A DNA stretch of 64,000 bases. Source: Octopus vulgaris. Lineage: Eukaryota. The stretch spans positions 80,042,001 through 80,106,000 of the forward strand of contig OX597827.1 of NCBI GenBank assembly GCA_951406725.2, written 5' to 3'. This document shows, in pieces, positions 1 to 64,000 of the stretch. How positions within the stretch are numbered: the stretch's first letter is position 1; each line of letters begins with the position of its first letter. The translations under genes were made by a program, and so were the position numbers. Below the pieces are notes generated by a model that saw nothing but the letters and a program-made list of their open reading frames with translations, was not told the DNA's origin and did no database searches.

Positions 1-32
1 TAATAATACCAAATAAACATTCATAGACTTAC

Positions 33-420
33 CTTCATTGTGTGTAAAATCCTTTGTTGTATAAACTGTGACTTGGTCCCAATGTTCTGTTGTTAATGGT
101 TGTCTGTGTCACTGCTGCTATGGTGTGACAATGGCTTCATGTTGATGGAATAGTGTTGGTGGTGAGTCAGTGGGAACCAGCAGTTCCCTCTCAGTCTTCC
201 TTTGTGGATGTGTGGTGTTTAGTGAGTGTGTGTGTGCAAATGCGTGTAAGAGAGAGAGAGAGAGAGGAGGGATGGGTGATGCTTGCTCCAGCCTCACACA
301 CACAAGATGCTGTGTTTCCCTCAAAGAGAAGAGGAAAGAAAGAAAGAGAACAAACAATATCAGCTCCACTAACAGTCAGCCATAAGAAGTCCATATAACA
401 CCAACATGTCTGATGTAGAG
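33..420 (-). promoter_or_regulatory. Conserved leader exon/promoter cassette, copy 0 (would serve a protocadherin left of the window)
   Basis: ~170 bp near-invariant core (33-200) ends in donor ATGAAG|GTAAGT; upstream CA/CT repeats and a second conserved motif at ~358-416; 8 copies in window; 5' limit uncertain. Confidence 0.6.
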
Positions 421-997
421 AGAGAGAGAGAGAGACTGGCATAGATATATATATATTCAGTGTTTCATACGGATCTCATATTAACAAAACATCACTGATA
501 TTGGTAAATATATTACTAACAAATGATGTTAATATAGAACAAGTTCTGGTTAAGATGTGTCTGACCTAAATATACACCCAACCTATAATGGAGGATGCAG
601 GAACAAATAGAGAAGGGATATTCTAATTTTCAGGCAGGTTTATTTTGGTATCATTTTTAAATATAATTTCCTAAGTCTTAGATTTTAATAACACTGCTGT
701 AAAAAATAGAGAAATATATTTTAAATATATTCTAATTTAATTTTAGATATATTTGAGAAATTTCATAAATATTATGCAAAATTCCTGTGTGTGTGTGTGT
801 ATTTATGGATACAAGTTGAAATCTGTCTGACTTCCAGTTAGTGTGTATGTATTGTATAGTATGCTGATATATAATATTGTAATTGTGAGGTAAAGATAAA
901 ACGTCTGTATTTTTTTAAACTTGTATGAGTGTGTGGTTAGAGGTTCGTATTTGAAATGGTATTGGTAAGGGGTCAATATTTAGTAAATGACCAGTGG

Positions 998-1116
998 TCA
1001 GTTAGTAATGACATCTGGTGTTGAAGGTAACTGTCTCTCTGGAGGTTTCACATATCTGTCTTGATACTGTTGTCTTTCGGGGTTCACTGGTGTATCCTGT
1101 TGGCTACCATAGATCC
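998..1116 (-). CDS. PCDH: Protocadherin G1 terminal coding exon B (GIYGSQQDTPVNPERQQYQDRYVKPPERQLPSTPDVITN*)
   Basis: Acceptor TTTTGCAG; phase 1 matches exon A; TGA at 1000-998; homologous exon in all 8 units. Confidence 0.85.
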
Positions 1117-1272
1117 CTGCAAAACATTGTTTTAATGTAGCAATGTCAGAAACAATCACCATCATCAGAAATACTCTAGGGACACACAGACAGAACTAAT
1201 TACATCTCAGTCTACAACAATAATTAGTAATGAATTACTGTAATATTAAATGAGAATGGATTGTTGTCCTAC

Positions 1273-1426
1273 CTGACATTGCCGGTATTTCTTCATACTG
1301 TCTACTTGACCGCTCACTCCAGCACTGTCCACTGCTCTTCCGACTGGTCAGTGTGTCAGTGGGATAGTTAGAGGATGGTCTGTTGTCTCCATAAGATGTC
1401 ACCTCAATCGGTTGACTGTATTTCTG
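1273..1426 (-). CDS. PCDH: Protocadherin G1 tail exon A (QKYSQPIEVTSYGDNRPSSNYPTDTLTSRKSSGQCWSERSSRQYEEIPAMS)
   Basis: TTTTACAG|CAG acceptor, CAG|GTAGG donor, 154 bp, phase 0 to 1, open frame, conserved in 7 units. Confidence 0.85.
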
Positions 1427-1984
1427 CTGTAAAATAAAACGGCAACCAGTTATACTGTAATGTTGTTATAGAATAAATTTGAGTAATTAAGTATTTTGAG
1501 TATATTTAATTATCCGTATATTACTTGAAGCAATTAAAAGATGTATATTTTTTCAGATACACTATGTCAGATAAAATGCTAAAGAAATGAAAAAAAAAAA
1601 TCAGGCAGTTATTGTTGACATAAGTGAGGAACACAGCGATTTAGATATTACCAACTTTGTAAAATGCTGCAAGATCTTTTGTACTCAAAGTTTGGGTAGA
1701 ATTGGAAGCCTCTAGCAAGAATTTTTGAAGTGTATTAAAGAGAACTAAATTCTTCTAAATGTTTAGACTTTAGAAAGACACTGCAGTTCATCCAATGGAT
1801 TCAGAACATTATTGATTATGATCCCAGAAAACCAGTAAAGGAGGCCATGGTGAAGGAAATTCAAGCATTGGAATGGACTCGCAGAACTGAGGTGCACAAG
1901 CACATTTGACACCTGTCCTATGTACTGAGGAGAGGCTAATTCCTGTCTCCAAAGAACCAAGAAAATCATTTGACCTGTGCCAAG

Positions 1985-2420
1985 AGGTTACTTAACGAGG
2001 TTAAAAACCCTCACAAATACATTGTACTTTGGTTCCTCTCTGATGCAAAAAACTTTCACCAAGTCAGAAGTCTCACAGGAGAAAAGGCAGATGACTATGT
2101 TGTTACTTTCTGATGTTGCAAGAGCAATGCACATTCCGTTTCCAGCAACTGTGAGTTTTAAGGCTGGTTAGTAATGAAGATAATGTCATACCACCTCACA
2201 TATTTCCACAGAGTCTTAGAATTGATGTGGTTTGAAGTGCTGGAGATAGTTGTTAAGTTCTGGATGAATGAAGTATGCAGTGGAAAATCGAAGGTGTTTC
2301 AGCTCGTCTCAACACCTTCTCACAAAGACCATGTAACCCCAGAATGTATGTCATACACTCTTTCTAATTATGTAATAACGAACATGTGGCCTCCAGACTG
2401 ACAGGTTTAAATTCCATGGG
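1985..2420 (+). mobile_element. Degenerate Tc1/mariner-type transposase remnant
   Basis: Fragments WFLSDAKTF, VFQLVSTPSHK and NMWPPD resemble the FSDEK, FQQDxAPxH and WPPxSPDLNP motifs; disrupted by stops and frameshifts. Confidence 0.65.
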
Positions 2421-2424
2421 TTAA

Positions 2425-2492
2425 GTGCTTTATACGCACTTTTGACATGTTGTGGTGCACCTCAGCTCTGCATACAATAATTATATTATTAT
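2425..2492 (+). mobile_element. 3' tail fragment of CR1-like LINE
   Basis: tgtggtgcacctcagctctgcatacaataatt plus ATT tail matches the 3' end of the element at ~20330-20418. Confidence 0.55.
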
Positions 2493-3083
2493 ATGATAAG
2501 TTTGGTGTATTGTTGAAAGATAGACTAATCAACATCTCCACAATACCAAATATAAATACACAAACGTTTATGACTGCCCATATATTGCTTGAAGCAAATA
2601 ACGATAATTTAGTGAAGGCAGATAAGTGGTTCTGGTGCCACACTGCAGTGGTCATCAAAAATGTAGGTGGATTCAAAGGATAAAAAGGTAAGAAGTCAGA
2701 ATAAATACAACAGGATATTTCATCTACTGATTCTGCCAATTCTAGGATGCTTATATCATCCACTAACAAATAAAGAAAGTCATGCTTTAGTGTAAACAGG
2801 AGAAAGTAATTAACACAAGTCATTTAAGATTGTTGTAGTGAGTCATTCCTCACTACAACAATCTACTGCCTAGCTATATACCTATGGCCACATTCTGACC
2901 AATTTACTGCCTATGGTGTTGGGTTATACAAAGTGTCTTCAAGTAAATCACATACTAAACACATGATACACAATTCTGAGAGGAAATTTTATCAGATATA
3001 TGTCACCAAGTAATGTTTATAGCAGTCAAATTATTACAACACGAAGAATATATTAAAACAAATATATTGAAAATAATACTTAC

Positions 3084-5432
3084 CCGTGTAGATTTCTGGA
3101 GTGTTCTGTTCATTGTAGACATCTTCCAGTCATCTGGATAGTAATGGCTCCTCGAATGACCATATCTGTCTGACATCTCTCCTCGATTACCTGACATCAC
3201 AGGTACACTGTTGTTACCTTGATAGATCAACTGTCTCATCTCATTGCGACATTGGTATGCCTGTTTCTCTTCTGCTGTTCTTTCAGATGAGCTATTTCTC
3301 ACATTGTTACATCTCACAATACACAGGGTTATAGAAACCACAATAGCTATAGATACTATCACAGCTGCTACTACAATGATAATCAACAATGTCGCATCTA
3401 TTGTGTTATCACTTGGTAGGTGCACAGCTGTGAACATTGGTGACGTCTTGTTACTAACAGTCAGTGTCAAAGACACACTAGTTGTTGCTGACAGAACTGG
3501 AGTACCACTGTCTTTCACAACAAACTCAAGCTCATATGATCCGGCATCATTTTGGTAAACTGTGCGAGAGTAAGATAACACACCAGTGAACGAATCCAGT
3601 TTAAATAACTGTCTCTCGTTACCTGAAACGATTTCATACCTGAGAAAAGCATTCATGTGACTGTCTATATCAGATGCTTTCAGAACTGTGATGTCGTTCT
3701 TACTTTGCGGATGATAATGGACATTAAGAGTGAAAGGGTCAACACTAGGAAATGTAAAATATGGAGCATTATCATTTCTATCCAATACTTCCACTTCAAC
3801 ATTCACTGTGTTATTCAGAGATGGGCTTCCATTGTCTTTCACAAAAACCTCAAACTCATAGAAATCTCTGTGTTCTCTGTCTAAAGACTGGTTTGTTGAA
3901 ATAAAGCCAGAGTTGATAATCTGGAATGGCAGACGATATTGCTGTTTATTTCTCAGAGAATAAGACAATTCACCTCCCTTACCAATATCTGGGTCTGTAG
4001 CATTGATAAAGCCAATAGGGAAATTAGCTTTGTCATTCTCATAGGTAAGGAACTTGAATGTGTCTTTCGTAAAGTGTGGTTCTACATCATTCACATCCAA
4101 CACTTGGATTGACAGATCTTTATCAGTTTTCAGAGCAGGTAATCCTTTATCTTCACACGACACAGTAAAGTGATAATGTTCCTGTGTCTCTCTGTCTACT
4201 GCTTTCTTTAGAACTATTTTATATTCCTTCGATCCCATTGACTGTAGTTTGAATGTGTCATCTTTGATATGACAGTTCACCTGTCCATTGTGTCCAACAT
4301 CATTGTCAGTGACCATCACATAAGCAATGAAACTACCAACTTTGATGTCTTCCAGAATGGTGGCTGTGTTGTGATTCTGTGTAGAAATATAGTTCACATC
4401 AATATTTGGAGGATTGTTCTGCTGGTTGATGACATTTACCATAACAGTTGCTATGGAACTGAGAGGAGGGTTGCCCCCATCTCTGGCTTCAATGTATAAT
4501 TTAAATGATTTCATTTTGTCAAATTGTGATTCTTTGTTTAAGAATATTTCTCCAGTTTTCTCATTTATAATAAAATTATCTTTTGATTCTGTTGACGTTG
4601 TTGGGCTGATATAATATGAAACTTTACCATTTTCTCCAATATCAGAGTCTTCTGCCATCATTACAACAACTGGTCTATTCCTTTGATGGTTATTTTGTAT
4701 AGAGACATTGTATGTTTTCTCGGAGAAAATTGGTCTGTTATCATTTTCATCTTCCACAGTTATGTGCACATTTAAGACACCTTGTTTGGGTGGAGTTCCT
4801 CCATCCTTAGCAATCACTTCTATATTATAGCTATCTTTCGTCTCTCTGTCTAACTTTTCTTGTAATATAATTTCAAGAAAAGATACTCCGTCTGCTCTTT
4901 TGAATGTGGACAAAGAAAACTGTTGGTTACTTCCCTTCAATTCATAATTCACTAATCTGTTCTGTAATCCAACATCTTTGTCAATGGCATTGGGGATGGA
5001 CTTTTTCATACCGTTTCTATCTCCTTCTCCAAATGTTAATTGAATTTCTTCGACAGGAAACTCTGGTTGATGGTCATTGATGTCTTCTATAATCACCTTA
5101 ATTTTCAATATCTTTATAAATTTGCCTGCTTTATGAACTGCTACCTTAATTGTGTGAAAGCATTCTTTCTCAAAGGTACACAGAGACTCAGCATCCAGTG
5201 TTTGTGTGGTGTATATCTTCCCAGTGTTGGTCACATTAAACAGCTGTGTTCCCTTCTGTTGCAACTGACTGAACGATAATAATGCAGTGTCCTTTAACTG
5301 GGAATCAGCAGTAATGTCTCCTATGTTGATAACAGGACTGTTCTCTTCTTTCACATGGTAAACAATGTCTTTAGAGACAGAACAGTGAAGCAGAGACTGT
5401 AATATCCATATTGCTATTAAGACCATCTTCAT
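3084..5432 (-). CDS. PCDH: Protocadherin G1 large exon (signal peptide, EC1-6, TM, proximal tail)
   Basis: Six cadherin repeats (DxNDxxP, DRE, AxDxG), EC1 C-x5-C, TM LLIIIVVAAVIVSIAIVVSITLCIV; acceptor TTTTCAG (exon starts 5460), ATG 5432, phase-0 donor CGG|GTAAGT. Confidence 0.93.
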
Positions 5433-7294
5433 TTGTTGAGTTAAATACCAGTCAATTAATCTGAAAATAAAAAAGGTACACAACTGTCAGTCACATTACA
5501 GAAACAAATAATAGATTTTTAATAGTTATTTCGTGAATTTCATTCACAATAATTTTGTAATTTTAATTGTAATTTGGGAGTTGAGTTGTAGACAATAAAA
5601 ATATAATCCACTCCATCCCAACAAGAAGAGAAAAACTCATTTGACTTGGATCAGACGTATAATTTAACAATCAGCAAAACAAAGTGAATTGTCCATCAGA
5701 TAAAAACCCAAACCAGAACACACACAGAAGAAAGACTGATATGCGAGGAAGGATGTTCATGTGTGGAAAAAACTCTTCATTGTCTTATCCCTAACACACA
5801 GCAAAAAAGACATCTTTTATTGTCTTTCTATTTCTTCCTACTTTGCCTTTATTAACCACAATAATATCTGAGACATTACTGAAGATGATGGTGTTGGTGA
5901 TGATATTATATTTGTAAAATCTTTAACAAAGCTTCATAATATCCATTGCTATCTTTAGACAGAGGGTAAGGTAGTTGCTATTATCAGCAGATCAAGCAAC
6001 AAGATTGAAGCATGCCAATGGTTCAAAGGATGACACAGAGTTACTTTCCCCCCCTCAAAGTCTGGCATTAAAACGATATAAAACAGATTTGAGAGACAAC
6101 ATAAATAAATGGAAAAACTTGGGAATTGCTATAAAAGGTGTATTTCTCTCTATAAGGTATTTAAACAAGGTCTTTCTAGTAAAAAATATGTCTGTGTGTA
6201 ATGGTGAATATATATTTCACACAATAACTTTAAACATTTACCTTATTTAATAATGACTAATAATTTGGGGAAAAGTTAAAATCACTAGGGAAATAGGGTA
6301 GAGAGGATTGTCAATGAAGAGGTCATATTAATTTAGAGAATTGGCAATTAAGGAAAAGACAAAAAATCTAAAATTAAAACTGGTCAATATTCTTCATTTA
6401 TCTATGATTCTCATGGTTGCATTGGATCAATTTTGTAAATTGTAATTAAAAATATTGAAACAAAAAGCTAGCAACATTATATATTCTCTTCCATATACAA
6501 ATGGCAATTAAGTTACAAAAATACAGTTATTACATTTTAAATGAAATAATATATTTTACAAAAAATTAAAATTAAATTACTTTTATTTTTACAAGAAATA
6601 TTGAATGACAGAAAAAGCTCCTCATTCAATACTGGAAATCTATATAAACGGCATTTAATTAAAAGATATTCATTAAACAAGACCAAAATTGGACACTGTT
6701 TCAGTATGAATACAACAAACAGATTAAAACATATAAAATCTTATATTAAATTCAGAAAGACTTAAACAATACCACAACACAATATTGATTATTTATGTTG
6801 ACACTAAACCACCATCTTGTCAACTATTCTCCCAGTTTCACTTTAATATTTTATATTAATATAACACATTCTTACATATAAACACAATAATGATACTTGA
6901 CTCTCTCAAAACATCCTTCACAAGAAACACTCAAATTCTTTTTTAAATACACACAATAAAGAACATCTTCTGGTTATATATTATACATTATCAATACTGA
7001 TAATAATAGGAAGATGTCTGCAAATAAGAGACAACAAACTGACTGGATTTAAATATATTTCACTTGAAAAATAACCATAATTAAATATTATTTCACACTT
7101 CCTAACAGCAAAATATCAATCATGAACATATAAATCTCAACAGAAAGCGTGTAACTGGCAGAGACCATCTTTAAATGTCTACTGACATAATTTCTATTTG
7201 TTATATTCTATAGTAAAAGATGGCTGAAGAAAGTTTCTACAACAATCATCAGTCAAATATCTTAATAATACAAAATAAACATTCATAGACTTAC

Positions 7295-7680
7295 ATTCAT
7301 TGTGTGTAAAATCCTTTGTTGTATAAACTGTGACTTGGTCCCAATGTTCTGTTGTTAATGGTTGTCTGTGTCACTGCTGCTATGGTGTGACAATGGCTTC
7401 ATGTTGATGGAATAGTGTTGGTGGTGAGTCAGTGGGAACCAGCAGTTCACTCTCAGTCTTCCTTTGTGGATGTGTGGTGTTTAGTGAGTGTGTGTGTGCA
7501 TATGCGTGTAAGAGAGAGAGAGAGAGAGGAGGGATGGGTGATGCTTGCTCCAGCCTCACACACACAAGATGCTGTGTTTCCCTCAAAGAGAAGAGAGAAA
7601 GAAAGAAAGAGAACAAACAATATCAGCTCCACTAACAGTCAGCCATAAGAAGTCCATATAACACCAACATGTCTGATGTA
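7295..7680 (-). promoter_or_regulatory. Conserved leader exon/promoter cassette (probable exon 1 of G1)
   Basis: Copy of 33-420; donor ATGAAT|GTAAGT; next downstream large-exon acceptor at 5460. Confidence 0.6.
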
Positions 7681-8255
7681 GAGAGAGAGAGAGACTGGCA
7701 TAGATATATATATATATTCAGTGTTTCATACGGATCTCATATTAACAAAACATCACTGATATTGGTAAATATATTACTAACAAATGATGTTGATATAGAA
7801 CAATTCTGGTTAAGATGTGTCTGACCTAAATATACATCCAACCTATAATGGAGGATGCAGGAACAAATAGAGAAGGGATATTCTAATTTTCAGGCAGGTT
7901 TATTTTGGTATCATTTTTAAATATAATTTCCTAAGTCTTAGATTTTAATAACACTGCTGTAAAAAATAGAGAAATATATTTTAAATATATTCTAAATTAA
8001 TTTTAGATATATTTGAGAAATTTCATAAATATTATGCAAAATTCCTGTGTGTGTGTGTATTTATGGATACAAGTTGAAATCTTTCTGACTTCCAGTTAGT
8101 GTGTATGTATTGTATAGTATGCTGATATATAATATTGTAATTGTGAGGTAAAGATAAAACGTCTGTATTTTTTTAAACTTGTATGAGTGTGTGGTTAGAG
8201 GTTCGTATTTGAAATGGTATTGGTAAGGGGTCAATATTTAGTAAATGACCAGTGG

Positions 8256-8374
8256 TCAGTTAGTAATGACATCTGGTGTTGAAGGTAACTGTCTCTCTGG
8301 AGGTTTCACATATCTGTCTTGATACTGTTGTCTTTCAGGGTTCACTGGTGTATCCTGTTGGCTACCATAGATCC
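8256..8374 (-). CDS. PCDH: Protocadherin G2 terminal exon B
   Basis: Near-identical to 998-1116; acceptor TTTTGCAG; TGA at 8258-8256. Confidence 0.85.
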
Positions 8375-8544
8375 CTGCAAAACATTGTTTTAATGTAGCA
8401 ATGTCTGAAACAATTATCATCATCAGAAATACTCTAGGGACACACAGACAGAACTAATTACATCTCAGAGTATACAACAATAATTAGTACAATAATTAGT
8501 AATGAATTACTGTAATATTAAATGAGAATAGATTGTTGTCCTAC

Positions 8545-8698
8545 CTGACATTGCTGGTATTTCTTCATACTGTCTGCTTGACCGCTCACTCCAGCACTGT
8601 CCACTGCTCTTACGACTGGTCAATGTGTCAGTGGGATAGTGAGAAGATGGTCTGTTGTCTCCATAAGATGTCACCTCAATCGGTTGACTGTATTTCTG
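8545..8698 (-). CDS. PCDH: Protocadherin G2 tail exon A
   Basis: 154 bp, CAGCAG acceptor, GTAGG donor, encodes QYEEIP. Confidence 0.85.
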
Positions 8699-9920
8699 CT
8701 GTAAAATATTATTGAATCCAGTTATAACAAAATGACGTGCCTCTGTAATCTAAAATATGCTTAGTACAAAATTCTAAAAGAAACAGATTTAACTGTCACA
8801 TAGGTAATAGTATCACTATATCATCTAAATATATTTTACATGTTTCTTTATTAAACAATTGTTTATGAAATAATTCAGAAACTCATTTTGCCACAATCCA
8901 CAATGAATGCGAATAACGTCACACATACACCATGAGAAGGGATATATGAAGGTGTTTTCATAACAAATATTGATCAAATATTAATAGAAATTCATAAAGA
9001 GAAAATTATTGGTGAGATACTTCCAGAAGTTATGTAATATGAAACAACATTGCTAGGGACCTGCAGTTGAAATGATGCTATATTAGACTGTTCTTAAAAG
9101 TGCCATGTATCAACATAGCATCTTTCATATCTTATTAAATATTATTACAGTGAATCTATTAGCTGATCTTACATTCATTTACAGCAATCCACTTTCATTA
9201 TCTGTCCAGAGTCATTTGTATGGTGAACCAGCTGTTATTTCCTGAGATTAGAGATGTGATTTCCAACTATACTATGTGATCAATGTCAGCTAACATGAAG
9301 TCAGGTCTGTCATCCAGTTTGAGAATATGTGTCAACTTAAATTTCTCAAGTTCTTGGAAGAGCTCTTGGTATTCAGACAGAACCCACACCAACAGAAAAA
9401 TGAAGGGCTGAAATACTGTTATTGATATTCATCAATGGTAAAACTTTACAACTTGTTCCATTCAAGAGGGAATCTTTCAATCAGGATATATACAGACGTT
9501 ACTGTGTGATTTTTTTCACTATTTCCTACAAAGTGTACCCTGTAAGCAAATCAGCATTCAATTTGTTCACAAACTATACAATGTATGGAACATTAGATGA
9601 ATGTCTACCTCCATCCAGCAGAATGACCTTTATCAAGATTCAAATGGTTAACTAGCATCTTCCAGCAGCCGAAATATGGTTTCAGAAAGAGTTAGTAGTT
9701 TATGATGCGTTGCATATTGTGTACTATAACTTTTAATCGACAATCTTTTCTACAAAATGATCTTCTTTCATAACAATTCTGCTTAAGCAATAACAATGCA
9801 AAATGACATAATTTAGCAGTTGTAATTCATACAACATTACATTTATCCAAAGATGAAACAAATAAGGCATTAAATTTGGAGATTATTTACTTGAAGATGT
9901 TTACTGGAAATAGAGCTTAC

Positions 9921-12269
9921 CTTTGTAGATTTCTGAAGTGTTCTGTTCATTGTAGACATCTTCCAGTCATCTGGATAGTAATGGCTCCTCGAATGACCAT
10001 ATCTGTCTGTCATCTCTCCTCGATTACCTGACATCACAGGTACACTGTTGTTACCTTGATAGATCAACTGTCTCATCTCATTGCGACATTGGTATGCCTG
10101 TTTCTCTTCTGCTGTTCTTTCAGATGAGCTATTTCTCACATTGTTACATCTCACAATACACAGGGTTATAGAAACCACAATAGCTATAGATACTATCACA
10201 GCTGCTACTACAATGATAATCAACAATGTCGCATCTATGGTGTTATCACTTGGTAGGTGCACAGCTGTGAACATTGGTGACGTCTTGTTACTAACAGTCA
10301 GTGTCAAAGACACACTAGTTGTTGCTGACAGAACTGGAGTACCACTGTCTTTCACAACAAACTCAAGCTCATATGATCCGGCATCATTTTGGTAAACTGT
10401 GCGAGAGTAAGATAACACACCGGTGAACGAGTCCAGTTTAAATAACTGTCTCTCGTTACCTGAAACGATTTCATACCTGAGAAAAGCATTCATGTGACTG
10501 TCTATATCAGATGCTTTCAGAACTGTGATGTCGTTCTTACTTTGCGGATGATAGTGGACATTAAGAGTGAAAGGGTCAACACTAGGAAATGTAAAATATG
10601 GAGCATTATCATTTCTATCCAATACTTCCACTTCAACATTCACTGTGTTATTCAGAGATGGGCTTCCATTGTCTTTCACAAAAACCTCAAACTCATAGAA
10701 ATCTCTGTGTTCTCTGTCTAAAGACTGGTTTGTTGAAATAAAGCCAGAGTTGATAATCTGGAATGGCAGACGATATTGCTGTTTATTTCTCAGAGAATAA
10801 GACAATTCACCTCCCTTACCAATATCTGGGTCTGTAGCATTGATAAAGCCAATAGGGAAATTAGCTTTGTCATTCTCATAGGTAAGGAACTTGAATGTGT
10901 CTTTCGTAAAGTGTGGTTCTACATCATTCACATCCAACACTTGGATTGACAGATCTTTATCAGTTTTCAGAGCAGGTAATCCTTTATCTTCACACGACAC
11001 AGTAAAGTGATAATGTTCCTGTGTCTCTCTGTCTACTGCTTTCTTTAGAACTATTTTATATTCCTTCGATCCCATTGACTGTAGTTTGAATGTGTCATCT
11101 TTGATATGACAGTTCACCTCTCCATTGTGTCCAACATCATTGTCAGTGACCATCACATAAGCAATGAAACTACCAACTTTGATGTCTTCCAGAATGGTGG
11201 CTGTGTTGTGATTCTGTGCAGAAATAAAGTTCACATCAATATTTGGAGGATTATTGTGTTGGTTGATAACATTTACCATAACCGTTGCTATGGAACTGAG
11301 AGGAGGGTTGCCCCCATCTCTGGCTTCAATGTATAATTTAAATGATTTCATTTTGTCAAATTGTGATTCTTTGGCTAAGAATATTTCTCCAGTTTTCTCA
11401 TTTATAATAAAATTATCTTTTGATTCTGTTGATGTTGTTGGGCTGATATAATATGAAACTTTACCATTTTCTCCAATATCAGAGTCTTCTGCCATCATTA
11501 CAACAACTGGTCTATTCCTTTGATGGTTATTTTGTATAGAGACATTGTATGTTTTCTCGGAGAAAATTGGTCTGTTATCATTTTCATCTTTCACAGTTAT
11601 GTGCACATTTAAGACACCCTGTTTGGGTGGAGTTCCTCCATCCTTAGCAATCACTTCTATATTATAGCTGTCTTTCGTCTCTCTGTCTAACTTTCCTTGT
11701 AATATAATTTCAAGAAAAGATACTCCGTCTGCTCTTTTGAATGTGGACAAAGAAAACTGTTGGTTACTTCCCTTTAATTCATAATTCACTAATCTGTTCT
11801 GTAATCCAACATCTTTGTCAATGGCATTGGGGATGGACTTTTTCCTACCTTTTCCATCTCCTTCTCTAAGTTCCAGTTTAATTTGTTCCACAGGAAACTC
11901 TGGTTGATGGTCATTGATGTCTTCTATAATCACCTTAATTTTCAATATCTTTATAAATTTACCTGCTTTATGAACGGCTACCTTAATTGTGTGAAAGCAT
12001 TCTTTCTCAAAAGTACACAGAGACTCAGCATCCAGTGTTTGTGTGGTGTATATCTTCCCAGTGTTGGTCACATTAAACAGCTGTGTTCCCTTCTGTTGCA
12101 ACTGACTGAACGATAATAATGCAGTGTCCTTTAACTGGGAATCAGCAGTAATGTCTCCTATGTTGATAACAGGACTGTTCTCTTCTTTCACATGGTAAAC
12201 AATGTCTTTAGAGACAGAACAGTGAAGCAGAGACTGTAATATCCATATCGCTATTAAGACCATCTTCAT
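9921..12269 (-). CDS. PCDH: Protocadherin G2 large exon
   Basis: Near-identical twin of G1; exon starts 12297, ATG 12269, donor AAG|GTAAGC. Confidence 0.93.
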
Positions 12270-14137
12270 TTGTTGAGTTAAATACCAGTCAATTGATCTG
12301 AAAATATAAAAGGTACACAACTGCCAGTCACATTACAGAAACAAATAATAGATTTTTAATAGTAAATTCGTGAATTTCATTCACAATAATGTTGTAATTT
12401 TAATTGTAATTTGGGAGTTGAGTTGTAGACAATAAAAATATAATCCACTCCATCCCAACAAGAAGAGAAAAACTCATTTGACTTGGATCAGACGTATAAT
12501 TTAACAATCAGCAAAACAAAGTGAACTGTCCATCAGATAAAAACCCAAACCAGAACACACACAGAAGAAAGACTGATATGCGAGGAAGGATGTTCATGTG
12601 TGGAAAAAACTCTTCATTGTCTTATCCCTAACACACAGCAAAAAAGACATCTTTTATTGTCTTTCTATTTCTTCCTACTTTGCCTTTATTAACCACAATA
12701 ATATCTGAGACATTACTGAAGATGATGGTGTTGGTGATGATATTATATTTGTAAAATCTTTAACAAAGCTTCATAATATCCATTGCTATCTTTAGACAGA
12801 GGGTAAAGTAGTTGCTATTATCAGCAAATCAAGCAACAAGATTGAATCATGCCAATGGTTCAAAGGATGACACAGAGTTACTTTCCCCCCTCAAAGTCTG
12901 GCATTAAAACGATATAAAACAGATTTGAGAGACAACATAAATAAATGGAAAAACTTGGGAATTGCTATAAAAGGTGTATTTCTCTCTATAAGGTATTTAA
13001 ACAAGGTCTTTCTAGTAAAAAATATGTCTGTGTGTAATGGTGAATATATATTTCACACAATAACTTTAAACATTTATCTTATTTAATAATTACTAATAAT
13101 TTGGGGAAAAGTTAAAATCACTAGGGAAATAGGGTAGAGAGGATTGTCAATGAAGAGGTCATATTAAGTTAGAGAATTGGCAATTAAGGAAAAGACAAAA
13201 AATCTAAAATTAAAACTGGTCAATATTCTTCATTTATCTACTATGATTCTCATGGTTGCATTGGATCAATTTTGGAACTTCTAATTAAAAATATTGAAAC
13301 AGAAAGCTAGCAACATTATATATTCTCTTCCATATACAAATGGCAATTAAGTTACAAAAATGCAGTTATTACATTTTAAATGAAATAATATATTTTACAA
13401 AAAATTAAAATGAAATTACTTTTATTTTTACAAGAAATATTGAATGACAGAAAAAGCTCCTCATTCAATACTGGAAATCTATATAAACGGCATTTAATTA
13501 AAAGATATTCATTAAACAAGATCAAATATGACAGAAGTTTTAACTCAAAAGCAACATTATGCTAATACCAATAAAATCTGATACAATATTAAATTTAGAA
13601 AGACTTAAATAATACCACAACACAATATTGATTATTTATGTTGACACTAAACCACCATCTTGTCAACTCTTCTCCCAGTTTCACTTCAATATTTTATATT
13701 AATATAACCCATTCTTACATATAAACACAATAATGATACTTGACTCTCTCAAAACATCCTTCACAAGAAACACTCAATTTTTTTTTTAAATACACACAAA
13801 AAAGAACATCTTCTGGTTATATATTATACATTATCAATACTGATAATAATAGGAAGATGTCTGCAAATAAGAGACAACAAACTGACTGGATTTAAATATA
13901 TTTCACTTGAAAAATAACCATAATTAAATATTATTTCACACTTCCTAACAGCAAAATATCAATCATGAACATATAAATCTCAACAGAAAGCGTGTAACTG
14001 GCAAAGACCATCTTTAAATGTCTACTGACATAATTTCTATTTGTTATATTCTATAGTAAAAGATGGCTGAAGAAAGTTTCTACAACAATCATCAGTCAAA
14101 TATCTTAATAATACAAAATAAACATTCATAGACTTAC

Positions 14138-14525
14138 CTTCATTGTGTGTAAAATCCTTTGTTGTATAAACTGTGACTTGGTCCCAATGTTCTGTTGTTA
14201 ATGGTTGTCTGTGTCACTGCTGCTATGGTGTGACAATGGCTTCATGTTGATGGAATAGTGTTGGTGGTGAGTCAGTGGGAACCAGCAGTTCCCTCTCAGT
14301 CTTCCTTTGTGGATGTGTGGTGTTTAGTGAGTGTGTGTGTGCATATGCGTGTAAGAGAGAGAGAGAGAGAGAGAGGAGGGATGGGTGATGCTTGCTCCAG
14401 CCTCACACACACAAGATGCTGTGTTTCCCTCAAAGAGAAGAGAGAAAGAAAGAAAGAGAACAAACAATATCAGCTCCACTAACAGTCAGCCATAAGAAGT
14501 CTATATAACACCAACATGTCTGATG
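14138..14525 (-). promoter_or_regulatory. Conserved leader exon/promoter cassette (probable exon 1 of G2)
   Basis: Copy of 33-420; donor ATGAAG|GTAAGT. Confidence 0.6.
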
Positions 14526-15123
14526 TAGAGAGAGAGAGAGACTGGCATAGATATATATATATATTCAGTGTTTCATATGGATCTCATATTAACAAAACAT
14601 CACTGATATTGGTAAATATATTACTAACAAATGATGTTAATATAGAACAGTTCTGGTTAAGATGTGTCTGACCTAAATATACACCCAACCTATAATGGAG
14701 GATGTAGGAACAAATAGAGAAGGGATATTCTAATTTTCAGGCAGGTTTATTTTGGTATCATTTTTAAATATAATTTCCTAAGTCTTAGATTTTAAAAACA
14801 CTGCTGTAAAAAATAGAGAAAAATATTTTAAATGTATTCTAATTTAATTCCAGAGATATTTGGGAAATATAAAAATCACCTAACTGAGAATATTAGAGAA
14901 AAGAGGAGCGTATATAAAACATTAAGTGTGTGTGTGTGGTTTGAAATGTTGCTGACTTCACTGTTAGTGTCCATATATTCTATCATAGGTTGGAATATAA
15001 TATTGTAATTGTGAGGTAATGAGAGAAGTTATTATATTTATATTAGTTTGTGTGAGTGAGTGGGGTTGGTGGTTATTTGAAATATTATTGTAAAGGGTCA
15101 ATATTTAGTTAAATGACCAGTGG

Positions 15124-15242
15124 TCAGTTAGTAATGACATCTGGTGTTGAAGGTAACTGTCTCTCTGGAGGTTTCACATATCTGTCTTGATACTGTTGTC
15201 TTTCGGGGTTCCCTGGTGTATCCTGTTGGCTACCATAGATCC
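15124..15242 (-). CDS. PCDH: Protocadherin G3 terminal exon B
   Basis: Near-identical to G1/G2 exon B; TGA at 15126-15124. Confidence 0.85.
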
Positions 15243-15410
15243 CTGCAAAAGATTGTTTTAATGTAGCAATGTCTGAAACAATCACCATCATCAGAAATAC
15301 TCTAGGGACACACAGACAGAACTAATTACATCTCAGTCTACAGCAATAATTAGTACAATAATTAGTAATGAATTACTGTAATATTAAATGAGAATCAATT
15401 GTTGTCCTAC

Positions 15411-15564
15411 CTGACATTGCTGGTATTTCTTCATACTGTCTACTTGACCGCTCACTCCAGCACTGTCCACTGCTCTTATGACTGGTCAATGTGTCAGTGG
15501 GATAGTTAGAAGATGGTCTGTTGTCTCCATAAGATGTCACCTCAATCGGTTGACTGTATTTCTG
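15411..15564 (-). CDS. PCDH: Protocadherin G3 tail exon A
   Basis: 154 bp, CAGCAG acceptor, GTAGG donor. Confidence 0.85.
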
Positions 15565-16392
15565 CTGTAAAATATAATAGTAACAAGAGTTAATGTAAAC
15601 ATATCATTCACGATTGACAATGCTAATGAATAACTCATCCTACTTTCGCTGAATTTATAGAAAGCTGCAGCATATGACAATCATAATAATCATTGTTATG
15701 ATCATTCATTGTACTGTATTTATCTGATATTGAATAAATTATCGTAGTTTCCTTCTGGAGAAATATATGGTGATATGTTTAACTTTGAAAATATTACCTC
15801 AAATAATTAATAATAGAATATGGTAGTTGCATTAACAACTAATACATGATTAACCCAGAATATCAGTTAAAGATATTTTATGTAAACCTTGAAGTAATTC
15901 CAAACTTCATATTTATGAGAACTCTTCAAATGTTTACAGTGTAAATATTTGGAAAGAATATTGTAATAATGTTGAAAATGCATCTCTCCGGATGTTCCAA
16001 AAAGATTATTAAAATCATGCTAGCCCTTTTATCGTGTTCAATTCTGCAGGGATCTCAAAGAGTAGCAGGGCCACTACATAATGAGCAGTGTCTATGTAAT
16101 TACACTGACACCTGGAACTATTTGGTGTATACTTTAAAAGCCATGAAGGGATAAAAAACCTCGAAGCAGGATTCACAGATATTTGAAAAAAGCATGTGAA
16201 ACAGAAATGTAAAGATACAAAGCATTGTTTTTGATGTTTTGCAAAGTGAGACCTTCTATCGCGGTCTGCTATTCACTTCTAATGCATGTCTTAGTGTATC
16301 AGATTTACTTAACATACAGCAATAATTTCAAAAACTAAATAACTCAAACATAAAAATAAGTTTGCAACATATTTACCTAAAATAATACTTAC

Positions 16393-18759
16393 CCTTGTTG
16401 ACTTCTGGAGTGTTCTGTTCATTGTCGACGTCTTCCAGTCTTCAGGATAGTAATGGCTCCTCGAATGACCATATCTGTCTGACATCTCTCCTCGATTACC
16501 TGACATCACAGGTACACTGTTGTTACCTTGATAGATCAACTGTCTCATCTCATTGCGACATTGGTATGCCTGTTTCTCTTCTGCTGTTCTTTCAGATGAG
16601 CTATTTCTCACATTGTTACATCTCACAATACACAGGGTTATAGAAACCACAATAGCTATAGATACTATCACAGCTGCTACTACAATGATAATCAACAATG
16701 TCGCATCTATTGTGTTATCACTTGGTAGGTGCACAGCTGTGAACATTGGTGACGTCTTGTTACTAACAGTCAGTGTCAAAGACACACTAGTTGTTGCTGA
16801 CAGAACTGGAGTACCACTGTCTTTCACAACAAACTCAAGCTCATATGATCCGGCATCATTTTGGTAAACTGTGCGAGAGTAAGATAACACACCAGTGAAA
16901 GAGTCCAGTTTAAATAACTGTCTCTCGTTACCTGAAACGATTTCATACCTGAGAAAAGCATTCATGTGACTGTCTATATCAGATGCTTTCAGAACTGTGA
17001 TGTCGTTCTTACTTTGCGGATGATAGTGGACATTAAGAGTGAAAGGGTCAACACTAGGAAATGTAAAATATGGAGCATTATCATTTCTATCCAATACTTC
17101 CACTTCAACATTCACTGTGTTATTCAGAGATGGGCTTCCATTGTCTTTCACAAAAACCTCAAACTCATAGAAATCTCTGTGTTCTCTGTCTAAAGACTGG
17201 TTTGTTGAAATAAAGCCAGAGTTGATAATCTGGAATGGCAGACGATATTGCTGTTTATTTCTCAGAGAATAAGACAATTCACCTCCCTTACCAATATCTG
17301 GGTCTGTAGCATTGATAAAGCCAATAGGGAAATTAGCTTTGTCATTCTCATAGGTAAGGAACTTGAATGTGTCTTTCGTAAAGTGTGGTTCTACATCATT
17401 CACATCCAACACTTGGATTGACAGATCTTTATCAGTTTTCAGAGCAGGTAATCCTTTATCTTCACACGACACAGTAAAGCGATAATGTTCCTGTGCCTCT
17501 CTGTCTACTGCTTTCTTTAGAACTATTTTATATTCCTTCGATCCCATTGACTGTAGTTTGAATGTGTCATCTTTGATATGACAGTTCACCTGTCCATTGT
17601 GTCCAACATCATTGTCAGTGACCATCACATAAGCAATGAAACTACCAACTTTGATGTCTTCCAGAATGGTAGCTGTGTTGCGATTCCGTGTAGAAATAAA
17701 GTTCACATCAATATTTGGGGGATTGTTGTGTTGGTTGATGACATTTACCTGAACAGTTGCTATGGAACTGAGAGGAGAGTTACCACCATCTCTGGCCTCT
17801 ATAAATAACTCATAAATAACTTTCTCTTGTAGACTTGAGGTTTCTGTTAGAAATATCTCCCCTGTGTCTGCTTTCAACTGGAAATGTGTACTATCCATTT
17901 CTGATGTCATTGGACTAAAATGATACGATATTTTCCTATTGTCCCCACTGTCAGAATCCTGTGCTGACACTGTGACGACTGGTATGTTGGTTTTATGTGT
18001 TTTTGCGACTGACACATTATATATTCTCTTTGAAAAAACAGGTCGATTATCATTTTCATCGTCAACTACAATCTTAACATTTAACACACTCTGCTTGGCT
18101 GGAGTTCCTCCATCTTCTGCAATAACTTCTACATTGTATAATTCTTTTACCTCCCTGTCTAACTTTTCTTCTAGAACAATCTGAAGGTATGATACACCAT
18201 CAGCATGTTTGAATACTTCCAGAGAAAACGAGTGATTAGATTGCGATAATTTGTAATGAATTAATCTGTTTTTAAAACCAACATCTTTGTCAATGGCATT
18301 TGCAATGGACTTTTTCATTCCTTTGCCATCTCCTTCTCCAAAGTGTAAAGTTATTTCCTTGTCTGGAAACTCAGGTTGGTGGTCATTGATGTCTTCTATG
18401 ATTATTTTGACTTTTAAAATTCTTACAAAAGTTTTCTGTTTGTGAACAGCTACTTTAATAATCTTCGAACACTCCTTATTATATCTACACAGTGATTCAG
18501 CATCTATTGTTTGAAGAGTGTAGAGTTTCCCTGTTGTTGTGACATTAAATAATTCTGCCTCCTTTTGTTGGAGTTGATTAAATGTAATAACTTTTAGTTC
18601 TTCTGATGCAAAGGACTTCAAAAATTGTTTACTGGATGCAATAGAACCTATATATGTGATGGGACTGTTTTCTTCTTTCACCCGGTAAGTGAGGTTCAGA
18701 CAGTGATAGCACTGAATTATTAAAGACATCAGCCACAGAATTCTCCACATCTTTAACAT
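16393..18759 (-). CDS. PCDH: Protocadherin G3 large exon
   Basis: Six EC repeats and TM; acceptor TTTTTACAG (exon starts 18763), ATG 18759 (MLKMWRIL), donor AGG|GTAAGT. Confidence 0.92.
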
Positions 18760-18924
18760 ATCACTGTAAAAATAAGAAAATAAAATGCGAAAAAGCAACT
18801 CATCAATTAACTGTTTCAAGTAATCATGTTTTGGATTCATAAGATAAGAAGAAGACAGTTCTATAATTCAAACACAAGTGATGCAAGGAGCTAACGAGAC
18901 AGAAAATCTTATGAAATAGGATTG

Positions 18925-19010
18925 CCAGCTCCTGTCAAACCGTCCAACCCATGCCAGCATAGCAAAGAGGCGTTAAATGATGATGATGATGATAATGATG
19001 ATGGTGATGT
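18925..19010 (+). mobile_element. Retroposon 3' end with (TGA)n tail
   Basis: aaccgtccaacccatgccagcat...gttaaatgatgatgat; related copies at ~34360-34500, 50970-51080, 51190-51242, 63150-63303. Confidence 0.6.
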
Positions 19011-19924
19011 TGATCCCTACAAACTTGAATCAATAACCAAGCGAGGCAAAGTCAAAGATAAGAAACCAAAGCAAAATCAGACCTAATTGATATTGAAATA
19101 ACAATAAACATGAAAGAGCTTTACAATTTAAAGGAAGGGAGCACTACGAAACAGTTGTCATCATCATTGGCCAGGAGGGACGATAGAGACCAAAGGATTA
19201 AAATACCACGAGGTACCAAATAAACGAACCCGAGGCGATGGTGCCTAAGCAGAGTTACTTCCCTTCTATACTGTTCCTTTGTACATTACTTCGTTACACC
19301 AAGAATCAGTAATTAGATTTTTGTAATGGCCTTCTTTATTTTGCTTTTTGTTTATATTTGACCATGTACAATATATTCTATCTTATTTATAAAAATATCC
19401 CTTGTATCCTCCCTTTCCGACGATGGAATGATTATGGAAGCAAAAATCGAACTCCGACATACAAGACTAAAATGATTCACTGTTGGAAAACTCACAATCA
19501 TCATCATTGCTATGTCCACTTGGCCGTGTTTGCAGAGGTCAGACGAAACTCATAGAAGCAGATTTTCTATGTCCAGCTGCCCTTCATGTTGTCAACCCAC
19601 ACTTGCTCCCAAGCAAGGTAATATTCCCCCATGATCAGACGTTTCTCACAGACTGGAAACATGTAAAAACCACATGTAGCATAAAGACCTTTGTTCTACA
19701 ACTCTCATACAATGTCCCAACAAGGCACTACACACACACATGCCCACATGAATATATATACATACGTGGTGGAAGTCAACTCGTGACCAAGTAAGGCCCC
19801 TTCCTAAACTCACTAAATCCATTCAATCGTTCTGAGAGTCCAAGAAGTTCCTCTGTGTGAATTTGTTTCGAGTGGGTAATGTGTTGCACAGCACTGGACC
19901 TACTTTTCCGTGCTATCAGTTATA

Positions 19925-20418
19925 AAACCAATGACACAACAGAGGAGGTCAAGACACATTGAAACTCCGACGTCTGGCAGCTGACTTGGCAGACACCCAT
20001 AAAATTATTAATCATCTTACATACAATAACTCTGAGCACCTTTTCAAACTCCACCCATCTAACACCCGTGGACATGTTTACAAAGTAAGAAAACAGCACA
20101 GCTCCCATGACTTCAGGAAACATTTTTTCACACTGAGAGTTGCTGAAGCATGGAACAAACTGCCGGCATCAGTTGTTAGTTGTCAGAGCACTGCATCCTT
20201 CAAAACTTCCATGCTTCCTGAGATTCGCCAACACTACACCTGATCTTCTCCCCTCCATACACACACAAGCATGTATCTGACTCATACATTGTTCGCTTTC
20301 CAGACATTTCTACATTACTGCATGTACTTTATATGCACTTTCTGACAAGTTGTGGTGCACCTGAGCACTGTATACAATAATTTCATTATTATTATTATTA
20401 TTATTATTATATTATTAT
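19925..20418 (+). mobile_element. 5'-truncated CR1/L2-clade LINE (RT C-terminus, 3'UTR, ATT tail)
   Basis: ORF 19959-20243 RRLAADL..HKII...TRGH.YKV...RKHFF..RV...WNKLP..VV....SFK is the typical CR1 ORF2 C-terminus; ends in (ATT)n. Confidence 0.85.
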
Positions 20419-21199
20419 AAAACGACCAGAAACCATCATTCCATGCTTTTCATATGCAAACCAGAGGGGCTCGCTCTGAGCACTCCAAATTTTTTTTTTT
20501 TTATATGACTTTACCTTCTTGTAGAAGGAACAAGAACTGGGAGTCCTCCACTCCCCTTGGTACACATGCTAGTTAACACATAGCTGGAACCCTAACAGGA
20601 ACTACCACTTTGGGTGAAGAGTAGACCTTGGAATAGCAGAGACTAAGAGGTAGGTCCTTGCTCCCCAGGACACATACACACACACACACACACACATACT
20701 TGTGTATAATATAATAAAAGGATAGACAGGCAAACAACAGGTTTCAGGTCAGGTTATGAGACGTGTGTGTGTGTGTGTGTGTGTGTGTTTATACAAAATG
20801 TAAGGAGAAACAAATATTTTTTTAAGGAGTTTAAATCACAAGAGATTGATAAAAGTTCAATTCAGAAATGTTAATAATGGTTGTGATATATGCTAGCATA
20901 CTCCCAGAATAATTATTGATCTCTTGTAATTTGAACCCCTTAAAACATTTGTTTCCCCATATGTATTGTATAAATGTATATGTCATAAACTGACGCAATA
21001 CCAGTTGTTTGCTTGTTTCTCCTTTCACTCTATTATACACGACTGATACACTGCCAATAGGGAAGCCCCATTTAAATGGCTATAACAATCCTTGCATTTT
21101 AAGTTGCAGTTGAAGATGGAGTTTAGGCAAGAAGTCACCCTGAGAACTAACAGCATGGGCCTATTGCCTTATGTCACCACACATCACATTACATACAAC

Positions 21200-21610
21200 A
21201 GAGAGCACATCATCAAGCTGACAATAATTAATTTGATTTCTCAAATCATGGATCCATAATCTTATAACAGCAAAATCTCTGTTACTCAGATGAGTTGTTT
21301 CGTCACTTAAATTGCTGTTATCATATACATTGGCTAATTTGTACATAAATCCTATTTTCGATTCTGGTTCGTAAAATATTTCCTCATTCAAAGAAATCAA
21401 TATTGTCTAAATATTTCTATGAAAGATGTTTTCATTGTTACTAGTGACAACAATATACTTTCTGTCTCTTGTGAGAACGTACAGTAATTTTTAGATTTTT
21501 CTTCTTTGCCTCAAGAATGTGAGTAACAGAGATTGTGCTGTTATAAGATTATGGATATATGATTTGAAAAATCAAACTAATTATATTGTCAGCTTGATGA
21601 TGTACTCTCT
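21200..21610. mobile_element. MITE-like element with ~90 bp terminal inverted repeats
   Basis: 21200-21288 (agagagcacatcatcaagctgacaa...gttactca) is the reverse complement of 21520-21610. Confidence 0.7.
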
Positions 21611-23539
21611 TTAGGCCAGTTCAGGTGTGGGCACGTGCACCTTTGCAACATGTCGCTGCATTCACCATATAACATCTGTCAGGGAATATGCAACCCATCA
21701 AGCAGTCACAGTGAATCCCCATCACCATGTGATGGGGATCTCCTCATCTGCTGTGACCAGGTATCAGGAGGTCAACCTTAGAGAGCCATCAGCCCCAGCT
21801 GGATCCTCAATGAAGGGATCACAGAAACTTGAGCAACATGGTCAAACAGACCAGTTTCTATGTAACGTAATAAGCTTCTGTTTAAAATGGACAAATATTT
21901 TCACTGTAAACACAAATAATCAGATTCTAAATCAAAACCTCAAAGTGATACTACAGATAAAATAATGACATAATATAGCATAACCAGATATCTTGATAAT
22001 ACATATAATGCCTCTCCCTCGGTGGGAATACATGCACAAAAATCAAGACAGGAGTGGCATTAGGAATGACTGTCTTAATGAATAAACTTTGCATCACCTT
22101 CTTCCTTAGTTTGTACTTTGCTTTAAGAACTATTCCCCCAATCTTTTTTTCAAGATAATCAATAATATGTTCAATATTATAGAACTTTTAATCATATATA
22201 TCACCTATTCTACCATATATAAAAAAATATATGTGCAAATATCATAACACTGTAACATACATAGATAGAAATATCTCTTAAGATATATGCAAAGGTTATA
22301 AGATGTACAAATAATATTATAGTACAGTATTTAAACAGACATCACGATGGCAGCTATGTGTAATAATAATTGAAATAAATGTTGGTTGGTTCGTTAATTT
22401 CTGTAGTGATGCTTTACAATGTATACAGAGGTGGCAAGAGAAAATAGAGAAATAAGAAGAGTAGGATGAGTGTGCATACTAGGCTGGGTGGCAGGCAATG
22501 AGTAAAATAATCACAAACACACACACACACGGAAAAAAATCAAGGAAGAGAAAATAAGAGTAACAAATATTTTTCTTTTGAAAATTAGCATCATTTCATC
22601 ATTTTGTGCGCACACCAAGAAATTTGATAAAATTATTGTACATATGCCTTATTTTCTGATATTACCCATGATGGCAGAAGTATACTTCCAAAGTTACCAG
22701 TCTAATGACGGGTAACAGTCTAGTTTCGTATACACTTCTAAATTACATACATATAACAAATATACTTGTGTACACAACCACCACGACATCCAGCATCCAC
22801 AATATATGCTAATGCATATACAGAAACAAAATTACTTGTCTTCTCTGAAATGTATTTTCATAGTCCTTTTCTTAATCTGATAATATCATTTACAATTAAT
22901 GTTTGATAATCATATGTCATAGTGTGACTTGTGCATGCACGTGTGTGAGAGAGAGAGAGAAAGAGAAGGGGGGAGAAAGAGGGAAGGAGAGAGAAATAAA
23001 GAGAGAGTGAGAGAAAAAGGGAGCTTGTGTATGTGTTAAGGTCTACTACACAGATGCCATTAGATAATATATAAAGATATTTGTTTTGTGAAGTTCAGAT
23101 TAAAGCAATATAGAATGATATAGGGAAGACATTTTGTCACCTCTTCTAGTAAAAATCTACAAATTCCATGAAAATTAGTTCCAAATTAAACATTATTACA
23201 AATTACTCTGCAGATTATACAGTCTTTTTGCTACAAATAGTTATCTGAAGACATATTCTCCATTACATGTGTTTATATTCTCTCACAACCAACCAAGCTA
23301 TCGACTTCTGTTACATATCAATGAGAGATAGAACAGAAGCAACAATATTTGACAGACATAAAATAGAAATTTTTAGTAATTTCGAAATTTCAATTTTTAG
23401 TAATTTTGAAATTTCAAAAGGAAGTATTGAGAAAGGAAAAATAAAATAAAATTGCAAAACGGAATTATTATTATTATTATTATTATTATTATTTTGTGGT
23501 GAAATGTGAAACCATTATTATCATAATTATTTGTAGGGT

Positions 23540-23759
23540 GTGAAACGGACAGAATGACTGTTGTCTGAAAAAATGCCTTGCACTAGTTTCTTCAGATTTT
23601 TACATCATTCTGAGTTCAACTCCAACCAAGGTCAACTTTATCTTTCATCCCTCCAGGCTTGATAAAATAAAGTACCAGTTAAGTACTGGAGTTGATTTAA
23701 TTGACAACCCTGCACCACCTCCCACTCAACTGCTAGCTTTGTGCCTAAACCAGAAATCA

Positions 23760-23760
<1 letters not shown>
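23540..23760 (+). mobile_element. tRNA-derived octopus-type SINE (family 1), diverged
   Basis: ctgagttcaa...ggtcaacttt..ctttcatcc...gataaaataaagtaccagt shared with 42263-42505. Confidence 0.65.
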
Positions 23761-23801
<41 letters not shown>

Positions 23802-24340
23802 TTCTTCATTAAATGAGGGATATTTTCAGTGCCAGTTCATGTCAGTGTTGTTTTATTTTCCAGATAAATTTCAAATATTAAATCAAAGTAAGTTTCCATT
23901 TGTGATAGTATTGTGTGTGACTCTAACAAACTACCTCAAATCTAAGAAGATGAGATTGCAGCTTCACACTGTCAACAACATCCTGACATGCTGCCTCCAT
24001 CTTGTTTAGTTTTGTTTTAGGTTTGGGAAGTCTTGTCTATTGATGTTCAACTTGGAGGAAAATGTTTCATCTTAAGTGGAAAGCTTCTATTGAAAATCCA
24101 TTTTAAAAGATACAAATGGAAGATATTCTATTCAGAATGGAAACCAAAGAAGAAAACAAAGTTTCCTTCTAAAGAGAATATTAAAGAGAAATAATGAATT
24201 TTCAAGCCAATAATTCTATGTCAATGTTCCCACAATTGTTAAAACTAGATCGTCCATATACATATTGTTCCTTTGTTATACTTTCTTCCTTATTTGATTA
24301 AATAAGTGAGGATCAGAGTATGAAAATGAAAACTACTTAC

Positions 24341-24745
24341 ATTCATTGTGTGTAAAATCCTTTGTTGTATAAACTGTGACTTGGTCCCAATGTTCTGTTG
24401 TTAATGGTTGTCTGTGTCACTGCTGCTATGGTGTGACAATGGCTTCATGTTGATGGAATAGTGTTGGTGGTGAGTCAGTGGGAACCAGCAGTTCCCTCTC
24501 AGTCTTCCTTTCTGGATGTGTGGTGTTTAGTGTGTGTGTGTGTGAAAGAGAGGGAGAGTGAGAGGGTGAGAGAGAAGGATGGGTGATGCTTACTCCAGCT
24601 TCATGCAAACTAGATGTTGTTTCTCCTCACACAGATGAGGCAGAGAGGGAGGGAGGGAGAGAGAGAGAGAGAGGGGTAACACACTATCAGCTCCACTAAC
24701 AGTCAGCCATGATAAGTCTATATAACACCAACATGTCTGATGTGG
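24341..24745 (-). promoter_or_regulatory. Conserved leader exon/promoter cassette (probable exon 1 of G3)
   Basis: Invariant core and donor ATGAAT|GTAAGT; flanks unrelated to other copies. Confidence 0.6.
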
Positions 24746-25112
24746 AGAGAGACTGACATAGAAATCCTTAGAACAGAGAGGTTATATTAACAAAATATGG
24801 CTGATGTTGTTAATGTGTGTAACTATAAATCCTTCATATAATATTTTAAGATGTGAGTTTAAGAAGATATTAAAGGAAAATGGCAAAGTAAATAAACTGT
24901 GTCAAATATATTTGCAATGTTTCTTTGGACTTGTAAAAATTAAAGGTTTTAACAGAAAAAGAGATTCAAGGAAAGAATTTCAGATTTCGTTTTTGGATCT
25001 GGTTTGCAAGGTTCTTTGTGTGAATTGTATTTGTAAATTTATTTTTGTATTTTGGTATTTAGAAAGAAATGAAATTTGCTTGATCTTAGTGAAACTATAA
25101 TTGTAACCTGAT

Positions 25113-25234
25113 TTAACTGGCAACAACATCTGGTGTTGAAGGTAACTGTCTCTCTGGAGGTTTCACATATCTGTCTTGGTAATGGTCTCTCTCACTGGTG
25201 CTTGATACATCGGGTGGGGCACCACCATAGATTC
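25113..25234 (-). CDS. PCDH: Protocadherin G4 terminal exon B (GIYGGAPPDVSSTSERDHYQDRYVKPPERQLPSTPDVVAS*)
   Basis: Acceptor TATTTCAG, phase 1, TAA at 25115-25113. Confidence 0.83.
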
Positions 25235-25364
25235 CTGAAATACAGAGAAATACAAAGTTTGAGTTAAAAAATAACTAAAATGCATGATAATATTTTTAAG
25301 CTTATAATAATTCTACTTGTCATTCCGTTACTTAGCCCATCAGTAACGGTTTCACATGATTAGA

Positions 25365-25800
25365 GAAAAAGAGGGAGAGAGAGAAAAGACGGAAAGAGAA
25401 AAAGAGGGAAAGAGTAGCATCCATGGTGTGAGGTAAAGGGAATGTAAAACATTTTACATGATTAGTTAATGGGAAAGAGAGGAGAAAGAAAAATGAAAGA
25501 AAAAGAGAGGATAGTGCAAAGAGATAGATAGAGGGAGAAAGAAAAAGAAGGAGAGAAAAAAAAGAGGGAGAGAGAAGCATCCATGACATAAGGTCGGGGG
25601 AATGTAATATTTATTATGTGATTAAAAAAGTTAGCTGAAGGTAGTGATGATATAGAGGAGAGTTAAAAATATAATTATAGCAGAGGGGTGATGTTCTGAT
25701 GGTGAGATTAAAGAAAGGCAGAGAGAAGAGGGGAGAGAAAGAGAGAGGAAGGAGAAAGAGAGATGATGGAGAAAGAGAGGGGGAGAGAGAGATGATGGAG
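25365..25800. repeat. GA-rich low-complexity tract
   Basis: Purine-rich runs with a short internal duplication (agcatccatg...gggaatgtaa). Confidence 0.6.
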
Positions 25801-26565
25801 GTAGTGATTGGATAGTGATAAGTGTATTTTTATTTGTAATTGAACTAAGATTTTTTTATATCATTTTATATCACTTAACGCATAAGAGCAATTCTGTGAA
25901 ATATTCATGCTTATTTTTGCGGCAGATATATGCCATTTAACTGAAAGTCATATTATATGTATGGGATATTTTCATTTTAGTTTATAGGGGATATTTAAAA
26001 ATGAGAATGAATATTTATTTAAGAGTGCTGTATATTAAGTCTATAGAATTGTGAATAAAATATATAAAGTGTGTATATAAAGTGCATTAAGTAGTCATTG
26101 CATTCCAATTCCTTTCACTCTTCAATGATTAGCAGATGAACAACTATCTTTTGATACAGACGCAACACAAGCTGCACTTTCAGGGTTTTTTAGATAACGT
26201 TTTCAAAAATAACTCAATAAGTTTGCCATTAATTCTGCGATATAATCACAGGTCCTGTTAGTACATATAATACCACATATAAACAATAACACAAAGAAGG
26301 ACGAATTAGCAATGAGAATGAAAGAAGGCTTTAGTCTTTGGTTATAAATCTGTTCCCCCTGAGGATATATTATAGATATTGAAGCAACCCCAGAATTTGA
26401 CAGGTGCTTATTTCATCAAACACAAGAAAGGTAAAGTTGATCACAACATTTAAACCTGGAACATACAGACCCATAAATACCATAAATATTTTGTTTAATA
26501 TCTAATTATTCTGCTGTTGCATACAATGGTGATGATGATAGTAATAAGAACAATAATAGCCTTAC

Positions 26566-26719
26566 CTGACATTGCTGGTATTTCTTCATACTGTCTGCTT
26601 GACCGCTCACTCCAGCACTGTCCACTGCTCTTACGACTGGTCAATGTGTCAGTGGGATAGTTAGAAGATGGTCTGTTGTCTCCATAAGATGTCACCTCAA
26701 TGGGTTGGCTGTATTTCTG
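26566..26719 (-). CDS. PCDH: Protocadherin G4 tail exon A
   Basis: 154 bp, CACCAGCAG acceptor, GTAAGG donor. Confidence 0.85.
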
Positions 26720-27527
26720 CTGGTGACAAAACAGAACATTATATAAGCATAAATGCATTGTCAACTGCCAGGAAGAGTTTACATCATCTCCGATGGGAAT
26801 CTAACAACGTTATATAATATGAACAGTCAGAATCAAATGTTGATTACATCTGGGATAAACAACCACACGATATGATACCTTCATCAACAAAACCTAACTT
26901 TATAAATAACACACGTGGTTAACCAGGTACATTTTAGAGATTGTAATAGTTTGACACATAGTCAACATGCTTGAAGCATAAAACACTGGACTCTGTTTTA
27001 GGACCAACACATTATCCATTATTTAAGACTAAACAGAAAAGACAACAAAAGGAAATCTGAATAAACTAAAATCATTCATGTGTACAAACGGTTTGAAAGT
27101 GGAATACGTTGGTTTGCAATGAGAATCAGGATACGCAGAACCTTCCTCAATAACTCCCAACACAGGCTATAACTACATCACTCAGAACTTAGAGCTTATT
27201 TCATCATACACAGATGATGTAATTCGCTATAAAGTAAGGGAATTTCTAAATTAACTGAAAGAATAAAAGATTAAGATATTATTTCTAGGAGAATATTCAG
27301 GTCACATGTATTTTGCTATTAAACAGAAGCTTCAAGAAAATAGATTGAAATGAAAATTGTTCTGCAGTATCATTTATATAATTATATTATTGTAATTGTT
27401 CTATAATTAATCTGGTGTTGAATGATATAGAGTTATGCATAGAATTCTGCTTGCAATTCAGAGTTACTATTTACTTCAGGTAATGTCTAAATATTAAGAA
27501 ATTAATTACAGAATGTTTAATACTTAC

Positions 27528-29904
27528 CTTTGTAGACTTTTGAAGTGTTCTGCTCATTGTTGATGTCTTCCAGTCTTCAGGATAGTAATGGCTCCTCGAA
27601 TGACCATATCTGTCTGTCATCTCTCCTCGATTACCTGACATCACAGGTACACTGTTGTTACCTTGATAGATCAACTGTCTCATCTCATTGCGACATTGGT
27701 ATGCCTGTTTCTCTTCTGCTGTTCTTTCAGATGAGCTATTTCTCACATTGTTACATCTCACAATACACAGGGTTATAGAAACCACAATAGCTATAGATAC
27801 TATCACAGCTGCTACTACAATGATAATCAACAATGTCGCATCTATTGTGTTATCACTTGGTAGGTGCACAGCTGTGAACATTGGTGACGTCTTGTTACTA
27901 ACAGTCAGTGTCAAAGACACACTAGTTGTTGCTGACAGAACTGGAGTACCACTGTCTTTCACAACAAACTCAAGCTCATATGATCCGGCATCATTTTGGT
28001 AAACTGTGCGAGAGTAAGATAACACACCAGTGAACGAGTCCAGTTTAAATAACTGTCTCTCGTTACCTGAAACGATTTCATACCTGAGAAAAGCATTCAT
28101 GTGACTGTCTATATCAGATGCTTTCAGAACTGTGATGTCGTTCTTACTTTGTGGATGATAGTGGACATTAAGAGTGAAAGGGTCAACACTAGGAAATGTA
28201 AAATATGGAGCATTATCATTTCTATCCAATACTTCCACTTCAACATTCACTGTGTTATTCAGAGATGGGCTTCCATTGTCTTTCACAAAAACCTCAAACT
28301 CATAGAAATCTCTGTGTTCTCTGTCTAAAGACTGGTTTGTTGAAATAAAGCCAGAGTTGATAATCTGGAATGGCAGACGATATTGCTGTTTATTTCTCAG
28401 AGAATAAGACAATTCACCTCCCTTACCAATATCTGGGTCTGTAGCATTGATAAAGCCAATAGGGAAATTAGCTTTGTCATTCTCATAGGTAAGGAACTTG
28501 AATGTGTCTTTCGTAAAGTGTGGTTCTACATCATTCACATCCAACACTTGGATTGACAGATCTTTATCAGTTTTCAGAGCAGGTAATCCTTTATCTTCAC
28601 ACGACACAGTAAAGTGATAATGTTCCTGTGTCTCTCTGTCTACTGCTTTCTTTAGAACTATTTTATATTCCTTCGATCCCATTGACTGTAGTTTGAATGT
28701 GTCGTCTTTGATATGACACTTCACCTGTCCATTGTGTCCAACATCATTGTCAGTGACCATCACATAAGCAATGAAACTACCAACTTTGATGTCTTCCAGA
28801 ATGGTAGCTGTGTTGTGATTCTGTGTAGAAATAAAGTTCACATCAATATTTGGGTGATTGTTGTGTTGGTTGATGACAGTTACCATAACAGTTGCTATGG
28901 AACTGAGAGGAGGGTTGCCCCCATCTCTGGCTTCAATATATAATTTAAATGTTTCTTCATTAAAGTTTGTATTCTTTGAGAACAATATTTCTCCTGTGAT
29001 TTTATCTAACTTGAAATATTGTTTGTTTTTCTCGAGTGTCTTTGGACTAAAATAATAAGAAATCTCTCCATTTTTACCGATATCCAGATCTTCAGCTGAT
29101 ACAATAACAACAGCTTTGTTTTTGTCTTGTGTTTTCTTTACAGAAATGTTGTATAGTTTTTGTTGAAATACAGGTAAATTATCATTTTCATCTTGAACTT
29201 CTATGTTTACCTTTAAAATACTTTCTTTGGATGGACTTCCTCCATCCTTAGCAATGACTTCCAGACTATAGTGATCTTTCACTTCTCTATTTAATTTACT
29301 TTCTAGAACAATCTCTAGTCGAGATATTCCATCAGCTCTTTTAGAAACTAATAATGAAAACATTTCCTCATTGTTCTTTAAATGATAATTAATTACACTA
29401 TTTAAAACTCCAACATCTTTGTCAATGGCATTTGGAATGGACTTTTTCATTCCTTCTCTGTCTCCTTCTCCAAACTGCAAAGTGATTTCCTTCTCTGGAA
29501 ACTCAGGTTGGTGGTCATTGATGTCTTCTATAACTACTTTAATTTTCAAGATTTTCAAGAAGTTTTTTTTTGTGAACAGCAACTTTAACTTCCTGGAAAC
29601 ATTCCTTTTCAAAAGTACAGAGGGCTTCAGCATCCAGTGTTTGTATTGTGTAGATTTTCCCACTTTCAGAAACATTAAATATCTGTGTTCCTTTAAGTTT
29701 CAGTTGATTAAACGTAATGTGACCAATGTCTCCAGATGGCACTACGTCTTGAAACTGTGGATCAGCTGTAATGTCTCCAACAAATGTATGTGTGTTTGTC
29801 TCTTCCTTTACCTTGTAGATTAAATTAAAACTGAGACAGCAGGGGAAGAAGAAAGTTAGCAAAACTGAAAAGCTCAACATATTTTCTTTTGTCAGTGAAA
29901 ACAT
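27528..29904 (-). CDS. PCDH: Protocadherin G4 large exon, frameshifted in an A9 run (assembly error or pseudogene)
   Basis: ORFs 29539-29910 (signal peptide, EC1) and 27471-29675 (rest) join at the T9 run 29563-29571; exon starts 29927, ATG 29904 or 29880, donor AAG|GTAAGT. Confidence 0.85.
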
Positions 29905-30164
29905 TGACAAAAACCAAACAGCAGATTCTGAAATATAAAAATGGATTTAGAATTATTTGTTTGTTTTAATAACTCAATATATAGAAACTGAATTCTGTTA
30001 TAATTTTATAAAGTGATTTGTGTCAGACATATATTAGTAACCATGTGGAGATTAAAATGAAATATCATCATCTTAGATTGACAAGCAAAGTCATAATCAC
30101 AACTAGTTGACAGCTTATGAAATCTTTTCCAATAAGATATTGATTTCTTACATAAGTAAAAGGC

Positions 30165-30320
30165 CTTGACCCCAGTACTTGACTGGTACTTCTTCTATCT
30201 GCGACATAAGAATGAAAGAGCGAAGGTCAATCTCAGAAGGATTTGAAGTCGGGAGCAGAAAGGTACACAACTAAACACTACAAAGTATTTCGTGAGTCAA
30301 TCTACAAATTCCGTCCATTG
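30165..30320 (-). mobile_element. SINE family 1, diverged
   Basis: ccccagtacttgactggtactt...aaggtcaatctcagaaggatttgaa. Confidence 0.5.
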
Positions 30321-32573
30321 CAATAAGGTGATACATTTAATTAAATATATCTAATTAATTATAGCAATTGAGTGAACTAAATTGGTTGATATATTGCGAC
30401 AAAAACTTAGTTTACTAGCAGAGGAATGAGAGAGAGAAAGAAAAACCAAACAAAACATTAAACACTCCCCACAGGACATGAGAATCTGAACATTTATTGT
30501 CTGCAATTCTACAGCAGAGTTTGACAAGATGATGTATTCTTACACTATTAAAGTCAATTTCATCTAATTACATTGTCTCACTTATTGTAATTCTTATGCA
30601 ATTAACTGGAGGATGCAATTAAAGGAAATCACAGTTTGATAAACATACAATTTTATATACCAGTGATATATCTTTCAGTAATGAAAGCTTCTTGGCAAAG
30701 GAAAGAGTCTATAGGATATTAAATTGATTTTCTATAACATATAAACAGTAAGAGTCATTCATTTACTTAGAAACACAAATCATAGTTCTAGATATTTTAA
30801 TATAGTGAAAATAAATATGTTATTTCCAGTAAAGATTATTTGTTGTGAAGCCTCTATCAGTTTTGACTCAACATGTAGCTTGTTGATCTAAAGGGGTCAA
30901 ACACTCACCTAATTGAGGACCATGCATTTTGGTGTATATATATTTGTTTTGGTTGATATTGCTTATTCCTCAAATCAACTATGATCCAATAGGCCTACCA
31001 TTAAAGACATTCCAGTTGTGACCATCCTCTTGCCAGATGTGTCTTGCCATTTTTAAGATAGTGAAGCGTAATAGGAAGGAGATTTAGCTGCTATTTCTAG
31101 TAGGTCTAATAACAATGTAGAAATTCCATCATTGACATTCAGTGGTTTATTGTATGGAGTGCAATGCAACAGTCTGGAAATATTACCGTTGTTCCAGTGT
31201 CCATTATATTCCTCCAAGTTCTGGTGAGGCCAATCACATGAACTTAGAGTTTGACTGTGATAGGTTTCCTATACAGCTTTGCTGATGCATCTCAACAGTG
31301 TTTGGGATTAAAGAGGTTATTGGTTTCACTACCATCTTTGGTGAAGGCGTCATTTGTGTGTATCTGGGATAAAGCAGGAGTATAATGTGCCAAGAATGGT
31401 AGAGTCATGGTTTTCTAGAGTTTTGTAGATGTGTCTGGGTGTTTGAGAATGATGGAACATGTAATAGCTTGCAACAATAGTAAACTGTACTCTTCATGTG
31501 TCCATGAAGTTTTAAATGTAACTGACTTATCAAAAATAATAGCCAAATCTTCCTCAGAATTTCCTTGTCCTAAGCAAGGAATATGGCTTGAAAATTCAAG
31601 TCCAAAAGGTAATTTGCCTGGAAAGAAGACAGCATGGTTATGTGTGGAATGTCAAGTGAATGTTTTTCTAGTTGGACATTTTTATTTGAAATATTACAAG
31701 AACTATGTTCTGGTAATATCCATTGTACCATCACTTCCTCTGGGAGAGAAATACACAGATGTAATTGACAAGTTAACCTTAATAAATAATCTTCTTATAA
31801 AATCTTACGCAAGCAGTGTGACACTTCATAATGAAAGTGATAAGCCAACCTTCTTCGTATCGTACATTAAATGGCATGTAATTACATTGAATTAAAACAG
31901 CTGAAAATTTATAATTTCTGAAATATATTCATTTGGTTGTTAAAATTAATTTGATAGATTTAATTATTATTTGCAATTATTAAAAATATTTTTAGCAAAC
32001 AGAAAAAAATATATTTACTTCACTAATAAGGAAATACATATAAAAAAAACCCCACATATTTTCTATGCCATCTTACAATTATCAATGATAAACAATTTCA
32101 AAACATTCTTTTAAAACTCTATCATCATTGTATTTGTAATAAACACGACAATAATCTTATAATATCATTATATGAACATAAAAGGTATATCAAATATTGA
32201 GGAGAAAGTATGAAGTAAAACAAACTGCTATAACTTTCTCTATTGATTATCTTTTTATAACAGACCGGCCATTTTATATAAAAATACTGCAAAGTCTACA
32301 ACAGAAACCTGACAGTACTCTTGAGAAAAAGATTTTTTTTAATATTTTAAAATGCTGAAACACAAGATGTTATCATACAGGCTTCTATAATATTGACATA
32401 AACAGAATCTAAGAATGAATTACATAATAATGTATAAAATGAAAAATCTTCACATAATGTTTTCTTTTCACAATTCCTAAAAAGAAAAACGTTTTACGTT
32501 TAAAATATATTTATTTCTCATTGATAATACAAGAAATACAAAAAAGAAAACGAACAAAACTGAGACTACTTAC

Positions 32574-32900
32574 ATTCATTGTGCATAAAATCCTTTGTTG
32601 TATAAACTGTGACTTGGTCCCAATGTTCTGTTGTTAATGGTTGTCTGTGTCACTGCTGCTATGGTGTGACAATGGCTTCATGTTGATGGAATAGTGTTGG
32701 TGGTGAGTCAGTGGGAACCAGCAGTTCCCTCTCACTCTTCTCTGTGGATGGGGGATGTTTAAAGCTGTGTGACTGTGTAAGTGCTACTTCCAGCCTAAGT
32801 CAGGCTAGATGTATTTTCTCTCAGTGTGAAGTAAGAGAAACAATATCAACTCCTCTAATAATTTTACCTGATAAGTCTAGATAATACGAACATGTCAGAT
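32574..32900 (-). promoter_or_regulatory. Conserved leader exon/promoter cassette (probable exon 1 of G4)
   Basis: Invariant core 32574-32735 and donor ATGAAT|GTAAGT; upstream part more diverged. Confidence 0.6.
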
Positions 32901-33426
32901 ACAGAAAGAGTTTAATTGAAATATTTTAACTTTAAAAAAGAGGATATGTTATAAGAATATATTGCTAAGAATTTAAGAAGATAATAAACTCTATCACAGT
33001 TAACGGATATTTGACCTACATTTGCAGTAATTCCCAATTCTCTCAATATTCTCCCAATTAAAGAAGGAAGGATGGCAAAAATATTTTTAATACATCTTTA
33101 TTTACAAAAATTTATGATTATCCATCATTATAATCAAAAGTCTTATTGAGAAAACACAAAAAGATATTTTAACATTAGATATATAAAAACACTTTAAAAT
33201 TACAAGGTTACTTCAACAGAAAGAGAAATTATAATTATTAAGGACTGTAGATAAGTGAAGTTTATGATACAGAATAATCAATGTCAGTTTGTTGACAAAG
33301 GAAGCTAAAGTCTTGGGGAAAATATTTAATGTGTATTTGGTAAGGTGTGTTTTGATGTTGTTGGTGTTGTTGTTGTTGATTGAGGACAGTCTTTAAATGT
33401 TTCAGTCTTTTAACATTGATCAAGTG

Positions 33427-33551
33427 TCAGTTAAGTATTATAACATCTGGTGTTGATGGCAATTGTTTTTCTGATGGTGTTACATACCTCTCTTGGTTCT
33501 CTTGCAGCTCCTCACTACATGTCGATGTGTTGGCCTGTATACCACAAAGCC
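33427..33551 (-). CDS. PCDH: Protocadherin G5 terminal exon B, divergent (GLCGIQANTSTCSEELQENQERYVTPSEKQLPSTPDVIILN*)
   Basis: Acceptor TTTTGCAG, phase 1, TGA at 33429-33427. Confidence 0.8.
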
Positions 33552-33643
33552 CTGCAAAACAGCAGACAATAGAAAACATGGAGCAATCCTTAATGTACCT
33601 CATATAACATCAAGACTACAATTGAAAAATAGCCCTTCTCTAC

Positions 33644-33779
33644 CTGATGATACTGCTGGTATTTCTTCATAGTGTGTACTTGACCCTTCACTCCAGCACT
33701 GTTCACTATCTTTATGATTGCTCAACATGTCAGTGGGGTATTCAAATGATGTCACTGCTACCGGCTGACTATAGTTTTG
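33644..33779 (-). CDS. PCDH: Protocadherin G5 tail exon A, divergent (QNYSQPVAVTSFEYPTDMLSNHKDSEQCWSEGSSTHYEEIPAVSS)
   Basis: 136 bp, acceptor TTTCACAG, donor CAG|GTAGAG, phase 0 to 1. Confidence 0.8.
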
Positions 33780-34199
33780 CTGTGAAATAAATAATAAAAT
33801 ATGAAATATTAAATACCAGATCAAGTATATTATTTCAATTGAAAAATAGCAAAGAGTTAAAGGATTTCAGAAGAATATTTAGAAAAAAAAACCCCAGATA
33901 ACATTACTTTTAGTCCAGGTACAATTAAAACTGCTAAAATATTTTTAGTTAATCTATAATGTGTTTGTAATGTTTAATAGTTGTCAAGTAGTTTTACTGT
34001 AATGTCACATTCTTTGATGATTGAGACCACACATGTAGATAATCTTATTTAGTATATCAGACTCAGCAGAGATTTTCATCATGAACACTTCAAGTATTTC
34101 ATATTAAAAGAAGAAAAACAGAGTTTCAGTTGATATGTTATAAATAATCATTTCTAATATTGTTACAAGCTCTGACTTTAGGCAGAGAACACAGATGGA

Positions 34200-35520
34200 A
34201 TTAATTCAATCCTGATATTTGATTGGTACTTATTTTATTTGCCCCTAAAGGATAAAAAGAAAAGTTAACCCCAGCAGAATTTGAACTCAGAACAAAGACT
34301 GTAAGTCATTTTGTTTGATACTTTACTGACTCTGATGTCCAGCACCACCACCACCACCATCACCATTATCATCATCATCATCATTTTAATGCCCACTTTC
34401 CCATGCTTGCATGGGTCAGATGGAGTCTATTGAGATAGATTTCTACAGCTGGATGTCCTTCTTGTTACCAATCTTCACATGTTTCCAAGCAAGGTGATAT
34501 TGGTTACAAATTTTGGCACAAGGCCAGCAATTCTGAGGAAGGGATTAAATCTATTATTTAATCACATCCTGTGTTTAATTGGTAATTACTTTATCAACCC
34601 CAAAAGGATGCAAGGCAAAGTCAACCCCAAAAGGATAAAAAGCAAAATTGACCCTGAAAGGATGAAAGGCAAAGTCAACCTCAGAGGAATTTTGAACTCA
34701 GAATGTAAAGACAGACGGAATGTCACAAAGCATTTTGCCCGGCACAAAAACGATTCTGCCAGCTCACCTCCTCCATTCTTGCAGAATACTGGAAATGAAT
34801 CACTGTCATGTGATGTTAACACAAGGAGACATAAACATGCGTACACACACACACATGAAAGGCTCCTTTCAGTTTCTGTCAACCAAATCCACTCACAAGG
34901 CCTTGGTTCGCCCATGGCTATAGTAGATGACACTTGCCCAAGGTGCCACACAGTGGAACTGATCCCAGAACCACAAGTTTCCAGCTACAAGCCAGGATGT
35001 AAACTTCTTGCCTCATAGCCATGTCTGTGTCTATTGTCCATTACCCTTCTGAATAATAACACTACTACTACTAGTAGTAGTAGTAGTAGTAGTAAAGGCC
35101 TGAAATTTGGATGGAGGGGACAGTCAATTACATCGACCCCCAGTGCTTGACTGGTACTTGTTTCATCGACCCCAAAAGGATGAAAGGCAAAGCTGACCTG
35201 AGTGGAATTTGAACTCAGAACATAAATACAGATGAAGTGCTGCATAAGTATTCTGCCTGGTTTGCTAAAGATTCTGCCATCTCACCATTTTGCCAGAAAA
35301 TAATAAACAATCTTTTCTACTCTAGGCACAAAGCCCAAAATTTTGGTGGGAGGGAGCCAGTTGATTAGATCGACTCCAGTACACAACTGGTACTAAATTT
35401 ATCGACCCCAAAAGGATGAAAGGCAAAGTTGACCTCGGCAGAATTTGAACTCAGAACATAAAGACAGACAAAATACTGCTAAGCATTTCACCCAGCCTGC
35501 TAATGTTTTGCTGCCTTAGA
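34200..35520 (-). mobile_element. Cluster of adjacent SINEs (family 1 at ~34200-34330, 34500-34780, 35095-35290, 35315-35520; family 2 at ~34860-34990)
   Basis: Repeated gaccccaaaaggatgaaaggcaaagt.gacct...gaatttgaactcagaa; one copy has a ~27 bp unit triplicated at 34590-34690. Confidence 0.75.
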
Positions 35521-36259
35521 AAATAATAGGAAGTGAATTCAAAAATAGATGTAGTAATAGTGTAAGGTACACAGGGTGATTTGCACATATTGTAATTGAA
35601 GGTCTCTCAAAACTGAGACAAATATTGAAAAACTGATATTTACTCCCTGCCAACCATTTTGTGGTTGTAACATTATAAATAACAAAAAAAAAAAAACGAA
35701 TGTAAGTTGTGAAGTTTTAAAAACCCAAAACTTCTTAATTTATGAGAAACTGGGCTGATATGATCTTTGATTTTTTTTTTTTTTCTAACCTTTAAGTCAG
35801 AGGAAGAATAGCAACATTCATGACTTGTTCTCTGGGCCCCAAGAATGTTGGGAGGAAGGTCTGCGATAGCATTTGTGTCATGTCTCTTCATACTGGAGAC
35901 CCAATACAATTTATCCAGCAGAGTGGACTCGACTAAAGATTCTGAAAAGTCATATTGAACTGGGTAATGAACAAGATCTACCATCCAGGAACTGTCTGTA
36001 TAACAAACTCATACACACTTCCTTTCTACTACATTTCACTCAGAAGCTTCTGAGATAGAAACTGCTTGATTCAATAGAGAACCATCTGGACACAAGACTA
36101 ATTAGGAAACAATAACAATAATCTTATTAATATTCTTAATAAAATCTGTCAGTAATTGTAGTGTATCAAGTTAGAAATAAAATAGTTTCACTGCAGCTTT
36201 GTAGAACATTCAAAAAGTCTATGGCAAATGTAATTTGCATGTGAGAAAACATCAAAGAC

Positions 36260-36672
36260 ATTATGAAGAAAGGCTGAAGACGCTCGCCCTTTATTCTCTA
36301 GAAAAATGACGATGCCGTGATGATCTCATTCTTGCTCACAACATCATAAGCAGAAAGTGTAACCTCTCGAAAGAGCTGTTCTTCACTCCTGCTCCAGAGC
36401 GTCAGCTGCAGGGTCATTCCGAAAAGCTCTATCTGCGATGATTTCATCTCAATCGAAGGAGAGGGGCTTTCTTCGTCCGGGTTGCGGATCCGTGGAACAA
36501 GCTGTCAGACAAGATGGTGAAGATGCCGACAACCGCTCGGTTCAAAGTCTCCCTTGACACAAATAGCCTGAACTCTTTGCATGAACACCACCCTGTACAT
36601 AACTCCATGTCCTCCTAGATGGCCTTGCTTTTTGCTTTTTGAGCCAAAAAATTAACTTAACTTAACTTAACT
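36260..36672 (+). mobile_element. 5'-truncated CR1-clade LINE with (AACTT)n tail
   Basis: Translation LYSLEK*RCRDDLILAHNII...LQGHSEKL...RRGAFFVRVADPWNKL...FKVSLD; ends in aacttaacttaactt. Confidence 0.75.
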
Positions 36673-37044
36673 ATCCCATAACCTTGACTACAATGAGCTT
36701 CAAGATTATAATACCAAAATCACAATCTCCTCCTTGATGACCTCTTTCTCTCTCTCTCACTCTATCCATCTATCTAAATAATAGTGATGCAGCTCTGTAC
36801 ATTGTGTATGTGAAATACAGTGGTGTAACATGGCACACAGTCAAGTACATGGTGCCACAAACATTCAAAATACTGCAATCATTAAAGACACTGTTTCATA
36901 TAAGATTTCATCACCTGTAGCTATGTGCAGAAAGGTTTCACTTATCATATATGCTGTTCTCTCTTATTGTCATCGCTGCAATAATGCTGAGGTATTCTTC
37001 ACGTTGAAAAATATGCTGACATAAAATCATTTCAACATTTGTAC

Positions 37045-37248
37045 ATTCTGTTGTGTCTGGGGAGAGTCATTTTCTTTTTGTGCCTTGTAATGTAACACAC
37101 TCACCGGTAAAATTTCCACTTATTTCTTATTTTTATAAAAATTAAAATTTAAATTAAAAAAAAAAAGAATATAGTGGAAATTTTACTGGTGAGTGTGTTA
37201 AATTATAAGGCACAAAAAGAAAATGACTCTCCCCAGACACAACAGAAT
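37045..37248. repeat. Inverted repeat with ~85 bp arms
   Basis: attctgttgtgtctggggagagtc...tttccact / agtggaaa...gactctccccagacacaacagaat. Confidence 0.85.
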
Positions 37249-37510
37249 ATGCTTCAAAACACGAACTCATATAAAGAATCTTGCAAACCAAATCCAAAAA
37301 CGAAAGATTTGTACAGATTGCAGGAAAATAAAAACACATTATTATCAGGTAAATATCATCAGTCTAAACATTATTTCTACAATCAAGCTGGATACCTTTC
37401 ATTTGAGTTATTTCATTCAAGCAATGTGTTGCAAAGCTAAAATGAACATGTTAAAGCTACTAAAAATAGAGAACAAAAATCAAAAAAGTGTGGTACATTA
37501 ACAAACTTAC

Positions 37511-39868
37511 CTTAAAGTTTATTGGTAAACTTCTGTTCATTGTCGATGTCTTCCAGTCTTCAGGATAGTAATGGCTCCTCGAATGACCAAATCTCTCTGA
37601 CATCTCTCCTCGATTACCTGACATCACAGGTACACTGTTGTTACCTTGATAGATCAACTGTCTCATCTCATTGCGACATTGGTATGCCTGTTTCTCTTCT
37701 GCTGTTCTTTCAGATGAGCTATTTCTCACATTGTTACATCTCACAATACACAGGGTTATAGAAACCACAATAGCTATAGATACTATCACAGCTGCTACTA
37801 CAATGATAATCAACAATGTCGCATCTATTGTGTTATCGCTTGGTAGGTGCACAGCTGTGAACATTGGTGACGTCTTGTTACTAACAGTCAGTGTCAAAGA
37901 CACACTAGTTGTTGCTGACAGAACTGGAGTACCACTGTCTTTCACAACAAACTCAAGCTCATATGATCCGGCATCATTTTGGTAAACTGTGCGAGAGTAA
38001 GATAACACACCAGTGAACGAATCCAGTTTAAATAACTGTCTCTCGTTACCTGAAACGATTTCGTACCTGAGAAAAGCATTTATGTGACTGTCTATATCAG
38101 ATGCTTTCAGAACTGTGATGTCGTTCTTACTTTGCGGATGATAGTGGACATTAAGAGTGAAAGGGTCAACACTAGGAAATGTAAAATATGGAGCATTATC
38201 ATTTCTATCCAATACTTCCACTTCAACATTCACTGTGTTATTCAGAGATGGGCTTCCATTGTCTTTCACAAAAACCTCAAACTCATAGAAATCTCTGTGT
38301 TCTCTGTCTAAAGACTGGTTTGTTGAAATAAAGCCAGAGTTGATAATCTGGAATGGCAGACGATATTGCTGTTTATTTCTCAGAGAATAAGACAATTCAC
38401 CTCCCTTACCAATATCTGGGTCTGTAGCATTGATAAAGCCAATAGGGAAATTAGCTTTGTCATTCTCATAGGTAAGGAACTTGAATGTGTCTTTCGTAAA
38501 GTGTGGTTCTACATCATTCACATCCAACACTTGGATTGACAGATCTTTATCAGTTTTCAGAGCAGGTAATCCTTTATCTTCACACGACACAGTAAAGTGA
38601 TAATGTTCCTGTGTCTCTCTGTCTACTGCTTTCTTTAGAACTATTTTATATTCCTTCGATCCCATTGACTGTAGTTTGAATGTGTCGTCTTTGATATGAC
38701 AGTTCACCTCTCCATTGTGTCCAACATCATTGTCAGTGACCATCACATAAGCAATGAAACTACCAACTTTGATGTCTTCCAGAATGGTAGCTGTGTTGTG
38801 ATTCCGTGTAAAAATAAAGTTCACATCAATATTTGGAGGATTGTTGTGTTGGTTGATGACACTTACCATAACAGTTGCTATGGAACTGAGAGGAGGGTTG
38901 CCCCCATCTCTGGCTTCTATGAATATTTTCGATGTATCCAATTTACCTAAATTTAAATTTGTAGACAATAAAATTTCTCCATTTTTTCTATTTAATGTAA
39001 AATATTTAGTCAATGTTTCAGATGTTATAGGACTAAAATAGTAAGATATTTCACCATTGTTACCAATATCAAAGTCATAAGCAGATAATGTAACAATTGC
39101 CTTATGTTTTGGATGTGTGTCATTTACATTAATTCTGTAAATTCTCTGAGAAAAAACTGGTGAATTATCATTAACATCTAAGATATTTATTTCAACATTT
39201 AGAATTGTTTGTTTTGGAGGATTCCCACCATCTTCAGCAATAACTTCAAAATTGTAAACAGCTTTAATTTCTCTGTCCAGTTTACCTTCCAAGACGATAT
39301 CTAGGTGAGAAGTTCCATCTGCTCTTTTAAAATCTTGTAGAGTAAAAGGATAATTTCGTTTTTTCTTTAATTTGTACATAATTAATCGATTTTGACTACC
39401 AACATCCTTGTCTGTGGCGTCTGGGATTGATCTTCTCCTGCCTTGGCCATCCATTTCAGAAAACTGTAAGATGATATGATCGACAGGGAATCTAGGCCAG
39501 TGGTCATTGATGTCTTCGATTATGATTTTGATCTTTAGAATTTTTATAAACTGTTTTCCTTTGTGAGCTGCAACGTTGATTGTATGAATGCACTGTTTTT
39601 CAAGAATACAGAGAGTCTCAGCATCCAATGGATGAACAGTGAACATTTTCCCTGGTCTAGTGATATTAAATAGATGTCTTCCATTCTGCTGTAGCTGGAT
39701 GAATGTGAGTAAGTGTCTTTCATGGTGTTTTAAACTGTCCCAGAGACCAGAATCTTCAGCAATATCTCCAATATAAGGGTTAGCAGTATTTTCTTCCTCC
39801 ACTACATAGATAAGTTCATTGTAGCAACAGTGGAAGAAAGCCAAGATGATAGATAAATAAGTTAGCAT
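37511..39868 (-). CDS. PCDH: Protocadherin G5 large exon
   Basis: Six EC repeats and TM; exon starts 39921, ATG 39868, donor AAG|GTAAGT. Confidence 0.93.
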
Positions 39869-40729
39869 TTTTAGTCAAGTTAGTGTAAAGGGCAGCACTT
39901 TACAGCAGACAATGTCTTCATCTGAAAAAGATAAATGAGATAGTAAGAACAAAATTAAGAGACCATGTTTTTAAATTAGTTGAAGAATAACATTTTATAG
40001 CTCCAAAATAACAGTATTAGACTTATAGAGTAGAATGTGAGTTCTATATTTGTTCATGTATTACTAAACTAAGAATTAGATTCAATATTGAAAGCAAAAT
40101 ATCCAGCCACAATGCATAAATTCACAAGTCAACAATTTAACTGAAGTTGTAAAAGATTACATACACAGGTATTTTATTATCATTTCTATACCAGTATGTG
40201 TTGGATGGGTTTCTCACTGCCGTCTCATCTGTGAAGTCCCAAATCCTGAAACTTGATTTTGCTCTCTGCCTATTTTACATTTCCATCAAATCAAACTCAA
40301 CTCATTTTTCTTTTCTTCCATATAATAAAATGGTTTCCAGTGTTTCTCAAAAATATAGTTTGTCTCTGACAACATCTTAACAATTGGTAAGGAAGAGAAC
40401 CACCTTCATGGTAAAATGATAGTTTTGTAAATTTACACAGCTGTAATTTATTATCTAATATGGGCTATTAGGGGTAGAATGGTTAATTTATAAGTTAATG
40501 AAATATGGATGACAATTTGTTAACGAGTTGAGCGTAACTTCGACTGTCATCACTACTCCCACCACCACCTTACCCCAAACCATTGCATCTTCAGCCATTT
40601 CCCAATACCATTCTCTATAACAAGAAAAACAACAAAGTGTCACCTTCAAAGCTGAAATAACTGAGGTTTATACAATGGCAGGTAAGCACGGCTATTTTGT
40701 TCAGTTTGCTTGACAGCTATTTTGTTTAG

Positions 40730-40830
40730 GATTTAGCCCCGCAAGCACAACACCTTGGGCCTCCTCTGTTCTCAGGTCGACCAAAGCCATGTCAGTGGAA
40801 TTTAGTGGACAGGAACTCTATGGAAACTCG
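40730..40830 (+). mobile_element. SINE family 2 fragment
   Basis: caccttggg...gaccaaagcc.tg..agtgga.tt...gga.act, shared with 34860-34990, 41500-41610 and 50715-50830. Confidence 0.5.
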
Positions 40831-42262
40831 TCGGGGGGGCAGTTTGTATTTTTTTTTTTTTGTTTGTTTTTTTTTGTGGTGGGGGACTTAATGTGTCTCC
40901 CAATTTAATACCGCCAGATGGCCCTTACTTATCTTTAATAGGTCAGGGCTCTGCTCTAAGATTAACCCCTTCTCTTTCTTTTAGCAGTTGAGCTGATCTT
41001 CTATAAGGAATAAGCAATAAAACAAAGACAGGTTTCTTTTGTCAAGTTTTAAACTAAAATAAAGATACCACGACAAAAATTATTCAAAGGGGAAAAAAAA
41101 AATCAAGTATTGGAGTTACCTTCCTTAGATTTTATTCTGACCTGTTTCTTATTGCTTCGGGAAGGGAACGGTCCGTGCCTCAGTAATATTTTATAGTAGG
41201 CAAGTGAGAATGAGCAACGTGGACTGGCTAAATTGTCCCAGTCTCTGGTATCACTCATAGTTTATACAACAGAGATCAACTAATGAGAGAGAGATTTGTT
41301 TTTAATAGCTAAGTGAGAGGAAGAAGGGCAGTGCCCATAACTGCTCAACAGCTTGATGGGAGAGCCTGGCTTGCATCAGAGTGGACTCTGATCGAGGAAC
41401 CCAAGAGATGGAAGGTGGTATTAAAGCAGACAATGGATGATTAAGTCTGCCACCTAGGAACAGGAATAGTTGCCACCCATCGAACTTTACTCACGAAACT
41501 GGTCAGGTTGAGGCTCTGCTAGAAGATGCTGCCTTGGGTGCCACAAAAAGGCACTGAACTCAGACCTATGTGATTGTAAACGAACTTCTTAACCACATGG
41601 CCTTGCCTGTCCCATGGTACAATAAATGTTGTTTCAACTTCCTGCAGCAAACGTTATATTTTTGTTTTTCACGGTTGCAAATGTTAATGTCTATCTATCC
41701 TTTATATTTATATGATTTCATCATAATAATAATGTTTGTTTCAGCTACAGCAACTAATATTGCAGCTAATATCTTTAATGCTCTGTAATTAAACAGCATA
41801 TGAAAATACAGAACCAAAGTAATAGAAAATGATTTAACCAGCAAGAAGTAAATGGGGGAAGCAATTATAACAATGAAATCATATTCTGTCTGTTGTGTCT
41901 GATTTTCTAAAGTGTCGAAAGAGAACAGCAAGAAGAAAATGTCAACTCAACATTATTCTTTTGTGTGGAAATAATATTGCATTTTGATCTCTTGTTGATA
42001 AATTGCACTTTCAGAGAGAAGAAACATGACTGCTTAGTAATTATGAATAGGGAAATTAATGATCTTAATAACTGCTGAGAAATGAATGCAACCATGTATT
42101 TCTTTTTAAATGTATCACTAATTAATTTTAATTGATGACAATCTACAACATGAAAATCTTAAGTCACATAAATAACGTTTATGCTTTATATAAAAACATC
42201 TCTACACAAAATTTATGGATTGATGAGTGTGATGTCTGCAATAATATAAATTCCATAAAAAG

Positions 42263-42505
42263 GGGGTGAGCTGGCAGAAACGTTAGCATGCCAGGCGAAA
42301 TGCTTAGCAGTATTTCGTCTGCCTTTACATTCTGAGTTCAAATTTCGACAAGGTCAACTTTGCCTTTCATCCTTTCGGGGTTGATAGATTAAGTACCAGT
42401 TGCATACTGGAGTCGATAAATTAAGTACCAGTTGTGTACAGGAGTCGATCTAATCGACTGACCCCCTCCCACCAAATTTTGGACCTTGTGCCTAGAGCAG
42501 AAAAG
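42263..42505 (+). mobile_element. tRNA-derived octopus-type SINE (family 1), near full length
   Basis: A-box-like tggcagaaacgttag, B-box gagttcaaattt, conserved body, 3' end ccttgtgcctaga. Confidence 0.8.
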
Positions 42506-42797
42506 AATATAAATTCCATAAAGATGCTCTGAATTGATTGTATTTTATTTTTTGAAATTCTGTGTTATTCTTCAAATATACTTCTAATATCAATTTCTTA
42601 TATTGTCACAAGACTCCATATATGTAAAGGAGGAGGTCCTGCCAATTGAACTGGGTTTGAGGAAATACCTTGTATTTATTCTCTTGCTTCAGGAGGGATG
42701 AAAGGCAAAGTTGATTCTGGAGTAATTTGAAAACAGAATATGGAGATGAAAATAAATATTGACACCCAAGGAAATATTTATGAAAATATAAACTTAC

Positions 42798-43172
42798 ATT
42801 GATTGTGTAAAATCCTTTGTTGTTATAAATTGTGACTTGGTCCCAATGTTCTGTTGTTAATGGTTGTCTGTGTCACTGCTGCTATGGTGTGACAATGGCT
42901 TCATGTTGATGGAATAGTGTTGGTGGTGAGTCAGTGGGAACCAGCAGTTCCCTCTCAAGTCTTCCTTTGTGGAAGGGTGGTGGCTTGAGAGTGTGTGAGA
43001 GTAAATGTGTATAAGTGTGTGTTTGTGTGAGAGAGACTCGAGTGATGCTTACTCCAGCCTCACTCAGAGTAAATGCTCTGTTTCCCTAAACATAGAGCAA
43101 AAGATAAGGGGAACATACAATATCTGTTCCCTTAAGAGTCAGTTGCAAAAGGTCCATATAACACCAACATGA
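42798..43172 (-). promoter_or_regulatory. Conserved leader exon/promoter cassette (probable exon 1 of G5)
   Basis: Invariant core; donor ATCAAT|GTAAGT. Confidence 0.6.
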
Positions 43173-43674
43173 TAGAGAGAAGATAACTTTGATCATTTCA
43201 TGGGAATATCCACTTGTGTAAAGAGAGAATAAAAGTATTTAGTATTTAGGAGAGGTTATTGTAAGTCAGTGTAACTAATGTTAGTAAAACATCCCTAACT
43301 AATGATGTAATCAGAAGTTCTATACAATCTAAATGTGAATTATTTCCTGTAAGTGATAGGAATGTTGAGAGAAGTATTCTAATTTGCCTTTCAAATATTA
43401 ATTCAACTGTATATGATTTACCTAAAATTCTCAAAGCTATGAATGAAATATTTATGATCCATTCATTTTGTTAAAGTTAAAAATAAAATAATTCAATGAA
43501 ATTAACCAAAAATATATTTTTGAAAATTTCTTTTCTTAGACATCAAATTATTAATACATTATCATTAATTAATACTTTCTCACTTAACTAACTTAAATAA
43601 ACTGAATATGCTTTAGAACAATATTTTCAATGATGGCGATTTGTTTTACTGTTGCCAGGTTACCAATTAAAATG

Positions 43675-43793
43675 TCACTGATTTACAACATCTGGTGGTG
43701 AAGGCAACTGTCTCTCAGGGTTTTTTACATATCTCTCTTGGTATAGTTGTCTTTCATTATTGGCTGACATATCTGATTGGATAGTGTAATGTC
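43675..43793 (-). CDS. PCDH: Protocadherin G6 terminal exon B (GHYTIQSDMSANNERQLYQERYVKNPERQLPSPPDVVNQ*)
   Basis: Acceptor TATTTTCAG, phase 1, TGA at 43677-43675. Confidence 0.82.
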
Positions 43794-44160
43794 CTGAAAA
43801 ATAAGAAATATATCAACACCATTGGTCATTTCACCAAACATTTCAATTGAGATTTCATTATTTTAATCCACTCTATGATATTTTATTTAATTTAGATGAG
43901 TTTTTATGCTTTCTAAGAGGCAATGACACAAATGAAAAGGAAATAATGATATTAATAAATGTATATTTATATTTCTAAATATAACTTAAAAAACCTAATT
44001 TTCTCCAAGAAATTTACACACAACTATCATATATATTACACTGAACTCTCAGATTAAACAGACAAAATACATGAGAGTAGAAAATATGCTTCTTCAAAAT
44101 TTTCAAAAACTCTTTAGTAATACCACTTATATGAAAAGAAGAAATTACAAAATCTCTTAC

Positions 44161-44311
44161 CTGACATTGCTGGTATTTCTTCATACTGTCTACTTGACCG
44201 CTCACTCCAGCACTGTCCACTACTCTTACGACTGGTCAATGTGTCAGTGGGATAGTTAGAAGATGGTCTGTTGTCTCCGTAAGATGTCACCTCAATGGGT
44301 TGACTGTATTT
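44161..44311 (-). CDS. PCDH: Protocadherin G6 tail exon A (lacks the first Gln)
   Basis: 151 bp, acceptor CTCATCAG, donor GTAAGA. Confidence 0.83.
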
Positions 44312-45224
44312 CTGATGAGTAATAAAAGGTATTTATCAGAGGGTATGGCATAATACAAACATAGGCCGTAAACACAGCCCCTACTTCCAGACCACACAAT
44401 TAAATAAAAAAAGATTGTGTTAATAATATTGATAATATTAGTAATATTATATTAATTTTAACAGATACTTCTATGGTCAACCCTACAAAATTCACTGTGG
44501 AAATCAATACTAGAGAGTGTTGTCTAAAATTATTTGTTGCAGTAGATTTATTCCGTGTCTGCAGAATGAATGGAAATGACCAAAGTTTAGTCTGATCAAC
44601 AGTGTTCTTTTTCTTCCTTATTTCTATCCTTAATAAGTTCATCGGAGTGACTCATGTTTAGCAATCCATATAATAATTCGTTTATAATCATTTGTATTCA
44701 TTAAATACAAAATAATCGTTTTTGAGAAACAATTCCAAGCCCTTTCCCCTTGACTTTTCAATTTTGTTATCTTCAGCTTTATTTAAGACTAGAAAAATGA
44801 CAACAGAGAGAAGCACAGTTCCTGCAGCTCTAATCACAGTAAAATAAGTAATTTCCTCTAACAACTATTTAATAGATTCCTTGTATGACTCATATTTTCC
44901 TTCCCTTAACCCTGCCTCGGACATCTTCAGCTGATTCAGTCCACACCCACCTCCCCACCATTCCCTTGCAGCGATAGTTATTTCCCTTCCACCATTACTT
45001 CCAGATATCAATACAAACAGGAAATTGAATTTCCCCATTAATGTTGACAGTGTATGACCTTTCTAAGCTAAAAGACCCCAGAATTACAACACAGAATCTG
45101 AATCTGTCTAGCATTCTTCAACTAGCAAGGATATCAGATATAACCAGGTAGATACGGTTAATGCCATATACAAATGGGTAGATAGTGGCGATATCATATA
45201 AGAGATGGTTAATGGTGTGTATGT

Positions 45225-45250
45225 ACATACATACATACACACACACACAC

Positions 45251-45287
<37 letters not shown>

Positions 45288-45440
45288 TAATATATATATA
45301 CATATATATATAATATATATATACATATATATATAATATATATATACATATATAATATATATATATACATATATAATATATATATACATATAATATATAT
45401 ATACATATTCATATATATATACATATACATATATATATAC

Positions 45441-45471
<31 letters not shown>

Positions 45472-45869
45472 CACATACATACATATACATTTACACATAT
45501 ATATATTTACATACACACACACACATATAAATTAGAATAAAACCACCTTTTATAAATTCCATAATGAAAAATTAAATTATACCATTTAGAAAAATTACAT
45601 GTTATAGAAGGATTAAATATAAGATAAAACATATAACAATGATTAAGTAATGTGCAAAATAATAAATAAAATATATATATTGGGTAAAATAATGACACGT
45701 GTTTCATGGCTATATTTAAGAAGTGATAATAGTAATAATAATAGTAGTATTCGTAAAATCACTTCAATATAAATATAGCTACTCTTCAGGTTAAAGATAA
45801 CAACAATAAAATGAGTTTATTGTTAATTTATTTTTTATAATTAATTAACGCACACACACACACACACAC

Positions 45870-45916
<47 letters not shown>

Positions 45917-46107
45917 GGAGTAAACACATAAATGTGAAACAAGGTGGGAAAAAGAGTACTCAAATACCAGAGGTTGAGTAATATGCTTTATTTAAAAGCA
46001 GCAGAAACTTAATAAAAGCTGTTACTTGGAGTTTCACGTTCCCGTTCGTCGGGAACGTGAAACTCCGATTAACAGCTTTTGTTAAATTTCTGCTGCTTTT
46101 AAATAAA

Positions 46108-46148
<41 letters not shown>

Positions 46149-46183
46149 TATATGTATATATACATATATATATATGTATATAC

Positions 46184-46255
<72 letters not shown>

Positions 46256-46277
46256 GTATATATGTATACATATATAC

Positions 46278-46318
<41 letters not shown>

Positions 46319-46322
46319 TGTG

Positions 46323-46357
<35 letters not shown>

Positions 46358-46587
46358 GTATACATATATACATACATATATACATATATATGTATACATA
46401 TACGTATACATATACGTATATACATATATATATATACATATATACATATATATGTATACATATAATATATATATATATGAAGGCATATATATTTATATGT
46501 ATATGTACATATATATGAATGTATGTATATATGCATGATGTATGTGTATATATGTACATATATGTTAAGATAAATATTCTTGGAAGT

Positions 46588-46640
<53 letters not shown>

Positions 46641-46670
46641 CATATATATATATCATATATATATACATAC
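45225..46670. repeat. (TA)n/(TACA)n/(CA)n microsatellite field
   Basis: Tracts at ~45225-45530, 45850-45913 and 46109-46670. Confidence 0.9.
45914..46108. mobile_element. Putative Penelope-like fragment with foldback, inserted in (TA)n
   Basis: 59 bp arms 45986-46044 / 46050-46108, 5 nt loop, hammerhead-like GACGA-ACG-GGAA-CGT-GAAAC. Confidence 0.5.
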
Positions 46671-46850
46671 AGTCAATTCAAATAAACAAGTGAAATTAAC
46701 AGATAACAAAAGGACATGCACAAGAAATGTATAATTAGCTTAATGCTCGATTAAAATTGAGAGATTAACACTTCGAGCATAGCTCTTCATTGGAAAGGAG
46801 AAAGGGAAAAGTCCAAAGAGAGAAAAGAAATCACCAACAGTTGGTGTCTA

Positions 46851-47439
46851 GGATCTTTTCTAAAAGATGGACAGAATTTTCTACTTAACTAAATAATTTG
46901 AAACTTCGTATACTGGTAGAATGTGTCAAAAGAAAACATTAATTTCAATTAGTTTTTTTGAGAAAAATGTATTTTGTAACTTTTACGTAGTTTAATTCTT
47001 CGAATTTTAACCAATCGTATTCTCTGTTTTGAGCTCAATTCATTTCTGCCGTGTTATTCATCCTTATCACTGTCTTCTGTTTTCTGTCTTCAAAGGCTTC
47101 TCACATGTTTATTTCAATGTCATCTCTAACTTACGGAACGATTACCTGTGTGTGTGTGTGTGTTTTTGTTGTGTATGTGTGTGCATGTGTGTGTTTGTTG
47201 TGTGTGTGTATGTGTGTTATTGTTGTGTATGTGTGTGTTTTTGTTGTGTGTGTGTGTGTGTTATTGTTGTGTATGTGTGTGTGTTTTTGCTGTGTACGTG
47301 TGCGTGTTATTGTTGTGTATGTGTTTTTTTTGTTGTGTATGTGTGTGTGTGTTGTGTATCTCTTAAATCGATGAATTTCGTCGCCCAATAAAAATATTAA
47401 CGATATTTTTTGAACTTTGATATCTTTTAGAAAAGATCC
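46851..47439. mobile_element. MITE with 18 bp TIRs containing a GT-rich minisatellite
   Basis: ggatcttttctaaaagat (46851) / atcttttagaaaagatcc (47422-47439); GT-rich array at 47146-47360. Confidence 0.65.
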
Positions 47440-47484
47440 GTGTCTAGTTACATTCATACATATATAAACAGATTGGCAATGCAT

Positions 47485-47765
47485 TCTCTTTTTCCTCTCC
47501 CCTTCCATTCTTCTTTCCTCCCACCCACCCTCCAATTCTTACTTCCTCATTTCTTTCTTCTCTCTCCTCTCTCTTTCATCCTTCCTCCCCACCCTTCTTT
47601 CCTATCTTTTACTTTTTCTTCTTTTCCTCCTTCCTGCCTTCCTTCTCCCTCTTTCTTTCTCCATTTCTAACTTCCTTTCTCTTTTCCCAACCCTCCCTAC
47701 CCCTTGCTATCCTCCCTGGCTCCCTCTAATTCTACCCTGCCCACACCCTTCCCTCACCATCACTT
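47485..47765. repeat. CT-rich low-complexity tract
   Basis: Almost pure pyrimidine run. Confidence 0.7.
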
Positions 47766-47867
47766 TCAGGAGGTAAAACAACATAAACAGAGTTTAGATA
47801 AAACACTGCTCCATGTGCTCAAAGACAACACGCACACACACACACACAGATCATAATAGCAATTTAC

Positions 47868-50237
47868 CTTTGTAGACTTCTGAAGTGATCTGCTCATTGT
47901 CGATGTCTTCCAGTCTTCAGGATAGTAATGGCTCCTTGAATGACCATATCTGTCTGACATCTCTCCTCGATTACCTGACATCACAGGTACACTGTTGTTA
48001 CCTTGATAGATCAACTGTCTCATCTCATTGCGACATTGGTATGCCTGTTTCTCTTCTGCTGTTCTTTCAGATGAGCTATTTCTCACATTGTTACATCTCA
48101 CAATACACAGGGTTATAGAAACCACAATAGCTATAGATACTATCACAGCTGCTACTACAATGATAATCAACAATGTCGCATCTATTGTGTTATCACTTGG
48201 TAGGTGCACAGCTGTGAACATTGGTGACGTCTTGTTACTAACAGTCAGTGTCAAAGACACACTAGTTGTTGCTGACAGAACTGGAGTACCACTGTCTTTC
48301 ACAACAAACTCAAGCTCATATGAGCCGGCATCATTTTGGTAAACTGTGCGAGAGTAAGATAACACACCAGTGAAAGAGTCCAGTTTAAATAACTGTCTCT
48401 CGTTACCTGAAACGATTTCATACCTGAGAAAAGCATTCATGTGACTGTCTATATCAGATGCTTTCAGAACTGTGATGTCGTTCTTACTTTGCGGATGATA
48501 GTGGACATTAAGAGTGAAATGGTCAACACTTGGAAATGTAAAATATGGAGCATTATCATTTCTATCCAATACTTCCACTTCAACATTCACTGTGTTATTC
48601 AGAGATGGGCTTCCATTGTCTTTCACAAAAACCTCAAACTCATAGAAATCTCTGTGTTCTCTGTCTAAAGACTGGTTTGTTGAAATAAAGCCAGAGTTGA
48701 TAATCTGGAATGGCAGACGATATTGCTGTTTATTTCTCAGAGAATAAGACAATTCACCTCCCTTACCAATATCTGGGTCTGTAGCATTGATAAAGCCAAT
48801 AGGGAAATTAGCTTTGTCATTCTCATAGGTAAGGAACTTGAATGTGTCTTTCGTAAAGTGTGGTTCTACATCGTTCACATCCAACACTTGGATTGACAGA
48901 TCTTTATCAGTTTTCAGAGCAGGTAATCCTTTATCTTCACACGACACAGTAAAGTGATAATGTTCCTGTGTCTCTCTGTCTACTGCTTTCTTTAGAACTA
49001 TTTTATATTCCTTCGATCCCATTGACTGTAGTTTGAATGTGTCGTCTTTGATATGACAGTTCACCTCTCCATTGTGTCCAACATCATTGTCAGTGACCAT
49101 CACATAAGCAATGAAACTACCAACTTTGATGTCTTCCAGAATGGTGGCTGTGTTGTGATTCTGTGTAGAAATAAAGTTCACATCAATATTTGGGGGTTTG
49201 TTGTGTTGGTTGATAACATTTACATGGACAGCTGCTATGGAACTCAGGGGTGGATTACCTCCATCCCTGGCTTCTATATAAAGTGTATACATAATCTTCT
49301 CTTCATCAATATCAATTTCATCAATTAGAAATATATCTCCAGTTGTTTTATTCAGGCCAAAGTATGTTTTGTCAATATCAGAAGTCATTGGACTAAAATA
49401 ATAAGAAATCATCCCATTTTTACCACTATCCTTATCATTTGCAGAAGGAGTTAATATCGGTTTGTATATTTGATAAGTATTCTGAATAGAAATATTGTAG
49501 AGGTCATTTGAGAAAAGAGGTAAATTATCATTCTCATCTTCTACTATTATTGTTATCTTTAAGACACATTCTTTAGGTGGGGATCCCCCATCTGTAGCTG
49601 ATACCTGAACATGATAGATATCTTTTTGCTCTCTGTCTAATTTTTCATTCAAAACAATTTCCAATCTGGATATTCCATCCACTCTTTTAGAAACAGACAG
49701 CACAAATTTCACAGAATTATTTCTCAATTTATAATTAATCAGCCTGTTCTGATATCCAACATCTTTATCAACAGCATTAGGTATCATCTTTTTCATACCT
49801 TTACCATCACCTTCCCCAAAGATTAGTGAGATTTCTTTCTGAGGAAACTCAGGTTGGTGGTCATTGGTGTCTTCTATTATGACTTTAATCTTTAAGATCT
49901 TCATAAATGTTTTATGTTTATGGATAGCAACTTTCACAGTTCTGTAACATTCAGTGTTATATCGACACAAAACTTCAGCATCCAAAGTTTGAGCTGTGTA
50001 CAATTTTCCTTCTTTTGTTACATTAAACAGTTGAGTTCCTTTCTGTTTAAGTTGATTAAATGTGAAGAGACTGGCATCGTCAGTTAAAAGAGTTTTGGTG
50101 ACAAGAGTTTCAGTAGCAATGTCGCCTATGAAATAGTAAGGAACATTCTCCTCCTTTACATGAAAGGTAATGTCTTTACACAGACTACAATGCATACAAG
50201 AGAGAAGTATGCAAATTGCTACAAACATATCTGCCAT
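47868..50237 (-). CDS. PCDH: Protocadherin G6 large exon
   Basis: Six EC repeats and TM; exon starts 50283, ATG 50237, donor AAG|GTAAAT. Confidence 0.93.
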
Positions 50238-50714
50238 TTGGATGAAGAAGGACTTCTATAGAAAACAAAAATGTAAACCACACCTGAAATGAAAATATAA
50301 AATCTAATTAAGAATATATATTCACAATTTTATTACAAATCCTCATGAAAAAGTTAAGAAACATTAAACATCCACATCATAAGATTAACAACACAAAACA
50401 ATAGAATTTCAAAAAATATTCAATAAAAATCATATATTGTTCACTAAAGAAACACCTACAACCAACAGTAATCATTAATAAACAGAGCGTTCAGTTCACT
50501 CTACAAGTCACAGTTCCATTCATAAAAAGTGAAATAAAATAAGATTTCCTTACACAACATTGTTCATGTACATGACAAAAGCAAAGTATGTAATATAAAC
50601 TGTTCATAATTACTTATTCTGTTATTCTACTTGCAGAGGCACCTGGCAATGAACGATGTGATTTGAGGAAGAATTAAATGCTATGTCTATCAGGTTTAGC
50701 TGCTTCTCAAATTT

Positions 50715-51080
50715 GTGGTTTTGGGTTCAGTTTCATGGCATGGTACCTTAGATAAGTGTCTGCTACTACAGCCCCAGGCTGACCAAAGCCTTCTGAGTGG
50801 CTTTAGCACATGGGAACTGAAAGAAGTCTGTCTTATATATAAGTGTGTTTTATGTATACTCATGTCTAGATATCACAAGGTGGTTCTAAACAAGGGTCAC
50901 CATTATATAACCAGAGTTGCTCATTTCATGAAGCATGTCCAGTCAATGGGAAATGTTACTTTGCCGAGAAACAGGTGAGGGTTGATAACAAATAGAGCAT
51001 CCAGTTATTCTGCCACAACAAATTCCAGCTGACCAATGCAAGAGTGGAAAAATGGACATTAAATGATGGGGATGATGATG
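50715..51080 (+). mobile_element. SINE family 2 head plus (TGA)n-tailed 3' end, diverged
   Basis: gggttcagtt...ggtaccttagataagtgtc...gaccaaagcctt; ends aaaatggacattaaatgatg. Confidence 0.55.
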
Positions 51081-51314
51081 ACATAAATTAAGAAGCCTAG
51101 TTGTAACACAAAAGTGTGTAAACATATTTTTTCTATACTTTTGATATGCAGAAACAGCCATTTCAATCACACAAATATTTGCTAGTTATCATCATCATCA
51201 TCATCGTTTAACATCCGTTTTCCATGCTAGCATGGGTTGGACAACAGTAATGAATAAAACTAACACTGTAATTTGGGTGTTTGTGATTCTGATAGCTGAT
51301 CATTAATTAAATAG

Positions 51315-51530
51315 CATATATTTCCATGTGATGCAGATGGATATTGACAGCCTGATAAAGAAGGACTAATCAGTCGAAATAGATGGAACTCATGGAAGAG
51401 GGAGACTCAGGAAGATATGGGACGAAGTACCAAGGGACAACCTCAGAACACGGAACCTTTCATTGGAGATGACAAAAGACCAAGACATCTGGTGCCTTGC
51501 TGTACTCCGGAAGACCCATCCTCCACAGTA
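51315..51530 (+). mobile_element. RTE-clade LINE C-terminal fragment
   Basis: Translation FHVMQMDIDSLIKK..VEIDGTHGRGRLRKIWDEV...EMTKDQDIW resembles the RTE GHVxR...GxRxRGRPRKxW motif. Confidence 0.65.
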
Positions 51531-51694
51531 GAAGTGTTAAGGCCACCACCCCTGATGGAGAGGACTGGCCTACAAGAGTCCTGTGACAGTGACATGTAAA
51601 AAGCACTCATGTGGTTGACATTAAAACACAGAATTATAATTTATCTCTGACAAGACTTCATTTTTAGATTTTAAAATAGAAAGAAATATTGATT

Positions 51695-51905
51695 TCAAAT
51701 TTTGGCACAAGGCCAGCAATTTTAGGGTACAGGGTAAGTTGATTACATCTACTGGGGTGGATGTAATCAACTTATATTATCAATTCTGAAAAGAGGAAAG
51801 GCAAAGGTGACCTCAACAGAATTTGAACCCAGAATGTGAAGGCAGACAAAATGCCGCTAATCATTTTGCCGAGTGTGCTAACAATTCTGCCAACTCACTG
51901 CCTTG
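51695..51905 (-). mobile_element. SINE family 1
   Basis: tttggcacaaggccagcaatt...aaaggcaaaggtgacctc..cagaatttgaac...gctaacaattctgccaactcac. Confidence 0.7.
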
Positions 51906-53031
51906 ATAGTAATATTAAATTTTTAGAATAAAATAATCTTAGTTCATCATAGAAATAGTTGTGATAAAGAAAATGGAGTATGGTATGGTCACAATGAAGT
52001 CTGATGGTAATAATTTCAATTTACTTGTATCTCTAACAACATTAGAACAACCTACCAAATCCCATATTTTTTCTTCAATAAAGACAATAGAAATAATCAC
52101 CTATTGATGGATACCCTTAATTATGTAACTTCAGACATTTGACCTCCATTATTGAGTAAAATAAAAGCAAATATACACTAAAATAAATAAAAATCTTAGT
52201 AATGGAACGACATCACTCGTCACTGACATATCTGCTAATTAATAGTTTCAATTTATAAAGAAATAACCAAAACAGGAAAATAGCAAACTAAATTCTTTAA
52301 TTTCAAATCAAATTTCACCACAGTTGACTCTACCTAATTACAGGTATGAAGAGACAACACTAGAAACATACAGGTGTTGATTCAGTCAAATATAAGTAAA
52401 ACACTAACCAGCAAAATTAAAATTGTTAGCATAAATTAAAAAAACTAAAACATTTGTTCAAATCTAGGTTAAATTATTTTAGTTAATAATTATTACTAAT
52501 TGAAACATGGATAAAATCTAAGATATTGTTATATTTAAGAAATTTAAATCTTCATAGAAGACAGCATTTTAGGAAAGTAAATGACAAAGCAGCAATCCAT
52601 TTCCTTTACGTACTGTTTCCTTCCGTTCTTTAACAAATAAGTGTCTCATGAGGATACAACAAAACAAATGTATGTATTGAAAATAACTGAAATATTTGGA
52701 TCTCAGTTAATAAAAGTATATTACAAACTGAGGACTGAGAAATAAAAGCTAAAAAGAAAAGGCCATTTGTAAAGAGATAAAAATATGGATATATTAGGAT
52801 AAGTAATAAGGATTTTGTGGCAAGTTGAAATGAATCAACATGAAGAACTATAGAGAAACACAGAAACATTTGGAATAAAAAATGGAAAAGACAAAGGAAA
52901 TTCTAAATATAATCAAAAGATTTTTCCTTTATGAGAATCTAAATTAGAAATTTGTTAGTTTTGTAATAAAGAAAATATATAAATTTCATAATGTAAATTA
53001 TACAGGAATATAATATTAATGACAGACTTAC

Positions 53032-53390
53032 ATTTATTGAGTAAAATCCTTTGTTGTATAAACTGTGACTTGGTCCCAATGTTCTGTTGTTAATGGTTGT
53101 CTGTGTCACTGCTGCTATGGTGTGACAATGGCTTCATGTTGATGGAATAGTGTTGGTGGTGAGTCAGTGGGAACCAGCAGTTCCCTCTCAAGTCTTCCTC
53201 TGTAGATGTGTGATGTTTAGTGAGTGTGTAAGTATACGAATGTGTGTGTGTGTGAGATGGGTGATGCTTATTCCAGTTTCACTCAGACTATTTCCCCTCA
53301 CACAGAAGAAGAAAGAAAGAATACAGAATATCAGCCCCACTAACAGTCAGCCATGTTAAGTCTATACAACACCAATATGTCTGATGTAGA
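53032..53390 (-). promoter_or_regulatory. Conserved leader exon/promoter cassette (probable exon 1 of G6)
   Basis: Invariant core; donor ATAAAT|GTAAGT. Confidence 0.6.
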
Positions 53391-53803
53391 AAAAGACTGG
53401 CGTGTGTATATATATACATTCAGTGTTTCATATAGATCTTATATTAACAAAACATTATTGTTGTTAGTAAATATATTTACTAACTTATGATGTAACACAA
53501 AATTCATAATGGAAAATACTGATAAATATGTTTATAAATGAGGATATTTTGAAATAATTTATATTTTATGACCTAATTTCTAAAAAACCATCAGTTGTCC
53601 TTATAAACACAGAAGGAATGTTTAAAAAAATGTCTAAATGCTGTAAGACAATAGTCTTCTTAAGAAAGTCATTTCTTGTTTCTTAAATGCCTTACATAAT
53701 TAATTTTTCATCATATTATATTTTGATTGTCTATTTAAACATAAACATTCAAGACACTACTTATCAATTGCCAAACTTCCTTATTGCTATTTTAATATAT
53801 CCG

Positions 53804-54035
53804 TATCAGCTGAACAAAGTTAAAACATGGTCTGGTTTTCACAATTTTTATTATGGTACTTTAACATAAAAAAAATATTTTGTAATGCTCATAAAGTTAA
53901 ATTAGCACTCTCATACACTATATATATGAAAATGCTAATTTAACATTATGAGCATTACAAAATATTTTTTAATGTTAAAGGACCATAATAAAAAACGTAA
54001 AAATCAGACCATGTTTTAACTATATTCAACTGATA
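53804..54035. repeat. Long inverted repeat (~110 bp arms) downstream of the G7 stop
   Basis: 53804-53915 is the approximate reverse complement of 53925-54035; 9 nt loop. Confidence 0.85.
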
Positions 54036-54066
54036 TGTTATTGTATATACATTTACACAAATTTGA

Positions 54067-54113
<47 letters not shown>

Positions 54114-54271
54114 TGAGATGAAACATTGTCCAATCCAGCAGAAAATGATTCAAGTGATATTAAAATAAAACATTCATTACTCATTCTTAATATATTTTGA
54201 AGACTTAAAGATCCACTACAAATTTATATAATGTGAAAGGTTAGGAGTTTGTGAGTAATAATTGTAACTGA

Positions 54272-54387
54272 TCAGTTGTTTATAACATCAGGTGTAGCAG
54301 GGAGTTGTCTTTCTGGAGGTTTCACATATCTGTCCTGGGGCAGTTTCTCAGTGTTGGCTGTGGGGTCCTGTTGCATACCATAGATAG
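54272..54387 (-). CDS. PCDH: Protocadherin G7 terminal exon B (AIYGMQQDPTANTEKLPQDRYVKPPERQLPATPDVINN*)
   Basis: Acceptor TGTTTCAG, phase 1, TGA at 54274-54272. Confidence 0.82.
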
Positions 54388-54473
54388 CTGAAACATATAC
54401 AATGGTAATACATAGAGTCAGTTTTGTATATTATATTTATCCTTGTTATTCTCTTAGTTTAAACTACCCTTAC

Positions 54474-54627
54474 CTGACATTGCTGGTATTTCTTCATACT
54501 GTCTACTTGACCGCTCACTCCAGCACTGTCCACTGCTCTTACGACTGGTCAGTGTGTCAGTGGGATAGTTAGAGGATGGTCTGTTGTCTCCATAAGATGT
54601 CACCTCAATCGGTTGACTGTATTTCTG
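54474..54627 (-). CDS. PCDH: Protocadherin G7 tail exon A
   Basis: 154 bp, CAGCAG acceptor, GTAAGG donor. Confidence 0.85.
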
Positions 54628-54794
54628 CTGTAAAATACAATAGTAACAAGATATAGATAATATAATTGATACTTTCTCTGGAGTTGTATGCATCCATCTT
54701 TGGTATAAAACAACTGCCTACTTTTTTACCAATATCAATCAGTTTGGCAAAATAACTGTAAAATAATACAGTTCTCTATTTAAGAGATGAAGAA

Positions 54795-55016
54795 TTATGT
54801 ACATTATTTACATTTGATGGATATTTGTCCTCAACTTGTTTGTTGATAACACAATGTTTCGGCTGATATACCCTCCAGCCTTCTTCAGATGCCTTGGGGA
54901 AATTTCGAACCTGGGTTCTCATTCCTTAGGTATTTTTAGATGTTAGAATCTTGAGGTTAAGAGCGCGAGCTACTAACCTCAAGATTCCAAGTTCGATTCC
55001 AAGCAGTGACCTGAAC

Positions 55017-55074
<58 letters not shown>

Positions 55075-55218
55075 TTGAAAAATACCTAAGGAATGAGAAC
55101 CCAGGTTCGAAATTTCCCCAAGACACCTGATGAAGGCTGGAGGGTATATCAGCCGAAACGTGTTAACAGCAAACAAGATGAGGACAAATATCTGTCGAAT
55201 GTAAATAATGTAAATAAT
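54795..55218 (+). mobile_element. Non-autonomous Penelope-like element: tRNA-like head, (AAT)n, hammerhead-containing arm, preceded by an inverted copy of that arm
   Basis: Arms 54795-54945 / 55070-55218 are reverse complements; CTGATGA-A-GGCTG..CAGCC-GAAAC at 55127-55159; B-box GTTCGATTCC at 54991-55000. Confidence 0.65.
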
Positions 55219-55537
55219 GAACTGTAAAATAATTTCTTATGCAGGCACAAGGTCCTTTTTATGGAAAGAATACAATCGATGGAACTGCACTCCATACATA
55301 ACTGGTATAAAAGGCAAACTCCAGCAGCATTTTGATTCAGTATACAACTAGATATAAATACTGTCAAATAATTAATCCCATGCTTTACCATTTCTGATGA
55401 AAGAAAAATTTCAAGCAAAATTACCAATCAACACTAAAGCAGAATCAAAGAAAAGGTAATGATGATGATGACAAACTGAAATAAGAGGAGGAAATAGAAA
55501 AAGACATAGAATACTATTTACTGACAGATTATAAAAT

Positions 55538-55940
55538 TAACCCCTTCAATACCATCCCACCTGACACCACACATAGCTGCATGAAATAAAATTACTGCTT
55601 TAACACTTTTGATACCAACCCGACTGAAACCAGTTCTGGCTCTGAGTACAAATGTCTTGTTTTCATAAGTTTTCAATTAAAATCTTCCAACAAACCTTAG
55701 TCACAATTTATGTTCCTAACACTAGCTGAATGATAATAAAGTTATTTTACTAAATTTTTTGTTATGTTTAAAGTAATTGAAAGAAAGACAGAGCATCCCA
55801 AAATAAATACAGTAATGAAAGGGTTAAAGTAATATAGATTAAAGCTTTTCCAACAAAATTTCATGTTCATTCACATCCCGAACACCAGCCTAATTCAACA
55901 GTTATTTTAGTAAATTCTTTATTATTTCCAAAATTAATTA
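55538..55940. mobile_element. piggyBac-type (TTAA) MITE at 55600-55827 nested in an older related copy
   Basis: ttaacactttt...aaagggttaa termini; similar sequence starts ttaacccct at 55538 and resumes after 55827. Confidence 0.6.
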
Positions 55941-56000
55941 AGACAAAGGTGATGTGTTTGAAAAGCAACAATATAGTAACAAAACAGTGAAAAAGCTTAC

Positions 56001-58358
56001 CCTGATAGACTTCTGAAGTGTCCGACTCATTGTGGATGTCTTCCAGTCTTCAGGATAGTAATGGCTCCTCGAATGACCATATCTGTCTGACATCTCTCCT
56101 CGATTACCTGACATCACAGGTACACTGTTGTTACCTTGATAGATCAACTGTCTCATCTCATTGCGACATTGGTATGCCTGTTTCTCTTCTGCTGTTCTTT
56201 CAGATGAGCTATTTCTCACATTGTTACATCTCACAATACACAGGGTTATAGAAACCACAATGGCTATAGATACTATCACAGCTGCTACTACAATGATAAT
56301 CAACAATGTCGCATCTATTGTGTTATCACTTGGTAGGTGCACAGCTGTGAACATTGGTGACGTCTTGTTACTAACAGTCAGTGTCAAAGACACACTAGTT
56401 GTTGCTGACAGAACTGGAGTACCACTGTCTTTCACAACAAACTCAAGCTCATATGATCCGGCATCATTTTGGTAAACTGTGCGAGAGTAAGATAACACAC
56501 CAGTGAACGAATCCAGTTTAAATAACTGTCTCTCGTTACCTGAAACGATTTCGTACCTGAGAAAAGCATTCATGTGACTGTCTATATCAGATGCTTTCAG
56601 AACTGTGATGTCGTTCTTACTTTGTGGATGATAGTGGACATTAAGAGTGAAAGGGTCAACACTAGGAAATGTAAAATATGGAGCATTATCATTTCTATCC
56701 AATACTTCCACTTCAACATTCACTGTGTTATTCAGAGATGGGCTTCCATTGTCTTTCACAAAAACCTCAAACTCATAGAAATCTCTGTGTTCTCTGTCTA
56801 AAGACTGGTTTGTTGAAATAAAGCCAGAGTTGATAATCTGGAATGGCAGACGATATTGCTGTTTATTTCTCAGAGAATAAGACAATTCACCTCCCTTACC
56901 AATATCTGGGTCTGTAGCATTGATAAAGCCAATAGGGAAATTAGCTTTGTCATTCTCATAGGTAAGGAACTTGAATGTGTCTTTCGTAAAGTGTGGTTCT
57001 ACATCATTCACATCCAACACTTGGATTGACAGATCTTTATCAGTTTTCAGAGCAGGTAATCCTTTATCTTCACACGACACAGTAAAGTGATAATGTTCCT
57101 GTGTCTCTCTGTCTACTGCTTTCTTTAGAACTATTTTATATTCCTTCGATCCCATTGACTGTAGTTTGAATGTGTCGTCTTTGATATGACAGTTCACCTG
57201 TCCATTGTGTCCAACATCATTGTCAGTGACCATCACATAAGCAATGAAACTACCAACTTTGATGTCTTCCAGAATGGTAGCTGTGTTGTGATTCTGTGTG
57301 GAAATAAAGTTCACATCAATATTTGGAGGATTGTTCTGCTGGTTGATGACATTTACCTTAACAGTTGCTATGGTACTGAGAGGAGGAATACCTCCATCTC
57401 TGGCTTCAATGTATAATTTTAAAGAATTTTTTGTGTCAACCTCTAAAGATTGTACTAAGAAAATTTTTCCAGTACTTTTATCTAAATGAAAGTATCTCTT
57501 CATTTTTTCTGCAGTCTTTCTACTGAAATAATAAGATATTTTACCATTCCTGCCAATATCTAAATCACTGGCAGATAATGTGACTACTGGAATGTTCTTT
57601 TTATGTTTATGTTCTATAGAAACATTGTAGATACTTTGAGAAAACTGTGGTCTGTTATCATTTTCGTCTTTTACAGATATTTTCACTTTTAAAACAGATT
57701 GTTTTGGTGGAGTTCCCCCATCTTTAGCAATGACTTCAATATTGTAACTGTCTTTTGTTTCTCTGTCTAATTTCTCTTCTAAAATAATTTCTAATGATGA
57801 TATGCCATCAGCTTGTTTGGCAACTAATAAAGAAAAATGTTCATTATCCTTTTTTAATTCATATGTTACCAAGCTGTTCTTATGACCCATATCTTTATCA
57901 ACAGCATTGGGTATTGATCTTTTCGTGCCTTTACCATCTGTTTCAGAAAACTGAATGCTGACCTCTTCAGTTGGAAACTCAGGTTGGTGGTCATTGATGT
58001 CTTCTATTATGACTTTAATCTTTAAGATCTTCATAAATGTCTTGGATTTGTGAACAGCAACTTTAACGATTTCAAAACATTCTTTCTCATAACTACACAC
58101 AGACTCAGCATCCAATGTCTCAATAGTGTACAGTTTACCTGTTCTCGTCACATTGAACAACTGTTCTCCCTTTTGTTGGAGTTGACTAAATGTAATCAAA
58201 TCCTTATTCTTTAAGAAGGAGCTGTCTGCTTTCTGTAAGTCAGTAGCAATGTCCCCTACATAGGTATAGGGACTATTCTCTTCTTCAACATGGTATGTGA
58301 TATCTTCACTTAGGGAACAGTGGAAGAAAGTCAGTAAAACACACAGAAGTCGCAACAT
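56001..58358 (-). CDS. PCDH: Protocadherin G7 large exon
   Basis: Six EC repeats and TM; acceptor TATTTCAG (exon starts 58414), ATG 58358 (MLRLLCV), donor AGG|GTAAGC. Confidence 0.93.
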
Positions 58359-60128
58359 CTCTGGTTTTGTTGTTAATACAGTATCCAAGGGAAAGACAGC
58401 TTCAAATGTTCGGTCTGAAATAGAAATATTCATTGCATTATTGAGAAAAAAAAGAAACATAACTGGTCATAATGTTTATTCATCTACTCTAAATTCTCTT
58501 CTATTTTGGTTGTTTCCATATGAAAAATGTTTATTATAAAATACTTATTAATCTATTTGTATATTAATGAGAAATCAATGTAAATTTACAAAAGCTACAA
58601 TATGAAACACATCCCTCTTTACATGTAGTTTTTTATTGTTCAAATGATGCAAATGAATTTCTTTTAAAAGGGATATGATGCAGACAAGAAACAACAATGA
58701 CAGCAATGTTCAATATTAAAATTCCAACAAACTGATCCTTTTATACCAACCAAACTGTCTTTGAATGCAGCCTCTTCTAGGAACATTGATTATTATACAC
58801 AAACTAGAATAACACACTCTGCATATATATCTACGGTATAGACTCTGATTAAAGCAAAGTGTATCATAAGACGCATATAAGAATTGTGAATTAATCTTAG
58901 ATAATTTCTCAACAACTCCATGCCATGTTTACATGCAAGCAGAATTATAAGGAGACATTGCATAACTATGCTTGTTCAGGCAGAGCATAACAGACAATAA
59001 CAAGGAACTGCTTCAGTGCACATTCTTGGCAATTAACAGAAAATCCCTGACCATCTAAACATTGCTTTTCTTAACCTGATATTAATCTATGTCTAATATT
59101 TTGGTATGACTGTAAGGTACCAGAGAGAGAGAGAAAGAGAGAGAGCAGTGGATGTATCAAATACTTTTCTTCTCTTTCATCACAATTATATATACACATG
59201 TCATACATGGTAAAGCTTGAGTTAATTCGCTGGTGCCAGTATATGTAAAGAAACATGGCACAGCTTTATATCCCAACTTACATTACAAAATAGCTGACTT
59301 ATCTAATCTATAGTGTTACCATTTTGTAGAGATATTCTCAGGAATAACATCTCCACCAACTATTAAGAAAGAATAAGCATAATGCTGTGAGATATGAGAG
59401 AAATTCAGTTATATTAGCGCCAATACAGTCCCCATTAATAGTAACACACACACACACACACGTAAATTACGATTGATCAAATTAGATCTAATTCTCCTAT
59501 TTTAACATGTTCAGTACTTGAATTACTATTCTTGATGCTGATAAAACATCTTACCTATTTAATACAAATATCAGTTGAATTCACAAACATTTTGATTGAC
59601 TGTTTTCATGGAAGAAGTCAATTACAAAGCTACTGATAAGAGATGTATCTCCAGTCATTTACATAATGCTTTGACAATATGATGTAGGGAAGATATAAAA
59701 TGCAATAATTAAGGAGCAACCTATAATAAAATGTTTAGTTAAATCTATTGAAGGAAGTAAAGAGAAAATACATTGCTTATTTCTAGTTTTGAAACAGCAG
59801 GAATAAAGACTAATCAATATATTAAAGGAACTGTGGCTAAAATAATATGAGAATCTAGAAAAGGAAAGAATGCCTAAATTAAAAGTGGAAATGAAGTAAA
59901 TATCTTTTAAAATTGTTTTATATGATAAAATACATTTAAATTATTGAAAATTAACAAATCAATATTGAAAACTAGTTCAAGCCTAAATGTTCAAGAATGT
60001 AGGTTTAGATTTTTCATAAGTGACCCACCCATATGGTTAGTGCTCCTATGATTTTGGGAATAAAATATGAATATTTCAAAGGCATTGCTGTTAAATATCC
60101 ATATGCATACAGGGACATACATTTCTAG

Positions 60129-60391
60129 ATCTCATATTGTAAATGTAACAGTTTATATATATATATATATATATGATAAGACAATCAATACTTCATTTCA
60201 TTTTATTATATATACTATTTATACTATATATTCTATATTGTACATTAATATCATAAAGAATATAAATAAAACATAAAAAACAGACAGAGTTGGAATTTCT
60301 TTGAATAATATATATCCCTCTATACACAATCATACAAACCCCTTTATATATATATATATATATATAAACTGTTACATATACAATATGAGAT
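60129..60391. repeat. Inverted repeat (~45 bp arms including TA runs), MITE-like
   Basis: atctcatattgtaaatgtaacagtttata / tataaactgttacatatacaatatgagat. Confidence 0.6.
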
Positions 60392-60834
60392 ATATATACA
60401 CACATACATACAAACTCCTTGGCCTCTACCTCAATGGTCATACTTTCAATGAGAAATTTTACATTTAAACTAATTAGAATAAACCTCACATATACTTCAA
60501 TGATTACATACAACATAATTACTACGAATATAATGAAAATGACTGCTTGAGTCTATAATAATAGACAGGGTAAAATATGAAGCAGGAAACTGCTACGTAC
60601 TCAAAATAATTTTTAAAATATACAGTTAAATCAAAATAAATATTCTATTTCTTTAACGTTCTCCTGTTAGTAGATTATTTGATAGCCATTATGGAAAAGA
60701 AGACATTCAATATGAACTGACACAGATCTAATATGGCCACCATCAGAATATTACATTTTCATATTACAGGAAGGCTACATATGAAATCATTATTTCACGT
60801 AATTTGAATAAATAATATTGAACAATAAACTTAC

Positions 60835-61252
60835 CTTCATTGTGTGTAAAATCCTTTGTTGTATAAACTGTGACTTGGTCCCAATGTTCTGTTGTTAATG
60901 GTTGTCTGTGTCACTGCTGCTATGGTGTGACAATGGCTTCATGTTGATGGAATAGTGTTGGTGGTGAGTCAGTGGGAACCAGCAGTTCCCTCTCAGTCTT
61001 CCTTTGTGGATGTGTGATGTTTAGTGAGTGTGTAATATACACTTAGAAAAGGAGAGGGAGTAAGATGGGTGATGTTTATTGTATATGTGTGTGTGAGAGA
61101 GGGAGAGAGAGAGGGGGGAGATGGGTGATGCTTACTTCAGCCTCATTCCAACTAGATGCAGTTTCCCTCTCAAAGGCAAGGAAAAGATACACAATCAGCT
61201 CCACTAACAGTCAGCCATGATAAGTCTATATAACACCAACATGTCTGATGTG
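60835..61252 (-). promoter_or_regulatory. Conserved leader exon/promoter cassette (probable exon 1 of G7)
   Basis: Invariant core; donor ATGAAG|GTAAGT. Confidence 0.6.
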
Positions 61253-61788
61253 GAGAGAGACTGACACCGAAATCCTTAGAACAGAGAGGTTATATTAACA
61301 AAATATGGCTGATGTTGTTAATGTGTGTGTAATTTAAAATGTAAATACAATATTGATAATAATAGTTAGTGTGTGTCTGACCTATTCTAAACTAACTCTC
61401 TTATTCAGGATAGATTTGGAAAATTTAAACAAGATATGTAAACAGGGAAAGTATATCTATATGAAAATTATTTATCATAATTTAACAAACTGTTTAAATT
61501 TTAGATTTTATTTTCCTCGTCTGAGTTTTTATTTTTAAATTCTTAAAATATTTCTTTTGCCTATGCAATTAAAGTGTTAGAATTTGATTGAAATTGTTCA
61601 TATCCAAAGCTGCTAAATTAGTCTTCTAAGGAAATATCCCATATATATATATATACACACACACACAAGAATATATCCAATTATATGCAGATAATATTAT
61701 TATGTAACTAAAATATTTCTGCTGTTTTAAATGTTGTGTGAATGTTGAAGGTGATATTATTTCTGTTGTGTTCCTTTCTCAGTCTCAC

Positions 61789-61910
61789 TTAACTGACAAC
61801 AACATCTGGTGTTGAAGGTAACTGTCTCTCTGGAGGTTTCACATATCTGTCTTGGTAATGGTCTCTCTCACTGGTGCTTGATACATCGGGTGGGGCACCA
61901 CCATAGATTC
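61789..61910 (-). CDS. PCDH: Terminal exon B of protocadherin G8 (rest of the gene lies beyond the right edge)
   Basis: Near-identical to G4 exon B (…ERQLPSTPDVVVS*), acceptor TGTTTCAG, TAA at 61791-61789. Confidence 0.8.
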
Positions 61911-62789
61911 CTGAAACACACATATATACATCAAATAAACTTAGATATTCTACATAAAGAAAGTTTATTAATTGGAAATCAATCTTTTGCCCACAACATT
62001 CAGTGAATAAGATTATAGTCAGTTAGTTAAACTAAAATATAAAATTAAAACAACAATAATAATTAAAATAATTTACATTGAGATGATATCTTAATTAGAT
62101 TGGAATTGTTAAATAAAATACAGTTCATTTAGTGACTTCTCTGGTTCACAAGCTGATCAAATTAGATGAATGTATAACTGTGCTTGAAGGCTAAGTTTAT
62201 TAAAAAACTTCTAAAATTCCTTTTATATTATACTGCTTCATATAATTTGATAGTTTCAAGAATATACTTTCAATTTCAGTTAGACATGTTGACATAAATA
62301 TTTCAGTACAAGATTAGTGGAGATATTAAAACAGACAGTGATGTGTATATTTAAAAGAAATGTGTTCACTATCTAAACATAAAGATTTGGAAATACAGAT
62401 AATCAGAATGTGGAGATTGAAAACAGAAACAATCCCCATAATAACAGGTAGTTTGGAAAGGGTTAAAAAGTTGTGGACAAATTCATAATCAATATCTTAG
62501 TAATTAGACAAGCACAAACATACAGACAACAGCACTACCAAACACTGCACATGCTTGGACTTATATTGTCTTTTTCTTTTTTAATATTATAGTTAGGAGG
62601 AAAGGCAGTGTCGAGATGACATGTTAGTGGGCCTCTGCTATTGCTGGGAGGGAGGGAGGAAGATAGTCTCACAGCTGGCTCCTGACCTAAATGCTTGCAA
62701 CAAAGTAGGCTTTGCTAAAGGCACCTAAGATGCCAAGTGGTAGAGCTAAATAGGGTGAGGGGTTACGTCTATCACCCAAGCAGACTATA

Positions 62790-63010
62790 GTACAAACTGA
62801 ACTCAGAAAGCAAAGAGCCAGAACAAATAGCAGAGGACTTATGGTCCAACATTCTTACAGTTCGGCCAATCCATTGCCTTGAATCAGTATTTTTTAATGA
62901 CCTTAAAAGGATGGAAAACAAAGGTGACCTTGGCAGGCTTTGACATCAGAGGGCAGAGAGTCAACTGATACCACAAACCATTTGGTTTGACACTGTAATG
63001 GCTCTGCCAA
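62790..63010 (-). mobile_element. Two diverged SINE family 1 fragments
   Basis: tgaactcagaaag... and aaaaggatggaaaacaaaggtgaccttggcagg...tctgccaattcacc. Confidence 0.5.
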
Positions 63011-63149
63011 TTCACCACCTAATTATACAACTTGTAAAACATTGCATGTAGTCAAAACACATGATGCTGTGTTCAATTATGCAATGATAGCACAAAATGA
63101 CAATAAAAAATCATGGAATGATAATTCTAACAATATTAATACATACACT

Positions 63150-63303
63150 CGCGGAGTGGTTGGCGTTAGGAAGGGCATCCGGCCGTAGAAACACTGCCAG
63201 ATCAGACTGGGCCTGATGCAGCCTTTTGGCTTCACAGACCCCAGTTGAACCGTCTAACCCATGCTAGCATGGAAAACGGACGCTAAATGATGATGATGAT
63301 GAT
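63150..63303 (+). mobile_element. Retroposon 3' end with (TGA)n tail
   Basis: ggcgttaggaagggcatcc...aacccatgctagcatggaaaacggacgctaaatgatgatgat. Confidence 0.7.
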
Positions 63304-64000
63304 TAATAATAAGGATAATTTTCACTTACGGTACAAGAGAAGTGGATAGTGTTAATAATATTTACCTCAGTAGTTTGTAATTCATAAATCTAACTAATAA
63401 TATACACTGCTAGCTGAGCTGTCCAGGGGCTGTCTTAGCAGATGGAAAGATATCAGTGATTACTGGGGTACCATTGTTGAATTCTGTCACAGTGTTACAG
63501 CTGACTGGGTGAATAACCAGATGACTTAGCTGCTGAAAGATCCGAAGGCTTTACTGGCTTATCCCAAACAGTATCACAGTTGAGTTACTAGATGGAAGAT
63601 CTAATTGGTCATCTATCAACAGACTCTACTGGTTTACCACTGTTGTTACACCTAACTGAATTAATAGAGGGATACTAAGCTGATGAAGGGTCAATAAACT
63701 CTACTATGTCACAAACAATAGCAGAACTGACTGAGTTAATAGCAAGTTGACCAAACTGATAAAAAATTCATGTGTCAACATTACGGAATTCTGACGTGAC
63801 TAAAGACAATTAATTAAGCCTTGCTCAAGCCATCCATTTAATTGTAGGTCTTGTAGGGTGTGAATGCCTCTTTCCAATACCAACAAAGAAGGAGCCAGAT
63901 TGACAATACAAGGTGAGGAAACAAAATAATACATCTTGTTCAATTAACTGTTCCACATGAAAGCAATGCAGATGCAACTCAGGTTAGGAAAGATGGGTGA

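What the first reader, a model, noticed from the sequence alone, without database searches (positions are those of the whole stretch)
998..1426. Tail exons encode a paired Src SH2 and SH3 docking module (YEEIP plus R/KQLPxxP)
Seen: exon A encodes QYEEIP (HYEEIP in G5). About 30 residues later exon B encodes RQLPSTP (G1-4, G8), KQLPSTP (G5), RQLPSPP (G6) or RQLPATP (G7). The motif is kept through synonymous changes while the rest of exon B diverges. Known: pYEEI is the optimal Src-family SH2 ligand (polyoma middle T EPQpYEEIP) and RxLPxxP is the class I Src SH3 ligand (p130Cas RPLPSPP, FAK RALPSIP). Inference: these protocadherins signal by bidentate recruitment or activation of a Src-family kinase, giving a common output for diverse ectodomains. 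These small exons are only partly visible in the ORF track.
Basis: partly seen in the sequence, partly recalled or inferred. Interest (0 to 1): 0.8.

Follow-up and report, generated by a model that had tools for sequence, protein, structure and literature searches.

The report
Src-type docking tail on octopus protocadherins
Two small spliced exons give these octopus nerve-cell adhesion proteins a tail with a tyrosine motif that most sampled family members keep and, in two sub-families, a proline motif; together they likely recruit a Src-family kinase, which would be a first testable idea of how these proteins signal into the cell.

Summary
All 7 exon A copies in the window encode YEEIP and all 8 exon B copies encode [RK]QLPxxP. 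Both splice junctions of G1 appear in contigs of probable RNA runs.

The window alone proves little: gene conversion homogenises the genes, and RQLPxxP is no more conserved than its neighbour DRYVKPPE.

The wider family is more telling. Among 55 distinct tails of octopod protocadherins, 38 carry YE[ET][ILMV] at a near-fixed distance from the membrane (shuffles: mean 0.5; other cadherin tails: 0 of 57). Its Tyr and Glu are the best-kept tail columns. A class I SH3 ligand occurs in 19 of 55, in two lineages that do not form one clade.

So the tyrosine motif is the shared element. The pair occurs in only 15 of 55 tails, in reverse order to FAK and with 27-115 residues between the motifs.

Src-family docking is the best reading (about 0.5). 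RIM-binding protein, Nck/Tec-type adaptors and endocytic sorting remain open. No binding was tested. I found these motifs in none of the papers I could read, but two key papers were not available.

The parts
1273..1426 (-). G1 exon A (tandem acceptors at 1426 and 1423; starts in phase 0, ends in phase 1)
   Evidence: splice sites; joints in contigs
1283..1297 (-). YEEIP, predicted phosphotyrosine SH2 ligand
   Evidence: family conservation
998..1116 (-). G1 exon B, coding part to the stop codon
1010..1060 (-). conserved 17-residue block DRYVKPPERQLPSTPDV
   Evidence: pN/pS by segment
1016..1036 (-). RQLPSTP, predicted class I SH3 ligand
3084..5460 (-). G1 large exon 1: six cadherin repeats, transmembrane helix, about 80 cytoplasmic residues
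   Evidence: Pfam on the 99% identical P0004
7283..7683 (-). repeat holding the 5' non-coding exon and its donor, upstream of G1
   Evidence: loose end at 5462; copies
8256..8698 (-). G2 exon B (8256-8374) and exon A (8545-8698)
15124..15564 (-). G3 exon B (15124-15242) and exon A (15411-15564)
25113..26719 (-). G4 exon B (25113-25234) and exon A (26566-26719)
33427..33779 (-). G5 divergent exon B (33427-33551, KQLPSTP) and exon A (33644-33779, HYEEIP)
43675..44311 (-). G6 exon B (43675-43793, RQLPSPP) and exon A (44161-44311)
54272..54627 (-). G7 exon B (54272-54387, RQLPATP) and exon A (54474-54627)
61789..61910 (-). G8 exon B (its exon A was not found in the window)

Best explanation
These clustered octopod protocadherin genes splice two small exons onto a tail predicted to be disordered: exon A carries YEEIP, kept in most sampled family members and likely a phosphotyrosine site for a Src-family SH2 domain, and exon B adds RQLPxxP, a predicted SH3 ligand that would help hold and switch on the same kinase. 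Inferred order of events: adhesion clusters the receptors; the kinase's SH3 domain binds RQLPxxP without needing phosphate; the kinase phosphorylates the Tyr; its SH2 domain then locks on pYEEIP, which displaces its internal brakes and keeps it active at the contact. Tyr-only paralogs would need phosphorylation in trans and would bind more weakly. Shown: splicing, frame, motif conservation and distribution. Inferred: phosphorylation, partner, two-site binding and any effect on neurites.
For: Conservation: YE[ET][ILMV] in 38 of 55 tail clusters (shuffle mean 0.54, max 5); strict YEEIP in 18 of 55 (mean 0.01); the Tyr sits 113-169 residues from the membrane; Tyr 41 of 47 and Glu 42 of 46 are the best-kept columns of a 54-row tail alignment. 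0 of 57 other cadherin-superfamily tails carry the pattern.

SH3 ligand: [RK]x[LIV]PxxP in 19 of 55 (shuffle mean 0.77), 15 of them as [RK]PLPx[LIVA]P, always within 8 residues of the C-terminus where both motifs occur. Its carriers do not form one clade (AU p = 0.0003), so it was gained twice, lost repeatedly or moved by exon exchange.

Matches to known ligands: QYEEIP is 6 of 6 with the middle-T ligand of the Fyn and Src SH2 domains (KD 0.55-0.8 uM for Src). ERQLPSTP shares 6 of 8 with FAK's Src-SH3 site; G6's RQLPSPP shares 6 of 7 with p130Cas. FoldIndex-type score is negative along the whole tail. Src-family activity acts downstream of an adhesion molecule in mollusc growth cones (PMC2150837, abstract).
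Against: Both motifs occur together in only 15 of 55 clusters (17 after adding two isoforms found); 23 have the Tyr motif alone. The close paralog P0037 keeps YEEIP and breaks the PxxP. In FAK the SH3 site (363-375) precedes the tyrosine (397); here the order is reversed and spacing varies from 27 to 115. The SH3 motif is no more conserved than DRYVKPPE next to it. Thr at the position before the last Pro fits RIM-BP ligands. The YEEIP peptide bound several non-Src SH2 domains on arrays. Seven of the 38 Tyr motifs read YET, a weaker Src match (recalled). No squid or cuttlefish protein was among the hits listed.
Confidence: 0.5

Rival explanations
1. The two motifs work separately: RQLPxxP ties the receptor to RIM-binding protein at presynaptic active zones, while the Tyr motif binds an SH2 protein.
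For: RQLPSTP is 6 of 7 with the CaV2.2 site RQLPQTP. An Aplysia RIM-BP SH3 domain binds RxLPxxP, with the Leu called important (PMC10657410). The pair is not obligatory.
Against: The other lineage uses Lys, as KPLPA[LIV]P, which is closer to the Src class I consensus (consensus recalled). 15 of 19 SH3-motif tails also keep the Tyr motif. No localisation data.
Confidence: 0.15
2. The partner is another SH2-SH3 protein such as Nck/Dock or a Tec-family kinase, or an SH2-only partner such as Fer or Shc, linking the receptor to actin as Dock does for fly Dscam (recalled).
For: The YEEIP peptide bound Nck1, Shc1, Fer and Brk on arrays. The window block holds a second Tyr in YVKP, a YxxP pattern. Tec-family kinases carry KPLPPxP-type ligands (recalled).
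Against: Pro lies at pY+4, not +3, in 29 of 38 Tyr motifs. The second Tyr is Phe or Leu in 4 of the 16 long-tail motifs, so it looks hydrophobic rather than phosphorylated. Class I orientation is less typical for Nck (recalled).
Confidence: 0.15
3. YEEI is a YxxPhi sorting signal for clathrin adaptors, and LPSTP is a proline-directed phosphorylation site; the tail controls trafficking rather than kinase docking.
For: YEEI, YEEL and YETL all fit YxxPhi (recalled consensus). Gly is the commonest residue at -2 (16 of 38). PSTP fits a MAPK site (recalled).
Against: YxxPhi alone does not explain Glu at +1 (42 of 46 in the alignment), Glu or Thr at +2 and Pro at +4. The S/T-P is absent from KPLPA[LIV]P and from G6, where the basic residue, Leu and both Pro are kept.
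Confidence: 0.15
4. The motifs are kept by gene conversion or by a splicing enhancer (GAAGAA) and have no protein function.
For: About 1.2 kb of exon 1 is 98-100% identical at DNA level across the gene pairs compared. The YEEIP codons are almost invariant and contain GAAGAA near the donor.
Against: The motif survives in tails that fall into 55 clusters at 60% identity. GAA and TAT are simply the commonest Glu and Tyr codons here (119 of 185; 81 of 120). Exon B shows synonymous divergence with pN/pS about 0.2.
Confidence: 0.04

Closest known systems
Coleoid cephalopod clustered protocadherins (Albertin 2015, 2022; Styfhals 2019)
   Same: Head-to-tail multi-exon genes, six cadherin repeats, full gene duplication with gene conversion (PMC9068888). 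Named Octopus sinensis, O. vulgaris, O. bimaculoides and Argonauta models have this tail.
   Different: The motif list seen (PMC6339937 Table S2) has only EC1, EC5, EC6, TM and PP1 patterns. That paper calls the intracellular partners unexplored. The PP1 pattern occurs in 1 of 55 tails here.
FAK and p130Cas two-site Src docking
   Same: A class I PxxP plus an SH2-binding tyrosine in one chain; 6 of 8 and 6 of 7 residues shared with their SH3 sites.
   Different: Here the tyrosine comes first, spacing varies widely across the family, and the carrier is a cell-surface receptor. Binding is shown for FAK and Cas, not here.
Polyomavirus middle T pYEEI ligand
   Same: QYEEIP identical over 6 residues.
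   Different: Phosphorylation is unproven here; family variants include YEEL and YETL.
RIM-BP ligands of CaV2 channels and RIM
   Same: RxLPxTP pattern, 6 of 7 identical; mollusc RIM-BP binds RxLPxxP.
   Different: Not paired with a YEEI-type tyrosine as far as I recall; the second octopod lineage uses Lys.
Vertebrate clustered and delta protocadherin tails
   Same: Many ectodomains feed a shared intracellular output tied to tyrosine kinases (FAK and Pyk2). Fyn binding by alpha-protocadherins is recalled, not checked.
   Different: Vertebrates share constant exons by splicing; here each gene has its own tail exons. No Pfam tail family matched the four octopod proteins scanned, and the WIRS pattern is not enriched (7 of 55, shuffle mean 8.9).

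Membership tests
Coleoid clustered protocadherins | six cadherin repeats, one transmembrane helix, large first coding exon | tested here: met
Coleoid clustered protocadherins | tandem same-strand whole-gene duplicates, each with its own tail exons, homogenised by gene conversion | tested here: met
Src-family SH2 ligand | Y-E-E-I sequence in a cytoplasmic, likely disordered segment | tested here: met
Src-family SH2 ligand | conserved beyond its flanks | tested here: met
   best-kept columns across 54 divergent tails; not separable within the window alone
Src-family SH2 ligand | tyrosine is phosphorylated and binds the SH2 domain | not testable with these tools
Class I SH3 ligand | [RK]-x-L-P-x-x-P pattern | tested here: met
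   8 of 8 in the window; 19 of 55 clusters
Class I SH3 ligand | conserved beyond its flanks | tested here: inconclusive
   more conserved than the 5' half of exon B, but equal to DRYVKPPE; broken in P0037 and P0038
Class I SH3 ligand | selective for Src-family over RIM-BP or Tec SH3 | not testable with these tools
   the sequence fits both
FAK/Cas-type bidentate Src docking module | SH3 site upstream of the SH2 tyrosine at about 25-30 residues | tested here: not met
   order reversed; spacing 27-115. This lowers membership, not the claim that it works alike.
FAK/Cas-type bidentate Src docking module | both sites present in one chain | tested here: met
   7 of 7 complete window genes; only 15 of 55 family clusters
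FAK/Cas-type bidentate Src docking module | simultaneous binding raises affinity and activates the kinase | not testable with these tools
   bench test needed
Vertebrate delta-protocadherin tail (CM1-3, WIRS) | CM motifs, PP1 site or WIRS | tested here: not met
   PP1 pattern 1 of 55, WIRS at chance; no Pfam tail hit. CM1 and CM2 were not tested directly; a DSG core upstream of the Tyr may be an eroded CM1 (recalled).

The most novel reading that the evidence does not exclude
Octopod protocadherins evolved their own family-wide Src-kinase output: an ancestral phosphotyrosine exon, strengthened twice independently by an SH3 ligand, and switched off after transcription either by skipping exon A (which throws exon B out of frame and removes both motifs) or by A-to-I editing of the motif's tyrosine to cysteine.
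Probability: 0.15. Interest if true: 0.85.

Novelty: new variant of a known kind. Interest (0 to 1): 0.62.

Why it matters
Octopuses have well over a hundred protocadherins, expanded independently of vertebrates, and the paper I read on them calls their intracellular partners unexplored and finds no vertebrate tail motifs (PMC6339937). A tyrosine motif kept in about 70% of sampled tails names a residue, a partner class and a mutation to test. If Src-family docking holds, cephalopods and vertebrates converged not only on many ectodomains but also on a shared tyrosine-kinase output, reached by different gene architecture. The motifs themselves are textbook, so the novelty lies in where they sit and how widely they are kept.

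Tried and rejected
No whole genome is held for this window, so the survey rests on public gene models.

No run is on record as RNA; the laid runs are guessed RNA contigs, and depth was not used. No exon 1-to-B skip joint and no A-to-G change at the G1 Tyr codon was listed, but 53 difference rows were hidden and contigs drop rare variants, so this is no evidence either way.

Blank searches: PDB sequences for exons A and B, 0 hits; ESM Atlas, best score 0.79, below the chance level; Pfam, no tail family; earlier scan notes, nothing relevant. The 50% library search returned mostly Fat/Dachsous-like proteins; I used 8 new octopod hits from it and 57 other tails as a control.

Rejected: WIRS and PP1 motifs (at chance); gene conversion as the sole cause; 'the pair is the universal output'. 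P0114's apparent loss of the Tyr is not seen in genome-based models.

Full report
What is in the window. The window holds seven protocadherin genes and the last exon of an eighth, all on the minus strand. Each has a 5' non-coding exon, one large exon for six cadherin repeats, the membrane helix and about 80 cytoplasmic residues, then exon A and exon B. The closest named proteins are from Octopus sinensis, O. vulgaris, O. bimaculoides and Argonauta hians. No whole genome is held.

The observation. Exon 1 ends in phase 0, exon A ends in phase 1, exon B starts in phase 1, and the joined frames are open in all seven genes, with 34-37 residues from Tyr to the basic residue. Contigs from four of the 20 listed runs were laid on G1. 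The A-B joint appears in 3 of 4 and the exon 1-A joint at 1426/3084 in 2 of 4, with GT-AG ends. These runs are guessed to be RNA, but intron cover is near zero apart from one repeat-like stretch. Named gene models carry the same tail.

What the window cannot show. About 1.2 kb near the 3' end of exon 1 is 98-100% identical in the seven gene pairs compared, which points to gene conversion. Among G1, G4, G6 and G7 exon A has no amino-acid change at all, so YEEIP stands out only against G5. In exon B the conserved unit is 17 residues long. pN/pS is 0.22 for DRYVKPPE, 0.23 for RQLPxxP and 0.47 for the 5' half (five distinct genes).

The family survey. I pooled 125 octopod protocadherins (42, 75 new ones among the best 120 of 2217 hits, 8), dropped 4 fused models over 1250 residues, and clustered 121 tails at 60% identity into 55 groups. 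The sample leans towards relatives of my queries and contains no squid or cuttlefish. YE[ET][ILMV] occurs in 38 of 55 (1000 shuffles: mean 0.54, max 5). The Tyr sits 113-169 residues from the membrane, median 129. In a 54-row alignment its Glu (42 of 46) and Tyr (41 of 47) are the best-kept columns. Clusters share ancestry, so these counts show retention, not independent origins. Of 57 tails of other cadherin-superfamily proteins, none has the pattern.

The SH3 ligand is patchier. [RK]x[LIV]PxxP occurs in 19 of 55 (shuffle mean 0.77): both motifs 15, Tyr only 23, SH3 only 4, neither 13. Isoform look-ups on 30 proteins added the SH3 motif to two more clusters and the Tyr to one, and found no SH3 motif in any short-tail gene checked. 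Carriers fall in two groups: the window's lineage (spacing 27-35) and a long-tail lineage ending in KPLPA[LIV]PK (spacing 63-115). On ectodomain trees the window lineage nests among Tyr-only genes through branches of 96, 99 and 100% support (weaker on the first three repeats alone). Holding all carriers in one clade is rejected (30 of the 55 rows used; AU p = 0.0003; group defined by motif, after I had seen a first tree). The root is not resolved, so double gain, repeated loss and exon exchange all remain possible. A Y-x-K-P element precedes or overlaps the motif in both groups and survives in a short-tail relative, which hints at a common last exon rebuilt in the window lineage (inference). 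P0037 and P0038 keep YEEIP and break the PxxP.

Mechanism. The tail scores as disordered throughout. QYEEIP matches the middle-T peptide bound by Fyn and Src SH2 domains (PMC2585567 and PMC3514216, passages). The proline motif resembles the Src-SH3 sites of FAK (PMC6528292, passages) and p130Cas (PMC2956669, passage). I infer SH3 capture, Tyr phosphorylation and SH2 locking, as established for FAK. Src-family kinases act downstream of apCAM in Aplysia growth cones (PMC2150837, abstract). I give 0.7 that the Tyr motif is an SH2 docking site, 0.75 that the proline motif binds some SH3 domain, and 0.5 for a Src-family kinase using both; these odds are my judgement.

Against it. The order is the reverse of FAK's, the spacing is loose, and most Tyr-bearing tails lack the second motif. 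RQLPSTP is 6 of 7 with the RIM-BP ligand of CaV2.2 (PMC10814857 and PMC3945931, passages), and Aplysia RIM-BP binds RxLPxxP (PMC10657410, passages). The YEEIP peptide also bound Nck1, Shc1, Fer and Brk. YxxPhi sorting is a further rival (recalled).

Two possible switches. First, skipping exon A would shift exon B out of frame and leave a 10-23 residue stub without either motif. In a paralog, annotated isoforms P0259 and P0361 fit exactly this: 19 of 19 residues are compatible with one exon read in two frames (shuffles max 7). No such joint was listed for G1. Second, the GenBank entry P0114, which has no contig and is probably transcript-derived, differs from the genome model P0212 at 1 of 852 residues: the motif's Tyr is Cys, an A-to-G type change, while models from four species have Tyr. 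This is one case, noticed because it broke the motif; in three similar entry pairs only 2 of 11 differences were of the A-to-G type. It may be an allele or an error.

Prior art. PMC6339937 (main text parts 1-2 of 5; supplement parts 1-2 of 11 and searched passages) lists the octopus-specific motifs of Albertin 2015 without these two and calls intracellular partners unexplored. PMC9068888 (passages) and PMC9795677 (term search, no hits) do not treat the tails in what I saw. Reviews PMC7339444 and PMC7811963 (passages) name FAK, Pyk2 and WIRS for vertebrates. A search for 'YEEI' with 'protocadherin' gave 0 papers; searches showed none on cephalopod tail motifs beyond these. Albertin 2015 with its supplement, and Schalm 2010, were not held, and Wang and Ragsdale 2017 was seen only as summarised by others, so an earlier mention cannot be excluded.

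Verdict. The feature is real and wider than the window. The tyrosine motif is a conserved, apparently undescribed element of octopod protocadherin tails, and the SH3 ligand is a lineage-specific addition. It works like a Src docking module on sequence grounds but fails the FAK/Cas order test, and nothing here shows binding. New variant of a known kind; interest 0.62.

Noticed in passing
window 21-420, 7283-7683, 14126-14530, 24335-24747, 32568-32784, 42788-43171, 53024-53390, 60825-61255: A repeated 5' non-coding exon with its donor lies upstream of each gene; contigs splice a copy to the G1 acceptor at 5462. The copy at 21-420 belongs to a further gene beyond the window start. An ATG at the exon's end would open a very short upstream frame in G1.
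   Followed up: partly
window about 29564-29572: G4 has a frameshift in a run of nine T (A on the coding strand) in its first cadherin repeat: assembly error or pseudogene.
   Followed up: partly
window exon 1 of G1-G7 (G1 about 3234-4434): The later cadherin repeats, membrane helix and juxtamembrane part are 98-100% identical at DNA level while the first repeats diverge: gene conversion that spares the presumed recognition end.
   Followed up: partly
window 1423-1426 and the same site in G2-G5, G7: Tandem acceptors (CAG CAG in most, CAG only once in G5 and G6); gene models with and without the first Gln exist.
   Followed up: partly
window 1319-1340 and relatives: Upstream of the Tyr the family keeps S-G-H-x-W-S-E (DSGHGWSE in several). 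It may be an eroded delta-protocadherin CM1 core or a beta-TrCP-type degron (both recalled); the Asp is lost in the window genes G1-4, G6, G7.
   Followed up: no
proteins P0274, P0308, P0325 and kin: Long-tail octopod protocadherins share two more conserved motifs, D[VI]I[DN]LKS (12 of 55) and W[ND][LM]P (14 of 55), of unknown partner.
   Followed up: no
proteins P0114 and P0212: Single Tyr-to-Cys difference at the motif tyrosine between a probable transcript entry and genome models; possible A-to-I editing.
   Followed up: partly
window 2410-2569: An intronic stretch with high contig depth in all four runs and a second partial copy near 20324-20392: probably a dispersed repeat.
   Followed up: no
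protein P0115: A paralog with a 451-residue tail built from repeats of about SSSQFYFVLEPQNEW, apparently a multiplied piece of the exon 1 end.
   Followed up: no
window about 45960-46680: Long TA-rich simple repeat that produces spurious open frames.
   Followed up: no

What the first reader, a model, noticed from the sequence alone, without database searches (positions are those of the whole stretch)
3084..58358. Variable/constant architecture inside a single exon: divergent EC1-3, near-identical EC4-TM-tail in all seven genes
Seen: from about YIEARDGG.PPLS (end of EC3, ~4500 in G1) to the donor, ~1.4 kb is almost identical at the DNA level in G1-G7, with only a handful of substitutions. The signal peptide and EC1-EC3 differ extensively. 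Known: vertebrate clustered Pcdhs use EC1-4, especially EC2/3, for homophilic trans specificity and membrane-proximal ECs for promiscuous cis pairing, and share constant exons by splicing; octopus Pcdhs expanded independently as whole-gene tandem arrays. Inference: here the constant region is maintained by concerted evolution rather than shared exons, a convergent neuronal barcode design.
Basis: partly seen in the sequence, partly recalled or inferred. Interest (0 to 1): 0.85.

Follow-up and report, generated by a model that had tools for sequence, protein, structure and literature searches.

The report
Octopus protocadherins homogenised except specificity domains
Dozens of side-by-side octopus cell-adhesion genes have nearly letter-identical back halves but old, distinct EC2-EC3 front domains, most likely because the copies keep overwriting each other everywhere else, a pattern known from fish and mammal protocadherins and here likely reached independently.

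Summary
Real, not an assembly artefact. The seven genes are four-exon octopus protocadherins in a 25-gene array; a neighbouring 29-gene array has its own constant half (77% alike). In the window dS is 1.26 in EC1-3 and 0.028 in EC4-tail. Argonauta paralogs show the same split: 14 residues are fixed by species in the constant half, none in EC1-3, where cross-species orthologs survive. Contigs of two public DNA runs carry the constant half at about 40 times the depth of G3's variable half. Corrections: G1/G2 are 97% alike throughout; EC1 is also homogenised within subfamilies, so the spared core is EC2-EC3; each gene's own exon 3 and putative first exon are homogenised too. The likely mechanism is DNA-level gene conversion. 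Fugu clustered protocadherins show the same layout (PMC1852091), and conversion was already suggested for cephalopod arrays in general (PMC9068888). I found no domain-resolved cephalopod report in 10 searches, with key papers unreadable. The barcode function is inferred only. The scan had noted similar regional conversion in arthropod ionotropic receptors, not in protocadherins. Interest 0.58.

The parts
3084..5432 (-). G1 large coding exon (signal peptide, EC1-6, TM, proximal tail); 2349 nt, in frame with exons 3 and 4 (873 aa)
3084..4490 (-). G1 homogenised block, end of EC3 to donor; fully homogenised from EC4 start at 4406
4491..5432 (-). G1 variable part; 97% to G2, 63-69% to G3-G7; its EC1 is 99% identical within subfamily A
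9921..12269 (-). G2 large exon; recent near-copy of G1 except for intron 2
16393..18763 (-). G3 large exon; old singleton EC1-3 orthologous to Argonauta P0028; acceptor at 18764/18763 matched by the end of a presumed RNA contig
27528..29880 (-). G4 large exon, frameshifted in an A run near 29563-29571 (pseudogene or consensus error, untested)
37511..39868 (-). G5 large exon; old singleton EC1-3 orthologous to Argonauta P0034
47868..50237 (-). G6 large exon
56001..58358 (-). G7 large exon; EC1 97-99% identical to subfamily B genes just outside the window
1273..1426 (-). Exon 3 of G1 (154 nt), homogenised from acceptor to donor; copies start at 8698, 15564, 26719, 44314, 54627; the G5 copy near 33648-33751 is diverged (77%)
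998..1116 (-). Exon 4 of G1 with the stop codon; copies downstream of each gene (e.g. near 8300, 15170, 25155, 61830)
7290..7480 (-). Putative non-coding first exon of G1, ending in a GT donor; copies hold the shared 16-mer at 14225, 24428, 32661, 42884, 53117, 60922 and 120
26720..27527 (-). G4 intron 2, 95% identical over 554 nt to intron 2 of L013, 96 kb away, although their EC1-3 are only 66-67% alike

Best explanation
These tandem octopus protocadherin genes are likely kept alike by repeated DNA-level gene conversion between neighbours, which has made EC4-EC6, the transmembrane segment, the tail exons and (within subfamilies) EC1 nearly identical, while EC2-EC3 remain old and distinct, likely because selection removes conversions that erase their binding specificity. 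Shown: the split at synonymous sites, two arrays with separate constant halves, species-specific constant halves with trans-species EC2-3 orthologs, mosaic variants, and an intron shared between unrelated genes. Inferred: conversion as the main process, with some unequal crossing-over. Inferred by analogy only: EC2-EC3 give isoform-specific antiparallel trans binding, the uniform EC5-6 allows free cis pairing, and the uniform tail gives one signalling output, so that conversion does the job of vertebrate constant exons.
For: dS 1.26 vs 0.028 in the window, 0.90 vs 0.031 over 25 array-1 genes, 0.46 vs 0.040 over 29 array-2 genes, but 0.73 between arrays in the constant half, so these sites are free to change. 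14 species-fixed residues in EC4-tail vs 0 in EC1-3 (25 own, 24 Argonauta proteins); 39 vs 1 for array 2 (29 own, 10 Argonauta). In 4 of 6 pairs examined the Argonauta protein is closer in EC1-3 than any own paralog, yet in all 6 the constant half is closer to own paralogs. A species clade is rejected in EC2-3 (p-AU 3.65e-9) and not in EC4-tail (p 0.41), on 20 rows chosen after seeing the first tree. Four-gamete conflicts in 268 of 630 and 575 of 1431 site pairs. G4 and L013 share intron 2. EC1 pS 0.04, 0.07 and 0.13 vs EC2/EC3 0.24-0.43 in three subfamilies. Hypervariable sites fall on EC2 strands A and B, the EC3 helical loop and the EC3 FG loop, roughly where vertebrate specificity pairs 111:294, 125:253 and 128:257 map by pairwise alignment.
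Against: No 10-codon window has pN above pS in any of the three subfamilies, so positive selection is not shown, and EC2-3 could be spared simply because diverged DNA converts poorly. The GC signal of conversion is weak: GC3 is higher in EC4-6 than EC2-3 (Fisher p<0.001 in G5, G7, L033; 0.10 in G3; not significant in the outliers L001, L034), but at fourfold sites EC5-6 of array 1 (0.26-0.28) are no higher than EC3. Cross-species tests are on proteins only. The mapping to vertebrate interface positions is approximate and has no surface-exposure control. Four-gamete counts include the end of EC3, and recurrent mutation can add to them.
Confidence: 0.8

Rival explanations
1. Assembly collapse or polishing wrote one consensus over all constant halves.
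For: The array is repeat-rich, 7 of 57 genes examined have frameshifts (for 40 of them, including G4 in an A run), and read depth suggests more copies than are assembled.
Against: Copies carry private and mosaic variants. Single contigs from DNA runs X4 and X17 (different organism labels and studies) have depth 2594 and 2072 in the constant half vs 53-64 in G3's EC1-3. O. sinensis and Argonauta proteins show the same split, with different constant residues in Argonauta. X4 could be the window's own sample.
Confidence: 0.02
2. Unequal crossing-over within the identical blocks, with gain and loss of copies, does most of the homogenising and conversion is minor.
For: G1/G2 are a whole-unit duplicate whose match ends at homogenised exons. 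Neighbours share introns (L015-L017, G3 with subfamily A). Depth of about 40-fold vs 26 assembled copies hints at copy-number variation.
Against: Old singleton EC1-3 genes with Argonauta orthologs persist inside the array with fully updated constant halves. The 154-nt exon 3 is homogenised between unalignable introns. An intron is shared across 96 kb between unrelated genes.
Confidence: 0.1
3. Conversion is real, but EC2-3 are spared passively, because they diverged early, and do not encode isoform-specific binding.
For: No window with pN above pS. Synonymous divergence is high in the same segments. Single-cell data report ubiquitous or cell-type-enriched octopus protocadherins, about 21 per neuron (PMC9712504 passages), which does not show stochastic barcoding.
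Against: EC2-3 stay diverged in three young subfamilies while both flanks (EC1 and EC4) are homogenised, the same domains as in independently expanded vertebrate clusters (PMC4978886).
Confidence: 0.3
4. Strong nucleotide-level constraint, for example RNA structure for editing, keeps the constant half unchanged without exchange.
For: Protocadherin transcripts are reported to be heavily edited in cephalopods (stated in PMC6339937).
Against: The constant half differs between arrays (dS 0.73) and by fixed residues between species; parallel fixation of the same 14 changes in about 24 genes needs exchange.
Confidence: 0.02
5. Homogenisation is templated by spliced RNA or cDNA.
For: Identity follows exons and stops at splice sites for exon 3; the 3' half of the message is the most uniform.
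Against: All 23 exon-3 copies recovered are flanked by intron sequence; introns themselves are transferred; EC1 and the 5' exon are homogenised too.
Confidence: 0.04

Closest known systems
Regional gene conversion in fugu clustered protocadherins (Yu et al. 2007, PMC1852091; passages read)
   Same: One large exon with a >99% identical 3' part and a 60-80% identical 5' part, a discrete boundary, and a different converted sequence in each subcluster; it also caused misassembly there.
   Different: The boundary here is at the end of EC3, not in EC4 or EC5. Fugu genes splice to shared constant exons, whereas each octopus gene has its own tail exons, which are homogenised as well. The GC3 rise is clear in fugu and weak here. 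The expansions are reported as independent.
Mouse Pcdh-alpha and other vertebrate clusters (PMC4978886 passages, citing Noonan et al. 2004, which I could not read)
   Same: EC1 96%, EC4 85%, EC5 98% identical vs EC2 69% and EC3 59% in mouse alpha isoforms; conversion spares EC2-3.
   Different: The octopus arrays are more uniform in EC4-6; there are no shared constant exons; CTCF promoter control was not tested.
Coleoid protocadherin sub-arrays (Albertin et al. 2022, PMC9068888 passages)
   Same: Two octopus sub-arrays (34 and 27 genes in O. bimaculoides) of multi-exon, whole-gene duplicates; homogenisation through gene conversion is proposed.
   Different: The passages read give no domain-resolved pattern and no cross-species test; the main supplementary file was not held.
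Antiparallel EC1-4 protocadherin dimer (PMC5001838 abstract and results part 1; PMC5106212 section 10)
   Same: EC1/EC4 give non-selective affinity and EC2/EC3 give specificity, which matches uniform EC1 and EC4 with variable EC2-3 here; the fold matches protocadherin EC1-4.
   Different: No binding data exist here for the octopus proteins; identity to solved chains is 27-33%.

Membership tests
Protocadherin (six-EC type) | Six cadherin repeats with a protocadherin-type EC1, one TM segment and a cytoplasmic tail | tested here: met
   PF08266 at EC1 plus five PF00028 stretches; best sequence and fold matches are protocadherins; named octopod relatives at 82-92%
Vertebrate clustered Pcdh alpha/gamma | Variable exons spliced to one shared set of constant exons | tested here: not met
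   Exon 3 follows 24 of 25 array-1 large exons within the fetched stretches and exon 4 follows 23; splicing to another gene's tail exons cannot be excluded
Vertebrate clustered Pcdh alpha/gamma | Orthology to vertebrate clusters | not tested
   No tree with vertebrate rows was built; independent expansion is taken from PMC9068888; top fold matches mix delta-2 and clustered types
Vertebrate clustered Pcdh alpha/gamma | CTCF-bound conserved promoter element and stochastic promoter choice | not testable with these tools
   A shared 16-mer lies in the putative first exon; what binds it is unknown
Vertebrate clustered Pcdh alpha/gamma | Strict homophilic trans binding and promiscuous cis binding | not testable with these tools
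   Needs aggregation or SPR assays; only sequence variation was mapped
Regional gene conversion of fugu/zebrafish type | 3' part near-identical at synonymous sites, 5' part diverged, discrete boundary | tested here: met
Regional gene conversion of fugu/zebrafish type | Converted sequence specific to subcluster and to lineage | tested here: met
   Two arrays 77% alike; species-fixed residues
Regional gene conversion of fugu/zebrafish type | Mosaic exchange among paralogs | tested here: met
   Four-gamete conflicts; shared introns; G4/L019 96% alike in the first half of EC2 only
Regional gene conversion of fugu/zebrafish type | Raised GC3 in the converted region | tested here: inconclusive
   GC3 0.33-0.39 vs 0.19-0.28, but inconsistent at fourfold sites

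The most novel reading that the evidence does not exclude
Octopods independently built a vertebrate-style neuronal self-recognition code: whole-gene arrays in which gene conversion stands in for shared constant exons, giving every isoform the same EC1/EC4 affinity surface, cis surface, tail and first exon, while selection guards EC2-EC3 as homophilic barcodes, some of them kept as orthologs since the Octopus-Argonauta split.
Probability: 0.4. Interest if true: 0.82.

Novelty: new variant of a known kind. Interest (0 to 1): 0.58.

Why it matters
Whether cephalopod protocadherins work as vertebrate-like identity tags is open; PMC9068888 makes no claim about function. The pattern names the experiment: about 54 isoforms that differ mainly in EC2-EC3, with candidate residues and natural chimeras. 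The same domains escaping conversion in a reportedly independent expansion points to a shared structural logic. There is also a practical consequence (inference): identical 3' halves would collapse short-read assemblies and blur read mapping, isoform counts and editing calls for these genes. One O. bimaculoides model holds two front halves and no back half (P0001).

Tried and rejected
Complex prediction of two copies of G3 EC1-4 gave no answer (score 0.01, mark 0.32, alignment not used); it is no evidence either way. The search for squid or cuttlefish paralogs failed: the representative search returned mostly giant cadherins, and the 10 looked up were octopod or vertebrate, so decapodiform arrays are untested. 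The positive-selection scan found no window with pN above pS. GC-biased conversion was inconclusive. A uORF in the first exon was dropped because array 2 lacks the ATG. Recent whole-gene duplication followed by fast adaptive change in EC1-3 was rejected by dS and orthology. The careful tree did not finish, so quick trees with SH-aLRT only were used. Albertin 2015 and Noonan 2004 were not held, and Wang and Ragsdale 2017 was not looked up. The only held supplement of PMC9068888 was 3,805 characters with no hit; its unseen supplementary notes may bear on novelty. The place look-up in earlier findings was empty. Small-share and zero-share runs were not used.
Full report
What is there. The window is G000:C14:80042001-80106000. 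It holds seven minus-strand genes with six cadherin repeats, one transmembrane segment and a tail. The best sequence and fold matches are protocadherins. The closest named proteins are from Octopus sinensis, O. vulgaris, O. bimaculoides and Argonauta hians, and several array genes outside the window are 99.7-100% identical over EC1-3 to proteins named O. vulgaris, so this is an Octopus genome. Each gene has four exons by sequence: a putative non-coding first exon, the large exon, a 154-nt exon 3 and a stop exon. For G1 the three coding exons join in frame to 873 aa and match the C-termini of annotated relatives. In runs guessed to be RNA, one contig stops aligning exactly at G3's predicted acceptor (18763), and joints across introns 2 and 3 appear in those runs and not in the two DNA runs. 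The upstream partner exon was not displayed, so exon 1 remains inferred.

The observation. From EARDGG (G1 4490) to the donor (3084) the genes are nearly identical. The 21 pairs differ by 8-19 of 1293 nt over EC4-tail, EC5 shows no difference, and pooled dS is 0.028 against 1.26 in EC1-3. In EC1-3, 20 of 21 pairs are 57.8-69.3% identical; G1/G2 are 97.4%. G4 is frameshifted in an A run.

The wider locus. A search with the constant half scored 40 of 207 candidates: 25 at 99-100%, one at 97%, one at 82% and 13 at 76-77%. A search with one of the last group scored 40 of 193 and gave 29 at 99-100%. So there are two adjacent arrays, each with its own constant half. I fetched 50 loci. dS for EC1-3 vs EC4-tail is 0.90 vs 0.031 in array 1 (25 genes) and 0.46 vs 0.040 in array 2 (29 genes), while the constant halves of the two arrays differ by dS 0.73. 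EC1 is a second homogenised block: pS 0.041, 0.069 and 0.133 in subfamily A (6 genes), subfamily B (13) and array 2 (27, two divergent genes left out), against 0.24-0.43 in EC2 and EC3. The window hides this because G3-G6 are old singletons. The flanking genes L002, L020 and L001 are progressively less homogenised.

Artefact test. In DNA run X4 one 402-nt contig with no mismatch to G3's constant half has word depth 2594, against 57.5 and 64.3 for the contigs on G3's EC1-3. In X17, of another organism label and study, the figures are 2072 against 53.2 and 54.9. These are single-contig depths, not copy numbers, and X4 may be the window's own sample. They still show that exact words of the constant half are shared by dozens of copies in raw data. 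The roughly 40-fold ratio exceeds the 26 assembled copies, which may mean missing copies or copy-number variation.

Cross-species test. I analysed the first 80 of the 120 listed hits and assigned 24 Argonauta proteins to array 1 and 10 to array 2 by constant-half identity. Argonauta paralogs are 73, 64 and 61% identical in EC1, EC2 and EC3 and 98% in EC4-6. Fourteen positions in EC4-tail are at least 90% fixed for different residues in the two species, and none in EC1-3; for array 2 the counts are 39 and 1. The EC1-3 tree pairs G3, G5, L002 and L019 with single Argonauta proteins at SH-aLRT 99-100. In the constant-half tree 23 of 24 Argonauta rows form one group at 98. G3 differs from its Argonauta ortholog at 63 of 298 EC1-3 residues (nearest own paralog 117) but at 31 of 430 constant residues (own paralogs, median 7). 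Two further candidate pairs were not closer than own paralogs in EC1-3. On 10 plus 10 rows chosen after the first tree, a species clade is rejected in EC2-3 (p-AU 3.65e-9) and not in EC4-tail (0.41). Exon 3 carries two species-fixed residues, and subfamily B EC1 three. This is concerted evolution: a change that arises in one lineage spreads to nearly all copies there.

Mechanism. Variants in the constant half are mosaic (268 of 630 and 575 of 1431 site pairs fail the four-gamete test). Introns are mostly unalignable: 3 of 120, 7 of 253 and 22 of 171 pairs share introns 1, 2 and 3. G4 and L013, 96 kb apart and 66-67% alike in EC1-3, share intron 2 at 95% over 554 nt, whereas the near-twins G1 and G2 do not. 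That points to DNA exchange anchored in the identical exons, not to a spliced template. Unequal crossing-over likely contributes. The GC signature is weak. Why EC2-3 escape is inferred. Sites with high amino-acid entropy cluster at G7 130-148 in both arrays, on alternating positions of EC2 strand A and on strand B, and in subfamily B also at 283-288 and 322-324, the EC3 helical loop and FG loop of the model. Pairwise alignment to mouse gamma-B4 and gamma-A9 puts the published specificity pairs 111:294, 125:253 and 128:257 (PMC5106212 section 10) in these segments, give or take a few residues because numbering differs. There is no surface-exposure control, and no window has pN above pS.

Comparison with what is known. 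The layout is that of fugu clustered protocadherins (PMC1852091, passages; pointer from earlier scan notes) and of mouse alpha isoforms (PMC4978886, passages). Vertebrate binding logic is from PMC7811963 (passages), PMC5001838 (abstract and first half of results) and PMC8901172 (passages). For cephalopods, PMC9068888 (passages) describes two octopus sub-arrays of whole-gene duplicates and proposes homogenisation by conversion. PMC6339937 (parts 1-2 of 5 and a term search of its supplement) says the clustered genes are extremely similar through duplication or conversion. PMC9712504 and PMC13218726 (passages) add nothing on domains. Ten searches found no domain-resolved cephalopod report. Albertin 2015 and Noonan 2004 were not held, Wang and Ragsdale 2017 was not read, and the main supplement of PMC9068888 was not available, so prior mention cannot be excluded.

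Verdict. The genes are protocadherins and work like converted fish clusters, but are not members of the vertebrate alpha/gamma type, since there are no shared constant exons. What differs from the known cases is the reportedly independent origin, and that conversion also covers each gene's own tail exons and first exon. The process is known, the cephalopod case looks undescribed at this resolution, and the barcode function is an untested inference. New variant of a known kind; interest 0.58.

Noticed in passing
window 7290-7480 and copies; arrays at C14 79.91-80.22 Mb and 80.40-80.68 Mb: A putative non-coding first exon whose ~150-nt core is 96-100% identical within each array but differs between arrays except around a shared 16-mer. 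The 16-mer has 52 exact hits in G000, 51 of them in the two arrays; the reversed control has 1. It may be a cluster-wide regulatory element like the vertebrate CSE; it contains Sox-like and TALE-like words (labels recalled, not from a call).
   Followed up: partly
window 29563-29571; L012, L016, L021, L027, L029, L030: Frameshifted or broken large exons in 7 of the 40 genes checked; the G4 break lies in an A run. Pseudogenes or consensus errors.
   Followed up: no
window 998-430 and equivalents: Each putative first exon begins only about 0.3-0.8 kb downstream of the previous gene's stop exon, so 3' ends and promoters are tightly packed; read-through transcripts were reported for octopus protocadherins in PMC9712504.
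   Followed up: no
window 44314 (G6 exon 3 acceptor): Exon 3 starts with CAG after the acceptor AG, a tandem acceptor; G6 has lost the first AG. Annotated relatives differ by the one Gln.
   Followed up: no
L003, C14 80005536 and 80006803: Two copies of the first-exon core lie 1.3 kb apart below L003, followed by a ~65 kb gap to L002 that was not fetched.
   Followed up: no
L034 (C14 80313132), L001, L020: Genes at the array edges or between arrays are only partly or not homogenised, and have close orthologs in other octopods.
   Followed up: partly
P0001 (O. bimaculoides model, 1102 aa): It holds two EC1-4 front halves and no EC5-6, as expected if identical back halves collapsed in that assembly.
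   Followed up: partly
window 18920-18960, 19930-20350, 37045-37248, 45216-46669: Very high-copy interspersed repeats in G3 intron 1, a 200-nt inverted repeat, and long AT microsatellites.
   Followed up: no

What the first reader, a model, noticed from the sequence alone, without database searches (positions are those of the whole stretch)
5007..5054. 48 bp hypervariable patch at the start of EC2 distinguishes otherwise twin genes
Seen: G1 VEEIQLTFGEGDRNGM versus G2 (11844-11891) VEQIKLELREGDGKGR, with 12 nucleotide and 8 amino-acid differences in 16 codons, several changing charge. The remaining ~770 residues of the exon differ at only about nine sites. Silent changes inside the patch suggest it was copied from a third paralog. 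Inference: micro-conversion or strong selection on the first EC2 strands creates a new specificity right after duplication.
Basis: partly seen in the sequence, partly recalled or inferred. Interest (0 to 1): 0.7.

Follow-up and report, generated by a model that had tools for sequence, protein, structure and literature searches.

The report
Octopus protocadherin island surviving gene conversion
Two neighbouring octopus protocadherin genes are nearly identical except for a 16-residue stretch, which is likely a leftover difference between old paralogues overwritten by gene conversion; it lies on the predicted cell-recognition surface and is also the joint most divergent stretch between close paralogues across octopod protocadherins.

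Summary
The patch is real: 12 nt and 8 aa differences in codons 127-142, and 0 of 200,000 permutations cluster this tightly. The genes are Octopus vulgaris protocadherins.

They are not fresh twins. Their first introns do not align, and EC4 to the tail is about 99% identical across all 7 window genes, which points to conversion-homogenised old paralogues. No exact donor was found. G2 matches O. sinensis sister paralogue P0004 at 5 of the 8 residues, and G1 matches its orthologue P0002 at all 8.

With window genes excluded, the same segment (EC2 strand A and A-B loop) is the joint top divergence peak among close octopod paralogues (41% versus 21% in orthologues). Positions 133, 135 and 142 align to vertebrate trans-interface residues.

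Against a strict new specificity: the EC3 partner face is identical in G1 and G2, pN is not above pS overall, and a similar island lies in non-coding DNA.

Verdict: a new instance of a known process, and a useful minimal pair for testing the untested cephalopod recognition code.

The parts
5007..5054 (-). G1 patch, codons 127-142 (EC2 strand A/A' plus A-B loop)
   Evidence: strand at aa129-135, loop at 136-142, strand B from 143 in the AlphaFold model of G2
11844..11891 (-). G2 patch, codons 127-142
11871..11891 (-). G2 5' sub-block (codons 127-133): 3 silent and 4 replacement nt changes versus G1; Q129, K131, E133 match O. sinensis P0004
11844..11870 (-). G2 3' sub-block (codons 134-142): 5 replacement and 0 silent changes versus G1; L134, R135, R142 are specific to G2 within the subfamily
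3084..5432 (-). G1 large coding exon (signal, 6 cadherin repeats, TM, proximal tail; 783 codons)
9921..12269 (-). G2 large coding exon (783 codons)
1427..3083 (-). G1 intron 1 (about 1.65 kb), not alignable to G2 intron 1
8699..9920 (-). G2 intron 1 (about 1.22 kb), not alignable to intron 1 of G1, G3, G4, G6 or G7 (G5 not compared)
1001..1426 (-). G1 coding exons 2-3 (approximate); with the 3' UTR about 97% identical to G2's
8259..8698 (-). G2 coding exons 2-3 (approximate)
4428..4511 (-). G1 EC3 strands F-G and F-G loop (aa308-335), the vertebrate partner face of the EC2 A-B loop; protein-identical in G2
6683..6753 (.). Non-coding divergence island in the G1 upstream region (versus about 13522-13596): shows islands also occur without protein selection
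5433..8021 (.). Homogenised upstream/intergenic tract (versus 12270-14868); about 1.5% different in the two stretches measured outside the island

Best explanation
The patch is a real island of difference between two neighbouring octopus protocadherins that are likely old paralogues overwritten by gene conversion, and it likely persists because it lies on the predicted trans-recognition surface of EC2, where it would tune G2's binding rather than create a fully separate identity. Shown: the island itself, non-alignable first introns, array-wide homogenisation of EC4 to the tail, G2's partial match to the O. sinensis sister paralogue, and recurrence of the same peak in other octopod paralogue pairs. 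Inferred: G2 descends from the P0004-type gene and was overwritten by G1-type sequence across EC2-EC3 except codons 127-133; the 3' half then gained three replacements in G2, while R139/N140 arose on the G1 side; selection against identical recognition surfaces keeps the segment different. Predicted: because EC3's partner face is identical, a G1:G2 dimer would contain one G1-type and one G2-type half-interface, so mixing should be partial or intermediate.
For: History. No blastn hit (word 7, E<=0.01) between G1 and G2 intron 1, while both flanks are about 97% identical. Codons 353-760 are 98.9-99.6% identical in all 21 pairs of 7 genes whose EC2-3 are only 59-70% identical, G1/G2 excepted. Species-specific residues shared by both members of a pair flank the patch: T69 in both O. 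sinensis genes, S168 in G1 and G2. O. sinensis P0002/P0004 differ at 10 of 16 patch sites between near-identical flanks. G2 equals P0004 at 5 of the 8 differing sites but is P0002-type at 36 of 39 diagnostic sites outside the patch. O. bimaculoides P0121 is the reverse mosaic. Patch pS 0.30 lies between background 0.036 and older paralogues 0.49-0.75. Family pattern. With window genes excluded, 127-142 is the joint highest sliding window (0.41) in 20 disjoint same-species paralogue pairs, and top or joint top in 12 of 19 pairs; residue 135 differs in 14 of 19. Divergence there is 0.41 in 20 paralogue pairs versus 0.21 in 18 Argonauta-Octopus orthologue pairs, p=8e-4. It is the top window in 5 of 6 pairs among four tandem units of a separate O. 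sinensis subfamily. Surface mapping. aa135 and aa142 align to Pcdh19 interface residues S139 and T146, and T146R abolishes bead aggregation. aa133 aligns to gammaB7 E111, a described specificity position. The EC2 A-B loop and strand B are shared interface motifs. Codons 134-142 have 5 replacements and 0 silent changes (P 0.001-0.006 against the background silent rate, window chosen post hoc).
Against: Patch-wide pN 0.24 does not exceed pS 0.30. A comparable island lies in non-coding DNA, so islands need no protein selection. The patch is not uniquely protected: the Argonauta pair P0003/P0005 differs at only 3 of 16 patch sites, and P0121 carries a G1-type patch on a P0004-type EC3. Only Q129 and K131 are exclusive to G2 and P0004 in the subfamily: E133 is also in Argonauta and G139/K140 also in P0121. 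Orthology of G2 to P0004 rests on protein only, with no intron or synteny data. The segment is not the most variable family-wide by entropy (rank 43 of 298 windows). In one search it was top in only 6 of all 14 pairs. 14 of 20 paralogue pairs are from Argonauta. Five of the 8 changed residues (129, 131, 134, 139, 140) were not mapped to a named interface residue. My searches found no binding data for any cephalopod protocadherin.
Confidence: 0.6

Rival explanations
1. Import from a donor: G2 arose as a G1-type copy and received codons 127-133 or more by micro-conversion from a P0004-type or other paralogue that lies outside the window or has been lost.
For: All silent changes sit in codons 127-132. 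The first five G2 patch residues occur exactly only in P0004 among 128 proteins. Residues 135-141 of G2 occur in three other octopus paralogues. The patch is the most homoplastic window on the family tree, RI 0.41.
Against: No donor among G3-G7 (17-22 of 48 nt from G2) or anywhere in the window. No O. vulgaris P0004-type protein appears among listed hits. The non-alignable intron 1 still requires old paralogy or a second event. Distant-donor swaps are not patch-specific: 3 of 46 here versus 4 of 44 and 5 of 42 in other windows.
Confidence: 0.2
2. Neutral leftover: conversion tracts simply missed this stretch, and once diverged it resists further conversion; it has no effect on recognition.
For: Non-coding island at 6683-6753 and unconverted intron 1. 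pN/pS about 0.8. EC3 face identical.
Against: The same 16 codons recur as the peak across unrelated subfamilies and species and are twice as divergent in paralogues as in orthologues. 5 replacements and 0 silent changes in codons 134-142.
Confidence: 0.15
3. Assembly artefact: a false tandem duplication of two haplotypes, or a chimeric consensus.
For: G1/G2 background difference is low (about 1.5% in non-coding tracts). G4 carries a frameshift at an A-run, so errors may exist. Reads unchecked.
Against: Different intron 1. No indel or stop in the patch. Patch residues match independent genes of another species. O. sinensis and Argonauta each also have two genes of this subfamily among the hits.
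Confidence: 0.05

Closest known systems
Vertebrate clustered protocadherins under domain-limited gene conversion (Noonan et al. 2004, seen only as cited in PMC4978886 passages)
   Same: Tandem paralogues with homogenised membrane-proximal repeats and diverged EC2-EC3; divergence concentrated on the trans-recognition region.
   Different: Independent expansion; each octopus gene has its own exons 2-3 rather than shared constant exons (PMC9068888 passages). Here conversion has also erased nearly all of EC2-EC3 between two genes, leaving one 48-nt island.
Peak of divergence between converted duplicates (red/green opsin; Teshima and Innan 2008, seen as reviewed in PMC3924837 passages)
   Same: A narrow divergence peak inside otherwise homogenised paralogues, read as the target of selection.
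   Different: In opsins the introns are homogenised and function is proven. Here intron 1 is unconverted, a non-coding island also exists, and function is untested.
Mouse Pcdh beta6/beta8 minimal pair (PMC8901172 passages)
   Same: Closely related isoforms told apart by a few interface residues, including two in EC2 (S117, L125).
   Different: beta6/beta8 differ in EC1, EC2 and EC4 interface residues, and partial swaps are intermediate. G1/G2 differ almost only in EC2, with the EC3 face and EC1 identical.
Octopus/coleoid protocadherin arrays (PMC9068888, PMC6339937 passages)
   Same: Same family and organisation; both papers suggest duplication plus gene conversion.
   Different: The passages seen give no tract-level or residue-level analysis; 'EC2' occurs 0 times in PMC6339937.

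Membership tests
Coleoid tandem-array protocadherins | Protocadherin architecture: EC1 of the Cadherin_2 type plus five further cadherin repeats, TM segment and tail | tested here: met
   Pfam PF08266 plus 5 PF00028 stretches in both genes; best Foldseek matches are protocadherin EC1-4 structures; TM segment read from the sequence
Coleoid tandem-array protocadherins | Head-to-tail array of full multi-exon genes, each with its own 3' exons | tested here: met
   7 large exons on one strand, with separate exon 2/3 sets; 100% match to an O. vulgaris gene model
Vertebrate clustered protocadherins | Variable exons spliced to shared constant exons (alpha and gamma clusters) | tested here: not met
   Each gene has its own exons 2-3
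Vertebrate clustered protocadherins | Antiparallel EC1-4 trans dimer with an EC2:EC3 interface | tested here: inconclusive
   Inferred only by alignment to solved structures and by the paralogue-divergence profile
Vertebrate clustered protocadherins | Strictly homophilic binding | not testable with these tools
   Needs aggregation or SPR; no cephalopod data found
Selection-maintained divergence island under gene conversion | Duplicates older than their sequence identity implies, with ongoing conversion | tested here: met
   Non-alignable intron 1, array-wide EC4-tail identity, species-specific shared residues
Selection-maintained divergence island under gene conversion | Narrow, significant divergence peak | tested here: met
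   0 of 200,000 permutations
Selection-maintained divergence island under gene conversion | Within the peak, orthologues are closer than paralogues | tested here: inconclusive
   G1 to P0002 15/16 versus G1 to G2 8/16; G2 to P0004 only 10/16; Argonauta pair nearly homogenised. Family-wide the trend holds
Selection-maintained divergence island under gene conversion | The peak contains the functional difference | not testable with these tools
   Only homology mapping to Pcdh19 and gammaB7 interface residues
Micro-conversion from a third paralogue | An identifiable donor matching the tract | tested here: inconclusive
   None in the window; partial protein match to O. sinensis P0004 only; the rest of the O. 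vulgaris array is not available as DNA

The most novel reading that the evidence does not exclude
Octopus protocadherins, expanded independently of vertebrates, converged on the same EC2 A-B-loop / EC3 F-G-loop identity code (positions 135 and 321 each differ in 14 of 19 close paralogue pairs). G1/G2 is then a natural minimal pair in which conversion erased every other difference and an eight-residue, one-sided EC2 change alone keeps two neuronal identity tags apart.
Probability: 0.22. Interest if true: 0.75.

Novelty: new member of a known kind. Interest (0 to 1): 0.45.

Why it matters
Whether the expanded cephalopod protocadherins work as a self/non-self code like the vertebrate clusters is open. 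PMC9068888 makes no functional claim, and my search for cephalopod aggregation data listed only three reviews. This work names a candidate specificity surface from sequence alone (EC2 aa127-142, with EC2 175-190 and EC3 positions such as 285, 303 and 321). It also supplies a pair differing almost only there. One aggregation experiment with G1, G2 and swaps would test homophilic binding, the vertebrate-like interface, and whether a one-sided change can separate identities. The process itself, conversion with protected islands, is known.

Tried and rejected
Homodimer prediction of G2 EC1-4 gave no verdict (score 0.01, mark 0.32, no contacts given); it is used neither for nor against.

My first idea of a third twin gene left of the window was wrong: 1-1436 is G1's own exons 2-3 and 3' UTR.

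A simple recent tandem duplication, and a single unequal crossover with G3, were both rejected because G2's intron 1 matches neither G1 nor G3.

A donor among G3-G7 was rejected. A patch-specific swappable cassette was rejected: 3 of 46 events, no more than other contiguous windows, although above matched non-contiguous column sets (mean 0.1; 1 of 1000 reached 3).

Positive selection over the whole 48 nt was not shown (Fisher p=0.69).

Cluster members of the close relatives could not be listed, so versions hidden inside 90% clusters stay unchecked. No eukaryotic DNA or read collection was available, so read support, O. sinensis introns and synteny stay unchecked.

Literature searches that found no residue-level or tract-level study of cephalopod protocadherins: (open-licence library only). 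Supplements were not opened. Albertin et al. 2015 and Wang and Ragsdale 2017 were not read and may bear on novelty.

Full report
CONTEXT. The window holds seven protocadherin large exons on the minus strand. G1 and G2 each have a Cadherin_2 EC1 plus five cadherin repeats, and genes carry their own exons 2-3. G2 and G1 match, 783 of 783 residues each, a fused Octopus vulgaris gene model (P0131). That names the species but is not independent evidence for the assembly.

OBSERVATION. Confirmed exactly: 12 of 48 nt, 8 of 16 aa, and nine other aa differences in the exon. With 40 nt differences in 2351 nt, 0 of 200,000 permutations put 12 in any 48 nt; the same holds for EC1-3 alone with 31 differences in 1056 nt. 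The patch has two halves. Codons 127-133 hold all 3 silent changes plus 4 replacements; codons 134-142 hold 5 replacements and no silent change. Overall pN is 0.24 and pS 0.30, against a background pS of 0.036.

THE GENES ARE NOT FRESH TWINS. G1 and G2 are 97.6% identical from 3079-8021 and about 97% over exons 2-3 and the 3' UTR. The first introns between these blocks (about 1.65 and 1.22 kb) give no blastn hit at word size 7 and E<=0.01; the global score is 474 versus 404 for shuffles. G2's intron also matches none of G3, G4, G6 or G7; G5 was not compared. Codons 353-760 are 98.9-99.6% identical in all 21 pairs of the seven genes, whereas codons 113-320 are 59-70% identical in the 20 pairs other than G1/G2. 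Conversion is therefore active array-wide (inference). Other islands exist: non-coding 6683-6753 and codons 329-351.

ORIGIN OF THE TWO VERSIONS. No donor lies in the window: the best other matches differ by 14 (G1) and 17 (G2) of 48 nt. Three protein searches listed 120 of 1029, 8 of 8 and 120 of 713 hits. They gave a subfamily of O. sinensis P0002 and P0004, O. bimaculoides P0121, and Argonauta P0005 and P0003. G1 equals P0002 at all 8 differing sites (15 of 16 overall). G2 equals P0004 at 5 of 8 (Q129, K131, E133, G139, K140) yet is P0002-type at 36 of 39 diagnostic sites outside the patch. P0002 and P0004 themselves differ at 10 of 16 patch sites between an identical EC1 and an almost identical 33-residue stretch. 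P0121 is the reverse mosaic, and the Argonauta pair differs at only 3 patch sites but widely elsewhere. Caveats: only Q129 and K131 are exclusive to G2 and P0004; G139/K140 also occur in P0121, so R139/N140 are probably derived on the G1 side. The simplest reading (inferred) is an old gene pair exchanging blocks in each lineage, with O. vulgaris G2 overwritten by G1-type sequence everywhere but here. Import from an unseen P0004-type donor cannot be excluded from proteins alone.

THE SAME SEGMENT FAMILY-WIDE. I used 95 named octopod proteins of the 128, plus 6 window genes. Left out were unnamed and non-octopod hits, fused P0001, short P0128 and frameshifted G4. Pairs were chosen on identity excluding each tested window, so the selection bias is symmetric. 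Window 127-142 was the most divergent of 19 windows in 21 disjoint same-species pairs (0.42) but not in 18 reciprocal-best orthologue pairs (0.21). With window genes removed, the sliding peak falls at 127 (0.41), tied with EC3 295; it is top or joint top in 12 of 19 pairs, and residues 135 and 321 each differ in 14 of 19. Paralogue versus orthologue gives p=8e-4 for 20 versus 18 pairs, 14 of the 20 from Argonauta. In fused models, the window was top in 5 of 6 pairs among four 91-95% identical O. sinensis units, in 0 of 4 pairs with a fifth unit whose N-terminus looks mis-annotated, and in 1 of 4 other pairs. Against special status: entropy rank 43 of 298 windows, and distant-donor swaps are no more frequent here than elsewhere. 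The database is clustered at 90%, so very close paralogues may be hidden.

STRUCTURE. The AlphaFold model of G2 EC1-4 (pLDDT 85.9) places aa129-135 in EC2's first strand and 136-142 in the A-B loop; its best structural matches are protocadherin EC1-4 structures. Ungapped alignment over this region maps aa135 and aa142 to human Pcdh19 S139 and T146. PMC5115871 (passages) lists both in the trans interface and shows T146R abolishes bead aggregation. aa133 maps to gammaB7 E111, a specificity position in PMC5106212 (section 10 and passages). aa137 maps to gammaA8 I116 but is the same in G1 and G2; its role as a dimer-breaking site is recalled, the mutant name was seen. The EC3 motifs that partner this loop in vertebrates (C-D loop, strands F and G, F-G loop) are protein-identical in G1 and G2. 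If the octopus dimer is two-fold antiparallel and contacts are additive, a G1:G2 dimer has one half-interface of each homodimer, so strict exclusion is not expected (inference). In mouse beta6/beta8, partial swaps behave intermediately (PMC8901172 passages).

MECHANISM. Best explanation (0.6): a conversion-resistant island on the likely recognition surface, part inherited divergence and part new replacements, predicted to tune binding and partly separate G1 from G2. Rivals are donor import (0.2), neutral leftover (0.15) and artefact (0.05).

COMPARISON AND NOVELTY. It works like the divergence peaks of converted duplicates (PMC3924837 passages) and like EC2-3 protection in vertebrate clusters (PMC4978886 passages; PMC5001838 and bioRxiv 10.1101/493106 passages). 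Noonan 2004, Teshima and Innan 2008 and Rubinstein 2015 were seen only as citations. It is not a member of the vertebrate clustered family, since there are no shared constant exons. Conversion in octopus arrays has been suggested (PMC9068888, PMC6339937 passages). Searches found no tract-level or residue-level study; supplements and subscription papers were not seen. Verdict: new member of a known kind, interest 0.45, with value mainly as a testable minimal pair and a sequence-derived candidate interface for cephalopod protocadherins.

Noticed in passing
window 27471-about 30000, frameshift near 29560-29572: G4's signal peptide and most of EC1 lie in a different frame from the rest; the break is at an A-run, so it is either a pseudogene or a homopolymer assembly error.
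   Followed up: partly
codons 353-760 of all seven genes (e.g. G1 3153-4376): About 1.2 kb covering EC4-EC6, TM and the proximal tail is 98.9-99.6% identical at DNA level in all 7 genes, while EC2-3 are 59-70% identical (G1/G2 excepted) and the six introns compared do not align. This is an extreme domain-limited homogenisation that mimics a constant region without shared exons.
   Followed up: partly
window 6683-6753 versus about 13522-13596: Non-coding divergence island upstream of G1/G2 with no donor in the window; possibly regulatory.
   Followed up: partly
G1 4380-4448 / G2 11217-11285 (codons 329-351): Second cluster of 7 G1/G2 differences at the EC3/EC4 edge; G1's codons 337-338 match G7, G2's match G3-G6.
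   Followed up: partly
G2 11868-11870 (codon 134): G2 has Leu where 97 of 99 other octopod proteins have Phe; the vertebrate Pcdh chains seen have Ile there.
   Followed up: no
family alignment, aa175-190 and aa289-310, residues 319 and 321: EC2 D-E region is paralogue-divergent but orthologue-conserved (ratio 2.6-3.9); EC3 289-310 is the second peak, and F-G-loop residue 321 ties for the most often changed site.
   Followed up: partly
window 4754 / 11591 (codon 227): E227K lies beside the EC2-3 linker, about two residues from the position called self-interacting in gammaA isoforms (residue 206; mapping approximate).
   Followed up: no
window 61792-61920 and 33436-33809: Last exon of an eighth gene whose large exon lies right of the window; G5 has clearly diverged exons 2-3.
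   Followed up: no
window about 45200-46670: Long AT/AC microsatellite producing two spurious Tyr/Ile-rich ORFs.
   Followed up: no
P0131, P0129, P0133, P0134, P0001: Public gene models fuse tandem octopus protocadherins and misname them (G2+G1 as 'Fat 1-like', 1701 aa), so paralogue counts from annotations are unreliable.
   Followed up: yes
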